64,000 nucleotides of DNA from Octopus sinensis (GCF_006345805.1 NC_043005.1:20956001-21020000), one strand, 5' to 3'; positions 1 through 64,000 are shown, counted from the first letter of the stretch. The notes: generated from the sequence alone by a model not told the origin. Numbers and translations are program-made.

Positions 1-637
1 TTACTTTAAATCTTAATGGTAAATAAGGAAACACTACTACTACGACTACTTTATGTACTGAAAGTATTAGATGAATACATTGAAGTACAATGTATCTGAA
101 ATTTTACATAAAATATTAAAAAGCTTTCCGGGCCAATATTTTTCCTGTGGGCAATTTATTATAAAAACAAACCTATCCCAAAACCAGTTTTTAGCATAAG
201 ACATCCTTCTCAAAATCCACTTCTATTCTTTTATAACATGAGCCATACTTTGAACTTCACCTTTATGATTCAGTTGCAATACTACATTTGTACATCCCTC
301 TTCTGACAGTGAGCTTTTGTTTATGATTTAATGGCCATAACAACACTTATTCATCGACGCTCTACCGAATATCACTTTGACCCTATGAAAATACATCATT
401 AGAAGTGAAGTTATATAAATGTGTTATGTGAAACTTAACTTTTGAAATACATTTACAAATGATCTCAAGATGTGCTACAGTTCACATGAATCCTTTTCAA
501 GTTGTCATTTTGTGGACCAATTATTTGTTTATAATAAATTGTATATTTAAAACAAATTTTTCACCAGATGTTTTATAATATTAAATGTGTGGGTTTAAGA
601 ATGTATTTCTTGTCTTTTTTCTTTTATATTTCTCCAG

Positions 638-871
638 CAAAAGATGAAGTTATTACATTTAGAAGAACTATGATACCAGGAGAGGATACTTTTGAACGAG
701 TGAATAATGTGAGCTTAAAGGAGTGTGCTCAAGCTTGTCATCATAATCCAAAATGTAATTCTTATGAGTACCATGATAAACATAAGTTCTGTGATCAAAG
801 TAATGTGACTCACTTGACTAATAACCTTCAACCCAGCAAATGGGGTTGGGATGTTTACATCATTAACCCAG
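638..871 (+). CDS. Exon PAN-A1 (4-Cys PAN/Apple domain)
   Basis: Acceptor tttctccag|ca, donor ccag|gtcagt. Encodes xKDEVITFRRTMIPGEDTFERVNNVSLKECAQACHHNPKCNSYEYHDKHKFCDQSNVTHLTNNLQPSKWGWDVYIINP, with the PAN motif C-x3-C-x5-C-x-S-Y-x-Y-x6-C. Confidence 0.88.
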
Positions 872-1159
872 GTCAGTGGTGTTTGCATTTCATTTTTTTT
901 GTGTGTTTGCATGTATTGTCATATGTGTATGTATATATGAATCTGTCTGTCTGAATGTCAGTCTTTCTGTCTATCTATCTATCTCTGTCTGTCTCTACCT
1001 CTGGATCCACTGACTGTACCTTCACGGATTTCTCTGGATATTTTTGTTGGAGTAAATCACTCCAATTTACTACAACTTTTGAACTTTTTGAGTTTATATA
1101 CAGTGATCCCAAACAATGAAGGACTTCTTGTACTGAAACCCTTTCTGGACCTTTGATTT

Positions 1160-1570
1160 AGTCCCCAAGCTGACACCTCCACTCTTCCTCGTCTGGCTGA
1201 ACTTGTTCTCTCCCTCAACTACTTCTTGTTTGCGGGCGATTTTTACCAGTAAATTCAGGACTGGCCATGGGAATGAGAATGGGCCCACACTATGCGAACC
1301 TGTTCGTTGGCTATGTTGAGGCCTAAATATTCTCACAATTCACTGGTCCCACTTCCAAACTCTACAGTCATTATAACAATGACTGTATCTGTGTGACCTC
1401 ACTCTCCCACAAACAATTAAATTCCTACCACTTTTTTGTCGAATCCTTCCATCCTGCCCTCGAATTCTCCTGCACTATCTCTAACTCTTCTGTCGAATTT
1501 TTTGACATTTTTGTCACCTCCATCCACTACAAATACACTGACTCACACTCCAGCCTTAACTTCTCTAACA
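1160..1570 (+). mobile_element. Penelope-like element, decayed reverse-transcriptase fragment
   Basis: Broken frames read GLAMGMRMGPHYANLFVGYVE...FHPALEFSCTISNSSVEFFDI..TSIHYKYTDSHS, matching PLE RT motifs GxAMG..PxxANLF and HPxIxFT..FLD..YxKPTD. Confidence 0.75.
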
Positions 1571-1648
1571 CCACCATCCTCCCAGGCACCCATCATCATT
1601 CCTATCATATCACTGACTCCTTTACTCGCGTCTCTAGTAATGACGTTT

Positions 1649-1800
1649 ACTGTATAACAGTATGGATGTTGGTGGTTATGTCAGGTTATCAATCATTTAG
1701 TTGCAAGGTGTTGACAGAACACTAGAAGTAATATTATCTTGTAACAGCGTTCGGCATGTATGTTGAAGATACTGACATTTCATTAGCATCACCATTATAA
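1649..1800. repeat. 152-bp direct repeat, copy 1
   Basis: Matches 3896..4047 with 3 mismatches by eye. Confidence 0.95.
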
Positions 1801-2651
1801 GACAGTTTAAACAGGATAAGAAAATGTGTTTTTAATAGCAACGGGAAGATATCTGTGAAAGTGAAATTAGGCAGTCATGTTTGTGTTAAGAATGTTATTT
1901 AATTTCTTCATACTAGGTTGTCTGTATTCTCTCATTGACAAAATCTTGAGTATAACTTTATAAGGTGTACGCATATAAATCTTTAGTTAATTCATTTTCC
2001 TTATGATAATATGATGAGAGTTCGTACAGGTAAATACCAAGCGAAGAACTGGATTTAAGACTAATCATTTATATACAGAAAGTCAAAATATTTACAGTTA
2101 ATTTATCACAGCATAATAGTGATAGGAAAAATTGCAGTACTTATCTTAAAGAAGAAAAAACATGTTTTGAAAGAGTCTTTTGTGGGATAGATGATAGGAA
2201 AATTTTCTTAACTAGTTCCTGAAAATTACTCTAAAAAACGGTTTAGAAAGGCATGACATAAGGTCATGAAGATGACCGTATATACAGAATAAGTTACAAG
2301 GTCATGTGTGGTAAACTGTCACTGAATAATTTCCCAAAAATCAGTGTTTTATAACTACCGTATACCTTATTCTAGGAACCTCTCCTCATGGAAAAAAAAT
2401 GTTTCACAATGATTAGAATCAACATATGAACAGTAAAATTGACCAATGCAAAAACATAAGACCTTTATAAACAAAAGACAGCCGACACAACTATGGCATC
2501 ATGCTGCTGCTAAATTCTTAACCGTTACAACTGCATCGCCTGCTCTCTCTGTTCTTCCCTGTACTTGAGTTGAAAGGGATGCTACTTGGCTCACTGGTGC
2601 ACTTAACATCTCTGAGACATCTGACTCAGCAATGACACCCCAGTCTCACAC

Positions 2652-2790
2652 CATTTCTGCTCTACTGGTCATTCACTAGAACATCTGTGTTTGGACTGTC
2701 TTTGCACAGGAGCCATCGAGACTTATGCCTTCATTGTTAACAAGAATTAATCTATTCTCTTTGATCTTTTGCACAACATGGGCTCAACTC
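2652..2790 (+). mobile_element. Penelope-like GIY-YIG endonuclease C-terminal remnant
   Basis: HFCSTGHSLEHL...FSL/SFAQHGLN resembles the PLE endonuclease tail HF...GHS..L....LGTL.PxGLN. Confidence 0.55.
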
Positions 2791-3103
2791 ACTTTCTCTC
2801 TTCATCTGACACCAAACACACCTCCTCTCTAAATTTGATATCGACCCAATACTCCACACACACTAGCACTGACCACTTCCCAGCACCCACACAACACACC
2901 ATCAATCATACAACCACTCATAATCTTCAATACCATCATCACACTTACCACTATATGAGCAGTTGCACTCACTGTTTAACTCAGTACACACACCATCATG
3001 CATACTCCCACACCCATGCAAACACATAATACCTGAACGCAGACAATATATTCTCCCACACCCACAGAAGCACATAATAACTGAACAGAGGCTATATATA
3101 CAT

Positions 3104-3173
3104 ACACATGCAACATGCATTAACACATGCAACATGCATTAACACATGCAACATGCATTAACACATGCAACAT
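3104..3173. repeat. 19-bp minisatellite (acacatgcaacatgcatta) x3.7
   Basis: Three perfect units plus a partial one, seen directly. Confidence 0.9.
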
Positions 3174-3459
3174 ACATAGACAAAGATAAATTTTGCTCAC
3201 ATATATACATCATATACATGCACATTGTTTGGTCACAGAAGGGAAAAAACACACACACAGACTCATACACATGCACACACCATGTGAAAAGCACACATCA
3301 ACTGCTACTCACATCACATATACACTCGTCAGAGTCACTCACCTCTATTCACACACATGCTTATGTCAGAGTCACTCACCCCTATTTGCACATGCAGAAT
3401 TCTACATGCCATTCTCACATACACACACATACATGCGCACCTTCTCTTGTTGGGATCAC

Positions 3460-3720
3460 TGGCACTTTATTATCTCCCTTTCATTCAATCTGTTTTTTAC
3501 CAATCATTCACCATGCTGGACCACTGAGATCTACAAGGTTTTCAATCTCTGTTTATTTTCTCATGTTCCTTTCTGTTGAAGAGCGTAAGATTGAAAAGAG
3601 TTTTTTTATTTTTCCCAAGCATCAAACTAATACATATGCTTATTGTTCATACACCTGTTTTTGTCTTTTGCTTTTCTATAAATTTCAACTATATATATAT
3701 TGTTTACCTGGATCCAACAT
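3460..3720 (+). mobile_element. Interspersed repeat, probable Penelope-type 3' tail (related copies about 9690-9880 + and 25480-25720 -)
   Basis: Shared motif gaagagcgtagg..gaaa.g..aaagact..ttcccgagc.ttaaac.aatacat in three places. The family assignment is inference. Confidence 0.55.
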
Positions 3721-3895
3721 TGTGTTTGATGAGGTGATGGTTTGTTGCAGATTTACTATAAAGAAGCAAATGTTTATGACATCATTTCATGGTTGTCTCT
3801 CTTCCAATACATAGTGCAGATGGTTATCAAGGAATGAGATGTGTGTTCACTAATCAACTAAGGGTGGCTGCTTTAAAATGACTGCTGGATTTTTC

Positions 3896-4047
3896 ACTGT
3901 ATAACAGTGTGGATGTTGGTGGTTAAGTCAGGTTATCAATCATTTAGTTGCAAGGTGTTGACAGAACACTAGAAGTAATATTATCTTGTGACAGCGTTCG
4001 GCATGTATGTTGAAGATACTGACATTTCATTAGCATCACCATTATAA
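3896..4047. repeat. 152-bp direct repeat, copy 2
   Basis: Matches 1649..1800; offset 2247 bp. Confidence 0.95.
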
Positions 4048-4272
4048 AGTGTGAAATTGTCAATATGCAGTGAATATGGTCTTTTTACAGTATAAAGTTG
4101 AAATATATCCCATATAGATTTGAATTAATCAAAAGTTTTGTTCATATACAATCTACACATATATGCATGCATATATAGAAGTATGTATGCATGCATACAT
4201 GAACATGTGTACATATGTGTTTGTATGTGTGTATGTGTTTATGTGTGTGTGTATATATATATATATATATTT

Positions 4273-4309
<37 letters not shown>

Positions 4310-4887
4310 CACACATGTCTAGTAGTATTGTTCTTATGAAATATATAGAACTGCTTAACAAGGGCCAAGGTGGAACCTGAGACAAAAGATAAAAATTAAG
4401 ATATAAACTTCAATTAGGCAATCAACTTTTTTATACATAGTCGTAAAGTTATAAATTTGACTTAAAATACTTGTATAGATATTAATACATTTCGACACAT
4501 ATTAGAGTTTTAAAATTATCTTTCAAAATATAAATATATATATAAATATACATGAAAATATGTATAAATAAAACCCTTGTAGGATATATATGGAAAGAAG
4601 TGTGGGAAAAAGAGAAATGATAAAAACTTTTTTCTGTACTAAAATTAAGAGTGGTTAAGAGATTCAATTTAAAGATCTATAAAATTAAATGTGTTTTTTT
4701 TTTTTAAATGTATAAATGGAATATGAGTTATGTAATACAATTCGAGGAAGTCCACTTTCTCCAGCTGTTTCCATAGTTGATGTCCTGGTAGAAATATTAA
4801 TATAAATCTTAAAAGGTATTCTCATAAAAATCACATTCTTGACAACTTTTGGTTATTATAGTGTGATGCATATAGGTTTATATAAAA

Positions 4888-5585
4888 CTAGCAGCATAGC
4901 CCGGTGTTGCCCGGGTATGTAAGAGCCCCTAGTAGGCAACGACTAATCCCAATCTAGTCCTTCCCCTCTAGGGAACGAAGGCGCATGTGTAGGTTGCAAT
5001 GTCTTCTCTTCACTCCCAAATAACTATCAAACAGCTATTGATAATTCAACCCAACTAATTCCTACCAGGAAGAAATTACATTCGAGACTTTACTCCCAAC
5101 ATTATGCTAATAGCTGCTGCAGCTGCAAGTTATTCGAATACTTTTTTTGCTTAAACTTTCTTTATAACTACCACCCCAAACGTTTTACCTTAAATTTTTG
5201 ACATGCCCTAAGGGTCCTCAGATGCTACTTGCAAACTCTTGGTTTATTATAAACTGCTTTTGTCGTGTGCACCAAAATTGCACTCAAATTGCTGCCCGCT
5301 TTTTTGTCACTCAAATTGCTGCCCGCTTTTTTGCCGTTTTTGTACATTTTTATACATTTTGATGTTGCATATAAAAAGCTTAGATTCTCGACCCCATGTC
5401 GAATTTATCAATTTTTTTCAGAACTGGGGGAACTTTTCAAAATTTTCGCTGCGTTAGTTTTGAATTATGACATTGGGCTATGTGTGTGTCAAGTTTCATC
5501 AGAATCGGTTGAAAGCCGTGGTCAGGGTGAGGGTACAACCTGACAGACACACAGACAGACAAACTGCCGTTTATATATAGAGAGA
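4888..5585 (-). mobile_element. Non-autonomous Helitron-like element
   Basis: On the minus strand it begins a|TC(TCTCTATATA) and ends in a GC hairpin (cccgggcaacaccggg) followed by CTAG|t, which are Helitron termini with A/T insertion and no TSD. It contains a 27-bp tandem duplication near 5281-5335. Confidence 0.7.
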
Positions 5586-5899
5586 TTTCATTCTTACATA
5601 TGCAAATGAGAGAGTGGAGAACATGGAATGATGGGACAAGTACATTAACCTATTGATACTTAAATTTAATTAAATACAGCACAGTGAAAGTTTTCACAGT
5701 ACTAAGAGCTAAAAAGTTTCAAGTTGCAGGCACTCTTCCAAATCATCGAATATGTTTGGTTCTAAAAATTTTCAAAAAAGTGGAATGGAATTTATGACTA
5801 CATGAAGGAATCGCATCAGAGAATTTATTTAATGTATTTAAATGATATGATCAAAGATGATGTATGATTCCCTTATACATAACCTGCATTTATTCGAAC

Positions 5900-6129
5900 T
5901 AGCACGATGAAGGTTGGCGGGGCTCTGCAATTATGGACTAGGATAAAGAATAATCAATGTTGCTATCTCTTAGGTAGTGTATATATGAGGAGATAGTTGT
6001 TGAGTTTTTATACCTAACTTTAATAAAAGAATTTAAGTGGGTTCTATATCTCCTCTTAAAATTAATCGTGCCTCCTATATAAACTTTAGTTTTTTGGTTA
6101 TTTACTTTTACTGTATTCTTATACACCAC
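5900..6129 (-). mobile_element. Penelope-like GIY-YIG endonuclease fragment
   Basis: VYKNTVKVNNQKTKVYIGGTINFKRRYRTHLNSF...STTISSYIHYLRD is a GIY-YIG core. Confidence 0.8.
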
Positions 6130-6824
6130 ATTTTTCCCAAGACATGAACTGGCAAGAGGACATGATTGAAGTACTCTACAGCTTCATGTTTATTTTTAAA
6201 ATTGTTTTTTAATTTTTTGCAGGCTGGTTCTCAGCTACATGTAGCTGTAGAGTGCCTGGAACTTTTAACTGCTCTTAATTTTAGTACGAAAATATTTTTA
6301 TCAGTTCTCTTTTTCTCACATTTTTTTCCATATATATCCCACATGGGTTTTATTTACATGTATTTTTATGTATATTTATAGGTATATTTATATTTTTTGA
6401 AAATATTTTTAAAGATATTCATATGTGTTGATATCTGTTAAGATATATATACACATTTTAAGTCAAATTTATAACTGTATGAGTATGAGTATGATTGCCT
6501 AATTTGATTTTATATCGTAATTCTTATATATATATATATATATATTATTAAAGTGGAAAAATTATCAGAAAAGCAATTTCTATACATTTTTAGAAATATA
6601 TAATAGTGTACTAAGGATGTTTTTATATGTTAAGACTTAAGTCTCGAGTGTTTCTCAAGTCTGCACATGGCTTCGGTTTCCACGTATACAGAACCTTTAG
6701 TAACTCTTTGACAAAGATTAAATTTGTTGCAATAATAACTGTTCTATCCTTTAGAGTGTGCTTCTTTTCTGATATATATTTTATTGACTATATATATGTT
6801 TGTATGTATATTTATATATATATA

Positions 6825-8880
6825 CTAGCAGAGACACCCGCCGTTGCTTGGGATTAAAATGGCATAGTTTGTATATAATATATTACATTTATGTTGAAAC
6901 AGGTGATATAGGAATGTGCATCATTGACAACAAAACATTTGTGGAGTAAATGTTGGGCTAATTTGACTGGTAGTTTTGGCAATGTTACCTGACCACCTGC
7001 GTAGCACATACCATTTGTTTCATTTGAAAATTTTAAAGTTCTCTAGAAAAGAGAGTTTGTGTTTAGCACATGAATTTGGACAGAGTTATTATTTTTATAA
7101 CAATGGGATGGATCATATCTGAAAACAACTTCAGGAGTTGTGAAGAACAAATTTGTACGTAGTCTGTTTCTGAGAGCTATTCTATTGGACCTCTGTCTAA
7201 TCATTAAAACATTGATTTAATGATGCAGCATTAAGTGCTACAACATGCATTTACTGATGTTGAGAAATTCTCATCTAGCTTCTCTCTTCAGACTCTTGCC
7301 TTCGGTTTTCTACAATCCGCCTTGCTTTATACTTGTTTCTGGAGAGATTACGTCTTTTCTTTGGAGGCATATTTTTCCCAATATTGTAAACAAAAAATTA
7401 TTAATATGGAAAGAAATTATACATTAATCCCTATTTTTGTAAGCAGTTGTATCCGTAAAAATTTTATTTGAAGAAAGCAGAAATTGAAAGAAGAGAAAGT
7501 GAAAAGGACAAAGAAAGAAAGTGAAAGATGTATGTATGTCTAAATGAAATGGACGTGTGTGTGAGTGTGCTCATGCTTGCATGTGTGTATGTGAGAGAGA
7601 AAGAGGGTGAGAGAGATAGAGTGAGTGAGTGAAGGTGTGTGTTGTGATGATTGGTGTCTTTTAAGGTACACGCAATATAGGAAATGTGACGTCATCACAT
7701 AAAATTTTAACGATAGTTGATTTCTGGAAAAAATGATTTAAAATCCAAATATGTGAATGGAAATTAAGTTTAATTTGTAGCCAAAATAGTACCAAATCAT
7801 TTGATAATCCATATGTCAAAATCTGTAACTTAGTTTTGGAAAGCATAAGGAATATATTGGGTTGTCCGCTAAGTTCATGCCGATTTTTAAAGGAAAGAAA
7901 AAGGTCAATAAATACTTGCCATTACATTTTTAATCAACCAAATATGAACCATTTTGTTGCACAATGCGTCTCCATCTTTCCTTTAACTTGAAAAATACCC
8001 TCTTCCCAGAATTGAAATGGTTTCATGGCAAAGAATTCATCAAGGTATCTTTTTACATCATCCAAAGAATTGAAATTTTTACCATTACGACTATTCTGCA
8101 GAGACCTGAATAAATGGAAATCTGAAGGAGCAATATCTGGTGAATATGGAGGGTGGGGTAACACATCCCAGCCGAGCTGCAGCAATTTTTGTCTGGTTCC
8201 CAAAGCATCAAGTGCCGAAAATGAACTTTCTTATCTTCCATTTTAAAGGATTACAGAATTAACACAGATTATAGGAAAATAAACCTTCTTCCATGAAAAG
8301 ATGGCTTAAACTGTCCTCTAAATGGAGATGTAGTCAAATCCTATTTTATCAACTCAACCATGTTCTAAAATAAGTTGAAAGGTAAGCTACTATAAATCGG
8401 CATGAACTTTCTGAACAACCCAATATAATATCAATGAGCAGACCTTTGCATGGTAGCTAGACCTGGAAGAAATAGTAGCCAAATCTCCCTCAAAACACGC
8501 TACTGACAATTCTTCCTATTATGTAGTTTGAATTACAAACTGTACTAAAAATTAAGATTATTAACCCAACAGAGAGAGGAAAGAAGAGAGACAGCATAGC
8601 GACAGTTTTGGCTGACTGTCATCTTGTACTCCCCTTGTTGCTTGCAAAATGGTATGTCTGGTTGTGTGAGCAACTGGTTGTTTTAATGGTGGAACAAACA
8701 GGTCATTAAAGATTACAAAAATAGCGATTCTCACTTTGAAACTAACGATTTTGAAAATCTTTTTCAATTATGGAATGCCCCGCTCTCTCATGTACCCATG
8801 TTTAAAATTTCAGTGCAAATGGATGAATAATACTTGAGTTATGAGCGCACAAACAGACTGACAGAACAGATTTTATATAT
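6825..8880 (-). mobile_element. Probable Helitron-like element with nested mariner (boundaries uncertain)
   Basis: CTAG plus hairpin (cccgccgttgcttggg) at 6825, and a typical opposite end cagactgacagaacagattttatatata near 8850-8880. That both ends belong to one element is inference. Confidence 0.4.
7857..8423 (-). mobile_element. Internally deleted mariner (Tc1/mariner) transposon, 567 bp
   Basis: 30-bp TIRs at 7857-7886 and 8394-8423 (26/30 identical) with TA on both sides. Transposase C-terminus LGWDVLPHPPYSPDIAPSDFHLFRSLQN at 7934-8203 on the minus strand. Confidence 0.92.
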
Positions 8881-8884
8881 ATAT

Positions 8885-9260
8885 ATATATAAAACTGAGA
8901 ATGTGTGTCTGTCTGTCTGTCTCCCTAAAACTTGAGAACTACACAGCCAATTTCATTCAAATTTTACACATGCCTTACTTAAGGTCCGGGGAGTGTCATT
9001 GGCAAAAGAAATGTTTAACTTCTTTCCTAGGGCGAGCCCACAGCAATATCACATCTTCTCCACTATTTCAGTATTACGTGTTCAAAGTGAAACAAAAACA
9101 TCTCTCTATTGTAATGCAGACACTTTAATTTTAATACTGAAACTATTAAAGTGAAAGTATTATTTAACAGGGATGAACCATTAACAGTGGTCATACATTT
9201 TGCTAGAAGAAGATCTGCTATGGTCTGATATGCTACACCACTGGTTTTCAATTCATATTA
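8885..9260 (+). mobile_element. Helitron-like element 5' portion
   Basis: tatataaaactgagaatgtgtgtctgtctgtctgtc resembles the 5' ends of the other Helitron-like copies; truncated. Confidence 0.4.
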
Positions 9261-9291
9261 ATCAAATTAATATTCAATTTTTCACCCTTAT

Positions 9292-9324
<33 letters not shown>

Positions 9325-10139
9325 ATTAGCAATTCGTATAAAATTGCATCAATGACTTGAACTTGAATAAGTGGTTTCACATAAATTTGGATAAATTAAA
9401 AAGGTTTATTGTTATTATTATTATTACTGTTTGACTATTGTAATCACACTCAGGAAACAAAGCTGTTAAACTGTTAACCACATAGCCTTGCCAGTGTTTT
9501 TACATATATGTATGTTGTGGTATGTATGTGCATTGATATGTGCATCTCTATATATATGTAAGTGAATATCATTTTGAGGTTATCTCTATAGGATTTATCT
9601 AAAATTCTGATCACGCACTGTAAGAATGAAATTTTGTACAGAAATACATCTAATTAAACACTGTGACCAAAAGCAGAAAAATAAATAATGGCTCACTAGC
9701 CACTAAACCTTTTTTCTATTTTCACTCCCTGTTTATTTCTGTGTTCCTTTTGTCGAAGAGCGTAGGCTTGAAATGGAAAAGACTTTCTCCCGAGCATTAA
9801 ACCAATACATCTGTTTGTTGTTTACACACCCGTCTTCATCTTTTGTTATTTTTGTAAATTCTCACAATAAATATATACAGATATATATATATCAAGAATT
9901 GTTGTCCTCTCATCAGCACTTCATCTAACCTATCAACTATCCACAAACACATTGTTTAAATACTAAAACCTTAAAATGATATGATTGTTTATACATCGTA
10001 GGACACAGCATTGACTAATTGACTATGATATATTTCATGTATATTGGTAGGAAAACAAAGTACTTTTATATTAATTGATGTGTATTGTATTATGTATATA
10101 TCATGGCTGATCTTACATATCAGTTTCACACTAGGGGTT

Positions 10140-10760
10140 TAATGGAATGTCAAATAACAGTCTTCAAAGATAGCATGACAGTTATGAATGACATATTTTG
10201 ACTGCTCTTTATTGTTGGAAGTGAACAGACACATCCAGTTTGTAGTTGCTGTGAAAATGACAATGAGATCAGTGCAGACAACATCTGAATGTCATATAGT
10301 CTCTTTTGGGGAGCAATTGCGAATCAAGAGCAGCAAAAATAGTACATTAACTTGGTGCTGAAAACAAATTCCTACATGTTGAAGTGAGCTCCTCAGGATG
10401 CACTCTCTTCCTGATGACCTCCCATGCAATTCTAAATCAGTCAGACTAGTATACTTCAAAGGAGACAAAGTTGAAATGCTCAGCATACCAAAAACAGCCC
10501 ATGCATGGGTATGTTTCCCTGAAGACTTGTAGAAGACTGATACGGAGCAAGGTCTCTCTTGGATTTCTGAGTGCTACATCACTTGTCACTTCGAAGGCTA
10601 CGCATTTGCAATCTAAGAACAGGAGATAGCTACTGAATAACTCACCAACAAAAAGGATAGTGAAGTACTTGGAGTTCCAAGTTACAACCAAAAATGTAGA
10701 TTATTTCATATTTCTGTGGACGACATCAACCGTGATTAGCAGCTTTCCAAAAATCTGCAG
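10140..10760 (+). mobile_element. Possible highly decayed hAT (Buster/Charlie-like) transposase remnant
   Basis: Only weak motif fragments (GSEQTHPVCSCC; ISVDDINRD*QLSKNLQ); needs an HMM check. Confidence 0.25.
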
Positions 10761-10924
10761 ACTCACTCATTATAAATTCAATCTGTTACTAGAATAGGAA
10801 AACTATGCAAGACTTAAGGGATATTGTTTACAATATTTACATTTCAATACTGGATCTTTGTATCTTTATCTGAAACCAGCTCCTACTTCTGAAGAAGAAT
10901 TTAAAGGATTAAAAACGGAAGAGA

Positions 10925-10979
10925 AACAAACACATACATACATGCATAAATACATACATACATACATACATACATACAT

Positions 10980-11028
<49 letters not shown>

Positions 11029-11160
11029 TACATACATACATACATACATACATACATACTTACATACATACATACATACTTACATACATGCATACATACA
11101 TACATACATACATACATACATACATACATACATCTGTCCATTCTTCCATACATACATACA
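10925..11160. repeat. (TACA)n/(CA)n compound microsatellite
   Basis: Seen directly, about 170 bp upstream of Sushi1. Confidence 0.95.
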
Positions 11161-11332
11161 AAAAATAAATACATATTTGCATGTTTGCATGCTGTTAAGT
11201 ATATTTTTATATTCCAGTGCAGAATTGTCAGTTTGATTCACTTTCTTGTAATGTTTTTTTTTTAATTCCTTATTCTCACCTGCCTTTAAACATGCAAGCA
11301 CCATTAGTGTAAATTTCTCTTTCCAATTCCAG

Positions 11333-11503
11333 ATTATTCGCAAATTGAGTGTGGACCTCCAAAAGAAATTGTTGGTTCAGTGAAGTCCTATAATTCCACC
11401 TTGTATAAATCTGAAGTCACCTATACTTGCCCAAAAGGAGAAAAACTGAAGTCAATGTGTGAAAAGAACAATGAGTGGACGCCAGTTGTATCTTCTTGTA
11501 ATG
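11333..11503 (+). CDS. Exon Sushi1 (CCP/SCR domain)
   Basis: Acceptor ttccaattccag|at, donor aatg|gtaata. Encodes xYSQIECGPPKEIVGSVKSYNSTLYKSEVTYTCPKGEKLKSMCEKNNEWTPVVSSCN, with the CCP pattern CGxP...VxYxC...C...W...C. Confidence 0.88.
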
Positions 11504-12609
11504 GTAATATAAAATGCTTGTTGCTTTCTAAAAGACATAACTGTGAAGTAAATTTTCAACTACACAGCCAAAAACTCCATGTAAAATCACATTGTTGTTA
11601 ATCAAACTTGTTGTCTCCACAGTTATACTGCACCTCATCTTAGTTGTTTTGCTCTTAATTTCTCACTTGAACTTTTTCATCCATACTTTGTGTTATCAAT
11701 CAAGACCCTCCACAATACCTTGTGCCCAACTTTACCAAAAGTTGACAATCCTCTGAAAAAAAGAAAAAGATGAGGATGATTCTGCAATATTCATTAATAT
11801 TGCAGGACAACTGCACTATCAAAATTCACCCTGACAACCATGGATAAGTGAGCTCTGCCATTATTGTTCTCTAAACCTACATGTTTATGCCATATAGTTT
11901 TCATTCACTCAAGCCCTTTTTGCTTGTTTTACCTTACTTTCAATAATTATCTCTAAAGTCAGTAACTTCCTTTTGCTTCTCACTTTCTTTGCAACTGAAA
12001 CTTTGAAAATACTAATAAGGGATTGGCTAAGCAAGAAAGTCACAGTAATCTGATCTATCATCCGTATCCACCTTGCAACCTCATTTACTATTGCCACCAA
12101 CCAGGAAAATTGACTTCTTTGATTGGTTGAAGGAATGTGTGAAGCAATCAGCTTCATAGGCTTGTCTCATATCCAGATCTATCTCATGCAGAAGACCATC
12201 TGTTTGACATAACTCTACAAGTTAGCAGTATATAGAAAATGAAAGAGTGCATGCAATATTATTTCATTTTACCACAAGTATTTGGAACATTTTTTGTGAT
12301 GCACTTTTATGTCTAGATTTTATCTTGGGCCAGTAGAGCCCTTTTGTAGCACTGCTGAGCCAAGCACTTCAGAATATTGTCCATAGAATTCCCTGAGAAA
12401 AAGCATTGAAAAAGGAATTGCCATTTTATTTTCATTGCTGCTCAAAGCAACCCTGAGAGTATCAATATATTGTTAGAATGGAACACCTACAAATCTCATT
12501 GCTCAGGTCACTTTTGACGTAGCATAAAATGAGATGTGTGTCCTAGTCTTTTTAAGGCTTTTGAGTGTGATTGAAGGAAATTGTGCTTATAAGTCTAACA
12601 TATTGTATG

Positions 12610-12900
12610 CCGGTGTGGTTGTATGATAAGAAGCATGCTTCCGAACCACATAATCCCAGGTTCAGTCCCGCTGTCTGGTGCCTTGGACAAGTGTCTTGTT
12701 TTATAGCTTCAGGTCAACCAAAGACTTGTGAATGGATTTGGTAGACAAAACTGAAGGAAGGTCATCATGTGTGTGTGTGTGTCTTTGTGTTTGACTTCCA
12801 CCATTGCTTCACAGCTGTTGTTTGGTGAAAGCATTCAATAGAATAAGTACTAGACTTTAAAAAGTATAAGTACTGGGGTCAATTCTTTTAACTAAAATTT
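12610..12900 (+). mobile_element. tRNA-derived SINE, degenerate (related fragment about 20250-20345 -)
   Basis: Head with A/B-box-like ggtgtggttgtatgataagaag...ggttcagtccc, body ccaaagacttgtgaatggatttggtagac. Confidence 0.7.
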
Positions 12901-14195
12901 TTTAATATTGGAGCCTAACAGATCTAAGTTATCCCCCAGGAAATGCTCTTACCTCATTCAATACAACCATCTGGTCCTTCAGATGATCATGGCAAACATG
13001 ATGGACAACAGTTGGTTCAGTGTTAATATATTTATTACAATAATAAACACTTACATACTCAGGCTGGGCATGGTCTATGTTAATGTCACAGTTTGACAAG
13101 GGAGGGTGGCCCCAGAATCCCATGACACAGCTTTATTTTTTTCTGTCATAATTAGTTTACTGGAAAATAAAGCTACCACCTTGTAATGTATTATATATTC
13201 ATTGTTTAGACACATGGCCAAACATAAATAGAGAAATCAATGAAATTGTGTGATAGCCATGTCTTTCTTAAGAGCTCCATCTCCCTATATAAAGTGAACT
13301 GAATTAACTTGAAAACCAAACTTAATTAATGGGCTCATTCTACTCTATCTGTGTTTTTACTAAATGAACAGCTAGAGGAAAATACATATGTCAACTTCCT
13401 GCAGGGTAAAAATGTATATTAAAAATTAGCTGTTGACTGAACAGCAATATTATATTTGATTCAAATTTCACCCTTGGTGGGTGCTAAAATCATTATGTTA
13501 ATGACTTATTTTGGTCATGAGATTCATAAGTGACAACCTTTTTTCTTCATCTCACTAAAAGTACAATTTTGATTGAGAATTTCTTTGCTTGCTATTTTAA
13601 GTTGTGAGTGTCTATATTTACTACATATCTTTATTTCTTCACGAGATAATGAAAGTGAAGTTATTTTTGTTCTATAAGGCCAAACATTGCAAGATCAGTT
13701 AATTGATGTGTTACAATCCTTGTCATGACAAAGTATAGTTAGTGTCGTCCATTTACATAGTGGCTTGAAATCACAACAGAATATATTTCACCTTTCATAC
13801 TTCTGTGGTTGATGAAATGAGCGTTAGTCATATACTGAGATTGATATATTGTCATGTACCTTCACTGCAGAGTGTGTATCTTTAATATTGATTACTTCAA
13901 CAATCATTATACTTTTGTATTCTTGTTGTGATGAAGGGTGATAGATCAACAAAGTCATTTGAGTATCAGAAAAATGTGTTGTGGAATGTGTTCTGGCTAT
14001 TTGACTTTTGAGCATAAATCCTGCTGATGCTGACTTTGCTCTTCTTGGGTCAATAAAATGTAATGCTTGTCTGGTGCAGAGGTCAACCTAATAAACTTAT
14101 TCCTTCCTCTAAATCTTGGCCTTGTTTCTTTATTGCAATGTATTGTTGTTGTTATTGGTATATTTCATTGCCTTAAATTTATTTTTTAACTCTAG

Positions 14196-14432
14196 ATTCT
14201 GCGATCCATTTTGTGAAAGTAAATGATGCATCTCTGGATGTGACGGGGAAAATATTGAGTAAGAATGCAGTAACAGCAGACGCTTGTGCAGAAAGATGTC
14301 TTTCTGATGAAAATTGTTTATCATTTGAGATGTCTAAAGGAAATGGTAAATGTTACTTATTGAAGCAAACAGCAGCTTCCTCCAAGAAAATAAAAACAGA
14401 CAAAAGCAGAGATTATTACCAACGAGTAAAAT
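14196..14432 (+). CDS. Exon PAN-B1 (4-Cys PAN/Apple domain)
   Basis: Acceptor ttttaactctag|at, donor aaaat|gtaatt. Encodes xSAIHFVKVNDASLDVTGKILSKNAVTADACAERCLSDENCLSFEMSKGNGKCYLLKQTAASSKKIKTDKSRDYYQRVK, with C-x3-C-x5-C-x-S-F and a terminal DYYQR. Confidence 0.87.
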
Positions 14433-17088
14433 GTAATTATATTTTGTATTTTATTATTGGATATTCTTTTCCTCTTTTTCTGAACTCATGATTCCATTTG
14501 TACTTCAGAGTATATAGACAATTATTTGTGTAAAGACACAAATGACAGACATAAACATATTCTAGAAATATGCAGTATTAAGAACTGTGAATACAGGCAG
14601 CGCATTCTAACACAATTTTTGTTCACTTTGAACACATAAATGCATGATTTTGATTAATATTCTTTTTAGAGGGAAGACGCTTTTGTTTTTTGAAACCTGG
14701 ACAGTAGTAATGGCAGCAGCAGTAGTGATAGTACAGGTCATAATAGCATTAGTAGTAATGTTATCAACTGCTTTCTCTTCATTTCCATATGTAGGTGTGG
14801 TTTAGTGCTATTACTGCATAGTTCCTCAAGATTAGAAGCTGTTGTACTTAATCTGATATACATAAATTACACTAAGGGAAATGCCAAACTACGTGGTTGT
14901 GTATCTCCTATATTTGGGCATGGTAATGGCATGATTATTTTCTATCACTAACCATTATACACATGAAGATAGTACATTGTGTCATGCTACTAGAAGTAGA
15001 GAAATTGTTTGCTGTGAGTGAAGAAGCTTCTCAATATAAAATAAGTTCCCATTTACTAATTGTCAGAACAAAATAGCCAAGAAATTAACTCAGTTTTATT
15101 TCAAGGATGTTGTTGTTTGCTGCTGAAATATTTCCTTCTTGAAACAGAGAACACCAACAGAAATTTACTAGGTTTAATGATCACAAAGTTAGAAGTCTCA
15201 TGAATACTAGGATTTCAATACTGTAACAGAATTTTTCTCAGTCAAAATGAAGGCAAGCCATTTCAATATGTATAACTATGAGGGCCTTCAACTGGGCTGA
15301 AGTTGTAGACCTCATTGCAATCTTTATTCTGGTCACCCACAAGAGGTTCAATTGCATTGACAGATCTGGTTTATACTGGGACAGTTTCCTCACAATTCCA
15401 AGTAATATTAATGGCCATGCCATGAATATAAAAAGATAAACTGAAATGGAATCTTAAAGAACTAGCATTTTAACTAAATGAACATTACTTTAGAATTGAA
15501 ACCAGGTATAAGAGAAATAATACTCCTACAGAAATTCTAATAAGAAAAACAAACATTTTCATAGGAATTACCAGTATTTCCAGAGTGCATTATGAAATAT
15601 TGAAGGTAGTTTTTCTGAAAAAATGTCCTATTTATCCTCAAACAGAGATACTTTTGACAATATTTTGTGCAATATAACAAGGTGTTGGCTAGAATTGTAT
15701 TTAGACAGAAGTTAGTTTAAACAGATTATGCTCCACTTCCAAACCTGAAGAAAACTAGGAAATAAAATAACTTCTCTTCAGTCTTAATGTCTCCATGAGT
15801 ACAGCTAGAAAGGTTTAATCCTGCATTAGACACTGTTTCTCAGGTGCACATCAGCACCATAATCTTATGAATGTGCATAGTATTATGAATTGTTACTCCT
15901 GTCCAGAGATTTCAGCATTGTATGTTGCAATAGAGATAATATACTCATATCCAGCTTTTATCTGAGACACCTACATTTAGCTGCCAAAGCTAATCCCCAT
16001 CTCCCTCCTGCGAGAATTCAGCCTTTCTACAACAGTGGATTTTTCGAGTAAACTTCACTTAAGCTGATGGTTTCGTAATGAATTACATGGGAGTCTCAGC
16101 CAGTAACTTCAAGGAAACTATACTCCTTCAAGTTCATGTATAGGAAGAAATCTGCCTCACTGTCCTGTTTTAGAATATAGATGTGTATGTATCTATGTAG
16201 GTATATTTTTGTGCATTCCAATTTGCATGCATGCATGGATATATTTTGTGTGAGATTTTTAATACACATATCCTCAGCAGTCATGGCCCATATTTCACTG
16301 CCATGTAGCGTGGCTGTTCGTACACATGAGTCAATAAAAACAGCAAAATTTAAATGGATAAAATAATTAAGTAGCGAAAATTTATAACAGTCATAAAATG
16401 TTCTTATGGATCTCCAATAATATTAATCTAAATATATTTTAAAAGAAATTAATTACTGACCATTTTATTATATAATATTCGGGAAGAAATGAGATGAGGT
16501 GGTGAAGCATGAACTCCAAATGTTGGGCCTCACAGGGGCAATGACATGAGACCGGGATCTTTGGAAATATGCTGTGATTGAGAAGACTCAGCATGTAAAG
16601 TGCGATCACAGCTGTGGCTGATACCAGTATTGCATAACCAGCCCATTTAAAAGTACCCTTCAATTGTCAGGTGATACACTGTGCTTCAGAAGACCTATTG
16701 AGTCGAATAAAATCAATCGAAAAATGGAAATCGTAATTGTGACTGATGCCAGTGCCACTTGACAGGTATCTGTGCTGGTGGCATGTAATAAACACAATAC
16801 AAATGAGGGTAAATTCCAGTGCTGTCTGACTGGCTCCCCATCCTGGTGGCACGTAAAAATACTCATCAATAAATCATTTTAGCAGATGTCTATTAAAATG
16901 ACTCATTGATGAGCACTTGTTTATATTCTCCTTGATAAGATTGGTCCATTTTTCCATATCATTCTTCCTATCAGATTTATTTTAGTGCCTCTATCGAAAC
17001 ATGTTAGTGATATGGTGATATAAAGAATTTAGATAACATTTTAGCCGATTGCCTCCATTTTCAATTATTCTCATATATGCGAATATAT

Positions 17089-17124
<36 letters not shown>

Positions 17125-17869
17125 GGTGAGAATGTATATATGGTGCATTAAGTTAAAATTTTAGAGTCATTCATGTGTTGGAGATGGTTTATTGTTTTAA
17201 GTTCATTTCTACAGATGTTCTATAGAAACTATAGCCAGGCTTGATTTTTGTTACAGCATTATTTTGTATTGAGACCGATGTAAAGAGACAATTGAAGACA
17301 AAAATGAGTAATGAGTGTATATAACATAATTTGCGGGTTTTGCCCTTTCATCAGCATCTATATAACCCATTCTCACATCTGAACATATTGCTTATATAGC
17401 CACTGCATAGAGTGGTGTTAAGTTATTGGGTATACCAATTTACATATGAGACATATTCCTGGAGCTGGTACATAAACATTAATGATTTGTAGGTATGTGC
17501 TACTTTGTTATGCAAACATAATATACCATAAAGCATACTAAATGTTTTCATAAGTCAGTACCAAGTTCTACTTAGTCAGTAGTGCTTCATACATTATTTT
17601 GTGAAGGTTATTTCTACACCTGACATCTCGATAGAAAACGCTGTAGCAAAGATCAGTTCTGACTATAATTTCTATAGAATTTCTGTAGAAATAAACTTAA
17701 CAAAATAATTTTAGAAGTACTGTTGATGCCCAAAAATGTGGTAACATTTAGTATGCTTTTTAGTATATTATTTTTGCATAATGAAGTAACACATACCTAC
17801 AAATCACTCAGGTTTATTGTTTATCACTAGCACCTATAAACAATGGTGGTTTCATTTAAAGAAGCTTGT

Positions 17870-17965
17870 CAGTGGGGACAGAGAAAGGCAGAAAGTAGGG
17901 GAGACAGTGAGCCTGCCTGGAAATACCTCCTTCTGATGGGTATAGGACAGGTTTTAATGACTTGT
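17870..17965 (-). mobile_element. Non-LTR RT motif fragment (R4/Dong-like)
   Basis: IPIRRRYFQAGSLSPLL resembles IRRGIFQGDSLSPLLF. Confidence 0.6.
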
Positions 17966-18039
17966 GAGTCATATTTCAATGTCATACTGGTTTTCCAGTT
18001 TGCCATTGCAAAAAGATATTTTATTTCATGGAGAGAGAT

Positions 18040-19800
18040 TATTATTGTTATCATTATTATCATTATTTTCATTAGCATCTTCTTTCAGTTCTCGTTCCAC
18101 TTCTTGCTAAGTGTGTTCCTGACACCTAGAGCAGTGAAACATACTGTATACATTGGTAGGCCATTAAAACAAACACATCAGATTGTTCATTGACAGAGTC
18201 ATGTGGTAGAGAATAAGGAATGACAGAGAGAAAAATTTAAAAAGAGAAAAGTAAACAAATACAATAAATGGGACAAAGGAGAGCAAATTCACAGAGACAG
18301 TGCTCTTTTCAATACCTGTGATGTATCGGTTAAGTCAATCTTTTGCAATTCTTGCATGGATGGAAAGCCAGGGATCATTCTTAAATAATTTCCAATTCCT
18401 TTTTTGATCACTCTAAGTGTTCCTACAATCACTAGAAATTGTAACCATATTGAGATGCCACATGTTTTTGATTTCGATTAGCAAATCTTTATATTTTCGG
18501 ACCTTATAAAATTTTTTTACAGAGATATTATGGGCACAAGGAATACTCATGTCAATCAACAAATGGACTTTATTGCTTTTGTTTTCACAACAATATCTGG
18601 TTTATTTGCCTTGATGATTTGGTCTGTACATACTGGGAAGTCCCAAAAATAGTTACATGTACTCCCTCAGTTATAGCTTCAGGGTGGTGCTTGTATAATT
18701 CATCAGCAGTTTTGAATTTATAATACCGACACATTATCCTATGTAGATATTAGCCAACTCTGTTATATCTTGATTTGTACTCTACAGGTGCTAAAACCTT
18801 ACATTCAAAGATTAGGTGGTCAGCTGTTTCTATCCCACCATTGCCATATCAACACTTAGGGTCTACACCATTGTTCATCACATTGGTTTGATAGTTTGGA
18901 GTCAATAAGCTCTAATCTTCGGCAGCAAAGATTAAGCCATCTCTCTCTGCCTTTAGCCCTGAGTTCCATAGCCACTGATGAACATGCTTCTGGTCTACAT
19001 CAGCTTGTCTGCCTTGGGCCTTATAATTGCCATGCAGAGGTTTTTGTTCCCACCCATCAGACAATTGTTCAAGCACATTTTGCTTTACTATTGATTTCAC
19101 CTTCTTTGCATCTACAGTTGCTGCATTTCCCTCATGCTGTTCAACCTGAGTATTATGCATAAACTCTCATGAAAATGTTTTCCCCTCCTTCATAACAGAA
19201 TGAAGCTTCTTACTTCTTTCATGGTTTTCAACGAGCTTTAACATTCAGTTGTTAGATGTTTCCAGATATTTTGGTGGTTTTGTAGATTTCAAATTGGATC
19301 CCAACATCACTTTGTCGAGCTCTGGGTAGGTAAAAATGATCTGCATCTGCCTTTGGCTGGTGGATTTGGTTGCAAATCAGCAGCTTATGCTTGTTCCTTT
19401 CAGTCTTCCTGATATTTCAATTCAACACATCGAATCTGTAAATAACAACCAGAACTGCTTAGGAATTTATAGCTGACTCTTTGTAATGTGCAGTTAACTC
19501 GGATTTTAGGACTGCTTGTACTCTCCTGTAACACTCTTTCCTGATCTTCTCATTGATACTTGCATGTTGAATGCCAGAGCCCTCATTTATTCTGAGTTAT
19601 TTGTAAGTTTGTTCCTGTTTCAGTTCTTTTATGTGTGTGTCAACATCCAACACCACTGAATGTGAAATCTTCAGTTTCCCTTTCTGGAAAGTGGCTTTTG
19701 CACATTTATCAAGACCAAATTCCATCCCATTATCACAGGAAATGAAATTTTTAATAAAATATGAAAAAGCCGTCTGATGCATTATGAAATCCTAATCTTT
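18040..19800 (-). mobile_element. Decayed R4/Dong-like non-LTR retrotransposon (RLE endonuclease clade), 3' part with (TAA)-like tail
   Basis: GMEFGLDKCAK (RT end), WEQKPLHGNY..ADVDQ..HQWL.NSGLK.E..GLIFAA, an RLE region near 18300-18650, and an ATT-repeat tail at 18038-18070. Confidence 0.8.
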
Positions 19801-20449
19801 TAGCATAAGACAATCTTCTCAGAATAAATAAGAATTCTGCTACAACAGGAGACATACATGAATGCTCACTTGAATATTTTGGTTGTACGTAATCCTTTCG
19901 TACATTCCTCTCCTGATGGCATGCAATTCTTTAATATGGCATGGCAATTACAATAACACTTGATACATTGGTTAACTACCTGATCTACCACTCTGGCATG
20001 GGGCACTGTCCTAAAGAATTTTAGATAGATGAATTAACCCCAATAGTTACATTTCTTTAAAACTTGAAACTTTTTATGATAGTTTATTTTGCCAAACTGC
20101 TAAGTTACAGGGACATAAACACCCCAAAACCAGATGTCAAGCAGCGGTGGGGGACAAACACAAATACAAACATAAAGATTATCTGTCTCTCTGTCCCTCT
20201 TTCTTTCTCTCTCTCTCTCTCTCTCTCACACACAAACACACACACACAGTGGACTTTCAATTTCTCTCTATCAAATCCACTCAAAAAGCTTTGGTTGGCC
20301 TAAAGATATAATAGAAGGTGCTTGCTCAGAGTGTCACACAATGGAAGAGAACCTAAAATCTTGTCATGTGTTTAAGAAGCAAACTTCTTACCATAAATCC
20401 ACGCTTTTGAGTATAAAATATATTTCTTGTTTTCTTTTTCTTTTTTCAG

Positions 20450-20680
20450 CTGACAAGCCTTTGCAGATTAAAAAAGTTAGCATACAAGAGAAGGATACTA
20501 TTGGAAGGCTTAGAAATGTGAACTTAAAGACATGTAATGAAGCTTGCCATCAGTATCCGGGATGTAATTCTTATCAGTACAATGAGAAGGCTAAATTCTG
20601 TGATATGAGCAATGCAACTGAGTTGACTGGTAACTTTAAACCCAACAATGGTAGTTGGGATGTGCACATAATTAACCCAG
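20450..20680 (+). CDS. Exon PAN-A2
   Basis: Acceptor ttttttcag|ct, donor ccag|gtctgt. Encodes xDKPLQIKKVSIQEKDTIGRLRNVNLKTCNEACHQYPGCNSYQYNEKAKFCDMSNATELTGNFKPNNGSWDVHIINP; paralogue of A1. Confidence 0.88.
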
Positions 20681-20883
20681 GTCTGTAGAGTGTTTCCATT
20701 TAACTTATTATGTGTCAGTGTCTACTTATATGTGTATGTAATGTGTGTACAAGTAGATAGCTCATCATCATCAGCAGCATCATTTAACATCTGTCTTCCA
20801 TGCTTGGTTGGGTATGATGCTGGACATGAGCTGGCCCTGGCTACTGTGTCTGTTTTGGCAGATTTTCTCTCTCTCTTTCTCTC

Positions 20884-20935
<52 letters not shown>

Positions 20936-20984
20936 CACATATATATATATATATATATGCACATATATATATAATATATATGGT

Positions 20985-21330
20985 GATGTGATGGTGACCC
21001 CCTTCGGTCAGACACTGACCATAGGTTTGCACCTAGAGAGTTACCCTCTGAGGCACAAGTCTGGGCAAGGTTGTTTTATGGAAGACCAGCAGTCGCCCAT
21101 GCATATCGGCCTCCCCTCTCCACGTCACCGATGTTGTCCAAGGGAAAGGCAAGGGCCGATACAGCTTGGCACCTGTGACGTTGCAACTCATTTCTACAGC
21201 TGAGTGAACTGGAGCAACGTGAAATAAAGTGTCTTGCTCAAGAACACAACACGCACCCCGGTCCGGGATTCGAGCTCACAACCTCACGATCGTAAGCTCG
21301 ACGCTCTAACCACTGAGCCACGTGCCTTCA
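20985..21330 (-). mobile_element. tRNA-derived SINE
   Basis: Minus-strand head gtgaaggcacgtggctcagtggttagagcgtcgagcttacgatcgtgaggttgtgagctcgaatcccgg with A and B boxes; flanked by (TA)n. Confidence 0.85.
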
Positions 21331-21389
21331 CTTTATATATATAATATATATAATATATATACATACGTATATATATAAATATATATATA

Positions 21390-21457
<68 letters not shown>

Positions 21458-21725
21458 GTGGAGGCGCAATGGTCCAGTGGTTTGGGCAGCGGACTCGTGG
21501 TCGTAGGATCGTGGTTTCGCTTCCCAGACCGGGCATTGTGGGTGTTTATTGAGCGAAAACACCTAAAAGCTCCACGAGGCTCTGGCAGGGGGTGGTGATC
21601 CCTGCTGTACTCTTTCACCACTCTTCCTTCTGTTGGCCTGCTCGCTTAGCCAGCGGGGTGGCGTCATTCAAAGGCTAAAACAATGCGAACGCATTGTGAC
21701 CAGCGATGTGTAACAACACCTGATC
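21458..21725 (+). mobile_element. tRNA-derived SINE (second family)
   Basis: Head gtggaggcgcaatggtccagtggtttggg...gtggtttcgcttccc followed by a non-tRNA body; flanked by (TA)n. Confidence 0.8.
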
Positions 21726-22088
21726 ACGTGATATATATATACACACATATATATGCACATATATATATATACATATATATATAGACACATATATATACAC
21801 ATACATATATCCATATATATATACACTCATATATATACATATATATATGCTTTATTTAAAGCGGCAGAAAATTCAACAAAACCTGTTACTCTGAGTTTCC
21901 CATTGCTGTTCATTGGACAGTTTTTGCTGTCCGATGAACAGCAACAGGAAGCTCAGAGTAACAGGTTTTGCTGAATTTTCTGCTGCTTTAAATAAAGCAT
22001 ATTACTCTACCACTAGTATATGAGTACTCTTTTTTCCACCTTGTTTCACATTTATGTGTTTACTCTGGTACATATATATATATGTATC

Positions 22089-22141
<53 letters not shown>

Positions 22142-22566
22142 CAGGTATTGTAGCCATCCTCATCTATCAAAATACATGAGTGATATCAGAATTCTGAGCA
22201 ACATTTCTTTGGCCAATTCCCATCAGGAAGGTAAGTTAGGAGGCTGCTATTGTGCTTCAAAGACAAACTAAATGACAATCTCAAGTAATGCAGCATTTCC
22301 TTTTCTTCCTGAGAAAACAAATCATCAGAAAGCAGGTCCTGTCATCATGGTTTTGTGGAATGAAATAAATCTGGCTTTGCCATCTACTCAAGATATCTCA
22401 GAAGGAATGAGCCACTAGCACTCACGTAAACTAACTCATCAACCTGTTTCATTTACCAAAAGATTTGCTAGGTACTATTAGGCCTCAAAAGACACATTCA
22501 TGTCCATAGAACATAATTAACACTTTACTAAAACTTCATTTGTCATTTACAACACACAAATCCATC

Positions 22567-22601
<35 letters not shown>

Positions 22602-22872
22602 AATTAAATTAGAGATAAAACTACTATTAGGCATCTCAAACAGTGATAGACATAAACCAAAACATAAAAAACAAAAAATAAATATAATTAATATGATATA
22701 TAAAATATAAAATTTAAAATGTCGATTATTAAAATTTGAAATTTTAAAATTTGTATTTATAAATTTATATATTTTTATATTTTAAATTAAAATTTATTTT
22801 TTTTAACTAACCAAAAAGTATAAAAAATTAAATATAATATAATACTTATTACTTATTTGCTTATATATCTAA

Positions 22873-24055
22873 CTAGCTGAAGGTGACCCGCTCTACGCGT
22901 GGGTAAGAGTGTGGTTGTTACTTTCTGTTGCTTCCTTTCAGCACGTAAAAAGCACCATCCGAATGTGGCCGATGGCAGCGCCGCCTTGACTGGCTTCTGT
23001 GCCGGTGGCACGTAAAAAGCACCAACCGATCGTGGATGCTGCCAGCCCCTGCTGGTACCTGTGCCGGTGGCACGAAGAAAGCACCCACTACACTCACAGA
23101 GTGGTTGGCATTATGAAGGGCATCCACCTATAGAAACACTGCCAGATAAGACTGGAGCCTGGTGCAGCCTCCTGGCTTCCCAGACCCCGGTCAAACTGTC
23201 CAACCCATGCTAGCACGGAAAACGGACGTTAAATGATGATGATGGTGATGATGATGATTCTCCCTCTTTGTTTCTCTCTCACTTTCCCACTCTCTTACTT
23301 TTCTTTTCTCTTAGACTCTCCCTCGCTTTCTCTTACTCTCTATCTTTATCTATCTCTCTCCCATTTATAAACAACAGAAGATCTTGAGTAAGTTGAGAAA
23401 TAAAATATTTTGAAAGATCAATCATAAATATCAGGCAGTGACAACGGAAAGGTCTGCTTCAAGGCAGACAGCAAAACACTAACATTCAAAGGGGACAGAC
23501 GAACTTGCGAGCTGAATAAAAATAATAAAATATTGGAAACCAAAGTTTGAAGGGATAGAATCTGAGGATAGTTAGAGTCACCATGGCTGGCATTTCTTAA
23601 CGACGGACAGCAACATATTGACAGTTTAACGGCTGGCGTAAAATTTTGAACTTGATGTAAAAGAAAATTCCTAAACACCAAGTTTTGAAGTGATTCTTTC
23701 TCACGACAGTAGACTCACCATGGCAAGCATTCAAAACTTCTTCATCATGGACGGCAACACATTGACGATTAAAAGGCTGGCGCAAATTTTATAGCTTGAT
23801 GTAACAGAGAATTCGTAAACACCCACTCCTTTAAATTTTAATCCCCTTCCAGCCCCATTTAGACCCCTTTTTACATTTTGGTTAATATAACCCAATTTCA
23901 TTCGGGTCTACTGGGGCCACTTTTTATAAGATGAGGAATTTTGTCCTAGAGGTCACACCTTTCATTTGAGGAAAAAAATAGTTGTCATGCAAACTTGCCA
24001 GCACTTTTAACATAGGTGTGCATATTTTCAGCTCAACCGACCACATAATGCACAC

Positions 24056-24065
<10 letters not shown>
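22873..24065 (-). mobile_element. Helitron-like element with nested SINE-like repeat
   Basis: a-CTAG plus hairpin cccgctctacgcgtggg at 22873-22905; internal ~70-bp direct repeats at 23595-23660 and 23745-23815; ends in a (TA)n tract. Confidence 0.5.
22920..23258 (+). mobile_element. SINE-like repeat with internal ~60-bp tandem units and (GAT)n tail
   Basis: Units gcacgtaaaaagcacc...; tail ggaaaacggacgttaaatgatgatgatg. Confidence 0.8.
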
Positions 24066-24113
<48 letters not shown>

Positions 24114-25315
24114 CACGCATTATATATACGAATGTATACAAATTATATATATATATATGTATAAATTAAATTAGAGATAAAACCACTAATAGGCAAATCA
24201 AACAGGGAAAAACATAAACCAAAACATAAAAATAAAAATATAATATACAAAATATATAAAATATAAAATTGAAAAATTTAAATTATTTAAATTTAAAATT
24301 AAAATTATTAATTCATATTTATAATTTTAAAATAAATATATATAACTATCAAAAAGTATTAAAAAGTTTAATATACATAAATGCAGATATATACACTTTG
24401 TATATATACATTATATATACATATTTATATATAGAACACACATATAAATTAACCCAATAAATATCTGATTCATAATATTTGTTCTCATGATTGTGTGGTG
24501 GCTGTGGCGAAGATAATTCTCTCTATGAATGCAGACAGACGTAGAGAGAGAGATTGAGAGCTGTCGAAGGCGGGGAGGGGGGAGATATAGAACGCCGTGA
24601 CACGACGTTATAGAGAGAAAGTGATGGTAAGGGAGTTAGACGCCGTGAAATGACGTTATATATAGAAAGTGATGGGATGGGAGGAAAGAGAGTGAGTGAC
24701 GGAGGAAGGCAGATACATAAAAGAATGAGAGGAGACTTGTCAAAGTGCGTTTTTGGCCCTAGCAATGACACCTTTTAAGATGGGGATTTCTAACGTAGCC
24801 CACTAACATCCACACCTCATTTTACATGTCCCTGTAAATTTTGGAGTCAATCCAACGGGATCTAGTGGCCTTTAACCCGTTCTCAATGCCAAAAGCAGAC
24901 ATACAAACAAACAAACTTTTCGCATTTCAGATTTATAATATAGAGACTTTTTTTATACTTTTTAGTTAGTTAAAAAAAAATTTTTAAGTTTAAAAATTTA
25001 AAAATATAAAAATTTATAAATATAAATTAAAAAATTTAAAATTTTTCATAATTTAAGTTTTACATTTTATATTTAATATATATATTGTATATTATATTAA
25101 TTATATTTATATTTTATTTTTAGTATTTTTATGTTTTGGTTTTTGTCTATCACTGTTTGAGTTACCTAATAGTGGTTTTATCTCTAATTTAATTTATATT
25201 CATACTGTGAAATTTGATTTAATCCTAAATCTAATTTTTCCCTGTAAGTTTGGATATACTCCCTAATACCATATATATATATGTAGGTCCCGGGTTGAGT
25301 CGGGGTTAACCACAG

Positions 25316-25359
<44 letters not shown>

Positions 25360-25377
25360 TATATGTATATATATATG

Positions 25378-25410
<33 letters not shown>

Positions 25411-25419
25411 GTATATATA

Positions 25420-25476
<57 letters not shown>

Positions 25477-25849
25477 CGGGAAGCTTTATGAAAATAGACA
25501 AAAGATGAAGGCAGGTGGGAAACAAACAAACAATTGTGTTAGTATGGCGCTCAGGAAATATAAATAAAACAAGTCTTTAACGTTTCGAGCCTACGCTCTT
25601 CAACAGAAAGATACACAGAGAGAAAAAAAACACAGAAAGAAGGAGAGAAAAAAAAATGCATGCTGTAACTAACAAATCAACATGGCGATCTGATTTCGGC
25701 CAGAGGTCAAAGATCAAACATGAGACGCGAGAGCGAAATAAGGGGAGATAATAGGGTTGATAATAGGGTTGAATGACCAGCTATTAGTGCGTATGAGAGG
25801 TCTGGACGTGTGTATATATAGGGTTGGTGTATGTATTAGTATGTAATGT

Positions 25850-26200
25850 ATCATCATCATCGTTTAGTGTCCGTTTTCCATGCTAGCATGGGTTGGATAG
25901 TTCAACTGGGGTCTGTGAAGCCAGAAGGGCTTCATCAGGCCCAGTCAGATCTGGCAGTGTTTCTACGGCTGGATGCCCTTCCTAACGCCAACCACCCCGT
26001 GAGTGTAGTGGGTGCTTTTTACGTGCCATCTGCACATGTGCCAAACAGAGCTGGCAAACGGCCACGAACGGATGGTGCTTTTTATGTGCCACCGGCACGG
26101 GGGCCAGGCGAGGCTGGCAATGGACACGAACGGATGGTGCTTTTTACGTGCCACCGGCACGAGGCCAGTCGGGGCGGCGCTGACAACAGTCGCAAATGGA
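25850..26200 (-). mobile_element. Same SINE-like repeat (fragments also near 16640-16860, 28625-28745, 43765-43925, 45150-45470, 63465-63700)
   Basis: catcatcatcgtttagtgtccgttttccatgctagcatgggttgg...ggtgctttttacgtgccaccggcac units. Confidence 0.8.
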
Positions 26201-26202
26201 TG

Positions 26203-26234
<32 letters not shown>

Positions 26235-26301
26235 ATGTATATATATATATATATGTATGTATATATATATATATATATGTATATATATGTATATATATAT
26301 G

Positions 26302-26332
<31 letters not shown>

Positions 26333-26993
26333 GTATATATATATGTATATGAAAGAATAGAGTTGAACGACGAATTAACAAAATTCCTTTATTTTCGACA
26401 TATGTTTCGAAGGCTGCCTATTCCTAATTGCGAAGGAATAAGGAGTATATTATGCCGCTTTCTCATCAGGAAAAGTAAGGAGCTTATGTCAACATCAAGA
26501 TGCACAAAAAACTTTTAGATGACTGCTCACACGGAGCCCATAGTGAAAATGAGTGTCTCTTTAAAAAAATTCCTTTATAAGGAGTGACGTCAAAATGGTT
26601 GGATGTAGAAGAATCTAGAAGGTTCTAAAGGTTCAAGGGTTCAAACGAATTAGGAGAAGAGTGACATAAGAATAGGAAGGTGAAAAGGTGCAGTTCAAAT
26701 GAATGGTGAATTTTCTTTTGTGAGTGGGTGTCTGTGTGTGTGACTGTATATAACGGCATTAATGTGAGTGTGTGTGTATGTGTGTGCGTGATTGTGTTTG
26801 TGGATGGGTGGGTGTCAGAAACCAGACAGTGTTGAGGTGAACGGTTTATGTCTGTGTGTTTAAATGTGCTTACTATAGATAGAGGGAAAGAGAGAGAGAA
26901 AGAGGAGGGCGAATTATCCATAACAAGATAATCCATTCAACTACTATATATATATGTATATATATATGTATATATATGTATGCATATATATGT

Positions 26994-27110
<117 letters not shown>

Positions 27111-27295
27111 ATATGTATATATATATATATGTGTATGTATATATATGTATATATATATATGTATGTATATATATATATGTATATATGCATATATATGTAT
27201 GTATATATATATATGTGTATGTATATATATGTATATATATATATGTATGTATATATATATATGTATATATGCATATATATGTATGTATATATATA

Positions 27296-27681
27296 CTAGC
27301 AGTATCGCCCAGCGTTGCTCGGGTTTGTTTTGACCCACTGGAATTGGAATTTTTGAAAAGTAAAAGTTTTGCATTATGTAGCTTGTTATTCTCTTCAAGT
27401 GAACATTTTTCTGGTTGAAATACACCGAAAAGTGGTGACGCAGCAGTGAAAAAATCGTAAAAAATAGGGATTTTCATGTAAAAAAGCGCCTTTTTGATGT
27501 AAATAATTTTTGGTGTTAACATGGTCCGATTTGAATTTTATCTTCTACTGAAGGAAGAGCAACCCTTCTATCATACTCTGAATGTTGGTCAACTTGCACC
27601 GCAGGGTCTCGGAGAAGATAGTGTTAGTTGAGGGTTACCAAACCTGGCGCACACAGACAACTTCAGCTTTATATAGAGAGA
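27296..27681 (-). mobile_element. Short non-autonomous Helitron-like element (386 bp)
   Basis: Minus strand a|TCTCTCTATATAAAG ... hairpin cccgagcaacgctgggc ... CTAG|t; same terminal design as 4888-5585. Confidence 0.72.
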
Positions 27682-27701
27682 TAACACACACACATTAATA
27701 C

Positions 27702-27742
<41 letters not shown>

Positions 27743-27813
27743 TGTATGTATGGATGTATGTATGTATATATGTACATCTGTCCACTTCTTGCCATATTTT
27801 TATCCTTCACTTC

Positions 27814-27851
<38 letters not shown>

Positions 27852-28453
27852 AGACACACAGACACACACTCACACACACACACTCACATACACACACACA
27901 CACGCACACACTTTCTTAGCTTACAATTTGTTTCTTTCAACAATTGACAACTGAAGTACGCTCACAAATTAATACTACCAAAACTTAGCGACAGAAAGTA
28001 AATTAAAAACCAATTTTAATTTATAAAATATAGAATGGAATGTACTTCGAAAATCATAGGTAAATTCCAATTGAAGAAATTGCATGAGGAGTAAATCGTT
28101 ATGTATTTATTTGTTTCTGTTTCCTGTGTATTTTTTTTGAATTGTGGTTGAAGGTACACTTGCAAAGAGAAAGTAGGAGAAAGTGTGGTAATAGAAGGAG
28201 TGAAGCAGTTGAAATTAGAGAGGCAAATCGTAAAATATTTAGTTTTCTCGAATTTTTGCTTAATTGGGTGTCAAATTGAAAAAACTTTATATGCCATGAC
28301 CCAATCGAATCTACTTCGAAAAAGCATAGGTAAATTCCAATTGAAGAAATTCTATATTGTACAATTGTATTAAAAACAAACTATGTCAGAAGCAGAGAAA
28401 ATCTGCCTTTTATCATAAGAGATGTATATGTATATATATATGTATGTATATAT

Positions 28454-28491
<38 letters not shown>

Positions 28492-29779
28492 GTGTGTGTG
28501 TGTATGTGTGTATATATATTTATATGTATATATATAAAATATATATATATATATGTGTATATATATATATATGTATATATATATAAAAAGAATATATATA
28601 TATGTATATATAATATATATAGATATCATCATCATCATCATCGTCGTTTAACATCTGTTCTCCATGTTAGCATGGGTTGGACGGTTCGACCGGGGATCTG
28701 AGAAGCCAGAAGGCTGCACCAGGCTCCAGTCTGATCTGGCAGTGTTTATATATATGTATATATATATATAATATGTATATATGTATATACATAATATATA
28801 TATATATGTATATATATAATATATTTATATATATGTATAATATATACATGTATGTATATAAGATATATATATGTATAATATATATATGTATAATATATAT
28901 ATGTGTATATATATATAATATATATATGTATATATATATAAGATATAAGATATATATATGTATATATATATAAGATATATATATGTATATATACATATAT
29001 ATATATGTATATATATGTGGATATATATATATGTATATATATGTGTATACATATGTATGTATATATATATGTGCATATATATTTAGTTAGATTGTTTGAT
29101 AATTATATATATTATTAGATGGGTATGCGTGTGTGTGAGTGAGTGAGATTTTTAAAATACAGAAAACATAAAAATTGAAGTCTTCATAATTTATTTAAGC
29201 ACACACATATACACACATATATATTGATATGCACACATACAAACATTTACTTGCACATGTATGTAACTACATGTAAGGTAATCATATATTCTATATATTC
29301 AAGCAATATGTGAAAATGTGCGTGTGTATCCTTGTATATATATATCCAAATTACCCTGTAGTGAAAGAAATTTTCAACTACTGATGAAGCATCTATGTTT
29401 AATTATAATTTTGTCTCTCTATGTTTATTCATTGTTGTTTTATGATAGAGTCTGAGCATTTGTAAAAAGGAAATATTTAATGCAACAGTTCCATTCAGGG
29501 ATATGTTGTCACATGTCCACTTAACAAAAGTTTCCTGTTTATTTCTTTCCTTATTTTCTGTTGCATGTGTACCATCAGTCTTTTGCAAAGCAATGATCCC
29601 ATCTGTCTGAGAAAGTTTTGCAAGCATCCACAGCATATTATAGCATAAATTAAATTTGGCGAGTTGCAATATATTTTCTTTTATCTTGAAAACTTGTCTA
29701 TCCTTAAATTTGAATTCCAAACCTTCAGTTAAGTATAGACATATGCTATTATTGATACTAGTAAAAACTTTAAATCTGA

Positions 29780-30020
29780 GTATATCTAAATATCACCTCC
29801 GGAAGATTTAAAACTCAGACAAATTATTGCAGGTCCTGCAATTGAAAGACAGAAGATAACCATATTTAAAGCAAATACAGCCTTTTATTCAAGACAATTT
29901 GAATTCATTTAATCACCAAATATAGTGAACCAAAGAACATTTATTGTTTCATTTGATGTTATTAATCTGTACACCAATATTTCCCATACTTATGGAATTA
30001 ATGCAATAAAATATTGGTTA
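29780..30020 (+). mobile_element. Penelope-like RT fragment
   Basis: PPEDLKLRQIIAGPAIE...VSFDVINLYTNISHTYGINAIKYWLD matches PLE RT motifs RPII and SFDVxNLYTNIP. Confidence 0.78.
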
Positions 30021-30402
30021 GATGCATCTGAAGCTGCAGTACTAAGCTGCATTGGAAACATGCTTTATCATTGAAAGTTTAATTGTTTAATATTTAAACC
30101 AGCCATATCTGATCCAAATATATTATTTTATTAATGTTCAAACTGGCCAGATGCAGCATCTTGCACCTACCCTACATTGTCATTCTAACAACAAACAATC
30201 ACATCATTGAAATCTGAAAGCTCTGAGACAATGCATGACTAATTCAAAACATTGTGAATAAATAAGGATTATATTTGACAGAGTAATCTGAATACTAATG
30301 GATTAAGATTCATGCTACCAAATTATTACATTTATACAGTTACTTAACGTACCATATAATAATGTTAATATTAATAATAATAATAATATTAATAATAATA
30401 AT

Positions 30403-31168
30403 CAAGAACTGCAGTAGCCCAACATGTCGTGTATGTCAACAACAAAATGTAACCATTTATCATATTGTCTCGAAGTGCAGTCTTGTAGTGCCTACAGTGT
30501 ATCTCAACAGGTATGATAGAGCTGCACAATATATTCACTTGGGAATTTGCAAAAACCTGGATTTGCCCCATGAAAAAAACTGGTGGGAATACAAACCACC
30601 TCCAGTGCTTGAAAATGACCACATCTCACTCCTCTGGAACTTCACCATTCAAACTGACAGAAAGATAGATGCAAATAGGCCAGACATCATATTGAAAGAC
30701 TTCAGACAAAGAACATGCCTCCTCATTGATATGACTGTCCCAATCGATATAAACGTATCTGTCAAGACCTACCAAAAATTGAGCAAATATAAAGATCTTG
30801 AAATAGAAATCAGCAAAATGTGGAACCTGAAGACTAAAACAATACCTGTTGTTATAGGTGCCCTGGGAATGATAGCAAAAGGGGCTGATTGCTACCTAAC
30901 TCAGATACCAGGAAACCCAAAAATGGCAGAAATTCAAAAGATAGTGCTCATGGGAACTGCTCATATCCTACGCAAAATACTTTCTATGTAATCTCAAGTT
31001 TTAAAACAAACATAATTTTCGTATGTTTTTTTAGACACTAAATACAAAACCAAATATATGGCACACTAGGCATAACAACAACATGAACTTCCAACTTGTT
31101 GTCTCTTGAGGTCTCTGGATGAGACTTGGAGCCAACTTGTACAATTGTAAAGCAAAAGTCAAACCTAG
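30403..31168 (+). mobile_element. 5'-truncated R4/Dong-like non-LTR retrotransposon (CCHC knuckle + RLE endonuclease, 3' UTR)
   Basis: Stop-free CRVCQQQNVTIYHIVSKC...NRPDIILKD..TCLLIDMTVP...KLSKYKDL (PD-(D/E)xK nuclease); (TAA)n on both sides. Confidence 0.9.
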
Positions 31169-31211
31169 AATAATAATAATAATGATATTATTAATAATGA
31201 TAATATTAATA

Positions 31212-31243
<32 letters not shown>

Positions 31244-31559
31244 TAATAATAATAATGATAATGTTACTAATGTAAAGGCAGACTAACTACAAAAGTCACC
31301 ATTGCTTAAAACTGAAAGAATTCTTTACAGGGTACTTGAAGCATGACCAGTAAGCAAGTGTCACTTTAGGCTGTGGGTAGCTGACACTTTCCATCATACC
31401 CAGCAAATAAAGTGAGAGTTTTCACTAAATAATAATGATAATGATGATCATCTCTGTTGATTTCAACATATAGGAGAGGATTTAAAATGAAAAAAAAAGA
31501 AAAATTAAGGAAAAGAGCTTTTAAAAGAAAAGAGCAAAGAAGCTGCGTTTATTTGCGAT

Positions 31560-33700
31560 GGATGCATAAACGATCTAGACAATGACTTTCCCAAGATGTC
31601 GAGTTGAGCTGTAGGGATTTCAGTGATTGCTTCCACTAATCCTTATACCTAAGGACAGGTCTTCCTTTGCTGCAATATCCCTCCACCTGTTGGCCATACC
31701 GAAGAGATTTTTAGAATGCAGTCATTTTCCATTCAAACAACATGTCCTATACATCAACACTGAATCTCAGAAGCATGCTTTGGAGACTGGAGATATCACA
31801 TTTTCTAATACTTTGACATTTGATATCTTATCTTGCCATCTTATGTTACAGATATTGTGCAAACAACACATGTGAAAGGTTTCAATTTTCTTTATATGTC
31901 TGTAGTACAGAGTCCATGCTTCTGCCCTATACAAAAGCATGCACAAAATGGGTTTGTTTACACTGAATTCAGTTTTCAGACCAACACCATGTTCAACCCA
32001 CATATAATTGGAAAGTTTTCTGAAAGCACTTGTAGCTTTAGATATTTTAACATTGATTTCATTATTAAGATTACCTTTAAAGTTCACTGTACTTCAAAGC
32101 AATTTAAACGACCCGACCCATTTGAGTAGCTTGTTATCTATCATCATGTTTGAATCTTAAGTATATTCTGCTCCAGGCCTTGGTTGAAATAAAACTTCAG
32201 TCTTTTTGATACTGATAGTCAGTCTAAATGCATAAGCTGCTGCAGTAAAGTTGTTGAATGTTTCTTGAATTCCCTTAAATGTACGAGAAATCAAAACACA
32301 ATTGTCAGCAAACAGAAAGTTACAGTCTCTTTCTTGTTTTTCTTTGATCTGGAAATCCGTCTCTTTCTTGTTTTTCTTTGATCTGGAAATTTAACCTGTC
32401 AGGTTTAGAAACCTCCTTCTCTGTGAAACTGGAATTTGTCACTTTCATGATAATCCCTGAGAGCATGTTGGAGCATCATTAAAAAAAATATGGAAAAAAG
32501 TACAGAGGCTAAAACACATCACTGTTTGGTTCTAATCATAACAGAAAGTGCCACTGAATATTGACTACCAGATATCACTGTTGCCATCATCCCTTTATGT
32601 AAGAATTCTATTACCCTTATCCTATTATCAGGAAGAGCAGCTTTTGACAAAATTTTCCATAGTGCCTCATGATTCACTGCATCAAAGGCTTTCATCAATC
32701 ATGAAGACCATGTATGTGTCAGTATTTTATTCACGTGTTTTATCTTGAAGTTGTTGCAGGACAGAAATCATGTGAACTGTGCCTCTCCCAGCCTGAAATC
32801 CACATTGGGATTCAGGACACATGTTGTTTATTATATGTTTCTTGGTGTGGTCAAGCTCACAATTGCAAGAATTTTTCCAGCTATGCACAACAAGGTTATT
32901 GCCTTGTGATTATCACATACTCTTTTCTTGCTCTTGTTTTTGTACAACTGCATTATAGATGCATCTTGGAATTGTTGAGGAACAAATCCAGTTTCCCAGA
33001 TCAAACACATCAATTTGTGCATCTTACTTACTATTTGTCTGCCACCATGCTTGTACAACTCTATGGGAATACTATCTTGTCCAGGCACTTTATCAATGGA
33101 AAGTTTCTTTGATAGCAGTACCTATCTTTTCCATGCAGGGATTTTCCACCAGTTTCTCAATTATAGGCCACTGAAGGATTTGCATATTATTTAACAAATA
33201 TCCTATTGCGAGCCATTCTGTGATCCAAGTAACACTTGGAAATTTTGTGAGTGCTGGTTAATCTGAAGTCACTGCAATTCTTGTTCTTAATTACAACATA
33301 GTCCAGCTTGTGCCAATGACCAGATTGGGGGTTATTCCAGGTTTGTTTTGTATTTATCTGCATATTGAAACTCTGTATTTGTGATTGTTAGACCTAACTG
33401 TTGAAAAAAGGACATTAGTCATTAACCGCTTTCATTCATCATTCCTGTTTTCCTATTGCTCTTGATCACACTGTATGTTTGTTGCCTATTCTGGCATTAA
33501 AATCATCCATCAATATGATTTGTTACAGTATGGAATTTTACTGACAGCTGTCTACAGCTTGGAGTAGAAGATGTCTTCCTCTTTACATTGATAATAGGCA
33601 TAGATGAGGATTTACCTATTGGGATATGAAATGTCATGAGGCACTCATCAACAGATTGAGAGATGGATGGCAATTTGTAAAGTAGAGTTGATTTGATGAC
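31560..33700 (-). mobile_element. Decayed RTE-clade (BovB-like) LINE
   Basis: PQSGHWHKLDYV (APE end), PGQDSIPIELYKHGG...IW..G.VPQQFQDA.I..LYK, and KATSAFRKL...LLY.AEAWTLY...FHMCCL..I.NI.WQDKISN. A 34-bp tandem duplication lies at 32325-32390. Confidence 0.85.
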
Positions 33701-33749
33701 TTTCTTTTAAGTAATAAGGGTTTCTGTCACCCACCACACTCTATCATCC

Positions 33750-34860
33750 AAATAGACTAGACTCTGGTGCATATTGATTCCACTGCAGATGCTGATTGCC
33801 TATACTTGAAGTGAGCAAATGAAAGAAGAGGACTGATAAGTGTGGAAGACTGTGTGCATATCGATCTTAATGAAAGATTAATGAAATACCTGGCCCAAAG
33901 TAAGGAAACCTTGCTAGTGACAGTTAGGAATGACAGAGTATTGAAAGCAGAGAAAAAAGGAAAAACAAAGGAAGAAGTGCAAAATGGACCTGAAGAAGAA
34001 TTATGCAAGAAGGAACTATACCATCAATTCCATATAGCTACAACAAAAGTAGTTGGAAAAATGTGGAATTGGCTGATGAAAGGAACACTAAAAAAGAGAC
34101 CAAGAGCACTATGCTGGCAGTGCAAGACCAAGCTTTGACCACGAACCTGAAGGTCAACCTGAGGAATAAGCAAGTACCTCTGCTGTGCCGCATCTGCAAT
34201 ACAGTGGATGAAGCCTTTGCCCATATTACATGTGAATGCCCTACACTTGCCCAAAACCACTACAATTTATGGTGACAGGATCAGGTAGTGAAGTGGTACA
34301 TTGGAAACTGTGCAAATAGTGGTGTCTAGAGAGAAGTAAGGCTTGGTATGAGCATGAACCACAGAGAGTGGCAGAGGCGGAGACTAGCAAAATCTTCTGG
34401 GATTTGCCAATCAAAAGAGATCAAGTGCTAGAGCATAACAGACCAGACCTATTGGTGCTAGACAAGATGCACCACATATGCTATATAGTCAACATTGTTT
34501 GTTCCTCTGACCCATGAATAAACAAGAAGGAAGATGCAAAGATAGATAAATACAACCCCCTTAAGTACAAAATAGTCCAGCTATGGAAAATGAAGATGAA
34601 GATTGTGCCAATTATTGTTGGGTCCTTGGGAACAGTATCAGAAAGCATCAAGGAGAATATAAAGGAAATTGGAATAGAGGGCCCAGTAGAACTACTACAA
34701 AAGTTGTACCTCCTAGCCATGGCCAGAATATTAGGTTGCTGAAAAGAATGGATAGCATGGTACCATAGGCTGCAGGTAGCAAGCACTCTATGCATCCAAG
34801 ACTCCAGGTGCTGCAGCAAAACCTGTGATAAAGAGTAATATTAATAATGGTAATAATAAT
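33750..34860 (+). mobile_element. Decayed R4/Dong-like LINE 3' part
   Basis: RGLISVEDCV, AVQDQAL, LCRICNTVDE..HITCECPTLA, RPDLLVLDK, KIVPIIVGSLG; AAT-rich tail. Confidence 0.78.
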
Positions 34861-34929
34861 ATGGAGTTTGAATTATAGACTGGAGTGGAAATGCTATAAA
34901 GAAACTTGACATAAAAACTAGGAAGCTTT

Positions 34930-35900
34930 TGATGACGTATGGAGCCTACCATCCAAAATCTGATGTCAACCGGCTACACTGGAGGACAACCAGGCTGGAA
35001 GAGGCTTAATAGCAATAGAAGAATGTGAACAGATGGAAAAAAAATGAGTTGTAGAGTAGTTATTGAGCAGCACAGAAAATCTACCAAAGACATTTTGTAA
35101 AGAACAGGCGATCAAATGCATAATAGGAGAAAAGGACAAGAATGAAATACAAAGAAAGCAATTCAGACAGATTGAAGAGAAACTTCTGCATGGCCAATTT
35201 TGGAGAGCCACTGAAAATGTGTGTGGAATAAAATCCTGAGCTTGCTTAAAAAATGAGCAATTAAAAAAAGAAACAGGGAGCCTATTTGTAGCAACAGCGC
35301 AAGATCAATCAATGAAAACAAACAACTTGAGCAAAAATTTATATGGAGAGAATGTGTCAGAAACATGTAGAAGTTGCAAAACTTGAAATGAGACAGTAGC
35401 GCATATTGTGGAAAAATGTCTTATGTTGGCACCGGAAGAATATAAGAAATGGAGGCACAACCAGATTGTAAAAGTTATAAACTGGAAACTGTGTCAGAAG
35501 TGGGGATTTGAAGCTGGAAGCACATGATACATTCTTCAAGTTGAAAGAGTATTGCAGTCAGAAAATATAAAGATTTTGTGGGACTTTCTTTTTCAAACAG
35601 ATAAGAAATTCAAAAATAATAGACCAGACAAGTGATTGTAGTAAGGAAAAGTGAAGTTACTTAGCGACCCATCAGACAAAAGAGGAAGAAATGTATTTTG
35701 AAATAGTAAGAATTTGGGGCATGCGAACAGTAAAAGTTATGTCTATATAACTGGTGCATGGGGGATTGGAAGCCAATGTATAGACACATGGCTGAAGGAG
35801 ATTGAATTAGAATGCCTGGTAGAGCTCCTACAGAAGATTTTCTCTCTTAGTGAGAGCAAGGAATATGAAAAGGGTTTGAATAACTTGAAAGACTGCAGAA
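34930..35900 (+). mobile_element. Second decayed R4/Dong-like LINE 3' part in tandem
   Basis: YHPKSDVNRL...GRGLIAIEEC, LLHGQFWR, AQDQSMKT, CRSC..ETVAHI..C, in broken frames. Confidence 0.72.
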
Positions 35901-36149
35901 AAATTGTGAATACCTAAGGTTATATGTAGTAACCTGCTATCTACATAATTCCAACCAGGAATAAGACTGAACCAGAGCTAGAAGAGGTAAAATGAGGATG
36001 ATGATGACATTTTTTTGCCACAAAGGCGAAAGATGAGGGAGACAATACAAAGACAGACACAAAATGATAAAAAAAGAGGAAGTATACATGGTGTACACTT
36101 AAAAAAAAGGATCATATGCATAACATACAAAGGTTAAAAAAAGAATGTG

Positions 36150-37350
36150 GCAGGGACAGTGATGCAGATGTGGCCCTCCTGATGCAGGAAGACCTCTAGG
36201 GATAATTGAGGAACCCCACTGTCCAAAATTTCCCTGAAACCTCAAGAGCAAGCATCATATCAAGTTCCTTCTCTCTGACTTACTGATCTACACTCTCAAC
36301 ATTTTCACAACTTTCACCCACCTTTCTGGTAACTCAGTCAAGGACAGCAATTCCCCCTCCACTCTCAATTTCGTTTTCAAGTGAAATTTGAAGAAGTCAG
36401 TGAGAGTTCTACCAAAGAGTAATGTATCCATCCTCATGCCTTTCAGCGTTGTCCACCAACTAACCTCTTTTCCATAGCCACCAGGCAAAGGAAAACTGCC
36501 CTGCTTGCCCAATTGAAGGAGGGTGGTAGGGCAACTATTACTACAGACTCACCAAACAGACGGATCCATCCCTCATGTGAAAGCAGCTGTTCGGCGTAAC
36601 CCCACAAGTCAGAAATGCCTGGACACTGAAAGAGAGCATGCAGAACGGTTTTGTCACTTTGGATGTATCTCAGACAAGCACATCCATGTCTGTAGAATTT
36701 ATTTTGAACCAGTAGTGCCCTCTGGCAGCACTGCCTGGCCAAGGACAACTGGAAATTATCCATGACAGTTCCTGAATACAATGTCCTCCAGAACAGACTA
36801 GCAAGTTTATTTATGTCAGAGTTTCCCCAAGAAATAATCCTTTATAAACTTCTAAAGCACATGCCGTTCTCAATCCCGTTTCCCAAATGGTAAAGGGCTG
36901 AGAGTGCCTGACTATATTCCAAATAAGAGAATCTCCAATCTGGTCAAGCAGTAACTGGGACAGTGTGCGACAGTCAGGTGATGAATGATAACAGAGATGA
37001 TGTAGGCATTTACCACTTCTACCTGACCTTTCAGGGACAACTTTCTCTCAGCCCATTTCTGGGTAAGGCTGGCTATCCTGTGTGCCACCTCATCCCAGTT
37101 CTTATCAATCTGGAGATTGGGACCAAACTAGACCCCAAGCAGTTTAACTGGTTGATTGGTCCAGCATCTGATGGTGTTGTCCTGCCTCTTCAGGATCCCA
37201 ACCACATACTTACCAATTTGTCAGCATTGATTTTAGCCCCTGCAACTGACTCATATTCCTTTAGGATGGTGCCAGTCATTTTTACTTCGGAGGTTTCCAG
37301 CACAATGATGGTGATGTCATCCATCTTTCCACTACAAGCATCAGGCTAGC
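36150..37350 (-). mobile_element. Decayed L1/Tx1-like LINE ORF2 3' fragment
   Basis: DDITIIV (RT YADD region) and C..Y.QSDKTVLHALFQCPGI..LW zinc-knuckle region. Confidence 0.6.
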
Positions 37351-38459
37351 AATTTTGATGAGAGGAGGTTGATTATGTTATTCCCAGTACTTGACTGGTA
37401 ATTACTTTAAGGGCCCAAAAGAAAGAAAGGCAAATTTGACATATGTGGAACTTGGCCAGAACATAATACCAGACAAAATGCTGCTAAGCATTTTGTCCAG
37501 TATGATAACTATTTTGCCATCTCATTGCTTTGATTGTAATAATGATTATTATAATTAAAATTATAAAATTTTAATAACAATAATTTTAATAAGATTATAA
37601 AAAATAATTGTTAATAATTATGGTAAAATGATAATTACAATAACAACACTAAAACTAACTGAAGCAACTGTAGCAATAACTTTAATTGTTATAAGAAGAG
37701 GAAAAGAAAAAGTATTAAGTATAAGGTTGGCAATAATAAACTATAAACTGATAGCAGCGACCAATGTTTGGTGAATAATAGCAATAACAGTAAGATATAT
37801 ATAGTGTAAGTAAAGTGTATATAGTTTATATATAGTGCAAACAAAGTGTATATAAATATATATAATGCAAATATATAGTACAAATATATAGTGTAAACAA
37901 ATATATATAGTGATGCAAGAAATATTCATGGTAGAAGAGGTGGTTATTGTACCATAGTAGGCCTTACATAGCAGAGTGATAATAAACAGGTAAGAACAAC
38001 AGCATGCAGTAAACAATGTCAGTAATGATGATGATTATAACAAAAAAAAAGGCAGTGTATCTTTGGTGGTAGAGATGATTACAACAAAAGCTCTTACAAA
38101 ATGCATGCTGGTGCTCACAGCAGGTTAGTGGGGAATAACAAGTAAGATCTAACCTGTAGTACAGATGCTTATATGCAACGTGCTAGGGTAGGGGTGAAAG
38201 GGCATTGGGGAAAGCTACTAGACTGGAGTGGGGGTTACACTTGATAGGAGTGAAGCTGGCATTTTCTGTGATGTTTGCAATTAATTATGAGTTCATTTCA
38301 CTTATTGAGCAGGGAGGGCCATCAGCTGTGATTATGGCAATGGCCTCATACAAACAGAGTCTACAGCTGTGCCCTGGCAGTTGGCAGGGAGACCAGTTAG
38401 TGATCAGTCAGTTCTATATGCAACTGCCTTTGACTTAAAATCACATATGCACTAGGCAA

Positions 38460-39070
38460 GGGAAGCAGAAAACTAGAGCTTAGGGTCATTGAATGAGTGC
38501 TGGTGTGAAGCTATCCTCCTCTTGAAAAGCCCTGCTGTGGAATCTATAGAACAAAAATGGCATTACAAGATACCACCATGCACTTATAGACCAAACACTT
38601 TTTCACACAGTTACCACTCAGAGGACAGGATCTCACAGCTCCATAGTTATACAGACACAGGCCAAAATCAAGAGTGTGTATAGGTATGCTCCCAATATGG
38701 AGGTGGTTAGAAGATTGTACATCAGCACCAGCCATAGTGGTTCCAATTTGGTAATTTCATGTTGTGGTACTGTATACCTGGTGAGGTGCTTATGTGCACC
38801 AAGGGTGGGCATATTCATGACAGGATCGCTTAGATTGCCTGGATTAGATGTAGTTATAGTATCTGTGTACCATTTATGCATTGAAGGCAAAATGTCCAAC
38901 CCTGGACATTAGGTGTGTTGATAATAGACACAAGGTTTGTGTGGTGGAGTATAACAGTTTGACCACATTCTTATTGAAGATCCACTGGAATCTCTGCTTG
39001 GGTGGGACGTTTTTCATAAAGATCCCAAACTCCCTGCCCAGTGAATTTTTCACCAATTTGCTGAAGTGGA
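38460..39070 (-). mobile_element. Penelope-like linker plus GIY-YIG remnant
   Basis: GREFGIFMKNVPP..IFNKNVVKLLYST, CPLSGNCVKKCLVYKC, IDSTAGLFKRRIASHQHSF. Confidence 0.75.
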
Positions 39071-40029
39071 GGAAAAGAAATAAAAGAGGTATCAATCACT
39101 TACCATAGTTTTAGGTTGGTCTTTTTTTGGGGAAAACAGACTGGAGAATAGGATTTATATTTCTAGAGGGGGATACAAACAGTGTCTGAACCTAGGAGCA
39201 ACATACTAGAGGTTGACTAACTTATGCATCCACCAGCTCCTTGAACATTCCTGGCACTATCAGCAAAGGCAAGGCAGTGACCTGTCCCACTAGTGGCTTT
39301 ACCAGCTACACCAATTTTATCACCATCTCCATCTGGTATGTGCCTCCAGTGTGTATGTATCAACTTAGTTATTGCTTGTCTCTAACTTGTACTGTTTTAT
39401 CAATTACCTGATGATGTGTTTGCTTCATGTTTGCTGTATAAACTCCATCTACTGATTGCTTATGTAGAGTGGCATCATGGGTTAGCAAATATTGAAACAT
39501 ATATAACAACTGCAAAAAAGGATTGCCAGGTTATGCAAATTTTCATAATTTTCATCATAATCCTTTAACGTTGATATTCAATGCTAGCATGGATTAGACA
39601 GTTTGACAGATGCTGGTAAGCAGCAGAGTTGACTTGGTTTGTACAGCTAGATGCATTTCCTAATGCCAACCACTTTACAGTGTTCTTGGTGCTTTGAATG
39701 TGTCCACCAGCATGGGTGCTTTTATGTAGCACTGGAACAAGTGCTTATTATGTGGCACTGACACAAGTCTCTTGCAGGCTAGTCCTCTTCAATAAGGGGG
39801 AGTGGCCTTAACAGTCCTGTTGTTGAGGATGGATCTTTTTGAGTACAGCAAGGTATCAGGTATCCCAAGACTTTATCCCATGTCTTCCTGGGTTTCCCTC
39901 TTCCACATGTTCCATCCACTTTGAAAGATTGGCACTTTGTTTTGGAGCTGTTAGCATCCATTCGCATTGGCCACTCTATCAGATGTTACTCATCACTGGT
40001 CACTTTGCATCAGTTTAGCCATCACATGA

Positions 40030-40180
40030 TGCCACCACCCTCTCTTGATTAAAAGGGGACTGGAGTGACATGAAATGAAGTGCTTTGCTCAAGAACACAA
40101 CATGCTGCCTGGTCTGGGAATTGAAGCCATGATCTAGTGAACATGAGTGCAGCAGCCTAACCACTAGGTCACATGCCTTC
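40030..40180 (-). mobile_element. tRNA-derived SINE head fragment
   Basis: Degenerate copy of the 21240-21330 head (gctcaagaacacaac...ctaaccact...gccttca). Confidence 0.65.
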
Positions 40181-40354
40181 AAACACACACACAAATTCAT
40201 TTATGTATCTATGTATCTATTTATATCTGTGTACATATTTCTTCTGTTTGTCTCAGTTAATATATTCTATTTCAAATTTGTCATTATCTTCTCATGTTCA
40301 CCCTCATTCTCACATATATTAACCATTTATCTCAATTTCTCTGATCACTTCCAG

Positions 40355-40525
40355 TTTTGACAATAATTGACTGTGGACCTCCAAAAGACATTTTTGGTGC
40401 ATCAAAATCTTACAGTACCACCACCTACAAATCTGAAGTGATCTATACTTGTCCAAGAGGAGAAAAATTAAAATCAGAATGTAAGAAGGACAGTGAATGG
40501 GCTCCATTGTCATCTGGTTGTAAAG
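40355..40525 (+). CDS. Exon Sushi2
   Basis: Acceptor atcacttccag|tt, donor aaag|gtaatg. Encodes xLTIIDCGPPKDIFGASKSYSTTTYKSEVIYTCPRGEKLKSECKKDSEWAPLSSGCK. Confidence 0.88.
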
Positions 40526-41044
40526 GTAATGTAAATAGGTTCTCTCTTGTTGCTCCTGCTGATGAAATTTTGTTTTTATTTTTGGGTTACGTTTTTTGTC
40601 AGATGAAGCATTGCTGTGTCCATGACAATTCCTGTTATGTTTACGGCTAATAGAAGAGAAAGAGGAGGCTATTCTGATACCTGGAACATTCACAAATGCT
40701 GGTAAAAGAGTGGAGTTCATTAAAGCTACCCAAGGGCCAGGTAATGGCATTAATCTAGGTGATGGATTAAGTCTGCTTCACAAAAAGAAGAAGTGTGTAA
40801 ATGTGTTCCCTCAAGAAGACTTCCACAATTATATGTTAGTTATAACTCAGCTTATCTTGCTCATTTTCCTTGTAATTTCTAACTTGACTGTTTACATTTG
40901 TACAATGTGTCATCATCCAAAACAGTGCACAATGCATTGAACTTAGTCCTTCAAAACACTAGAATTTGACAGTCACTTGAAACAGACTTCTGATGTTCTT
41001 GTCACATACAAATCCACTCTCCTTAAATATTCTTCTCTACTATA

Positions 41045-41250
41045 GGCACAAGGCCTGAAATTTTGGGGTGGAGCTAGTCAATTAGATTGACCCCAGTACA
41101 CAACTGGTACTTTGCTTATTGACCCTGAAATGATGAAAGGTGAAGTCAACTTTTGTGGAATTTGAACTGAGAACATAAAAACAGACGAAATACTGCTGAG
41201 CATTTCGCCCAGCATGCTAACATTTCTGCCAGCTTGCCGTCTTCCACCAT
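41045..41250 (-). mobile_element. SINE
   Basis: Minus-strand head aagacggcaagctggcagaaatgttagcatgctgggcgaaatgctcagc; body gaccccagtac..actggtact. Related fragments near 14000-14140 and 37400-37530. Confidence 0.65.
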
Positions 41251-41267
41251 CATTAAATATTATAATA

Positions 41268-43567
41268 CTAATAGTAATAACAGTCCCAGATTTGGGCAAA
41301 GAAAGGCAGAAAATTTTGATTTGCAGCCATTTGGTGCATGAGAGAGTTCGATGTAGCTGCCCTCATCTGCACCTCCTGCCGTGAAGTTGGTTCATCTGGG
41401 ACACCTGACAGGAAGAGATCCAGTTCCATTTTAAAGACATCTGCATCCACCCCATGCAGGTCTCTCAGGTTCTTCGGGAGGATATTGAAGAGCTGTGGGC
41501 CACGGAAGCCCAGGCTATCACAGTATCTTGTCCTACATCTTGATGGCAAATTTGGAGTCCTAGGCACCACGCAGTGGCGCCCAGTTCTGGCATTTGTGTA
41601 ACTCTCGATGCCAAAGTTTGGGACACGTCTCTCCAGGATCTTCCAGATGTATATTATGGCATATCTTTCCTGCCTACGCTCCAAGGAATATAGTTTTAAT
41701 CTCTTGAGTCTTTCCCAGTAGCTTACATTCTGCATAGAGGCTATCTTCTTCGTGTAGCTACGCTGGATCGCCTCGAGCTCTGTGATCAACTTGACACTGG
41801 ATGGTGACCATAACTGAGAGCAATAGTCAAAGTGGCTTAGGACAAGTGTCCTCCAGAGGACCATCATGGTTTCTTGTTCTCTTGTTCTAAAGGTTCTGAG
41901 AATCCATCTGGCCAGTCGTCTACATTTCATTGCCAATTTAGCAACATGAACACGAAAGGTTGCGTCATCACTCATGTAAATACCCAGGTCACGCACTGAT
42001 TGTGCCTCTGGGATTGCTATTCCTCCGGGTCCAGTGTATTCATTGGGTATTGCATTTAGTTTTGCATGCTGATAGTTTAAAGCTTGAAACTTTTCAGCAT
42101 TGAACTGCATGCTATTCTTTTCAGCCCACTTGTATATTTCGTCCAGCTCACATTGCAGGTGCTTAGTGTCTTCAGGGTTCTGTATTGCCTGTGAAACTTT
42201 TGTATCATCTGCATAACTTGTGATCGTGGCTCTCTGCGTGGCTGAGGGCATGTCTGAGAGGGCCATTATGAACAGTAGTGGTCCCAAAACAGTGCCCTGC
42301 GGAACACCGCTCCCTATACCACCTGACTTCTATTCTTCAGAAAGTCATGAAGCCATTCTCCCAATTTTCCAACTATGCCAAGATCACGCAGTTTGTGACA
42401 TATCATTCCATGATCGACTTTATCAAAGGCCTTTGCAAAGTTGAGATATATGACTTCCACATTTGAGTGGTTGAGCAGTTGTTTCAGCACCCAGTCATAG
42501 TGTTGTAGGAGCTGAGTTAAACAGCTTCTTCCTGGTCGGAAACCATGTTGGGTGTCAGGCAGCAAGTCATTTTCTTCAAGGAAGGTGATTAGTTTCCTTC
42601 TGACTATTCGTTCCATGACCTTGCTGATGTGTGAGGTGAGAGAGATAGGTCTGTAGTTCTTGGCCTCTGCTCTGCTACCACCTTTATGAATAGGGCATAT
42701 TTTACCTTCCTTCAGTTTTTTTGGAAGTTTGCCAGCTGCTAGGAAGCTCTGAAAGAGGATCTGCAGTGGTCTTGCTAGGACTCTCTTACATACTTTTAGG
42801 AGGATTGCTGGGAATCCATCGGGGCCAATAGCTGATTCTGTTTTCATTTCATCTATGGCCTTTATTACATCGTCTTCCTTTATATCGATGTAATTTATTG
42901 TCGCCGCCTCTGATTTTATATCTGCAGTGGTAAAGAAGTCAGTTGGATTGGTGATTTGGAAATGCCCGAGGGGTGGAGTGAAAACACTCTTGAATTGCTC
43001 ATTCAGTATTTCACTTACCCTCATTGGTTTTCCTGTGAGTGTGCCATCCTCTTCAAGGAGTGGCCCTATCCTACAGTGCACCGTAGCTGTTTCTTTGGCA
43101 TACCTGTAGAAAGCTCTGGGGTTAGATTTTATGTTGTCTATAGCCCAGGCTTCTTTGTCTGCTCTTTCCTTTTCATGGGAGAGTTGCAGACATTTTTCAA
43201 TTTCTAACAGTTTTATTTTCAGGCGGGACTTTTCACTGCTTTCAATCTGTTTGTTTAGGCAATTTGAAATTTTTGTACGCCGTCTCATTAAGATTTTCCT
43301 CTCTCTGGGGATTTTGTTCTTGTGTACAGTGGCCTTTCTCTCTAGGACACATTTGTAGCATATGGCTTGCGTTACAGACATGAATTGTTGAAGTTTCACG
43401 TCGATGTCTGGTGAGGAGAGACATTTAGGCCAGTTTTGTTTGAGAATCTCTTTCTCAATTTGTTTCCAGTTTGCCTTATGGTAGTTCAAGCTGGAAAGAT
43501 TCTGAGGGTTTCTTGTAGGCTGCATGTCCGTGCTCTCTTTTGGCCCATACATGGTCAGCTCTACCAT
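41268..43567 (-). pseudogene. CR1/L2-group LINE ORF2, 5'-truncated and young, split into 417-aa and 339-aa frames by one deletion/frameshift
   Basis: NYRPISLTSHISKVMERIV, QHGFRPGRSCLTQLL, LNFAKAFDKVDH, SGVPQGTVLGPLLF, SYADDTK, RDLGI, WSP...ELEAIQR. Confidence 0.92.
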
Positions 43568-43569
43568 TT

Positions 43570-43765
43570 ATTCATTTACTTGTTTCAGTCATTTCACTGC
43601 AGCTTTGCTGGAGCACCACCTTTACTCAAAGAAATCAACTCCAGGACTTATTCTTTGTCAGCCTAGTACTTACTCTTTTGCCGAATTGCGAAGTTATGGG
43701 GATGTTGACATAAGAAAATAGGTTGTCAAACTTTACCGGTGGGGACAAGCACAGACACATATATA
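43570..43765 (+). mobile_element. SINE-like repeat fragment
   Basis: tttacttgtttcagtcattt...ctcttttgccgaattgcgaagttatgggga...ggggacaagcacagacac; family recognised from memory. Confidence 0.5.
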
Positions 43766-44089
43766 TCATCATCATCATCGTCATCAACACTTAACACCTG
43801 TTGTGCCTGCTGGCATGGCAGGGATTCAATGCTTTGACCAATGCTAGCAAGCTGAGGGAGTGTACCAGACTCCAGTTGATTTGGCATGGTTTCTACAGCT
43901 GGATGCCTTTTCTAATACCAACCACACACACACACACAAACATGCAATCACACAACACTGACAGTGGCAGTAACAGTACATCAATTAACAGAGGCAGCAG
44001 TACCAACAGCTAGGATGGCAACAACAACAATGATATTAAGACTGAATATAATGAGAGAAACTTTAGTAGTTGTAGCATGCAGAGTGCAC

Positions 44090-44230
44090 AGACATGGAAA
44101 TATGTCACTTCAACTAATGGCCCCTTTAAGCAACGTCTGAGCAACAATAAATACTCTTTTAGAATACCAAAGAGGATGAACTTCAGGTACCTGGATAGCC
44201 ATATATGGCTCTGAGAAGAGGAAGGCATGC
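44090..44230 (+). mobile_element. Penelope-like GIY-YIG fragment
   Basis: KYVTSTNGPFKQRLSNNKYSF...YLDSHIWL. Confidence 0.55.
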
Positions 44231-46028
44231 CATACATAATTAAATGAAACCTTCTCAGACAATAAGGACCAGATATAAATGGGCTGAAATAAGGTAAGCT
44301 TTGCTTGGCTGATAGAGCAAGAATCGTAAGGAACTCACTTGACCATGTGGCCTTTTTACTCTAGGGAAAAGTGTTTAGCTAGTGTCCTCATGAGTGCCCT
44401 ATTGCAAGCTTGGAGTTCCCCATTCAACAAATAGAACTATGACAGACACTTAGAAACTCATTATGGTTCAAACAGATGTAGGGGAGATAACCCAATCCCA
44501 CCTGAAGCACTACCTCCCGGGTCCTTCTGGATGCATTTATTTTTGTTTATGAATCTAACTGACAATGATGTTTTCCTCCCTCTAACCGCAGAGACGTTAT
44601 ATGCCTCTGGCCATTTGAGTCTGATGGGTTGCCTATACTGCTAAGCACTTTTGATGTGTAAAACCATTGGACACTCTCTGATGAGTCATAACAATCAATC
44701 AGCAACCAGATCCACTCAGAAGTCTCTTGTTCACCCTGGACTATAGTAGGAGACTTGTTTAAGGTTTCACGCATTGAAATTGAACAGAGAAACATATTTT
44801 TGGAAAGCAAACTTATTTCCATACAGCCATGCCTGCTTCACTCAATATATATTTGTTCAAAATGAACAGCTGTGAAAAAATACTCAGGGTCACTTCATGA
44901 ATGGAAAATAAATAGTTAAGTGGCTACTTATTGAACAATGATATTATGATTAACTGAAATTTATCAGTGAGTGATGAAATATTTATGTTAATGACTTCTC
45001 CTGGTTATATGATTGTAAAAATCACTTTTTTTATTCTCATTTCACTAAAGATCTAATTTTGTTGAATAAAATTTCTTAGGTTGATATATTAAGTTGTAAA
45101 TGTTCACATTGGCTACATACTTATATCAATCATCTTGGTGAAGATCATCCTTTAATGTCCACTGTCCATGCTGGCATGGGTGGAATGGTTTCACAGGAGC
45201 CAGCCAAGCAGAAGCCTGCATCAATTTTCTGTGACTGTTTTGGCAAGATTGTTACTGCTGGATACCCTTCCTAACACCAACCACCCAGCAGAGTGGACTT
45301 AGTGCTTCTTATTCTTACTTGACACAAGCACAGGTGAGGCCAGTTTTGGCAAGGTTTTTACAGCTGGAACCCTTTCTAAATGCCAACCACTTTACAGTGT
45401 GGACTGTTTGCTTTTAAAGTGGCACTTGCACTGACAGGGACACCAAGTAACTTGCAAGACAAAATCTTTTGAGAAGGAAGAGTCATTGGAGTAGATGATC
45501 AAAGTAAAAGTATTTTTGTTTTCCTAAGGAAAAAAATTACACAATCAGTAGAGTGATGTTTCTTGTCATGAATAGACTAGCCATATTCAGTTACATTCTT
45601 TTACATTCTGGATTCAAATCCACCAGGGGGTATTTCACATTTCATACTCCTGAGATTGATAAAACAGCGTTATTTAAGAACTAAATTTCATTCATTTTCA
45701 TGTATCCTCACACTGCAAAATGTATGACTTTGTTACCATCGATGATAATTATAATTATTCTTGCTGTTGAAGGTGAAGTATTGACAAAATCATTTGAGCA
45801 TCAGACAAAATGTTTTGTGATATTCATTTTGGCTCTTGAACTTCTGGGTTCAAACCTGGCTTTTGACAGCTTCATCTTTCCAAGGCCAGTAAGTAAAAAT
45901 GCTGCCAGTCAAGTGTTGTGGCCTATTTTAATCAGCCAGTTCTTACATCAAAGTTTTGGCATTCATTCTATGTTATAAAATATTATTTTTGTTAATTTTC
46001 AATAATCTAAATTTTACTTTAATTTCAG

Positions 46029-46268
46029 CTGTTGAGAGCCTTTTTTTGAAAATAAACGATGCAATTCTGGATGTATCTGGGAAAATATTGTGGCCTAAGA
46101 AAAATGCAACAGCAGAAGCCTGTAAAACAAAATGTCTGTCTGACATTGATTGTTTATCATTTGAAATAAATGAAGGAAGTGGTCAATGTTACTTATCAAA
46201 GGAAAGTGCAGCTTCTTCCAACAAATTAAAGTCAGCCAAAGGCACAGATTACTACCAACGAGAGCATT
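46029..46268 (+). CDS. Exon PAN-B2
   Basis: Acceptor taatttcag|ct, donor catt|gtaatt. Encodes xVESLFLKINDAILDVSGKILWPKKNATAEACKTKCLSDIDCLSFEINEGSGQCYLSKESAASSNKLKSAKGTDYYQREH; paralogue of B1. Confidence 0.87.
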
Positions 46269-47619
46269 GTAATTATTATTTATATTTTATTATTGGGCTC
46301 CTCTTTTTCTTTTGTTCTGAATTTTGTGATTCCATTTGCACTTAATAATATATAAGCAATTATTTCTGTAAGAACATTGAGAGGTTTACCAATGAGGAGA
46401 AGACAGAAATACATTCCTGTGAAAAAGATAAAAGACAAGAACTGTATACACTGTTAAAACATTTTGATACAACATGTGTTCAACAGGAATACTTTTCTCT
46501 ATATTTTCAGTTGTTTTTTTCTTTTTTTAAGTCATAAAGGAAGCAGTTGTTCTTTTACTTAAACCTGAAGAGTAGCAGCAGCAACATTTGCAGTAACGAG
46601 TTTCTATTCATTTGCCAATTTTGACATGACTTATTGCTGGTACAGCACAGTGTTTCACAAGGGATGTTATGTTCTACATAACACGATATACAAAATAACG
46701 GAGAAAAAATGCCAATCTACAGAGTCATGTATTTTGTACATTTTGACATGGTTGCTATGTCTAGATACCCTTCCTATCATCAACCATTATACCACATGAA
46801 GAAAGTACATTTTCTCATGCTGCTATAATTAGAGACACTTTACTAGGACTCAAAAGTACTTTACCTTATATAGGTTTGTATTCAGACTAGTTCCATAGCA
46901 TTAAAAATATAAGAGCCAGCAAATTCACTCAGTTTGCTCTTAAAGATTTTGTGTATTCTTTTTGAAATCCTTCAACCTTGAAATCCTAGACATGAGGGAA
47001 AATTCACTAGGTTTATTGATTGTAATATTAAGATACTTGTGCATGCAAGTATGTCATTACTATCATGATAAACCTTTTGGGCCAAAAAGAAAGTTTGGCT
47101 ATTTCTTTGTGAGGAACTTCAAGTAGGCTGGAATGAAAGAAATTACTGCAATATATACCCTGGGCCCCCTCAAAAAGTTCAAACTTATTCACAGATTATT
47201 TTCGTACCGAGACAGTTTCAACTAATATGAACAGCCATCCCCATAAAGGGACAGGAATCAAGAAATTTGATTTAAACATAAAGATTACTAGTAAGATTTT
47301 TATTGAAAGTGAATTAACTTACAAAATAGCCATGGTTATTATTTTTAAAAAATTAGTTATTCATATTTTGTCCTGACAGCAAGAAAAGTATTTACACAAA
47401 CAAATGACTAAACTGAAACAAAATGAATTATTCTTGGTTGGCAAACAACTTAGACTGCGCTTTGTTACTGAAAACTATAATGATGGTATTGGTGGTGGTA
47501 ATGGTGGCAGCAGTGTTGAGTGGATAGTAAAAAGTGTAGTTTCTTTTCTTAATTTAACCTAATTTTTTATATTGCCTATCAGTTAAGGTATGTACATCAG
47601 TACAATTATTCATTGTCTG

Positions 47620-47960
47620 CTCACTTGAAAATAGATATTTGTTAATAAACTATGAATGTATGCTAACAAGAGAAAGAATGAGACAGTATAGGCAATAAAA
47701 TTAAGAGAAGCATACTGTTGAATCACTAGAACAATTGTGGAAACATCAAAGAATATTGAGTGAATATTTACAACGGATATGTTCAAAATAGTAATAAAAT
47801 GAAAATGAGAGAAAACATTAAAAAAAAACCCTGTAAACATATGGTTGAAAGTTACAACATTGGTGATGTGAATATTCTCTGTAATCATTGTGAAGATTGT
47901 AGATTTGTAAATGAACCTCTCAACTGCTGAAAGAATGGGAAAATCATGCTCCTTCAATTA
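47620..47960 (+). mobile_element. Remnant of Helitron Rep/helicase N-terminal region
   Basis: 47841-47960 reads MVESYNIGDVNILCNHCEDCRFVNEPLNC*KNGKIMLLQL, resembling the Helitron RepHel motif IG.M...C.HC....F..E....CC..GKV.LP.L; upstream RERMRQYRQ. Confidence 0.55.
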
Positions 47961-48670
47961 TATACATTTAAAAGGTGCTTTTAAATGTATATAATGCAGA
48001 ATATACAATTTATAAAGAAACACTAATTTTTGTGGCTCTGTATAAACTTACAACAATCTAGAAATTTTTGTACTTACTGCATAATTTTCACAGTTATTGC
48101 TAGTTGTTGTTATTATTTTATAGATATTTTAGAAATATTATATAGTTATGTAGAAGTAACATATAAATGAAATTTTGAATAAAATATGAGATGCTTTGTT
48201 ATTAAAATGGACAATTCATTATAATATCATGATCCATCCACAAAATAACTTTCCAACATAAGTTAGCCTCCTTAGAATAAATGTGAAACTGATTGCCTCA
48301 TGAGTCATACTCAAACCTTTGCCTGAATGTTTTTATTTTGGATAATCCATTTAGACGTTCTTCTCCTGATGGTGTGCTCTTATTTAAGATTGCCTGGTTG
48401 TTACAACAGACATCTTAGTTAATCATGTGTTAAAGGAAGTTTTTACCTTACAAAAGCACACCATCAGGTTAGTGATGTACAAAAAATTGTCTGCAACCTA
48501 GAAATTGAGACAAGTTTTAAAATGAGTCTTAAGGATGTTCTAAGACTCAGGTAAATTGTTTTGTAACTTGTGGATCATTTTGTGAATCAGTTATTGGTGT
48601 ATAATGCATGTATGTGGGCATATGAATGTGCATGTCAGCTTATAAAATGTATTTCTTCTTTTTCTTCCAG

Positions 48671-48904
48671 CCAATAATGAACATTTCATGCTTAAAAAAG
48701 TTAGCATACCAGTGGGGGATATTTTAGGACAGCATAAGAATAAGACCTTAAAGGAATGTAATGAAAAATGCTACAGATATCATGGCTGTAATTCTTACCA
48801 GTACAGTGAGGAAAATAAATTATGTGTTCTGAGTAATGTGACTCAGTCGACTGATAAACTTAAACCCAGCAAAAAAAAAGTAGATGTGTACATAACTAAC
48901 CCTG
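48671..48904 (+). CDS. Exon PAN-A3
   Basis: Acceptor ttttcttccag|cc, donor cctg|gtcagt. Encodes xNNEHFMLKKVSIPVGDILGQHKNKTLKECNEKCYRYHGCNSYQYSEENKLCVLSNVTQSTDKLKPSKKKVDVYITNP. Confidence 0.88.
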
Positions 48905-48959
48905 GTCAGTAGACTATTTTCATTTTATTTATTATATGCATGTGTGTGTGTGTGTGTGT

Positions 48960-49290
48960 GTGCTGCAATGCTGCAGGGCAATGAGACATGGGCTTTGATC
49001 TCAGAAGACATGAGAAGACTAGAAAGAAACGAATTGAGCATGCTCTATTCACTATGCAGATGTGTGCATATATGACGTAGTATAAATGCGCTGAATGCAA
49101 AACTGGTTTTAAAGAGAAATCAGATGTAGTGTGCCAGAAAGAAGACTGTGCTTGTATGGACATGCTTTGCGTATGGATAACTAAAGACGGGTAGAGTTTG
49201 TGGATGAGGGAAATGCAGGAAGACATGGGATGGAGTACTGATGGCTGACCTCAGGACACTGAATCTCATAAAAAAGATGACAGAGGACTG
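48960..49290 (+). mobile_element. RTE-like LINE 3' fragment
   Basis: EDMRRLERNELSML and a downstream family tail. Confidence 0.6.
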
Positions 49291-49949
49291 CAATGTTTAG
49301 CAATATGTGGTTTTTAAGAAGACTTGCTTTTTGCTGTACAACTGATTTCTGGCTGCAATGGGTTTGTATTGTGTGTATGTGTGCGTATGTGTGTGTGCAT
49401 GTGTACAAAGGGGCATCTCACTTAGTTACCATCTCATTATCTTTTCCCTACATCTCTCTCAACAGACCTCTATTCCTCCTTAACCTGGTGCAATTTTTCT
49501 TCCTTGCTACCCAAGAACATTTCACTTGTTAGTCATTCTCTATTCAGTAATATTTCTCTCTACATCCACGCATGACTCTCCTACCAAATTATCCTTTCTC
49601 ATACCCTAAATTTGTCTCGCCTTCTCCTTTAGCCTCCACAGCCATTTGTAATCACTTCTTTGCCCACAACCTGATGACTCTATCATCATCACTATCCTGT
49701 TGCTGCTTTCCCCTGCACACTTCTTACATCCCTCTTCTCTCTCTAACTCATGTACTATTGGCCATCTCCCATTCCCCTCACCCAGCACTATCCTTCATTA
49801 CTACCTAATCTTTATAGAAGTACACCAAGAATCTGTACAATATAGATGTAAATACCCATAAACATTCAGATTATTTAAATCATTTTTCACCATTTCATCT
49901 CATTTTTCTCTGGGTCGATCTCTTTCACATATTCACTCTGCATTTAAAA

Positions 49950-51890
49950 ATCAGCACTTCTTCATGTATTCATCTTCATCTACATGCATCACATGACCAT
50001 ACCAACACTGTCCCCTCTCTTACACATGACATGTGATTCCTGTTATGAACATCCAGCAAAGCATATTGGCTTCATTTCTTTCAAACTGTCATGTTTCTCC
50101 AATCACAGCCCACATTTCACTATCATATAGCATAGATGTTTGTACACAAACATCATACACTTTGCATTTCACTCTGAGGAAGTGTCTCTTTGTTACTAAC
50201 AAAGATAATAACTCTCTGAAGTTTGTGTAGCCAGTTCTAACTGTAGTGACTATGCTTTCAGAACATTCTCCATCATTACTAATTTGATCACCTAGGTAAT
50301 AGAAATTATCTGCTAGTTCTAAGGATCCCTCTTGACACAAAGGTTACTTGCACTATTGATCTTCTTGTGATTCTGTTGCTCCTCTTATGTGCCTATAGCT
50401 TCCACTGGGTACATTGTATGAAATTTCTACCTACTCTTTTTCTGTTTTCTTTCTGTCTAGTTCTTTGGTCTTTGCTAAATTAACTCAACGTTCCTTTGAT
50501 TCCAGGTCTTCTTTCTACACTTGAAATTTCTTCTTTAATTCTACAATAAATTCTACTGTAAAAACAAGGTCATCAGCATAGAGGTTTTTCCATGTTATAG
50601 CCACTCATCTACTTCTAACTTCTGCAGTGATCACCAGATGGCTTTCTCCATATCAACAAATACTAAGTGCAGTAGTTATTTTTCACTAAATTCCTCTTCT
50701 GCAGTTACCTTAGTCAGAAAACAACATCAGTAGTGCTCTTCTCTGGTACAAAATCAAACTGTATTTCATCTAATTTAGCTCTCTTCCTTATGAATTGAGC
50801 TATGAGTCTTTCTGTAACTTTCATCACCTGGCCCAATAATATATGTGTATGTACACACATGTATGTCTGTCTGTCTGTCTGAAATGTTCAGCATCCTGAG
50901 GTCATCCTTCAGTTCTTCTTCCTATGTCTTTCTGGGTCCCCCTCTTCCACATGTTCCATCTACTTTGAGATATTGGTACTTGTTTATGGAGCCATCAGTA
51001 TACTAGACCATTCCTCCCTAACCTTTGCATGTCCTCTGCATTCATGGCCCACATTATCTCTTCCATGTTGAATTGCTGTTTGTATACATGCATCATACAA
51101 TCTTTTTACTTAGAAAGAGAAACCTTTAGTAACCAATAGAGGTGAAAGCTCTCTGAATTTCCTCTGTCCTATACTTAGTCTAACTATTACACTCTCCTTG
51201 CTCCCCCCTACTAATTTGTTACCTTAAGTAGCAGAAATTATCTATTGCCTCCAAGGAACTATCAGGACATTTCAGAGAATCAATTTCCTGAGGATTTATA
51301 GTTTTTTGGATCCTGTGCATCTTCAACATATGAACACTACTTTCTTTGATAACCTTCCTATTATTTCACTGCACCTGTTGTATGTCTGTAGGTTACACTA
51401 TGTACACTGTATGAAGTTCCTGTCTACACATTTCCTACAAAGCAAGCAGAGCCATCTACCTGAAGTGGGTGGGTTTCTTGCTTACAAAGACCTTAGTCTT
51501 TAATAAGTTAATCTTTAGGCCCTTAGATTCCAGGTTTTGTTTCCACACATGGAATTCCTCTTCTAGCTTTGATATGGAATCTACTATGAAGACAAGATCA
51601 TCAGTACCCAGTGGCTGCCAGTCTTGAATTTCTCTGTTATGGCTTGGATGATAATGATGAAAAGGAAGGGACTGAAGACAGAGAGTTGATGAAAACATAC
51701 ATGTACGCCAAATTCTTTGCTGTACTTATGGTTAATTTTCATGTTACTGACAGTATATCTGTACATAGGCTGTACAGCTTTCAAAAACCACTCATCTATC
51801 CCTGGCCTCCTCAGACCCACTATATCACACAGAGGTGTATTCTATTGAAGGCTTTCTCCAGAACAACAAAGCCAAGTCTTATTGTTTATT
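49950..51890 (-). mobile_element. Several minus-strand RTE-like LINE fragments
   Basis: FYYLGDQIS..GECSESIVT.VRTG..NFRELL.LLVTK; KLEEEFHVWKQNLESKGLKINL.KTKV; LRRPGIDEW..KAVQ.MY...V. Confidence 0.75.
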
Positions 51891-51929
51891 TTTAGCTAAG
51901 TACTACTCTTTCAGTTGCCTGTCTATGAA

Positions 51930-53080
51930 AATTGTGTCAGTAGTGCTTCAGCTTGTGAAAGCAGTGCAGGCCATGTACAGGGGTGCTGCCAGTAAGGTAA
52001 GAGTTGGTGATGGGTACAGTGATGAATTTAGTATACAACATAGAGTCCACCAGTGGTTGTTCCTCAGCCCCTCCCATTAATCATCATCCTCCAGACCATA
52101 GCAGAATAATTTAAGACTGCAAGCTCATGGGAACTAGAGTATGCTGATGACCTTTGCCTCATTAAAGAATCTGTAACAAAGTTAGAAAAGACATTCCAGG
52201 TGTGTAAAGAAAATCTGGACTCAAATGGTCTTAAACTTAACTTAGTAAAGATCAAAGTCCTAATATGCAAGAAATCAAACAAGACCTTTTACCCCTACAG
52301 TAAATGGCTCTGCTCGATACGTAGGAAGGGTATTGGCAGCAATTTCATAGAGTGTATCCATTGCCAGCTATGAACACACTAGAGATGCAGTGGAATAGTA
52401 GGAAGATTAGTAGAGAAAGTAGGGTTTGTATGTGGAAGATGTACAGCAGCCATAAAGACCACAAATACAGAGACAACTGATGTTCTCAAATGTCTTGGTG
52501 GTTCTCAGGAAATTGTAGATAATTTTTTGCTACCGTGGTGTTCTAATTAGCACTGAAGGAGATTGTATAGTGAGTATAATTGCTTAAATAAGCATAGGAT
52601 GGAAAAAGTTCAGAGGGTTTGTACCCCTGTTGGCAATGAAATGTCTCTCTCTCTCTAAGTAAACTGAAAATTGTATGATTAATCTGTGCAAACTGTGATG
52701 TTACATGACAGTGAGATATAAGGCCCTGAATGCAGAGGAAATGCAAAGGCTGGAGATTTATGAACCTGGTATGCTTCGCTGGATGTGCGGTATCAGTGTG
52801 CATGTGTGTCAGAGCCCTGGTGAACTGACAGGGAAGTTGGGAAGATGAGGAACTCTATGTAGTGTGCAAGAGAGAAGACTTGTTTGGTCATGTGCTGCAG
52901 ATAGATGAGGATACTTACATAAAGAAGTGTTGGTCACTTCATGTGGGGGTACATTGTTGAAGTGGGAGTCCCAGGAAGACATAGGACAATGTATTTAAGG
53001 CCAATCTCAAAACTCTAAGTCTTATGTAGGAGGTGACAGAGAGCTGAGATATTTGGCCTATTGTTATGCTCAAGAACACC
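51930..53080 (+). mobile_element. RTE-like LINE fragment (RT to 3' end)
   Basis: LVKAVQAMYRGAASKVRVGDGYSDEF, WELEYADDL, WFGHVLQIDE..IKKC, GSPRKT.D. Confidence 0.8.
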
Positions 53081-53289
53081 TGCCTATCACAACAGAATTG
53101 AGCTCCTAAAATCAAGGTGCCATGTAAAAAGCATTGGTGATGGTGCCATGTAAAAAGCACCCAGTATGCTCTGCAAAGTAGTTGGTGTTAGGAATAGCAT
53201 CCAGTCTTAAAAGCCTAACCAAAAAGAGACTATGGAACCTTGTGTAGCTAATGGCCTTGCCTGTTCCTGTCAACCCATTCAGAGCCTAA

Positions 53290-53875
53290 GTCAGTGAGGG
53301 ACCTAGGTATCGACATGAGTGATGATACCTCTTTCCAAGTGCACATTACCAGGATGGCGACAAAGTGCAGATGACTGGCTGGATCCTAAGAACATTCAGA
53401 ACCATAGATAAGGGAATCATGATGGTCCTCTGGAGGACATTCATCAACTGCCAGGATTACTGCTCACAGCTATGGTCACCCACCAGTGTAAAATTAACAG
53501 CAGACCTTGAAGCAATCCAGAGAAGATTCACAAGAAGATTGTCTCTTTGCAACAGTTCAGCTACTGGGAAATGTTGAAACAGCTAAGACTCTGCTCCCCG
53601 GAGAGAATACGGGAGAGGTATGCAGTAATATATATCTGGAAGATCCTGGAAGGAATTGTGCCAAATTTTGGCATTGAAAACTACACCAATGCCAGAACAG
53701 GATGACACTGCATAGTGCCAAAAATCCCAGCAATGCCATCACGCTTGAGGACCAGTTACTGCAACAGCCTGGGTTTCAAGGACCCACAGGTTTTTAATAT
53801 TCTCTCAAAGAGTCTGAAGAACTTGTACAAAGTAGATGTAGGGTTTTTTATATCAAAGCTGGACCTCTTCCTGCT
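53290..53875 (+). mobile_element. CR1/L2-group LINE 3' fragment (same family as 41268-43567)
   Basis: TGWILRTFRT...DYCSQLWSPTSVKLTADLEAIQRRFT...IWKILEGIVPNFGI...KLDLFL. Confidence 0.85.
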
Positions 53876-54240
53876 GAGAGCAATAATTTAGGCGGCTCAA
53901 AACAAATGTCGTCCATAGAGTCAACATGACTTTTGGATTCCTTGTTCTGAATGTCCTCAGTATCCACCCTGCCAGTTGTCTGCACTTTGCTGTCAACTTG
54001 ACAATGTGCATGTGAAATGATACATCACTACACATGCTGATGCCTAGGTCTCTCACTGTTTGTGGTTCTGGGATTGCAGTACCTCCAGGTTCTGTGTATA
54101 CCAATTGGGGGGGGGCACTTGTGGCCTTGTAGCCCAGTACTTGAAATTTTTAGCATTGAACTGCATATTATTTTGCTCTGCCGACTTGTTTATTGCATTT
54201 AGGTCATTCTGCAATGGTGCATAACTCCACAATGCTTGTA
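53876..54240 (-). mobile_element. CR1/L2-group LINE fragment in inverted orientation
   Basis: PGGTAIPEPQTVRDLGI..DVSFHMHI.KL.AKCRQLAGWILRTFRTR...LSRLNYCSQ. Confidence 0.85.
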
Positions 54241-55699
54241 TCGGTTGTCATGTATGTATGCGTGTGTGTTTGTGTCTGTATATATTTCATCATCGTTCTT
54301 TAACAGTTGTAATTAATGTGTTATTTAGTATTGAAATTTTTAAATGCTTTCTTGTATATATGAGAACATTTCAATTTAAATGTTATGAAATACATTTCCT
54401 CAAGACAAAAATCACATTTAAAATTCCTAGTATTGTACAATGGTGCATAACTAATAATGGACCACTTTAAATCTTGGTTAATTTTCCTGTCTTTTAAATC
54501 TCAAATGCATTTGCTAATATTTATAGAATTAATAACATTTGAAATATTTCTTCTAAACTTGAATGAGGAAGAATTATTATGCAATCTAGATTTCCAAATT
54601 GTAGCATATGGATATTGGCAATAATATGTAGAATCCCCTCTTATGACCTTTCATTTATACACTATATTCTTCCTTGGACACTGATTTTATAAAGGGCAGA
54701 TAATTTTGTTTTTGAAATTACAAAAGCATTCTCTTGCATGTGGTACTCATAGTCAAGAGAATTAGTACTAATCCTCCTCTTAGAAGTATGTATTAAAATG
54801 GTATTATTATCAGTATTATAATCATAATAGATAGTAATAATATTAATTGCTTTTCATGTAATCTAATATGCATAATTTAAAACAAATTGTTTTACCATAT
54901 TTAATAAATAGATAACCAATTGTTGTGACATAAAATTTCAATGTTTGTAATTGTTGTGACATAGAACCCCTATGTTTATTTGTTATCATGAACTAGAAGG
55001 AATGCCAGGGTAATAAACATTTTAAACCACATATACTTAACATATATGCTTCATGTATTTGCTGGTAGGTTGCTATTTAGTGTGGTGAAGAATACTCTCT
55101 CAAAGCACTGGGTGTTAAAACACCTGAAAGTCATGGCCAGGTGAGACAGAGTACAACTCTTCTCCAATCTCATCTAGGAGTGATGGGTATTAACAATTTC
55201 ACCACTTTTGTGGTTTGTCAACATCATGTCCCTTCAGGTTGATGGCCCTGCTCGATCTGTAGAAAGGGTGTAGGTAGATAATCTATAAAATGTACCCAAG
55301 TGTAAGCTATGGACACATAAGAGGTGCAGCAATATCAAAGGAAGACTAACTGGAAAGATAGTTTTTGTATGTGGCAGATGCTCAGGAGCATAAACACTAA
55401 GTATTTGTGGTTAGTAATGTTTATTATGCTAGCACTGCTATTTCTTATTTGATTTAATTCTTACATATGCATTGTCTGGACATACTCACTCATGGTTTGC
55501 ATGCTATGTGCATATAAGTCATGACCTATGAAATGATTCATTTCCAATTATGTTCAGGTGTATGATATTAAGAAGACATTGATGTCCATCACTCCTAGAC
55601 AAGATTAGAGATGAGTTGTCTCTCCTGTCCATGACTTTCAAGTGTTGTAACACCTCTTGGGTTAAGAGAGAATTCTTCACCATGCCAAATGTCTGCCTA

Positions 55700-56290
55700 C
55701 CAGCAAATACATGGTGCATGTGTAGGTTATGTCATGTTTCTGTGGAAGACATCATGCATGTGATTAGCAGCTGCCTTACAATGTCATCATAGTATTCCCT
55801 CTGTATTCAGCATGATGTTGTTGCAAAAACAATTTACAATGTCATCTAAAATAAGCTTTGAAAATCCATCTGTTATGGAATACACTCAGAAACACCAACT
55901 CAAGGAATACTGGTGGAATATTCCCATCAAAACTTCTATCAAGCCAGATATTGTTGTTTGAGACAGAGGAGAAAAGGTATGTACCATTATAGAGGTCAGT
56001 TGCCCTGCAGATATTAACATCTCTTTGAAAATCAAAGAAAAAAAGTATGTCTATGTACAACTGCTTCGAAACCTCCAGCTTCTACATGCAGACTATGAAT
56101 TCATATTCATATCAATAATAATTTGTGCACTAGGTTTTGTTAGTAAATGCTTAAAGGAGAATGTGGATGAACAGGGATTTTCAGATGAAGAAATTGACCA
56201 GCTGACATTACAAATGCAATCTGTGAGTTGAACAGTAAAAATATGCAAGACTCTTCTAAAGTTCCAAATGTGAATTTTTCTGTGTACTGA
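55700..56290 (+). mobile_element. RLE-clade non-LTR retrotransposon 3' fragment
   Basis: YWWNIPIKTS.KPDIVV*DR.EKVCTIIEVSCPADINI..KIKEK..Y.QLLRNLQLL. Confidence 0.7.
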
Positions 56291-56589
56291 CTCAACATAC
56301 TGCACACATACATGCATACATGCAAAAATACCCTATTGATGTTGAAATTCTAATGAAGGAGTGCTGTTTCTAGTTTAGAAACTGGCTCTTTCTTTATTGG
56401 CAAGAAATCTTTGAAAATAACTGAATAATACATATACACACACACTTATGTGCATGTTTTTTATCTTTGTGCAAATTTCTTCCATTTGTTTCACTCTATA
56501 TATTTCATTGTAACATTCTCATATCCTAATTTTAACCTTCCTCCCATCATACATGCAGCATCTATATATGTTTCTGTTATCATTTCCAG

Positions 56590-56760
56590 TTTTCTCAAAT
56601 ATTAACTGTGGATCTCCAAAAGATGTTGCTGGTGCATTCAAGTTGTACAATAGCACCACCTATCAATCTGAAGTGATCTATACTTGCTCAGATGGAGAAC
56701 AACTAAAGTCAGAATGTGAAAAGGACAATAAATGGACTCCTGTAGCATCTGTTTGTAATG
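56590..56760 (+). CDS. Exon Sushi3
   Basis: Acceptor atcatttccag|tt, donor aatg|gtaacg. Encodes xFSNINCGSPKDVAGAFKLYNSTTYQSEVIYTCSDGEQLKSECEKDNKWTPVASVCN. Confidence 0.88.
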
Positions 56761-57809
56761 GTAACGTAAATAGTTTCTCTCTTGTCATTGTCTGTGTAAT
56801 TTAGTGTAATTTTGTGTGTTAAATGGATTTGTCAGAGAAAGTCTGGTTGATTCCATGACAATTTCCACTGTATTTGTGGCATGTGGGAGGAAGAGAGGAA
56901 TCTGGTAGTGTCAGCCCACAAGTCCTCCCCAAATGCTTGCAACAGGGTGGACATGAGTAATTGTACCCAAGGGCCGGGAATTAAATTAGGTGATGGAGTA
57001 AAGTCTGCCAACCAAACAGTGGAAATGTGGAAGCTTGTTCCCAACAGTAGGGTTCTACATTGATTCCATCTACCAACTTTTCTTTAGCTGTGAAGCATAT
57101 TTTTAAGCACATGATCTATTCCCTCTTCTACCATCCTCCATCCCACCTTTCGTTCTCCCTCACATATCCACCTAACTACCTGCATGCAAACTGCTTCCTT
57201 CATATACCAGCCATTTCTAGCTCCCACTGTGTTTTCAAAATCTTGTGACTCACCCACCTTGCTGCCCTCTCCAATCCCCAATCCATTTCACTATAAACAC
57301 CACCCTGTAACTTGGGTGTACAACTCCTACTTCCCTCTCTCATATTTTCATTGTCTTTTTCTCTGTTTTCTCTCCTTCATCAGAGGAAGACATGTCTCTT
57401 TTCTAATGCAAGATCCACTTATTTGGTGGCCTCACTCAGCCGGTGCCATGCATAAATCATCCAGTACACTCTATAAAGTGGTTGACATTAGCAAGATCAT
57501 CCAGCCACAGAAACCATGCCACAACAGACAGAAGAACTTGGTGCAGTCTTCTGATTTGCCTGTTTCTATTAGACTGTCCTATACATACCAGCATAGAAAC
57601 TAGATACTAAATGATGATGATCCTGATGATAATGACCATGATTCCACTCAGTACCACAGGCTTGTGAAGTAAACTTCTTGCTCTTAAAGTTACACCTGAA
57701 TATTTCTATGCAGATCTTCACTAAATTTCTAACATGGCGTTTTCCACTTGTACCATGTATCATTATCCAAAACCCTGTGCAATATTATGCAATATAATGA
57801 GTCATTATC

Positions 57810-58260
57810 GTCATCATCATCATCATCACCGATTAACGTCTGTTTTCCATGCTGGCATGGGTTGGACGGTTTGACTGAGGTCTGGAGATCTAGTGGCTGC
57901 ACCAGGCTCCGAACTGAACTGGCAGAGTTTCTACAGCTGGATGCCATTTCTAACGGCAACCAATCCAAGATTGTAGTGGGTGCTTTTTATGTGCCACCAG
58001 CACAAGAGTCAGTAAAGTAGGCCTGGCAGCAGTCACGTTGGGATGGTGCTTTTTATGTGTCACCAGCACAGGTGCCAGTCAGTGGGTACTGGCGTCGGTC
58101 ACGATCAGTTGGTGCTTTTTATGTGCCACCAGCACGGGCCAGTCAGTGGGTACTGGCATCGACTGTATTCGGATGATGCCTTTTATGTGCAATTGGCATA
58201 GGAGCCAGCCAGGGGGCACCGACCCCAGCTATGATATTGGTTTTACTTGTTTCAACAGGT
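57810..58260 (-). mobile_element. SINE-like repeat with internal tandem units
   Basis: catcatcacc...ccatgctggcatgggttggacgg...ggtgctttttatgtgccaccagcac, about 4 units. Confidence 0.8.
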
Positions 58261-58299
58261 CTTCTCAAGCATATCATATCACCCAACGCATCAGGTTAT

Positions 58300-59590
58300 T
58301 TTTAGCAGGGCTGGACGTGTGTGGCTACCATCTCACTTTAGTTGCCAGGTCTTCTCAATCACAACATATCTCCAAAGGTCCCAGTCTCCTGTCATTGCCT
58401 CTGTGAGGTCCAATGTTCGAAGGTCATTCTTCACCACTGCATCACATGTCTTCCTGTGTCTACCTCTTTTACAGGTTCTTTCCACAGTTAGGGAGTGGCA
58501 CTTCCTCACGCAGCTGTTTTCATTCATATGTAATACGTGGCCATACCAGTGCAGTCACCTCACTTGCACACCACTTTTGATGCTTCTTATGCCCAACTTT
58601 TCTCTCAGGACACTTACACTCTGTCGTGTATGCACAGACATTACACATCCAGTGGATCATACTAGCTTCATTTCTTTCAAGCCTACGCATGTCCTCAGCA
58701 GTCATGGCCCATGTTTCACTGCTGTGTAGCATGGCAATTCACACACTTGCATCATACAGTCTACCTTTCACCCTGAGTGGGAGGCCTTTAGTTGCCAGCA
58801 GAGGTAGGAGCTCCCTGAACTTTGGCCAAGCTATTCTTATCCTAGTTGCTACACTTTCAGAGCAACCATCCCCACTACAGATTTGGATGCCTAGGTAGCA
58901 GAAGCTATTAACTACTTCTAGTTTCTTCCCCTGGCATGTGATGGAATCTGTTTTCTGTACTTCTTCAATGTTTACTGCCCCTGTGCATTTACCACATGCA
59001 AAAAGTAGTTTCCTGGCTAATCTTTCTTTGATATTGCTGCACCTTTTACATGTCTATAGCTTACACCAGTTACATTGTATGGAGTTTCTGCCCATGCCTT
59101 TTCTACTGTTTGAACAGGGCCATCTACCTGAAGTGGGGTTGTGATTTGACAGCCTTCCTACTTACTCGGATTTGGCTTTGGCTAGGGTAACCCTAAGGTC
59201 CTTCAATTCTAGACCTTGCTTCCACACCCTAAAGTTTTTCTCCAATCCTGGCAGTGACACGGCTATTAGAGCAAGGTCATTAGCACAGAGGAGCTCCCAG
59301 GGGCAGCTGGTCTTAAATTCCTCTGTTATTTTCTGGAGGACTATAATGAATAAGAGGGGGCTTAGGACTGATCTTTGGTGAACCCCTAATTCTACTTGGA
59401 ATTCTTCCCTTTGCTCATTGTCAACTCTCACCTTACTGACTATGTCCCTGTACAGAGCTTTTACAGCTCTTACGAGCCACTCAATTATTCCCAGTTTCCA
59501 CATTGACCACCAGATAAGGGATCAGGGGTTCCTGTTAAAAGCTTTCTCCAAGTCAACAAATGCCAAATACAAAGGTTTATATATATGTAT
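58300..59590 (-). mobile_element. RTE-like LINE, RT to 3' end
   Basis: YLAFVDLEKAF, KLGIIEWLVRAV.ALY...SKVRV, GVHQ.SVLSPLLFII, PWELL.ANDLAL, LHSSETWAMTAEDMRRLERNEAS, RGRHRKT.D.VV. Confidence 0.88.
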
Positions 59591-59779
59591 ATAGATGATA
59601 AACACAAGTTTATAAACTTGTGGCATCATATTTTCTCCTACATTTCTGCTGTTTATCAAACCTAGTAATACTACTCAGTATAGTCATTGCTTAACGACTA
59701 TACAGGATACAGGTTGTACAGTGATAATCTACTGGAAACACTAAACTTTATAATTGCTGTCATCTGTTTTTTACACACA

Positions 59780-59827
<48 letters not shown>

Positions 59828-59829
59828 TG

Positions 59830-60330
59830 TGCTGATGGCATGTAAAAAGCACCATCCGAATGTGGTCGATGCCAGGTCCGCCTAACTGGCCCCTGTGCCA
59901 GTAGCTTGTAAAAAGCACCAACCAGTCGTGACTGATGCCAGTACCCCGTGACTGGCTCCTGTGCTGGTGGAACTCAGAATGTACCATCCGAACATGTTTG
60001 TTTCCATGCCTGCCTTATTGGCTCCAGTGCTGGGGACATGTCAAAAGCTCCAACCAATCATGACTGACGCCAGTACACTCTTATTGATTGCTGTGCCGGT
60101 GGCTCATAAAAAGTACCATCCCAACATGATCATGGCCAGGTCTGCCTTACTGGCACATAAAAAGCACCCACTACTCTCTCGGAGTGGTTGGCATTAGGAA
60201 GGGCATTCAGCTGTAGAAACTCTGCCTGACCAGTTTGGAGCCTGGTGCAGCCACTGGCTCTCCAGACCTCAAACCATCCAAGCCATGCCAGCATGGAAAA
60301 CGGACATTAATCAATGCGGATGATGATAAT
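59830..60330 (+). mobile_element. SINE-like repeat with internal tandem units and GAT tail
   Basis: gcatgtaaaaagcacc units; tail ccatgccagcatggaaaacggacatt...gatgat. Confidence 0.78.
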
Positions 60331-60639
60331 ATACGTATATACTAGCCCAGTGATGCAAACAGGATAATTGCACTCAAAACATGTATATTTAAAAAATATC
60401 TTTTATGAAGATAATGCTATAAAAATTTCATACTTACGTACACATGCATGTATGTATGTGTGTATATTTCTATAAGTATATGCATGTTCATCCATGCATC
60501 TTTTCTCTCCACTTTTCCTAGGAAGGTCATGTAGTGGAATCTACAGGTATCTCCTCCAGATTTTTCTATTAGAAGCAATTGTAATTAGATATTCTGACTA
60601 GATTCCCAAGCATAACTGACTTAAACTATGGATATTATC

Positions 60640-62090
60640 AAACCATCACATTCTCAATCAGCCTGTTCACCTGTTAGTGACTCAGCTTAAAGAATCCATC
60701 GTGTGAGTCTTTCTTGTGACATTCTAATCAAATGTCTGTAATATCAGAGCTTGTGATCACTCAATGTGCAGAAGTAGCACCTCAACCTGGAGAGACTACC
60801 TCATCTTTGAGTTATATAAACTGTTAATTAATGTTACTCTAAAAATCCTTTGGTGGAAAACCATTTCATCTGCTTGACTTCATAATGGTATCCTTTTATT
60901 CATTACCCAACATTCATGACCACACGTGAGGATAGTCATGATGCTCAAATTAAAGACAAGTCTGGTTCTTAGAGTAACCTCTTCTCTTCCGCAGATTGAA
61001 TGCAGGAGCTAGTATATTACCATGCCGACTCCTGCAATTTTTACATCTAATTTTGCCATCTGCTTCTTACACTCATGGATATGGATCTGAAATGCTGAAA
61101 CTTATCCAGTTGACTTCAACTTCAACTCAAAGTGAATTGGGAAGACTCTCTTGACAGGATCATTGTCTTAGTCTGTGCTACACCAATTTTACTCCTCTGA
61201 TGCAGTAGTTAGCACTGAACTCAATCAGTGCATGCTGGTGATTGCCTTCTTATGGGTGAAAGAAGACAATGTCATCTACAAATATCAGCCAACCAATCCT
61301 AAACCCACTGGTTTTAATATCAATTTCACAATGGCCTTGCCACATTTGAGTGCTTTAATCACCTCTAGGACTTTGGCTTCTGGAAGCTTAGATTGCACTT
61401 GTAGATACATCTTTTGTCTACCTTTTGCTATGAAGTCAGTGAATGTTTTACTAGAATACTTTATTGGTCAATTTAAAGTCAGAGTCCAGCTTAACCTCAA
61501 TCTTCCCATAATTTAGCCTTTAGCAGGTTTACTCTTTCTGTTGCATCTCAGTGCAACATATATTTAAAATGAGAGACTCATTTCCAATGCACACACTATA
61601 AGCCTTTTTGTATGGCATCTTTGTATTCCTGGTTAAATCAGGGAGTTATTTTACCTCTCAGTGCCACACTAAGTTGCTTTCCTTTACAACATTGTTGAAA
61701 CTGTTGTGCAAAACATTCTTCATTCTATTTATTTATCCCCAGTTTATTTAGAAAGGTCTCTGAATTTGGATTCAGTAGTGTCTATATATTTGTTTCTGAT
61801 CCCATCATTCAGCAGACATTCCCACTTTATTCTGTAATTTAACTGATCTTACCAGTTTTGTGAGTTGCAGACAACTAGGTGGTGATCAGTTGATTGCATA
61901 GACCATCTTTTCACATAAATATCCCATCATGGAAACAAAGAGATCCAAGATAATAGCAAGATCTATCAGTGACCTCTGTCCCATTTGTAGCAAGTCATAA
62001 AAGGTGACAATATGACGTAATGGTTGTTTGCCCAAACAAGCATAATTGTTGGTATCCCATTGGTTAAAATTACTGCCCATATACGAAATC
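60640..62090 (-). mobile_element. Very decayed LINE (RTE-like)
   Basis: Faint motifs only (FTDFIAK similar to FxDFxKA; DPV..VFPIHF similar to GD.LSP.LF; LIRMS..RLT.WI). Confidence 0.4.
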
Positions 62091-62181
62091 TAAACTTTCA
62101 TCAAAGAAATGTTTCGTGAAATATAGTTCTTAGAATTCGGATATAAACAGTTATAAAAACCCTGATTTTTGGGAAATTACT

Positions 62182-62307
62182 CAGTGTTCGTAGGATTGTT
62201 ACTTAACTCCACGACACTCATTACAGTGTTCATAGGATTGTTACTAAACTCTACGATACTCACAACAGTGTTTGTAGGATTGTTACTAAACACCACAACA
62301 CTCACTC
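62182..62307. repeat. 42-bp minisatellite x3 (cagtgttcgtaggattgttactaaactccacgacactca...)
   Basis: Units start at 62182, 62224 and 62266. Confidence 0.9.
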
Positions 62308-62964
62308 ATTGAGAAATTGGCTATTTTTTATGCCATGTCTATGATAAAAATCCAACAAGACATTTGAATTGTTGTGAACTCTAGTAGTTAGTATGAAAGA
62401 TTAGCTCATGTGAATTTTAAGTCGTAATTCTCTACGACAAAATGACTTTACTTTCCAATTGTACTATAAATGCTAAATGCACATAAATAAAATAATGTAG
62501 CAATTATTTTCTCTTTCTTCACATTCTTCAACTCGTTAATGAAATTTATTTCTGCAGTTATGAAACTGTATTTTTTATAGTGGTTAAAAGAACATGAATT
62601 TGTTTATCTTCAACATACATGCATGCATAAAATGCCCGTTAGTGTTTCAGAGTAAATATTTCTCGCTATGGTGTTTACGTTGCTGGAGTCAGGATTTATG
62701 TATAATGATAAAACTTATAAGTAAGTTATAAGTGATGGGTTTATCAATATATATTCCTACTTCAAATGTAAAATATATTTATCTATTTCCAAATAGGAAA
62801 CATATAAAAGTAGTGTTACACAAACAGTAACCAAATGTAGCTATAAAAAGTGGTGACCGACTATCCTGTCCCACTCAATATCTTTTCTTCCAAGTTTATC
62901 TCCTCATTCTTTCCCTCCTTCTAATACATGCAGCAATGATAAACATCTCTGTTTTCAATTACAG

Positions 62965-63135
62965 AATATGCACAAATAAACTGTGGAACTCCAAAAGATA
63001 TTGCTAATGCATTGAAGTCTTATAAAACCTCCTCCTATAAAGCTGAAGTGACCTATACTTGCTCAAAGGGAGAAAAGTTAAAGTCAACATGTGAAAAGGA
63101 CAACAAATGGACTCCAATACCTTCCGCTTGTAAAG
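62965..63135 (+). CDS. Exon Sushi4
   Basis: Acceptor ttcaattacag|aa, donor aaag|gtaatg. Encodes xYAQINCGTPKDIANALKSYKTSSYKAEVTYTCSKGEKLKSTCEKDNKWTPIPSACK. Confidence 0.88.
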
Positions 63136-64000
63136 GTAATGTAAATAGCTTCTCTCCTGTTGTTTCGGTCTGTCTATTAATATTTGATTTTTGCATTAAA
63201 TGTTTTTGTTAGCAGAATACTGGCTGACTCCATGACAATTTCTGTAGTGTTTTTGGCTGGTGGGAGGAAGAGAAGGAGCTGTCCTCAGACCAGAGATCTC
63301 TCCATATGCTTGCAACAGAGTGAACTCCTTTAATACTAGCCAAGGGCCTAGTAATGCTGTTAAATTGGGTGATTTGAACTGATAGACTAAACAGCATGAA
63401 TACCCACTATAAAAGAAATACACTTGACATGTAATTGTCCTCCTTCTCCTCCTCCTCATCGTCATCATCATCATCATAACTAATGCTCATTTTGCAAGCT
63501 AACCTGGGCTGAACAGTTTGACAGGTTTCAATGATACACAGATTGCATGAGGCCCAAATGTCACTTCTGGTATGATTTCTGTTTCTTGTTGCACATCCTA
63601 GCACCAACCACTTTACAGTGTGTACTGGGTGGTGCGTTTTTTCATGAAACTGGCATTAGTGAGGTCAGCAAACAACTTGAAAGACAAAGTAAAAAGAGGA
63701 ATAGGGCGAAAAGCTTCTCCGCCATGTTAATCTGTACTGGAGGGAGGAAAAATAGCATTATGCTAGGTGGTGTAGGTAAAAGTATGACAAAGGGACAAGC
63801 ACAGGTATCTTGCTATAGAGGAAATACATGACCACCCCAGTTTTGCAAGGGTGGGTGAGGGTAGTTGGAAGGGAGAAAATGATGGTGGTGACATATATCC
63901 TGATCATACTTTCTAGGTACAAGAAGGTGAGTATCAGGAAGAATATAGCGAGGTGGAGAAAAAAGTGTGGATAAATTAATAAAAAGTATGGTGGGAGAGT

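What the first reader, a model, noticed from the sequence alone, without database searches (positions are those of the whole stretch)
638..63135. Large modular PAN-Sushi-PAN exon-array gene: a candidate uncharacterised cephalopod recognition or adhesion protein
Seen: nine one-domain-per-exon cassettes in the order A-S-B-A-S-B-A-S-S, all intact and in frame (620 codons) across about 62 kb of transposon-filled intron. Established: PAN/Apple modules (plasminogen/HGF N-domains, factor XI apple domains, apicomplexan MIC4, leech antiplatelet protein) mediate protein or carbohydrate binding, and CCP/Sushi modules are extracellular spacers and binding units in complement regulators and selectins. Inference: a long [PAN-PAN-Sushi]n protein is an architecture I cannot match to a named gene. 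It could be an immune pattern-recognition, gamete/egg-coat, mucus or salivary protein.
Basis: partly seen in the sequence, partly recalled or inferred. Interest (0 to 1): 0.85.

Follow-up and report, generated by a model that had tools for sequence, protein, structure and literature searches.

The report
Octopus giant PAN–PAN–Sushi exon array
The nine exons are real and are an inner piece of an enormous, octopus-specific run of PAN-PAN-Sushi coding cassettes; the run appears to have grown out of a small cephalopod gene whose transcripts are named as posterior salivary (venom) gland "GON" proteins, and its product and function have not been described in any paper I could search.

Summary
Nine + strand exons (638-63135) have canonical AG/GT sites and all sit in phase 1-1. 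They total 1860 nt and read A-S-B-A-S-B-A-S-S. Pfam finds 5 PAN_1 and 4 Sushi domains. An AlphaFold model of exon A1 (pLDDT 91) matches HGF, plasminogen, factor XI and MIC4 apple domains.

The window is from an Octopus species. It is collinear with O. sinensis chromosome CM016867.1 at 90-94% nucleotide identity.

It is not a self-contained gene. In O. bimaculoides the same cassettes run head to tail on one strand, in the order B-A-S(-S), for at least 567 kb. I sampled 104 cassettes there, and 100 are open and in phase. The run crosses five or more arbitrary RefSeq "genes" and ends in one GON domain.

The likely parent is a short gene, signal peptide-PAN-PAN-Sushi-GON. It is known as GON-Abd-1, GON-SepT and GON-Sep. 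I recall these as posterior salivary gland cDNAs, but could not check the paper.

The exons are under purifying but relaxed selection (dN/dS 0.42-0.65).

The function is inferred, not shown: a secreted, glycosylated, multivalent binding polymer. It is a new variant of a known kind.

The parts
638..871 (+). Exon A1: PAN/apple module, A type (78 codons, phase 1-1, 4 Cys)
   Evidence: ORF, AG/GT sites and phase. Pfam PAN_1 1.3e-08. AF2 pLDDT 91.4 and Foldseek hits to HGF N, plasminogen PAp and FXI apple. O. sinensis orthologue L001 35509-35742 is 91.9% nt identical with the same splice sites.
11333..11503 (+). Exon S1: Sushi/CCP module (57 codons, phase 1-1, 4 Cys plus Trp)
   Evidence: Pfam Sushi 21.2 bits against a 20.7 cut-off for this exon alone. 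95.9% nt identity to L001 38210-38380.
14196..14432 (+). Exon B1: PAN/apple module, B type (79 codons; donor T|GTAATT, phase 1)
   Evidence: PAN_1 1.9e-11, profile positions 2-74 of 76. 97.5% nt identity to L001 44907-45143.
20450..20680 (+). Exon A2: PAN/apple module, A type (77 codons)
   Evidence: 95.7% nt identity to L001 54362-54592.
40355..40525 (+). Exon S2: Sushi/CCP module (57 codons)
   Evidence: 91.7% nt identity to O. bimaculoides L002 21631-21799.
46029..46268 (+). Exon B2: PAN/apple module, B type (80 codons; donor T|GTAATT)
   Evidence: 93.9% nt identity to L002 22416-22645.
48671..48904 (+). Exon A3: PAN/apple module, A type (78 codons)
   Evidence: 93.2% nt identity to L002 24930-25163.
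56590..56760 (+). Exon S3: Sushi/CCP module, first of a Sushi doublet
   Evidence: 89.8% nt identity to L002 27100-27265. The S-S doublet recurs every 3-4 units in the family.
62965..63135 (+). Exon S4: Sushi/CCP module, second of the doublet; the array continues beyond the window
   Evidence: 90.5% nt identity to L002 28487-28655, followed there by a B exon at L002 31444.

Best explanation
The nine exons are working coding cassettes. They form an inner segment of a hugely amplified, head-to-tail array of three-exon units: PAN type B, PAN type A, Sushi, sometimes with a second Sushi. So far this array is seen only in Octopus species.

The array is a tandem paralogue of a small gene found in squid, cuttlefish and octopus (signal peptide-PAN-PAN-Sushi-GON, about 465 aa). 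In O. bimaculoides it ends in its own GON domain.

Every cassette is a phase 1-1 exon carrying exactly four cysteines, so neighbouring cassettes splice in frame into a beads-on-a-string chain.

Inferred mechanism: a secreted, N-glycosylated, disulfide-stabilised linear polymer. Its many PAN and Sushi modules would give multivalent, high-avidity binding to a glycan or protein ligand, by cross-linking, coating or agglutinating. The most likely source is a secretory tissue such as the posterior salivary gland, where I recall the parent gene's transcripts were found.

Shown here: the exon structure, the domain identity, orthology, the continuity of the array, and selective constraint.

Inferred: secretion of this product, the tissue, the ligand, and whether the array is one transcription unit or several.
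For: Exon anatomy and phase. Domains: Pfam PAN_1 1.8e-41 and Sushi 9.5e-11. PAN fold of A1: AF2 pLDDT 91.4, Foldseek TMq 0.64-0.75 to HGF N, plasminogen PAp, FXI apple 4, leech antiplatelet protein and TgMIC4.

Octopus origin and orthology: the window is collinear with O. sinensis CM016867.1 at 90-94% nt identity, introns included. Splice sites are conserved in O. sinensis and O. bimaculoides.

Constraint: dN/dS is 0.42 against O. sinensis and 0.65 against O. bimaculoides, both significantly below 1 (p = 0.014 and 0.008). All 36 Cys sit at fixed positions, although cassette copies within the window are only 42-62% identical, so they are old duplicates that have stayed intact.

Array: in O. bimaculoides CM046610.1 the cassettes keep the order B-A-S(-S) on one strand across LOC128248837, -838, -839, -840, a 4083-aa model and LOC106869402, and also in the unannotated gaps between those models. 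I sampled 104 distinct cassettes. GT sits at the exact homologous donor position in 102, AG at the acceptor in 90, and 100 are open. The only GON exons are at the 3' end, L003 25259-30356, followed by CACHD1.

Parent gene: GON-Abd-1 (signal-B-A-S-GON), its O. bimaculoides orthologue LOC106874924 about 114 kb from the sampled start of the array, and squid and cuttlefish GON-SepT/GON-Sep.

Long arrays turned up only in Octopus, both in the 5.8-billion-protein word search and in the 1.84-billion-representative HMMER search.
Against: No signal peptide, start, stop or GON domain lies in the window, so secretion and the ends of this gene are extrapolated from relatives. None of the RefSeq or GenBank long models begins with a signal peptide.

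I could examine no RNA-seq, cDNA or proteomic evidence for the array cassettes. The only possibly spliced multi-cassette sequence not from a genome annotation is P0022 (MetaClust, A-S-B-A), and its origin is unknown.

Salivary expression is documented only for the short paralogue, and only through UniProt names plus my recollection of Ruder et al. 2013, which the library does not hold.

dN/dS reaches or exceeds 1 in some cassettes (A1, S2, B2, A3 against O. bimaculoides). That could mean relaxed constraint rather than adaptive change.

The window's own genome could not be searched.
Confidence: 0.75

Rival explanations
1. A cluster of several separate, ordinary multi-exon genes, as RefSeq annotates them (709 to 4083 aa each). 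Each would have its own promoter and ends, and the window would hold most of one such gene.
For: NCBI models split the region into at least six loci in O. bimaculoides and at least four in O. sinensis. Segmental duplicates of the A-S-S-B block occur in LOC128248837, -838 and -839, as expected for tandem gene duplication.
Against: No model has a signal peptide or a plausible first exon. Most start at an internal Met inside a cassette or in read-through intron sequence. Intact, in-phase cassettes in the correct B-A-S order lie unannotated between the models (L007 1-10000, L002 4718-8100, L005 57-66 kb, L006 33-37.7 kb). Only the last model has a non-cassette C-terminus, the GON domain.
Confidence: 0.35
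2. A decaying or silent exon array: relic duplicates of the salivary GON gene's cassettes that are no longer expressed.
For: No transcript evidence was available. dN/dS is high for a structural protein (0.42-0.65), and exon nucleotide identity (92-97.5%) is only a little above intron identity (90-94%).
Against: All nine exons are open with canonical sites, and all 36 Cys are kept, although the copies are 42-62% identical and therefore old. In O. bimaculoides 100 of 104 cassettes are open and 102 of 104 keep the donor GT at the exact position. dN/dS is significantly below 1. Splice sites are conserved across three species.
Confidence: 0.07
3. A combinatorial diversity locus: because all cassettes are phase 1-1, transcripts pick different subsets of cassettes, as with Dscam or protocadherin variable exons, giving many isoforms of a recognition receptor or secreted lectin.
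For: The uniform 1-1 phase makes any subset in-frame. Cassette surfaces diverge quickly while the scaffold is fixed.
Against: Where models could be compared with the DNA, they use every consecutive cassette and skip none: P0001 against L002 and P0013 against L005. There is no mutually exclusive splicing signature, no docking or selector sequences were looked for or seen, and there are no isoform data.
Confidence: 0.12
4. An orthologue of a known vertebrate-type Sushi protein (SVEP1, complement receptor or selectin-like), as the automated names of some homologues suggest.
For: O. vulgaris and O. sinensis homologues carry the name 'sushi, von Willebrand factor type A, EGF and pentraxin domain-containing protein 1-like'. 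The best sequence match among solved structures is a MASP-2 CCP module, E = 9e-4.
Against: No VWA, EGF, pentraxin, lectin or protease domain appears in the product or in any family member examined. Similarity to vertebrate proteins is limited to single generic Sushi modules, for example complement receptor 1-like at E = 8.8e-7 over 14% of the query.
Confidence: 0.02

Closest known systems
Cephalopod 'GON' proteins (UniProt GON-Abd-1 R4G2C1, GON-Abd-2, GON-SepT-1/2, GON-Sep-2; O. bimaculoides LOC106874924). As I recall, these were described from posterior salivary (venom) gland cDNAs by Ruder et al. 2013, J Mol Evol; the paper was not available to check.
   Same: The same three module types in the same order (PAN-B, PAN-A, Sushi), at 46-53% identity to array cassettes. 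They lie on the same chromosome, about 114 kb from the array in O. bimaculoides. The array's 3' end carries a homologous GON domain split over three exons.
   Different: Those genes have one B-A-S unit (or B-A-S-S) and are about 450-500 aa long. Here the unit is repeated dozens to hundreds of times. The window holds no signal peptide or GON domain. Their function is also unknown.
Apple/PAN-repeat proteins: coagulation factor XI and plasma prekallikrein (4 apple domains), Toxoplasma MIC4 (6 apple domains), Eimeria MIC5, Sarcocystis SML-2, leech antiplatelet protein, and the HGF/plasminogen N domains
   Same: The same fold (Foldseek TMq 0.64-0.75) and the same general use of tandem PAN modules as protein- or carbohydrate-binding units (the binding roles are established knowledge).
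   Different: Sequence identity is only 12-24%. The modules here have the minimal four-Cys core only. They alternate strictly with Sushi modules, are not attached to a protease or kringle, and their copy number is one to two orders of magnitude higher.
Long Sushi-repeat proteins (complement receptor 1, CSMD1-3, SVEP1)
   Same: One Sushi module per phase 1-1 exon, expansion by tandem exon-block duplication, and an extracellular beads-on-a-string design.
   Different: Those lack PAN modules and have CUB, VWA, EGF, pentraxin or transmembrane parts that are absent here. Similarity is limited to the generic Sushi profile.
GON-1/ADAMTS-9/ADAMTS-20 (the source of the GON domain, Pfam PF08685) and small molluscan 'GON domain-containing proteins' (Lottia, Patella, Haliotis)
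   Same: The array's terminal domain in O. bimaculoides and the parent gene match PF08685. Small Sushi-GON proteins of 300-420 aa are widespread in molluscs and amphioxus.
   Different: No metalloprotease, disintegrin or thrombospondin repeats are joined to this array. The GON domain is not in the window.

Membership tests
PAN/apple domain superfamily (Pfam clan PAN; PF00024 PAN_1) | Profile match above the curated cut-off | tested here: met
   PAN_1 140.3 bits against a 21.4 cut-off for the spliced product, 5 stretches. A1 alone scores 35.0 bits and B1 alone 44.1 bits.
PAN/apple domain superfamily | Conserved core cysteines (the inner two disulfides tying the helix to the sheet) | tested here: met
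   Four Cys with spacing C-x3-C-x5-C-x11-C in all five PAN exons of the window. C29, C33, C39 and C51 are invariant in 42 A cassettes from three species. Disulfide connectivity itself was not tested. The outer C1-C6 pair of classical apple domains is absent.
PAN/apple domain superfamily | Hairpin-loop fold: a central helix packed on an antiparallel sheet | tested here: met
   AF2 model of A1 has pLDDT 91.4 and pTM 0.81. Foldseek top hits are all PAN/apple domains at probability 1.00 and TMq up to 0.75. The B type was not modelled; it rests on Pfam only.
Sushi/CCP/SCR module (PF00084) | Profile match above the cut-off; four Cys plus an invariant Trp in about 60 residues | tested here: met
   Sushi 42.4 bits against 20.7, 4 stretches. 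S1 alone scores 21.2 bits, just above the cut-off. Cys sit at positions 6, 32, 42 and 55 in all four modules, with a Trp between C3 and C4.
Sushi/CCP/SCR module | One module per symmetrical phase 1-1 exon (typical, not obligatory) | tested here: met
   All four S exons are 171 nt and phase 1-1.
Cephalopod PAN-PAN-Sushi-GON ('GON-Abd/SepT/Sep') family | Module order PAN-B, PAN-A, Sushi with family-level sequence similarity | tested here: met
   GON-Abd-1 aligns to array proteins at 46-53% identity over residues 29-242, E down to 1e-208 or lower.
Cephalopod PAN-PAN-Sushi-GON family | C-terminal GON domain (PF08685) | tested here: inconclusive
   There is none in the window (tblastn). It is present at the 3' end of the O. 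bimaculoides array (LOC106869402). The window's own downstream sequence could not be fetched.
Cephalopod PAN-PAN-Sushi-GON family | N-terminal signal peptide (secreted) | tested here: inconclusive
   It is present in GON-Abd-1, GON-SepT-1/2 and LOC106874924. No convincing match was found in the window or in any fetched part of the array, but a 30-aa divergent query has little power.
Cephalopod PAN-PAN-Sushi-GON family | Expression in the posterior salivary (venom) gland | not testable with these tools
   There is no expression data tool. No held paper mentions these loci.
SVEP1 (the name given to homologues by automated annotation) | VWA, EGF, pentraxin and HYR domains besides Sushi | tested here: not met
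   Only PAN and Sushi profiles are significant. The family domain strings hold only A, B and S, plus GON in one model.
Factor XI / prekallikrein type apple proteins | Four contiguous six-Cys apple domains followed by a trypsin-like protease | tested here: not met
   The PAN modules here have four Cys, alternate with Sushi, and are joined to no protease domain.

The most novel reading that the evidence does not exclude
The whole array is one transcription unit: at least 567 kb in O. bimaculoides, and probably about 1 Mb in the O. sinensis lineage, where single models already span 153 and 369 kb. It would run from a still unfound signal-peptide exon to the single terminal GON domain. By extrapolation it would encode a secreted protein of some 10,000-20,000 residues, built from a few hundred PAN and Sushi modules. 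Alternatively, it is a locus from which different in-frame subsets of cassettes are chosen. Either reading would make it one of the largest secreted modular proteins or exon arrays known in any animal, and a lineage-specific invention of octopuses.
Probability: 0.3. Interest if true: 0.8.

Novelty: new variant of a known kind. Interest (0 to 1): 0.6.

Why it matters
Octopus genomes are known for lineage-specific expansions such as protocadherins, C2H2 zinc fingers and GPCRs. This would be a different kind of expansion: one three-exon cassette amplified inside a gene to an extreme copy number, with nearly every copy kept open and spliceable.

If the array is expressed, it gives a concrete candidate for a very large secreted binding or adhesive glycoprotein of saliva, mucus or the immune system. 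It would also be a clean natural example of exon-shuffling rules (phase 1-1 symmetry) allowing runaway domain amplification.

In practice, current RefSeq and GenBank models of this region look arbitrary. They are fragmented, lack proper 5' ends, leave exons unannotated and carry misleading 'SVEP1-like' or 'ADAMTS9-like' names. Transcriptomic and proteomic studies of cephalopod secretions that rely on them may miss or mis-assign the product.

Tried and rejected
All extension is therefore by orthologous loci of O. sinensis and O. bimaculoides.

2. I searched for a signal-peptide exon with the first 30 residues of GON-Abd-1 in the window and seven loci. Only chance-level hits came back, so this is inconclusive.

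3. Six literature searches looked for GON-domain cephalopod venom proteins, PAN/Sushi in octopus, and the LOC identifiers. Nothing relevant was in the held library. Ruder et al. 2013 is not held. Papers on cephalopod venom that I opened mention SE-cephalotoxin (LDLa, Sushi, TSP1, EGF; a different architecture) but not this family.

4. An AlphaFold model of full-length GON-Abd-1 from a 6-sequence alignment was poor (pLDDT 49). I did not use it or search with it, so nothing can be said about the GON fold.

5. Sequence search of solved structures gave only weak single-module hits (MASP-2 CCP 9e-4, TgMIC4 0.005).

6. A look-up of the possibly transcript-derived P0022 found no contig on record.

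7. tRNA and Rfam scans of the window found nothing.

8. The weak Pfam MBD, SH3_3, MANEC and TERT_thumb hits are below their cut-offs, and I dismissed them as noise.

9. The idea of a lost B exon between S3 and S4 is rejected. No remnant exists, and the S-S doublet is a conserved feature of the family.

Full report
**1. Observation**

| Exon | Coordinates |
|---|---|
| A1 | 638-871 |
| S1 | 11333-11503 |
| B1 | 14196-14432 |
| A2 | 20450-20680 |
| S2 | 40355-40525 |
| B2 | 46029-46268 |
| A3 | 48671-48904 |
| S3 | 56590-56760 |
| S4 | 62965-63135 |

Each is preceded by a pyrimidine tract and AG, and followed by GT. The A donors read G|GTCAGT or G|GTCTGT, the S donors G|GTAA and the B donors T|GTAATT. 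All start and end in phase 1, and the lengths are multiples of three. The sum is 1860 nt, or 620 codons without a stop.

Stops make up 5.6% of triplets in this window, so a single open 78-codon stretch has about a 1% chance. An HMM built from the nine peptides and run on all six frames finds these nine and nothing else. There are no minus-strand copies, no decayed copies, and no lost B exon between S3 and S4.

**2. Domain identity**

- Pfam on the spliced 619-residue product gives PAN_1 at 1.8e-41 (five stretches) and Sushi at 9.5e-11 (four stretches). Nothing else rises above a curated cut-off.
- Every cassette has exactly four cysteines at fixed positions, 36 in all. The product has ten N-X-S/T sequons and a calculated pI of 8.6.
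- I modelled the A1 exon product with an alignment of 42 A cassettes taken from the window and the fetched loci. The AlphaFold model is confident (pLDDT 91.4, pTM 0.81).
- Its best structural neighbours are all PAN/apple domains: HGF N domain, plasminogen PAp, factor XI apple 4, leech antiplatelet protein, Toxoplasma MIC4 and Sarcocystis SML-2. TMq is 0.64-0.75 at 12-24% identity.
- By sequence there is no close solved relative.

**3. Whose genome, and is it conserved?**

The window is collinear with O. sinensis chromosome CM016867.1 near 20.79 Mb, at 90-94% nucleotide identity through the introns. There are lineage-specific insertions on both sides. So it comes from an Octopus species related to O. 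sinensis but not identical to it. I did not identify the species.

- The O. sinensis orthologues of A1, S1, B1 and A2 are 92-97.5% identical in DNA, with identical splice sites.
- The O. bimaculoides orthologues of all nine exons (within LOC128248838, 78% protein identity) also keep their sites.
- dN/dS is 0.42 against O. sinensis and 0.65 against O. bimaculoides. Both are significantly below 1 (p = 0.014 and 0.008).
- Some cassettes (A1, S2, B2, A3) reach 0.8-1.8.
- Cassette copies within the window are only 42-62% identical, so they are old duplicates that have stayed open with all cysteines in place.

The exons are therefore under purifying but relaxed, or partly diversifying, selection. 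This does not fit a dead array.

**4. What the window is part of**

Two protein searches found only Octopus proteins as close relatives, with 380 to 2643 residues. The second search used a padded query so that long models could be seen. Their domain strings are all (B-A-S)n, with a second S every three or four units.

I located these models on the O. bimaculoides chromosome CM046610.1 and scanned the fetched DNA. The cassettes form one uninterrupted, same-strand series:

| Model or feature | Position (Mb) |
|---|---|
| Sampled start of the array | at or before 88.248 |
| LOC128248837 | 88.258-88.284 |
| LOC128248838 | 88.292-88.318 |
| LOC128248839 | 88.373-88.420 |
| LOC128248840 | 88.429-88.452 |
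| 4083-residue model | from 88.457 |
| LOC106869402 | 88.794-88.816 |

- LOC106869402 is the only model with a non-cassette end: three GON-domain exons, followed by CACHD1.
- Intact cassettes in the right order lie unannotated between the models.
- None of the models starts with a signal peptide.
- In about 203 kb of sampled DNA there are 104 distinct cassettes. GT sits at the exact homologous donor position in 102, AG at the acceptor in 90, and 100 are open from acceptor to donor.
- In O. sinensis, two single models already span 153 and 369 kb.
- The same nine exons take 18.7 kb in O. bimaculoides and 62.5 kb in the window. The window's lineage has much larger introns, with a LINE reverse transcriptase, RT scraps, repeated 62-66-nt units and microsatellites in them.

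**5. Where it came from**

GON-Abd-1 of Abdopus aculeatus (UniProt R4G2C1, 465 aa) reads signal peptide, B, A, S, GON.

- Its cluster holds O. bimaculoides LOC106874924 (465 aa), O. sinensis LOC115215708 and an O. vulgaris model.
- The O. bimaculoides gene lies at 88.124-88.135 Mb, about 114 kb from the sampled start of the array, next to NDUFV1.
- Squid GON-SepT-1/2 and cuttlefish GON-Sep-2 and P0021 have the same plan with one or two Sushi modules.
- A full HMMER pass over 1.84 billion representatives finds small Sushi-GON proteins in limpets, abalone and amphioxus. It also finds the B-A PAN pair joined to other partners in Argonauta and other cephalopod-like sequences. Long PAN-PAN-Sushi arrays appear only in Octopus.
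- A tree of A cassettes shows orthology of the window's cassettes with particular O. sinensis and O. bimaculoides positions. It also shows extra segmental duplicates in O. bimaculoides, which means block-wise birth and death.

The simplest history is this. An old molluscan Sushi-GON secreted protein gained the B-A pair by the time of coleoids. It was duplicated in tandem in octopods, and one copy then amplified its three-exon cassette. The posterior salivary gland origin of the GON-named cDNAs is my recollection of Ruder et al. 2013 (J Mol Evol). That paper is not in the held library, so this point is not verified here.

**6. How it probably works**

Shown here: in-frame, one-module exons that can only be read as a linear chain of small disulfide-rich extracellular-type modules, with scaffold residues fixed and other positions changing quickly.

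Established for the module families: PAN/apple domains bind proteins or carbohydrates (heparin in HGF, galactose in MIC4 and SML-2, kininogen in factor XI). Sushi modules act as binding units and spacers.

Inferred: the product is secreted and glycosylated, and it acts through multivalency by cross-linking, coating or agglutinating a repeated ligand. The GON domain would be a single terminal unit of unknown role.

The tissue is unknown. The salivary gland is the best guess because of the parent gene. Immune, mucus and egg-coat roles remain open.

**7. Rivals**

- Several separate genes, as annotated. This is possible, but the models lack proper ends and leave cassettes out.
- A silent relic. 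This is unlikely given the constraint.
- Combinatorial cassette choice. The uniform phase allows it, but the models use every consecutive cassette.
- SVEP1 or complement-like orthology. This is refuted by the domain content.

**8. Novelty**

The domains are textbook. The genes exist in databases as uncharacterised or misnamed loci, and the short relatives have names.

Two things seem undescribed in the literature I could search: the scale and continuity of the array, and its derivation from the GON gene.

I rate it a new variant of a known kind, with interest 0.6. Interest would be higher if the array proves to be one giant secreted protein.

Noticed in passing
window 41268-43567 (- strand), in the intron between S2 and B2: A LINE-type reverse transcriptase in two ORFs offset by a frameshift (Pfam RVT_1 8e-11 and 8e-14). 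A 93% identical copy lies at a non-homologous position of the O. sinensis locus (L001 48155-50051), so the family was recently active.
   Followed up: partly
window 22941-23258, 25850-26175, 57806-58190, 59843-60330: Copies of a 62-66-nt tandemly repeated unit (GGTGCTTTTTACGTGCCACC...). Many related copies, in both orientations, sit in the O. sinensis locus. It looks like an octopus SINE- or satellite-like repeat.
   Followed up: no
window 7934-8230 (- strand): A 98-codon ORF that by eye resembles the C-terminal part of a mariner/Tc1 transposase (…PYSPDIAPSDFHLF…). It had no Pfam hit at E <= 0.01, so the call rests on my recollection of the motif.
   Followed up: partly
window 10932-11160, 25316-25475, 26945-27295, 28425-29082: Long (ACAT)n and (TA)n microsatellites. 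They produce the many spurious 'YIYIYI' and 'HTHTHT' ORFs on both strands.
   Followed up: no
window 638-871 (A1); also S2, B2 and A3: Rates are uneven between cassettes. A1 has dN/dS 0.80 against O. sinensis and 1.04 against O. bimaculoides. S2, B2 and A3 have 1.0, 1.8 and 1.5 against O. bimaculoides, while S1, S4 and A2 stay at 0.2-0.45. Counts per exon are small, so this is a hint of diversifying or relaxed selection on particular modules.
   Followed up: partly
window 872-11332 compared with L001 35743-38209; L001 39819-43724: Intron 1 is about 8 kb longer in the window than in O. sinensis. O. sinensis in turn has a 3.9 kb insertion upstream of B1 that the window lacks. Overall the nine exons span 62.5 kb here and 18.7 kb in O. 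bimaculoides.
   Followed up: partly
O. bimaculoides loci L007 1-10000, L002 4718-8100, L005 57033-65913, L006 33250-37745: Intact, in-phase A, S and B cassettes lie between RefSeq gene models and belong to none of them. Several models also contain read-through intron sequence, for example 'GTHWQTSEFSIT' in LOC128248838 and long odd stretches in O. sinensis LOC118764742.
   Followed up: yes
proteins P0034, P0076, P0095, P0113, P0128: The B-A PAN pair appears as a mobile unit with other partners: signal-B-A-B-A and signal-B-A followed by a long Cys-rich region, named 'zonadhesin-like' by its source (both Argonauta hians). Read by eye and not profile-tested are a metalloprotease-like protein with two A-type PANs (P0095, P0128) and signal-B-A-Thr-rich linker-three Cys-rich repeats (P0113); the source species of these three were not looked up.
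   Followed up: partly
L008 (O. bimaculoides CM046610.1 88.114-88.145 Mb) and L003 37416-41495: Genes flanking the region are NDUFV1 (Complex1_51K) just downstream of the short GON gene, and CACHD1 just downstream of the array's GON end. These are useful synteny anchors for finding the array's limits in other cephalopods.
   Followed up: no

What the first reader, a model, noticed from the sequence alone, without database searches (positions are those of the whole stretch)
638..48904. PAN-A paralogues show many amino-acid changes but few silent changes, a signature of diversifying selection
Hand count over the 70 alignable codons. A2 vs A3: 34 residues differ, yet only 4 of the 36 conserved-residue codons differ silently. 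A1 vs A2: 33 residues differ, and 8 of 37 conserved codons differ silently. Cys, CNSY, SNxT, DV and NP are fixed while the positions between them vary. About 50% protein divergence with about 10-20% silent divergence points to dN/dS near or above 1. Established: this pattern is typical of immune receptors, gamete-recognition proteins and toxins. Caveat: counting only invariant codons and AT-biased codon use both lower the silent estimate.
Basis: partly seen in the sequence, partly recalled or inferred. Interest (0 to 1): 0.8.

Follow-up and report, generated by a model that had tools for sequence, protein, structure and literature searches.

The report
Fast-evolving PAN repeats in giant octopus gene
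The three "PAN-A paralogues" are repeated exons of one very large octopus gene built from PAN-Sushi-PAN modules; they change protein sequence at close to the neutral rate (dN/dS about 0.7), but adaptive diversification of PAN-A is only weakly supported, and the clear signal is in the neighbouring PAN-B exons.

Summary
The three PAN-A copies are phase-1/phase-1 exons (638-871, 20450-20680, 48671-48904). They sit on the + strand with four Sushi and two PAN-B exons, and all nine join into a 619-aa open frame. The closest relatives are Octopus proteins, and the family includes the coleoid "GON-" proteins. Squid versions are short: signal peptide, PAN-B, PAN-A, Sushi, GON. Octopus has amplified the PAN-B/PAN-A/Sushi unit into an array of at least 0.5 Mb.

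"Few silent changes" does not hold per site: 21-47% of synonymous sites differ and dS is 0.4-0.7. Model-based omega is:
- 0.57-1.15 for pairs within the window;
- 0.74 for the three copies jointly (95% CI about 0.41-1.37);
- 0.66-0.76 across 33 PAN-A exons from four species.

dN is about 0.85-0.9 of intron divergence. About 30% of PAN-A sites are strongly constrained and about 60% evolve near omega = 1. Only 2-4 sites look positively selected (p about 0.01-0.03), and an ortholog-only test does not confirm them. PAN-B shows the strong, replicated signal (2dlnL about 100). The high omega is gene-wide. It reflects mostly relaxed constraint on a disulfide scaffold, with real positive selection mainly outside PAN-A.

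The parts
638..871 (+). PAN-A exon A1 (77 full codons, phase 1-1)
   Evidence: AG/GT boundaries and open frame. Pfam PAN_1 E 1.4e-8. AF2 model pLDDT 91.9 with a PAN fold, TM 0.72-0.80 to the plasminogen PAN and HGF N domains. Orthologs at O. sinensis L002:35509-35742 and O. bimaculoides L001:38333-38566.
11333..11503 (+). Sushi/CCP exon S1 (phase 1-1)
   Evidence: Pfam Sushi E 3e-4, above the gathering score. 93% aa identity to the O. sinensis ortholog.
14196..14432 (+). PAN-B exon B1 (phase 1-1)
   Evidence: Pfam PAN_1 E 2.6e-10. AF2 pLDDT 92.1. 96% aa identity to the O. sinensis ortholog.
20450..20680 (+). PAN-A exon A2 (76 full codons, phase 1-1)
   Evidence: Pfam PAN_1 E 1.4e-7. Orthologs at L002:54362 (95% aa) and L001:16852 (72% aa).
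40355..40525 (+). Sushi exon S2
   Evidence: Pfam Sushi E 2.3e-4. Ortholog at L001:21629.
46029..46268 (+). PAN-B exon B2
   Evidence: Pfam PAN_1 E 8e-11. Ortholog at L001:22412.
48671..48904 (+). PAN-A exon A3 (77 full codons, phase 1-1)
   Evidence: Pfam PAN_1 E 4.3e-9. Ortholog at L001:24930 (85% aa).
56590..56760 (+). Sushi exon S3
   Evidence: Pfam Sushi E 7.5e-5. Ortholog at L001:27099.
62965..63135 (+). Sushi exon S4 (the second Sushi of an A-S-S-B module; the matching PAN-B lies beyond the window end)
   Evidence: Pfam Sushi E 6.5e-6. Ortholog at L001:28485, followed there by a PAN-B exon at L001:31439.

Best explanation
The window is an internal 64-kb slice of one very large Octopus gene. 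It has no start and no end inside the window.

The gene is a tandem array of exon modules, PAN-A, Sushi (sometimes two) and PAN-B. Each domain is one symmetric phase-1 exon. In O. bimaculoides the array ends in GON-domain exons. It derives from the short coleoid 'GON-' gene (signal peptide, PAN-B, PAN-A, Sushi, GON) by repeated duplication of the PAN-B/PAN-A/Sushi unit. That step is inferred, with unequal crossing-over between symmetric exons as the likely route.

Each PAN-A exon encodes a self-contained 77-residue PAN/apple domain with two disulfides. Selection holds the scaffold: four Cys, N40-S41-Y42, Y44, K49, S54, the N-x-T sequon at 55-57, T60 and D71. The remaining roughly 60-70% of positions drift at about the neutral rate. 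This produces about 50% protein divergence between copies and omega of about 0.7.

A small adaptive component in PAN-A is possible but weak (columns 14 and 50, perhaps 1 and 20). Clear positive selection acts on loop and edge positions of PAN-B, and less clearly on Sushi.

The product is most likely a secreted, multivalent protein or glycan binder, with each module presenting a somewhat different surface. Expression in the posterior salivary (venom) gland is suggested only by my recollection of where the 'GON-' homologues were recorded.

Shown: exon anatomy, family membership, fold, omega values, site classes and orthology.
Inferred: a single transcript, secretion, binding function and tissue.
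For: Anatomy:
- Nine + strand exons all have AG/GT boundaries, lengths divisible by 3 and phase 1-1, and they join into a 619-aa ORF.
- No other A, B or S copy occurs in the window.
- O. bimaculoides LOC128248838 splices the same order of modules, at 78% identity over 98% of the query.

Array:
- Every fetched locus shows [A S (S) B]n on one strand.
- Neighbouring gene models are 1133-4470 aa long.
- GON exons occur only at the distal end, L003:25259-31480.

Family:
- Relatives include GON-Abd-1, GON-SepT-1/2 and an A. pharaonis protein with the order SP-B-A-S(-S)-GON.

Fold:
-.

Rates:
- Window pairs give omega 0.57-1.15, and the three copies jointly give 0.74.
- Family M0 omega is 0.76 for A, 0.82 for B and 0.69 for S.
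- Ortholog-only omega is 0.66, 0.70 and 0.69, each below 1 (2dlnL 5.4-6.0).
- Window vs O. bimaculoides: PAN-A dN is 0.114-0.127 against exon-anchored intron K of 0.136.
- Window vs O. sinensis: pooled PAN-A dN is 0.056 against orthologous intron p of about 0.06.

Sites:
- PAN-A has 22 of 77 sites significantly conserved, 4 nominally above 1 and 2 with posterior > 0.9.
- PAN-A M1a/M2a gives 2dlnL 7.3 and M7/M8 gives 9.1. An alternative topology gives 9.55 with the same two sites.
- PAN-B gives 2dlnL 103 and 87, with 13-14 sites. The ortholog-only test replicates it on the same sites (2dlnL 10.3).

Maintenance:
- Orthologs group by module with bootstrap 98-100.
- Only about 3 of the roughly 120 exon hits are degenerate; a fourth is cut off by a locus end.
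Against: - No transcript data were available, so consecutive splicing, secretion and tissue are untested.
- No signal-peptide exon was found in about 440 kb of array, but that search is insensitive.
- Public gene models are fragmentary and partly spurious.
- The site models are my own implementation. Branch lengths are fixed from M0 up to a scale factor, and there is no recombination test.
- The exons are short (56-79 codons).
- Several 'selected' sites lie in the first four codons of an exon, where splicing constraints on silent sites could inflate omega.
- Some single ortholog pairs have omega above 1: A3 1.6-2.4 and B2 1.7-1.8, neither significant. Stronger selection on particular modules cannot be excluded.
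Confidence: 0.65

Rival explanations
1. PAN-A is under pervasive diversifying (arms-race) selection, as in immune receptors, gamete-recognition proteins or toxins. On this view the variable positions between the fixed Cys/CNSY/SNxT motifs are a ligand-binding surface under positive selection.
For: - Omega is high and omega = 1 is not rejected in the window.
- Family site models prefer a class with omega about 1.8-2.0 covering 8-12% of sites (p 0.008-0.03).
- A1 dN is at or above the flanking intron divergence against both other species: 0.085 vs 0.075 and 0.117 vs 0.088.
- A3 vs its ortholog shows 14 non-synonymous and 2 synonymous changes.
- The adjacent PAN-B in the same protein is clearly positively selected.
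Against: - Ortholog-only omega is 0.66 and significantly below 1, and M1a/M2a there is not significant (2dlnL 2.5).
- Only 2 sites have posterior > 0.9, and 51 of 77 sites cannot be told apart from omega = 1.
- PAN-A has the weakest LRT of the three domain types.
- The p-values would not survive correction for three tests plus the known inflation from recombination.
Confidence: 0.15
2. The pattern is pure relaxation or decay. The repeated exons are redundant or no longer expressed and are drifting neutrally, with no adaptive component anywhere in the module.
For: - Omega is near 1 for most sites.
- dN is close to intron divergence.
- Gene annotation is fragmentary, and some intact exons lie in no gene model.
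- A few exons are degenerate.
Against: - Splice sites, phase, open frames, all four Cys and many scaffold residues are kept in 33 of 33 PAN-A, 31 of 31 PAN-B and 43 of 43 Sushi exons, despite paralog dS of at least 0.4.
- 22-25 sites per domain are significantly conserved.
- Omega is below 1 in the ortholog-only data for all three domain types.
- Each module has been retained as an ortholog in 2-3 species.
- The PAN-B omega > 1 class is strong and replicated.
Confidence: 0.1
3. The high omega is a methodological artefact. Silent divergence would be depressed by AT-biased codon usage, by splicing-enhancer constraints in short exons, or by gene conversion between repeats, so that omega is overestimated.
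For: - The exons are short and AT-rich.
- dS in A3 and B2 (0.04-0.05) is below the flanking intron divergence (0.13-0.14).
- The two O. bimaculoides A1 copies group together in the exon tree, yet the introns say only one is the window's ortholog. That hints at exon conversion.
- Splice-proximal intron flanks of the paralogs are more alike than the exons are.
Against: - Omega changes little between the F3x4, F1x4 and F61 codon-frequency models.
- Pooled ortholog dS (0.15-0.17) is at or slightly above independent intron K (0.136).
- dN alone is about 0.85-0.9 of intron K, which does not depend on dS.
- Orthologs of A1, A2 and A3 group by module rather than by species, so there has been no recent homogenisation among the window's three copies.
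Confidence: 0.1

Closest known systems
Coleoid 'GON-' proteins (UniProt names GON-Abd-1 R4G2C1 from Abdopus aculeatus; GON-SepT-1 R4G2C9 and GON-SepT-2 R4G7D8 from Sepioteuthis australis). From my own memory, not verifiable in the paper library, these come from the posterior venom-gland transcriptome study of Ruder et al. 2013, J Mol Evol 76:192.
   Same: They share homologous PAN-B, PAN-A and Sushi domains in the same cyclic order (E 5e-66 to 1e-123, 38-52% identity). The Octopus array ends in the same GON domain.
   Different: Those proteins are 451-503 aa with one module plus a signal peptide and GON. Here the module is repeated many times. The window holds 3 modules in 64 kb. The O. bimaculoides models sum to about 9,600 aa and their loci span about 0.5 Mb. 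The window contains no GON or signal-peptide exon.
PAN/apple domain superfamily: plasminogen and HGF N-terminal PAN domains, factor XI and prekallikrein apple domains, and apicomplexan microneme lectins (T. gondii MIC4, Sarcocystis SML-2)
   Same: It passes the Pfam PAN_1 threshold. The PDB profile hit to MIC4 apple domains is E 8e-9. The AF2 model has TM 0.72-0.80 to the plasminogen and HGF PAN domains. It has the helix packed on a beta-sheet and the conserved Cys pattern.
   Different: There are four Cys (two disulfides) only. The domain is not linked to kringle or protease domains. The ligand is unknown. It alternates with Sushi domains in a long array.
SVEP1 (the automatic annotation label 'sushi, von Willebrand factor type A, EGF and pentraxin domain-containing protein 1-like')
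   Same: It contains Sushi/CCP repeats in a large extracellular modular protein.
   Different: No vWA, EGF, pentraxin or HYR domains were found in any exon or homolog. PAN and GON domains are not part of SVEP1. The label reflects Sushi similarity only.
ADAMTS9 / ADAMTS20 / C. elegans GON-1
   Same: The C-terminal GON domain (PF08685) is present at the end of the Octopus array and in the short coleoid homologs.
   Different: There is no metalloprotease, disintegrin or thrombospondin repeat. The GON domain is outside this window.
Rapidly evolving tandem-repeat recognition proteins (for example abalone VERL ZP-N repeats and snail FREPs). This is an analogy from general knowledge.
   Same: They have tandemly repeated binding modules on a conserved Cys scaffold, with high dN/dS and some positively selected surface positions.
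   Different: The fold is unrelated. Here the repeats diverge independently, with orthologs grouping by module, rather than evolving in concert. No recognition function has been shown.

Membership tests
PAN/apple domain (Pfam PAN_1, PF00024) | Profile score above Pfam's gathering threshold | tested here: met
   A1, A2 and A3 score 34.9, 31.6 and 36.5 bits. B1 and B2 score 40.4 and 42.0 bits. The cut-off is 21.4.
PAN/apple domain (Pfam PAN_1, PF00024) | PAN fold: a central helix packed on an antiparallel sheet, tied by conserved disulfides | tested here: met
   The AF2 models have pLDDT 91.9 (A1) and 92.1 (B1), with a helix at 26-35 plus five to six strands. Foldseek gives TM 0.72-0.80 to the plasminogen and HGF PAN domains. 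Four Cys are invariant in all 64 PAN exons.
Sushi/CCP (PF00084) | Profile score above threshold, four conserved Cys and a conserved Trp | tested here: met
   Scores are 21.5-26.9 bits against a cut-off of 20.7. C8, C34, C44, C57 and W50 are invariant in 43 exons.
Coleoid GON- protein family | Homologous PAN-B, PAN-A and Sushi in that cyclic order | tested here: met
   GON-Abd-1 was hit at E 4.9e-66 with 49% identity. A reciprocal search with GON-Abd-1 finds the Octopus array proteins and squid GON-SepT-1/2. The sequences show the order SP-B-A-S(-S)-GON.
Coleoid GON- protein family | C-terminal GON domain (PF08685) | tested here: not met
   No GON exon occurs in the window (best tblastn E 3.1). 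GON exons are present at the distal end of the O. bimaculoides array, L003:25259-31480. The gene may therefore have GON, but the window does not show it.
Coleoid GON- protein family | Expression in, or secretion from, the posterior salivary (venom) gland | not testable with these tools
   No expression data were available. Only the UniProt names point to venom-gland transcriptomes.
Genes under diversifying (positive) selection | Gene- or domain-wide omega above 1 | tested here: not met
   PAN-A omega is 0.74 in the window (CI about 0.41-1.37), 0.71-0.76 for the family, and 0.66 for orthologs, which is below 1 at 2dlnL 5.97.
Genes under diversifying (positive) selection | A site class with omega > 1 supported by LRT (M1a/M2a, M7/M8) and replicated | tested here: inconclusive
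   PAN-A gives 2dlnL 7.3, 9.1 and 9.55 (p 0.026, 0.011, 0.008) family-wide, but 2.5 (not significant) in the ortholog-only test. For comparison, PAN-B gives 103 and 87 family-wide and 10.3 in the ortholog-only test, on the same sites.
Genes under diversifying (positive) selection | dN exceeds the neutral rate measured in introns | tested here: not met
   Pooled PAN-A dN is 0.114-0.127 against intron K of 0.136 (window vs O. bimaculoides). It is 0.056 against about 0.064 (window vs O. sinensis). Only A1 taken alone reaches or exceeds its flanking intron divergence.
SVEP1 | vWA, EGF, pentraxin and HYR domains together with Sushi repeats | tested here: not met
   Only PAN, Sushi and (distally) GON were found in exons and homologs.

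The most novel reading that the evidence does not exclude
Octopus has turned a short secreted salivary-gland protein gene into an exon-module array of at least 0.5 Mb and 45 or more modules, and this array serves as a diversity generator. It could do this in one of two ways. One is a single protein of more than 10,000 aa carrying dozens of differently tuned PAN binding surfaces. The other uses the fact that every exon is phase 1-1: modules would be spliced combinatorially between one signal-peptide exon and one GON tail. The single-module Abdopus transcript would be one such product. On this reading, positive selection on PAN-B loops, and on a few PAN-A sites, reflects an arms race with prey or pathogens.
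Probability: 0.15. Interest if true: 0.75.

Novelty: new variant of a known kind. Interest (0 to 1): 0.45.

Why it matters
If the array is expressed, it would be one of the largest tandem domain amplifications in a cephalopod genome, and a lineage-specific elaboration of a protein family first recorded from venom-gland transcriptomes.

It would offer a natural series of dozens of PAN domains on one scaffold for studying how binding surfaces diversify after exon duplication.

It also warns that current Octopus annotations cut the locus into arbitrary 'uncharacterized' or 'SVEP1-like' genes.

For the scan itself, the lesson is practical. Counting silent differences only in conserved codons understates dS. 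The high dN/dS is real, but it mostly reflects relaxed constraint, and the adaptive signal sits in a different exon class from the one flagged.

Tried and rejected
I replaced them with my own GY94/F3x4 code and nucleotide ML topologies. The code agrees with Biopython on the three window pairs.
- Global MAFFT alignment of fixed 250-bp intron flanks was too noisy because of indels and transposons.
- A collinear BLAST chain picked up a transposon HSP. I replaced it with exon-anchored HSPs. These also showed that my first ortholog choice for A1 and S1 in O. bimaculoides was wrong, and I corrected it.
- The first 'forest' design used long finite stems, which let the low-omega class couple the groups. 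I discarded it and redid it with truly independent groups.
- Paralogous introns cannot serve as a neutral control inside the window. Alignments extend only 13-49 bp past the exons.
- SE-cephalotoxin was considered as the family and rejected. Its domains are LDL-A, Sushi, TSP1 and EGF, and it is decapodiform-specific according to bioRxiv 10.64898/2026.04.09.716377.
- The literature searches and paper look-ups found no paper on a PAN/Sushi/GON array in octopus. Ruder et al. 2013 is not held.
- A search for a signal-peptide exon with the Abdopus N-terminus found nothing in any locus.
- I did not run null simulations for the LRTs or a formal recombination test.

Full report
**1. What is at the coordinates**

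The window looks like animal DNA. It is about 35% G+C and carries TA/CA microsatellites and LINE reverse-transcriptase fragments.

The finding's endpoints are exactly the first base of one exon and the last base of another. A1 is 638-871, A2 is 20450-20680 and A3 is 48671-48904. Each is preceded by AG and followed by GT, has a length divisible by three, and is in phase 1 at both ends.

Six more exons of the same design lie on the same strand:
- Sushi exons at 11333-11503, 40355-40525, 56590-56760 and 62965-63135;
- PAN-B exons at 14196-14432 and 46029-46268.

The order is A-S-B-A-S-B-A-S-S. A sensitive tblastn finds no further copy on either strand. Joined in order, the nine exons give an uninterrupted 619-aa frame. 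Pfam assigns A and B to PAN_1 and S to Sushi, all above the gathering thresholds.

**2. The 'paralogues' are internal repeats of one gene**

The joined protein's significant hits above 30% identity are all octopod proteins. The best is O. bimaculoides LOC128248838, at 78% identity over 98% coverage, and it splices the same modules in the same order.

I fetched about 440 kb around seven homologs from O. bimaculoides, O. sinensis and O. vulgaris. Every locus shows the same one-strand array [A S (S) B]n. Neighbouring gene models are 1133, 1865, 3597, 4083 and 4470 aa long.

The O. bimaculoides loci lie between 88.28 and 88.83 Mb on one chromosome. GON-domain exons occur only at the distal end, L003:25259-31480.

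The annotations are clearly fragmentary. Some models start at an internal Met of an A exon or inside an intron, and the intact exons at L001:4716-8124 belong to no model.

The window's species is none of the three. It is closest to O. sinensis, with orthologous intron divergence of about 0.06. Its divergence from O. bimaculoides is about 0.14.

**3. Family**

The first search also hit 'GON-Abd-1' from Abdopus aculeatus. A second search with that protein found squid GON-SepT-1 and GON-SepT-2 and a cuttlefish protein.

Their sequences read: signal peptide, PAN-B, PAN-A, Sushi (one or two), GON, in 451-503 aa. The Octopus module A-S(-S)-B is a cyclic permutation of that non-GON part. The simplest history is therefore tandem amplification of the B-A-S unit in front of a single GON tail.

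From my own memory, the 'GON-' names come from a coleoid posterior venom-gland transcriptome study (Ruder et al. 2013). That paper is not in the library, and no held paper describes this array.

SE-cephalotoxin is a different family, with LDL-A, Sushi, TSP1 and EGF domains.

**4. Checking the counts**

Over all alignable codons I get the following:

| Pair | Residues differing | Residues same | Same-residue codons differing silently |
|---|---|---|---|
| A1/A2 | 38 | 38 | 9 |
| A1/A3 | 45 | 32 | 7 |
| A2/A3 | 40 | 36 | 4 |

However, the identical-residue codons contain only 17.7-21.3 synonymous sites, so the silent divergence within them is 47%, 40% and 21% per site, not 10-20%. Whole-exon dS is 0.49-0.61 by NG86 and 0.36-0.78 by ML.

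**5. Model-based dN/dS inside the window**

- GY94 pairwise ML, under F3x4, F1x4 and F61 codon frequencies, gives omega 0.57-0.75 for A1/A2, 0.71-0.89 for A1/A3 and 1.10-1.15 for A2/A3. None differs from 1 (2dlnL at most 1.8). Biopython's implementation agrees.
- A joint three-taxon M0 gives omega 0.74. Omega = 0.4 is just rejected (2dlnL 4.26), while 1.0 (0.97) and 1.25 (2.84) are not. The 95% interval is therefore about 0.41-1.37.
- The window's other repeats behave alike: B1/B2 gives 0.78 and the Sushi pairs give 0.40-0.74.

**6. Orthologs and the intron control**

Orthologs group by module with bootstrap 98-100. The three A copies therefore predate the split of these species and have not been homogenised since.

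*Window vs O. sinensis:*

| Exon | dN | omega |
|---|---|---|
| A1 | 0.085 | 0.66 |
| A2 | 0.027 | 0.17 |
| S1 | 0.031 | not stated here |
| B1 | 0.016 | not stated here |

Orthologous intron p-distance for this pair is 0.051-0.106, or about 0.06 pooled.

*Window vs O. bimaculoides.* Flanking introns showed that the true A1 and S1 orthologs are the copies at L001:38333 and 41396, so I corrected the pairing. After correction:

| Exon class | dN | dS | omega |
|---|---|---|---|
| PAN-A | 0.114-0.127 | 0.150-0.171 | 0.67-0.85 |
| Sushi | not stated here | not stated here | 0.52-0.57 |
| PAN-B | not stated here | not stated here | 0.69-0.84 |

Exon-anchored intron K for this pair is 0.136 over 5.2 kb. 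PAN-A protein-changing divergence therefore runs at about 85-90% of the intron rate. Silent divergence is not abnormally low.

Paralogous introns inside the window cannot be used as a control, because alignments end 13-49 bp beyond the exons.

**7. Family-wide codon models**

I extracted 33 distinct PAN-A, 31 PAN-B and 43 Sushi exons. The alignments are almost gap-free. I built nucleotide ML trees and fitted M0 with free branch lengths.

| Domain | M0 omega |
|---|---|
| PAN-A | 0.76 |
| PAN-B | 0.82 |
| Sushi | 0.69 |

Site models used branch lengths fixed from M0 up to a scale factor.

*PAN-A:*
- M1a lnL is -4400.50, with 30% of sites at omega 0.24 and 70% at omega 1.
- M2a lnL is -4396.85, with 11% of sites at omega 1.8 (2dlnL 7.3, p 0.026).
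- M7 is -4397.33 and M8 is -4392.79, with 8% of sites at omega 2.0 (2dlnL 9.1, p 0.011).
- M8a is -4395.72.
- On a protein-based topology that shares only 18 of 30 splits, omega is 0.705, 2dlnL is 9.55, and the same two sites are picked.

*PAN-B:* M1a/M2a gives 2dlnL 103, with 21% of sites at omega 3.4. M7/M8 gives 87.

*Sushi:* 2dlnL is 36 and 33.5, with about 15% of sites at omega 2.1-2.5.

*Per site:*
- PAN-A has 22 of 77 sites significantly conserved. These include C29, C33, C39, N40, S41, Y42, Y44, N45, K49, C51, S54, N55, T57, T60, L63, D71 and N76.
- Four PAN-A sites are nominally above 1 (columns 1, 14, 20, 50). Two have posterior > 0.9 (14 and 50).
- PAN-B has 15 sites nominally above 1 and 13-14 with high posterior.
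- Sushi has 6.

**8. Ortholog-only replication**

To avoid deep branches and paralog recombination, I cut the trees into 10-15 shallow ortholog groups. I treated the groups as independent while sharing site classes across them.

| Domain | Omega | 2dlnL vs omega = 1 | M1a/M2a 2dlnL |
|---|---|---|---|
| PAN-A | 0.66 | 5.97 | 2.5 (not significant) |
| PAN-B | 0.70 | 5.68 | 10.3 (p 0.006) |
| Sushi | 0.69 | 5.35 | 0 |

The top PAN-B sites (72, 18, 31, 4) are the same as in the family analysis.

**9. Structure**

AF2 models of A1 and B1 are confident, with pLDDT 91.9 and 92.1. The A1 model matches the plasminogen and HGF PAN domains at TM 0.72-0.80. By sequence profile, the nearest solved relatives are the T. 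gondii MIC4 apple domains, at E 8e-9.

On the secondary-structure map:
- The conserved PAN-A sites are the helix, the Cys residues and the central strands.
- Candidate site 14 lies in the turn before strand 2.
- Site 20 lies in strand 2.
- Site 50 lies next to C51.
- The PAN-B sites lie mostly in loops, strand ends and the N-terminal linker.

No coordinates are returned by the tool, so I could not compute surface exposure.

**10. Interpretation**

It is a property of the whole module array, not of PAN-A specifically. For PAN-A it is explained mainly by a small constrained scaffold and a majority of sites drifting at omega of about 1.

Decay is excluded by four points:
- open frames, splice sites and Cys residues are kept in all exons analysed;
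- many sites are significantly conserved;
- omega is below 1 among orthologs;
- each module is retained across species.

Adaptive diversification is well supported for PAN-B. It is moderate and unreplicated for Sushi. It is weak for PAN-A.

**11. Caveats**

- The codon models are my own implementation.
- Branch lengths were not re-optimised under the site models.
- I ran no formal recombination test and no null simulation.
- The exons are short.
- Sites in the first codons of an exon may have depressed silent rates because of splicing constraints.
- Transcript structure, secretion, tissue and ligand are all inferred.

Noticed in passing
L001:9969-14516 and L001:38333-41566, compared with window 1-1088 and 11098-11855: O. 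bimaculoides has two A1-S1 copies. Flanking introns show that the window's ortholog is the copy at 38333/41396 (intron p 0.08-0.09, against about 0.16 for the other copy). Yet the exon tree puts the two O. bimaculoides A1 exons together (bootstrap 98). This suggests either a recent higher-order duplication or exon-level gene conversion within that species.
   Followed up: partly
window 41268-43567 (- strand): Two adjacent ORFs (339 and 417 aa) with reverse-transcriptase hits indicate a non-LTR retrotransposon in the S2-B2 intron. A 93%-identical copy lies at a non-syntenic place in O. sinensis (L002:48155-50051), so the element family is young or still active in this group. Another RT fragment lies at 59162-59503 (-).
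   Followed up: partly
window 20681-40354: The A2-S2 intron is 19.7 kb here but 4.5 kb in O. bimaculoides (L001:17083-21628). The extra DNA is (TA)n and (TATG)n-type microsatellites (25.3-29.1 kb), a 62-bp repeat unit at 26.0-26.2 kb (a related 66-bp unit occurs at 58.0-58.2 kb, outside this intron), and transposon remnants.
   Followed up: partly
L001:4716-8124; N-termini of P0001 and P0007: Public gene models cut the array arbitrarily. An intact A-S-B module lies in no model. One model starts at a Met inside an A exon, and another starts in intron-derived sequence. The locus is probably mis-annotated in all three Octopus genomes.
   Followed up: partly
L004:81804-82049 (the same stretch as L005:2350-2595) and L006:32123-32368: A shortened PAN-A variant lacks the N-terminal third and has a different C-terminal end. 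It is conserved between O. vulgaris and O. bimaculoides and is used in their gene models. I excluded it from the codon analyses.
   Followed up: no
window 46029-46268 and 48671-48904: Against O. bimaculoides, B2 and A3 show very few silent changes (dS 0.04-0.05, 2-2.5 synonymous differences). The introns around them differ by 13-14%. This could be chance with about 41 synonymous sites each, or constraint on silent sites such as splicing enhancers.
   Followed up: no
window 611-933, 20412-20740 and 48641-48938: Between the window's A copies, the 13-49 bp of intron next to the splice sites are more alike (p 0.08-0.23) than the exons themselves (p 0.25-0.31).
   Followed up: no
window 7934-8203 (- strand): This ORF contains HPPYSPDIAPSDFHLF, a motif I recognise from memory as typical of mariner/Tc1 transposases. 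It has no Pfam hit at E <= 0.001, so the assignment is unverified.
   Followed up: partly
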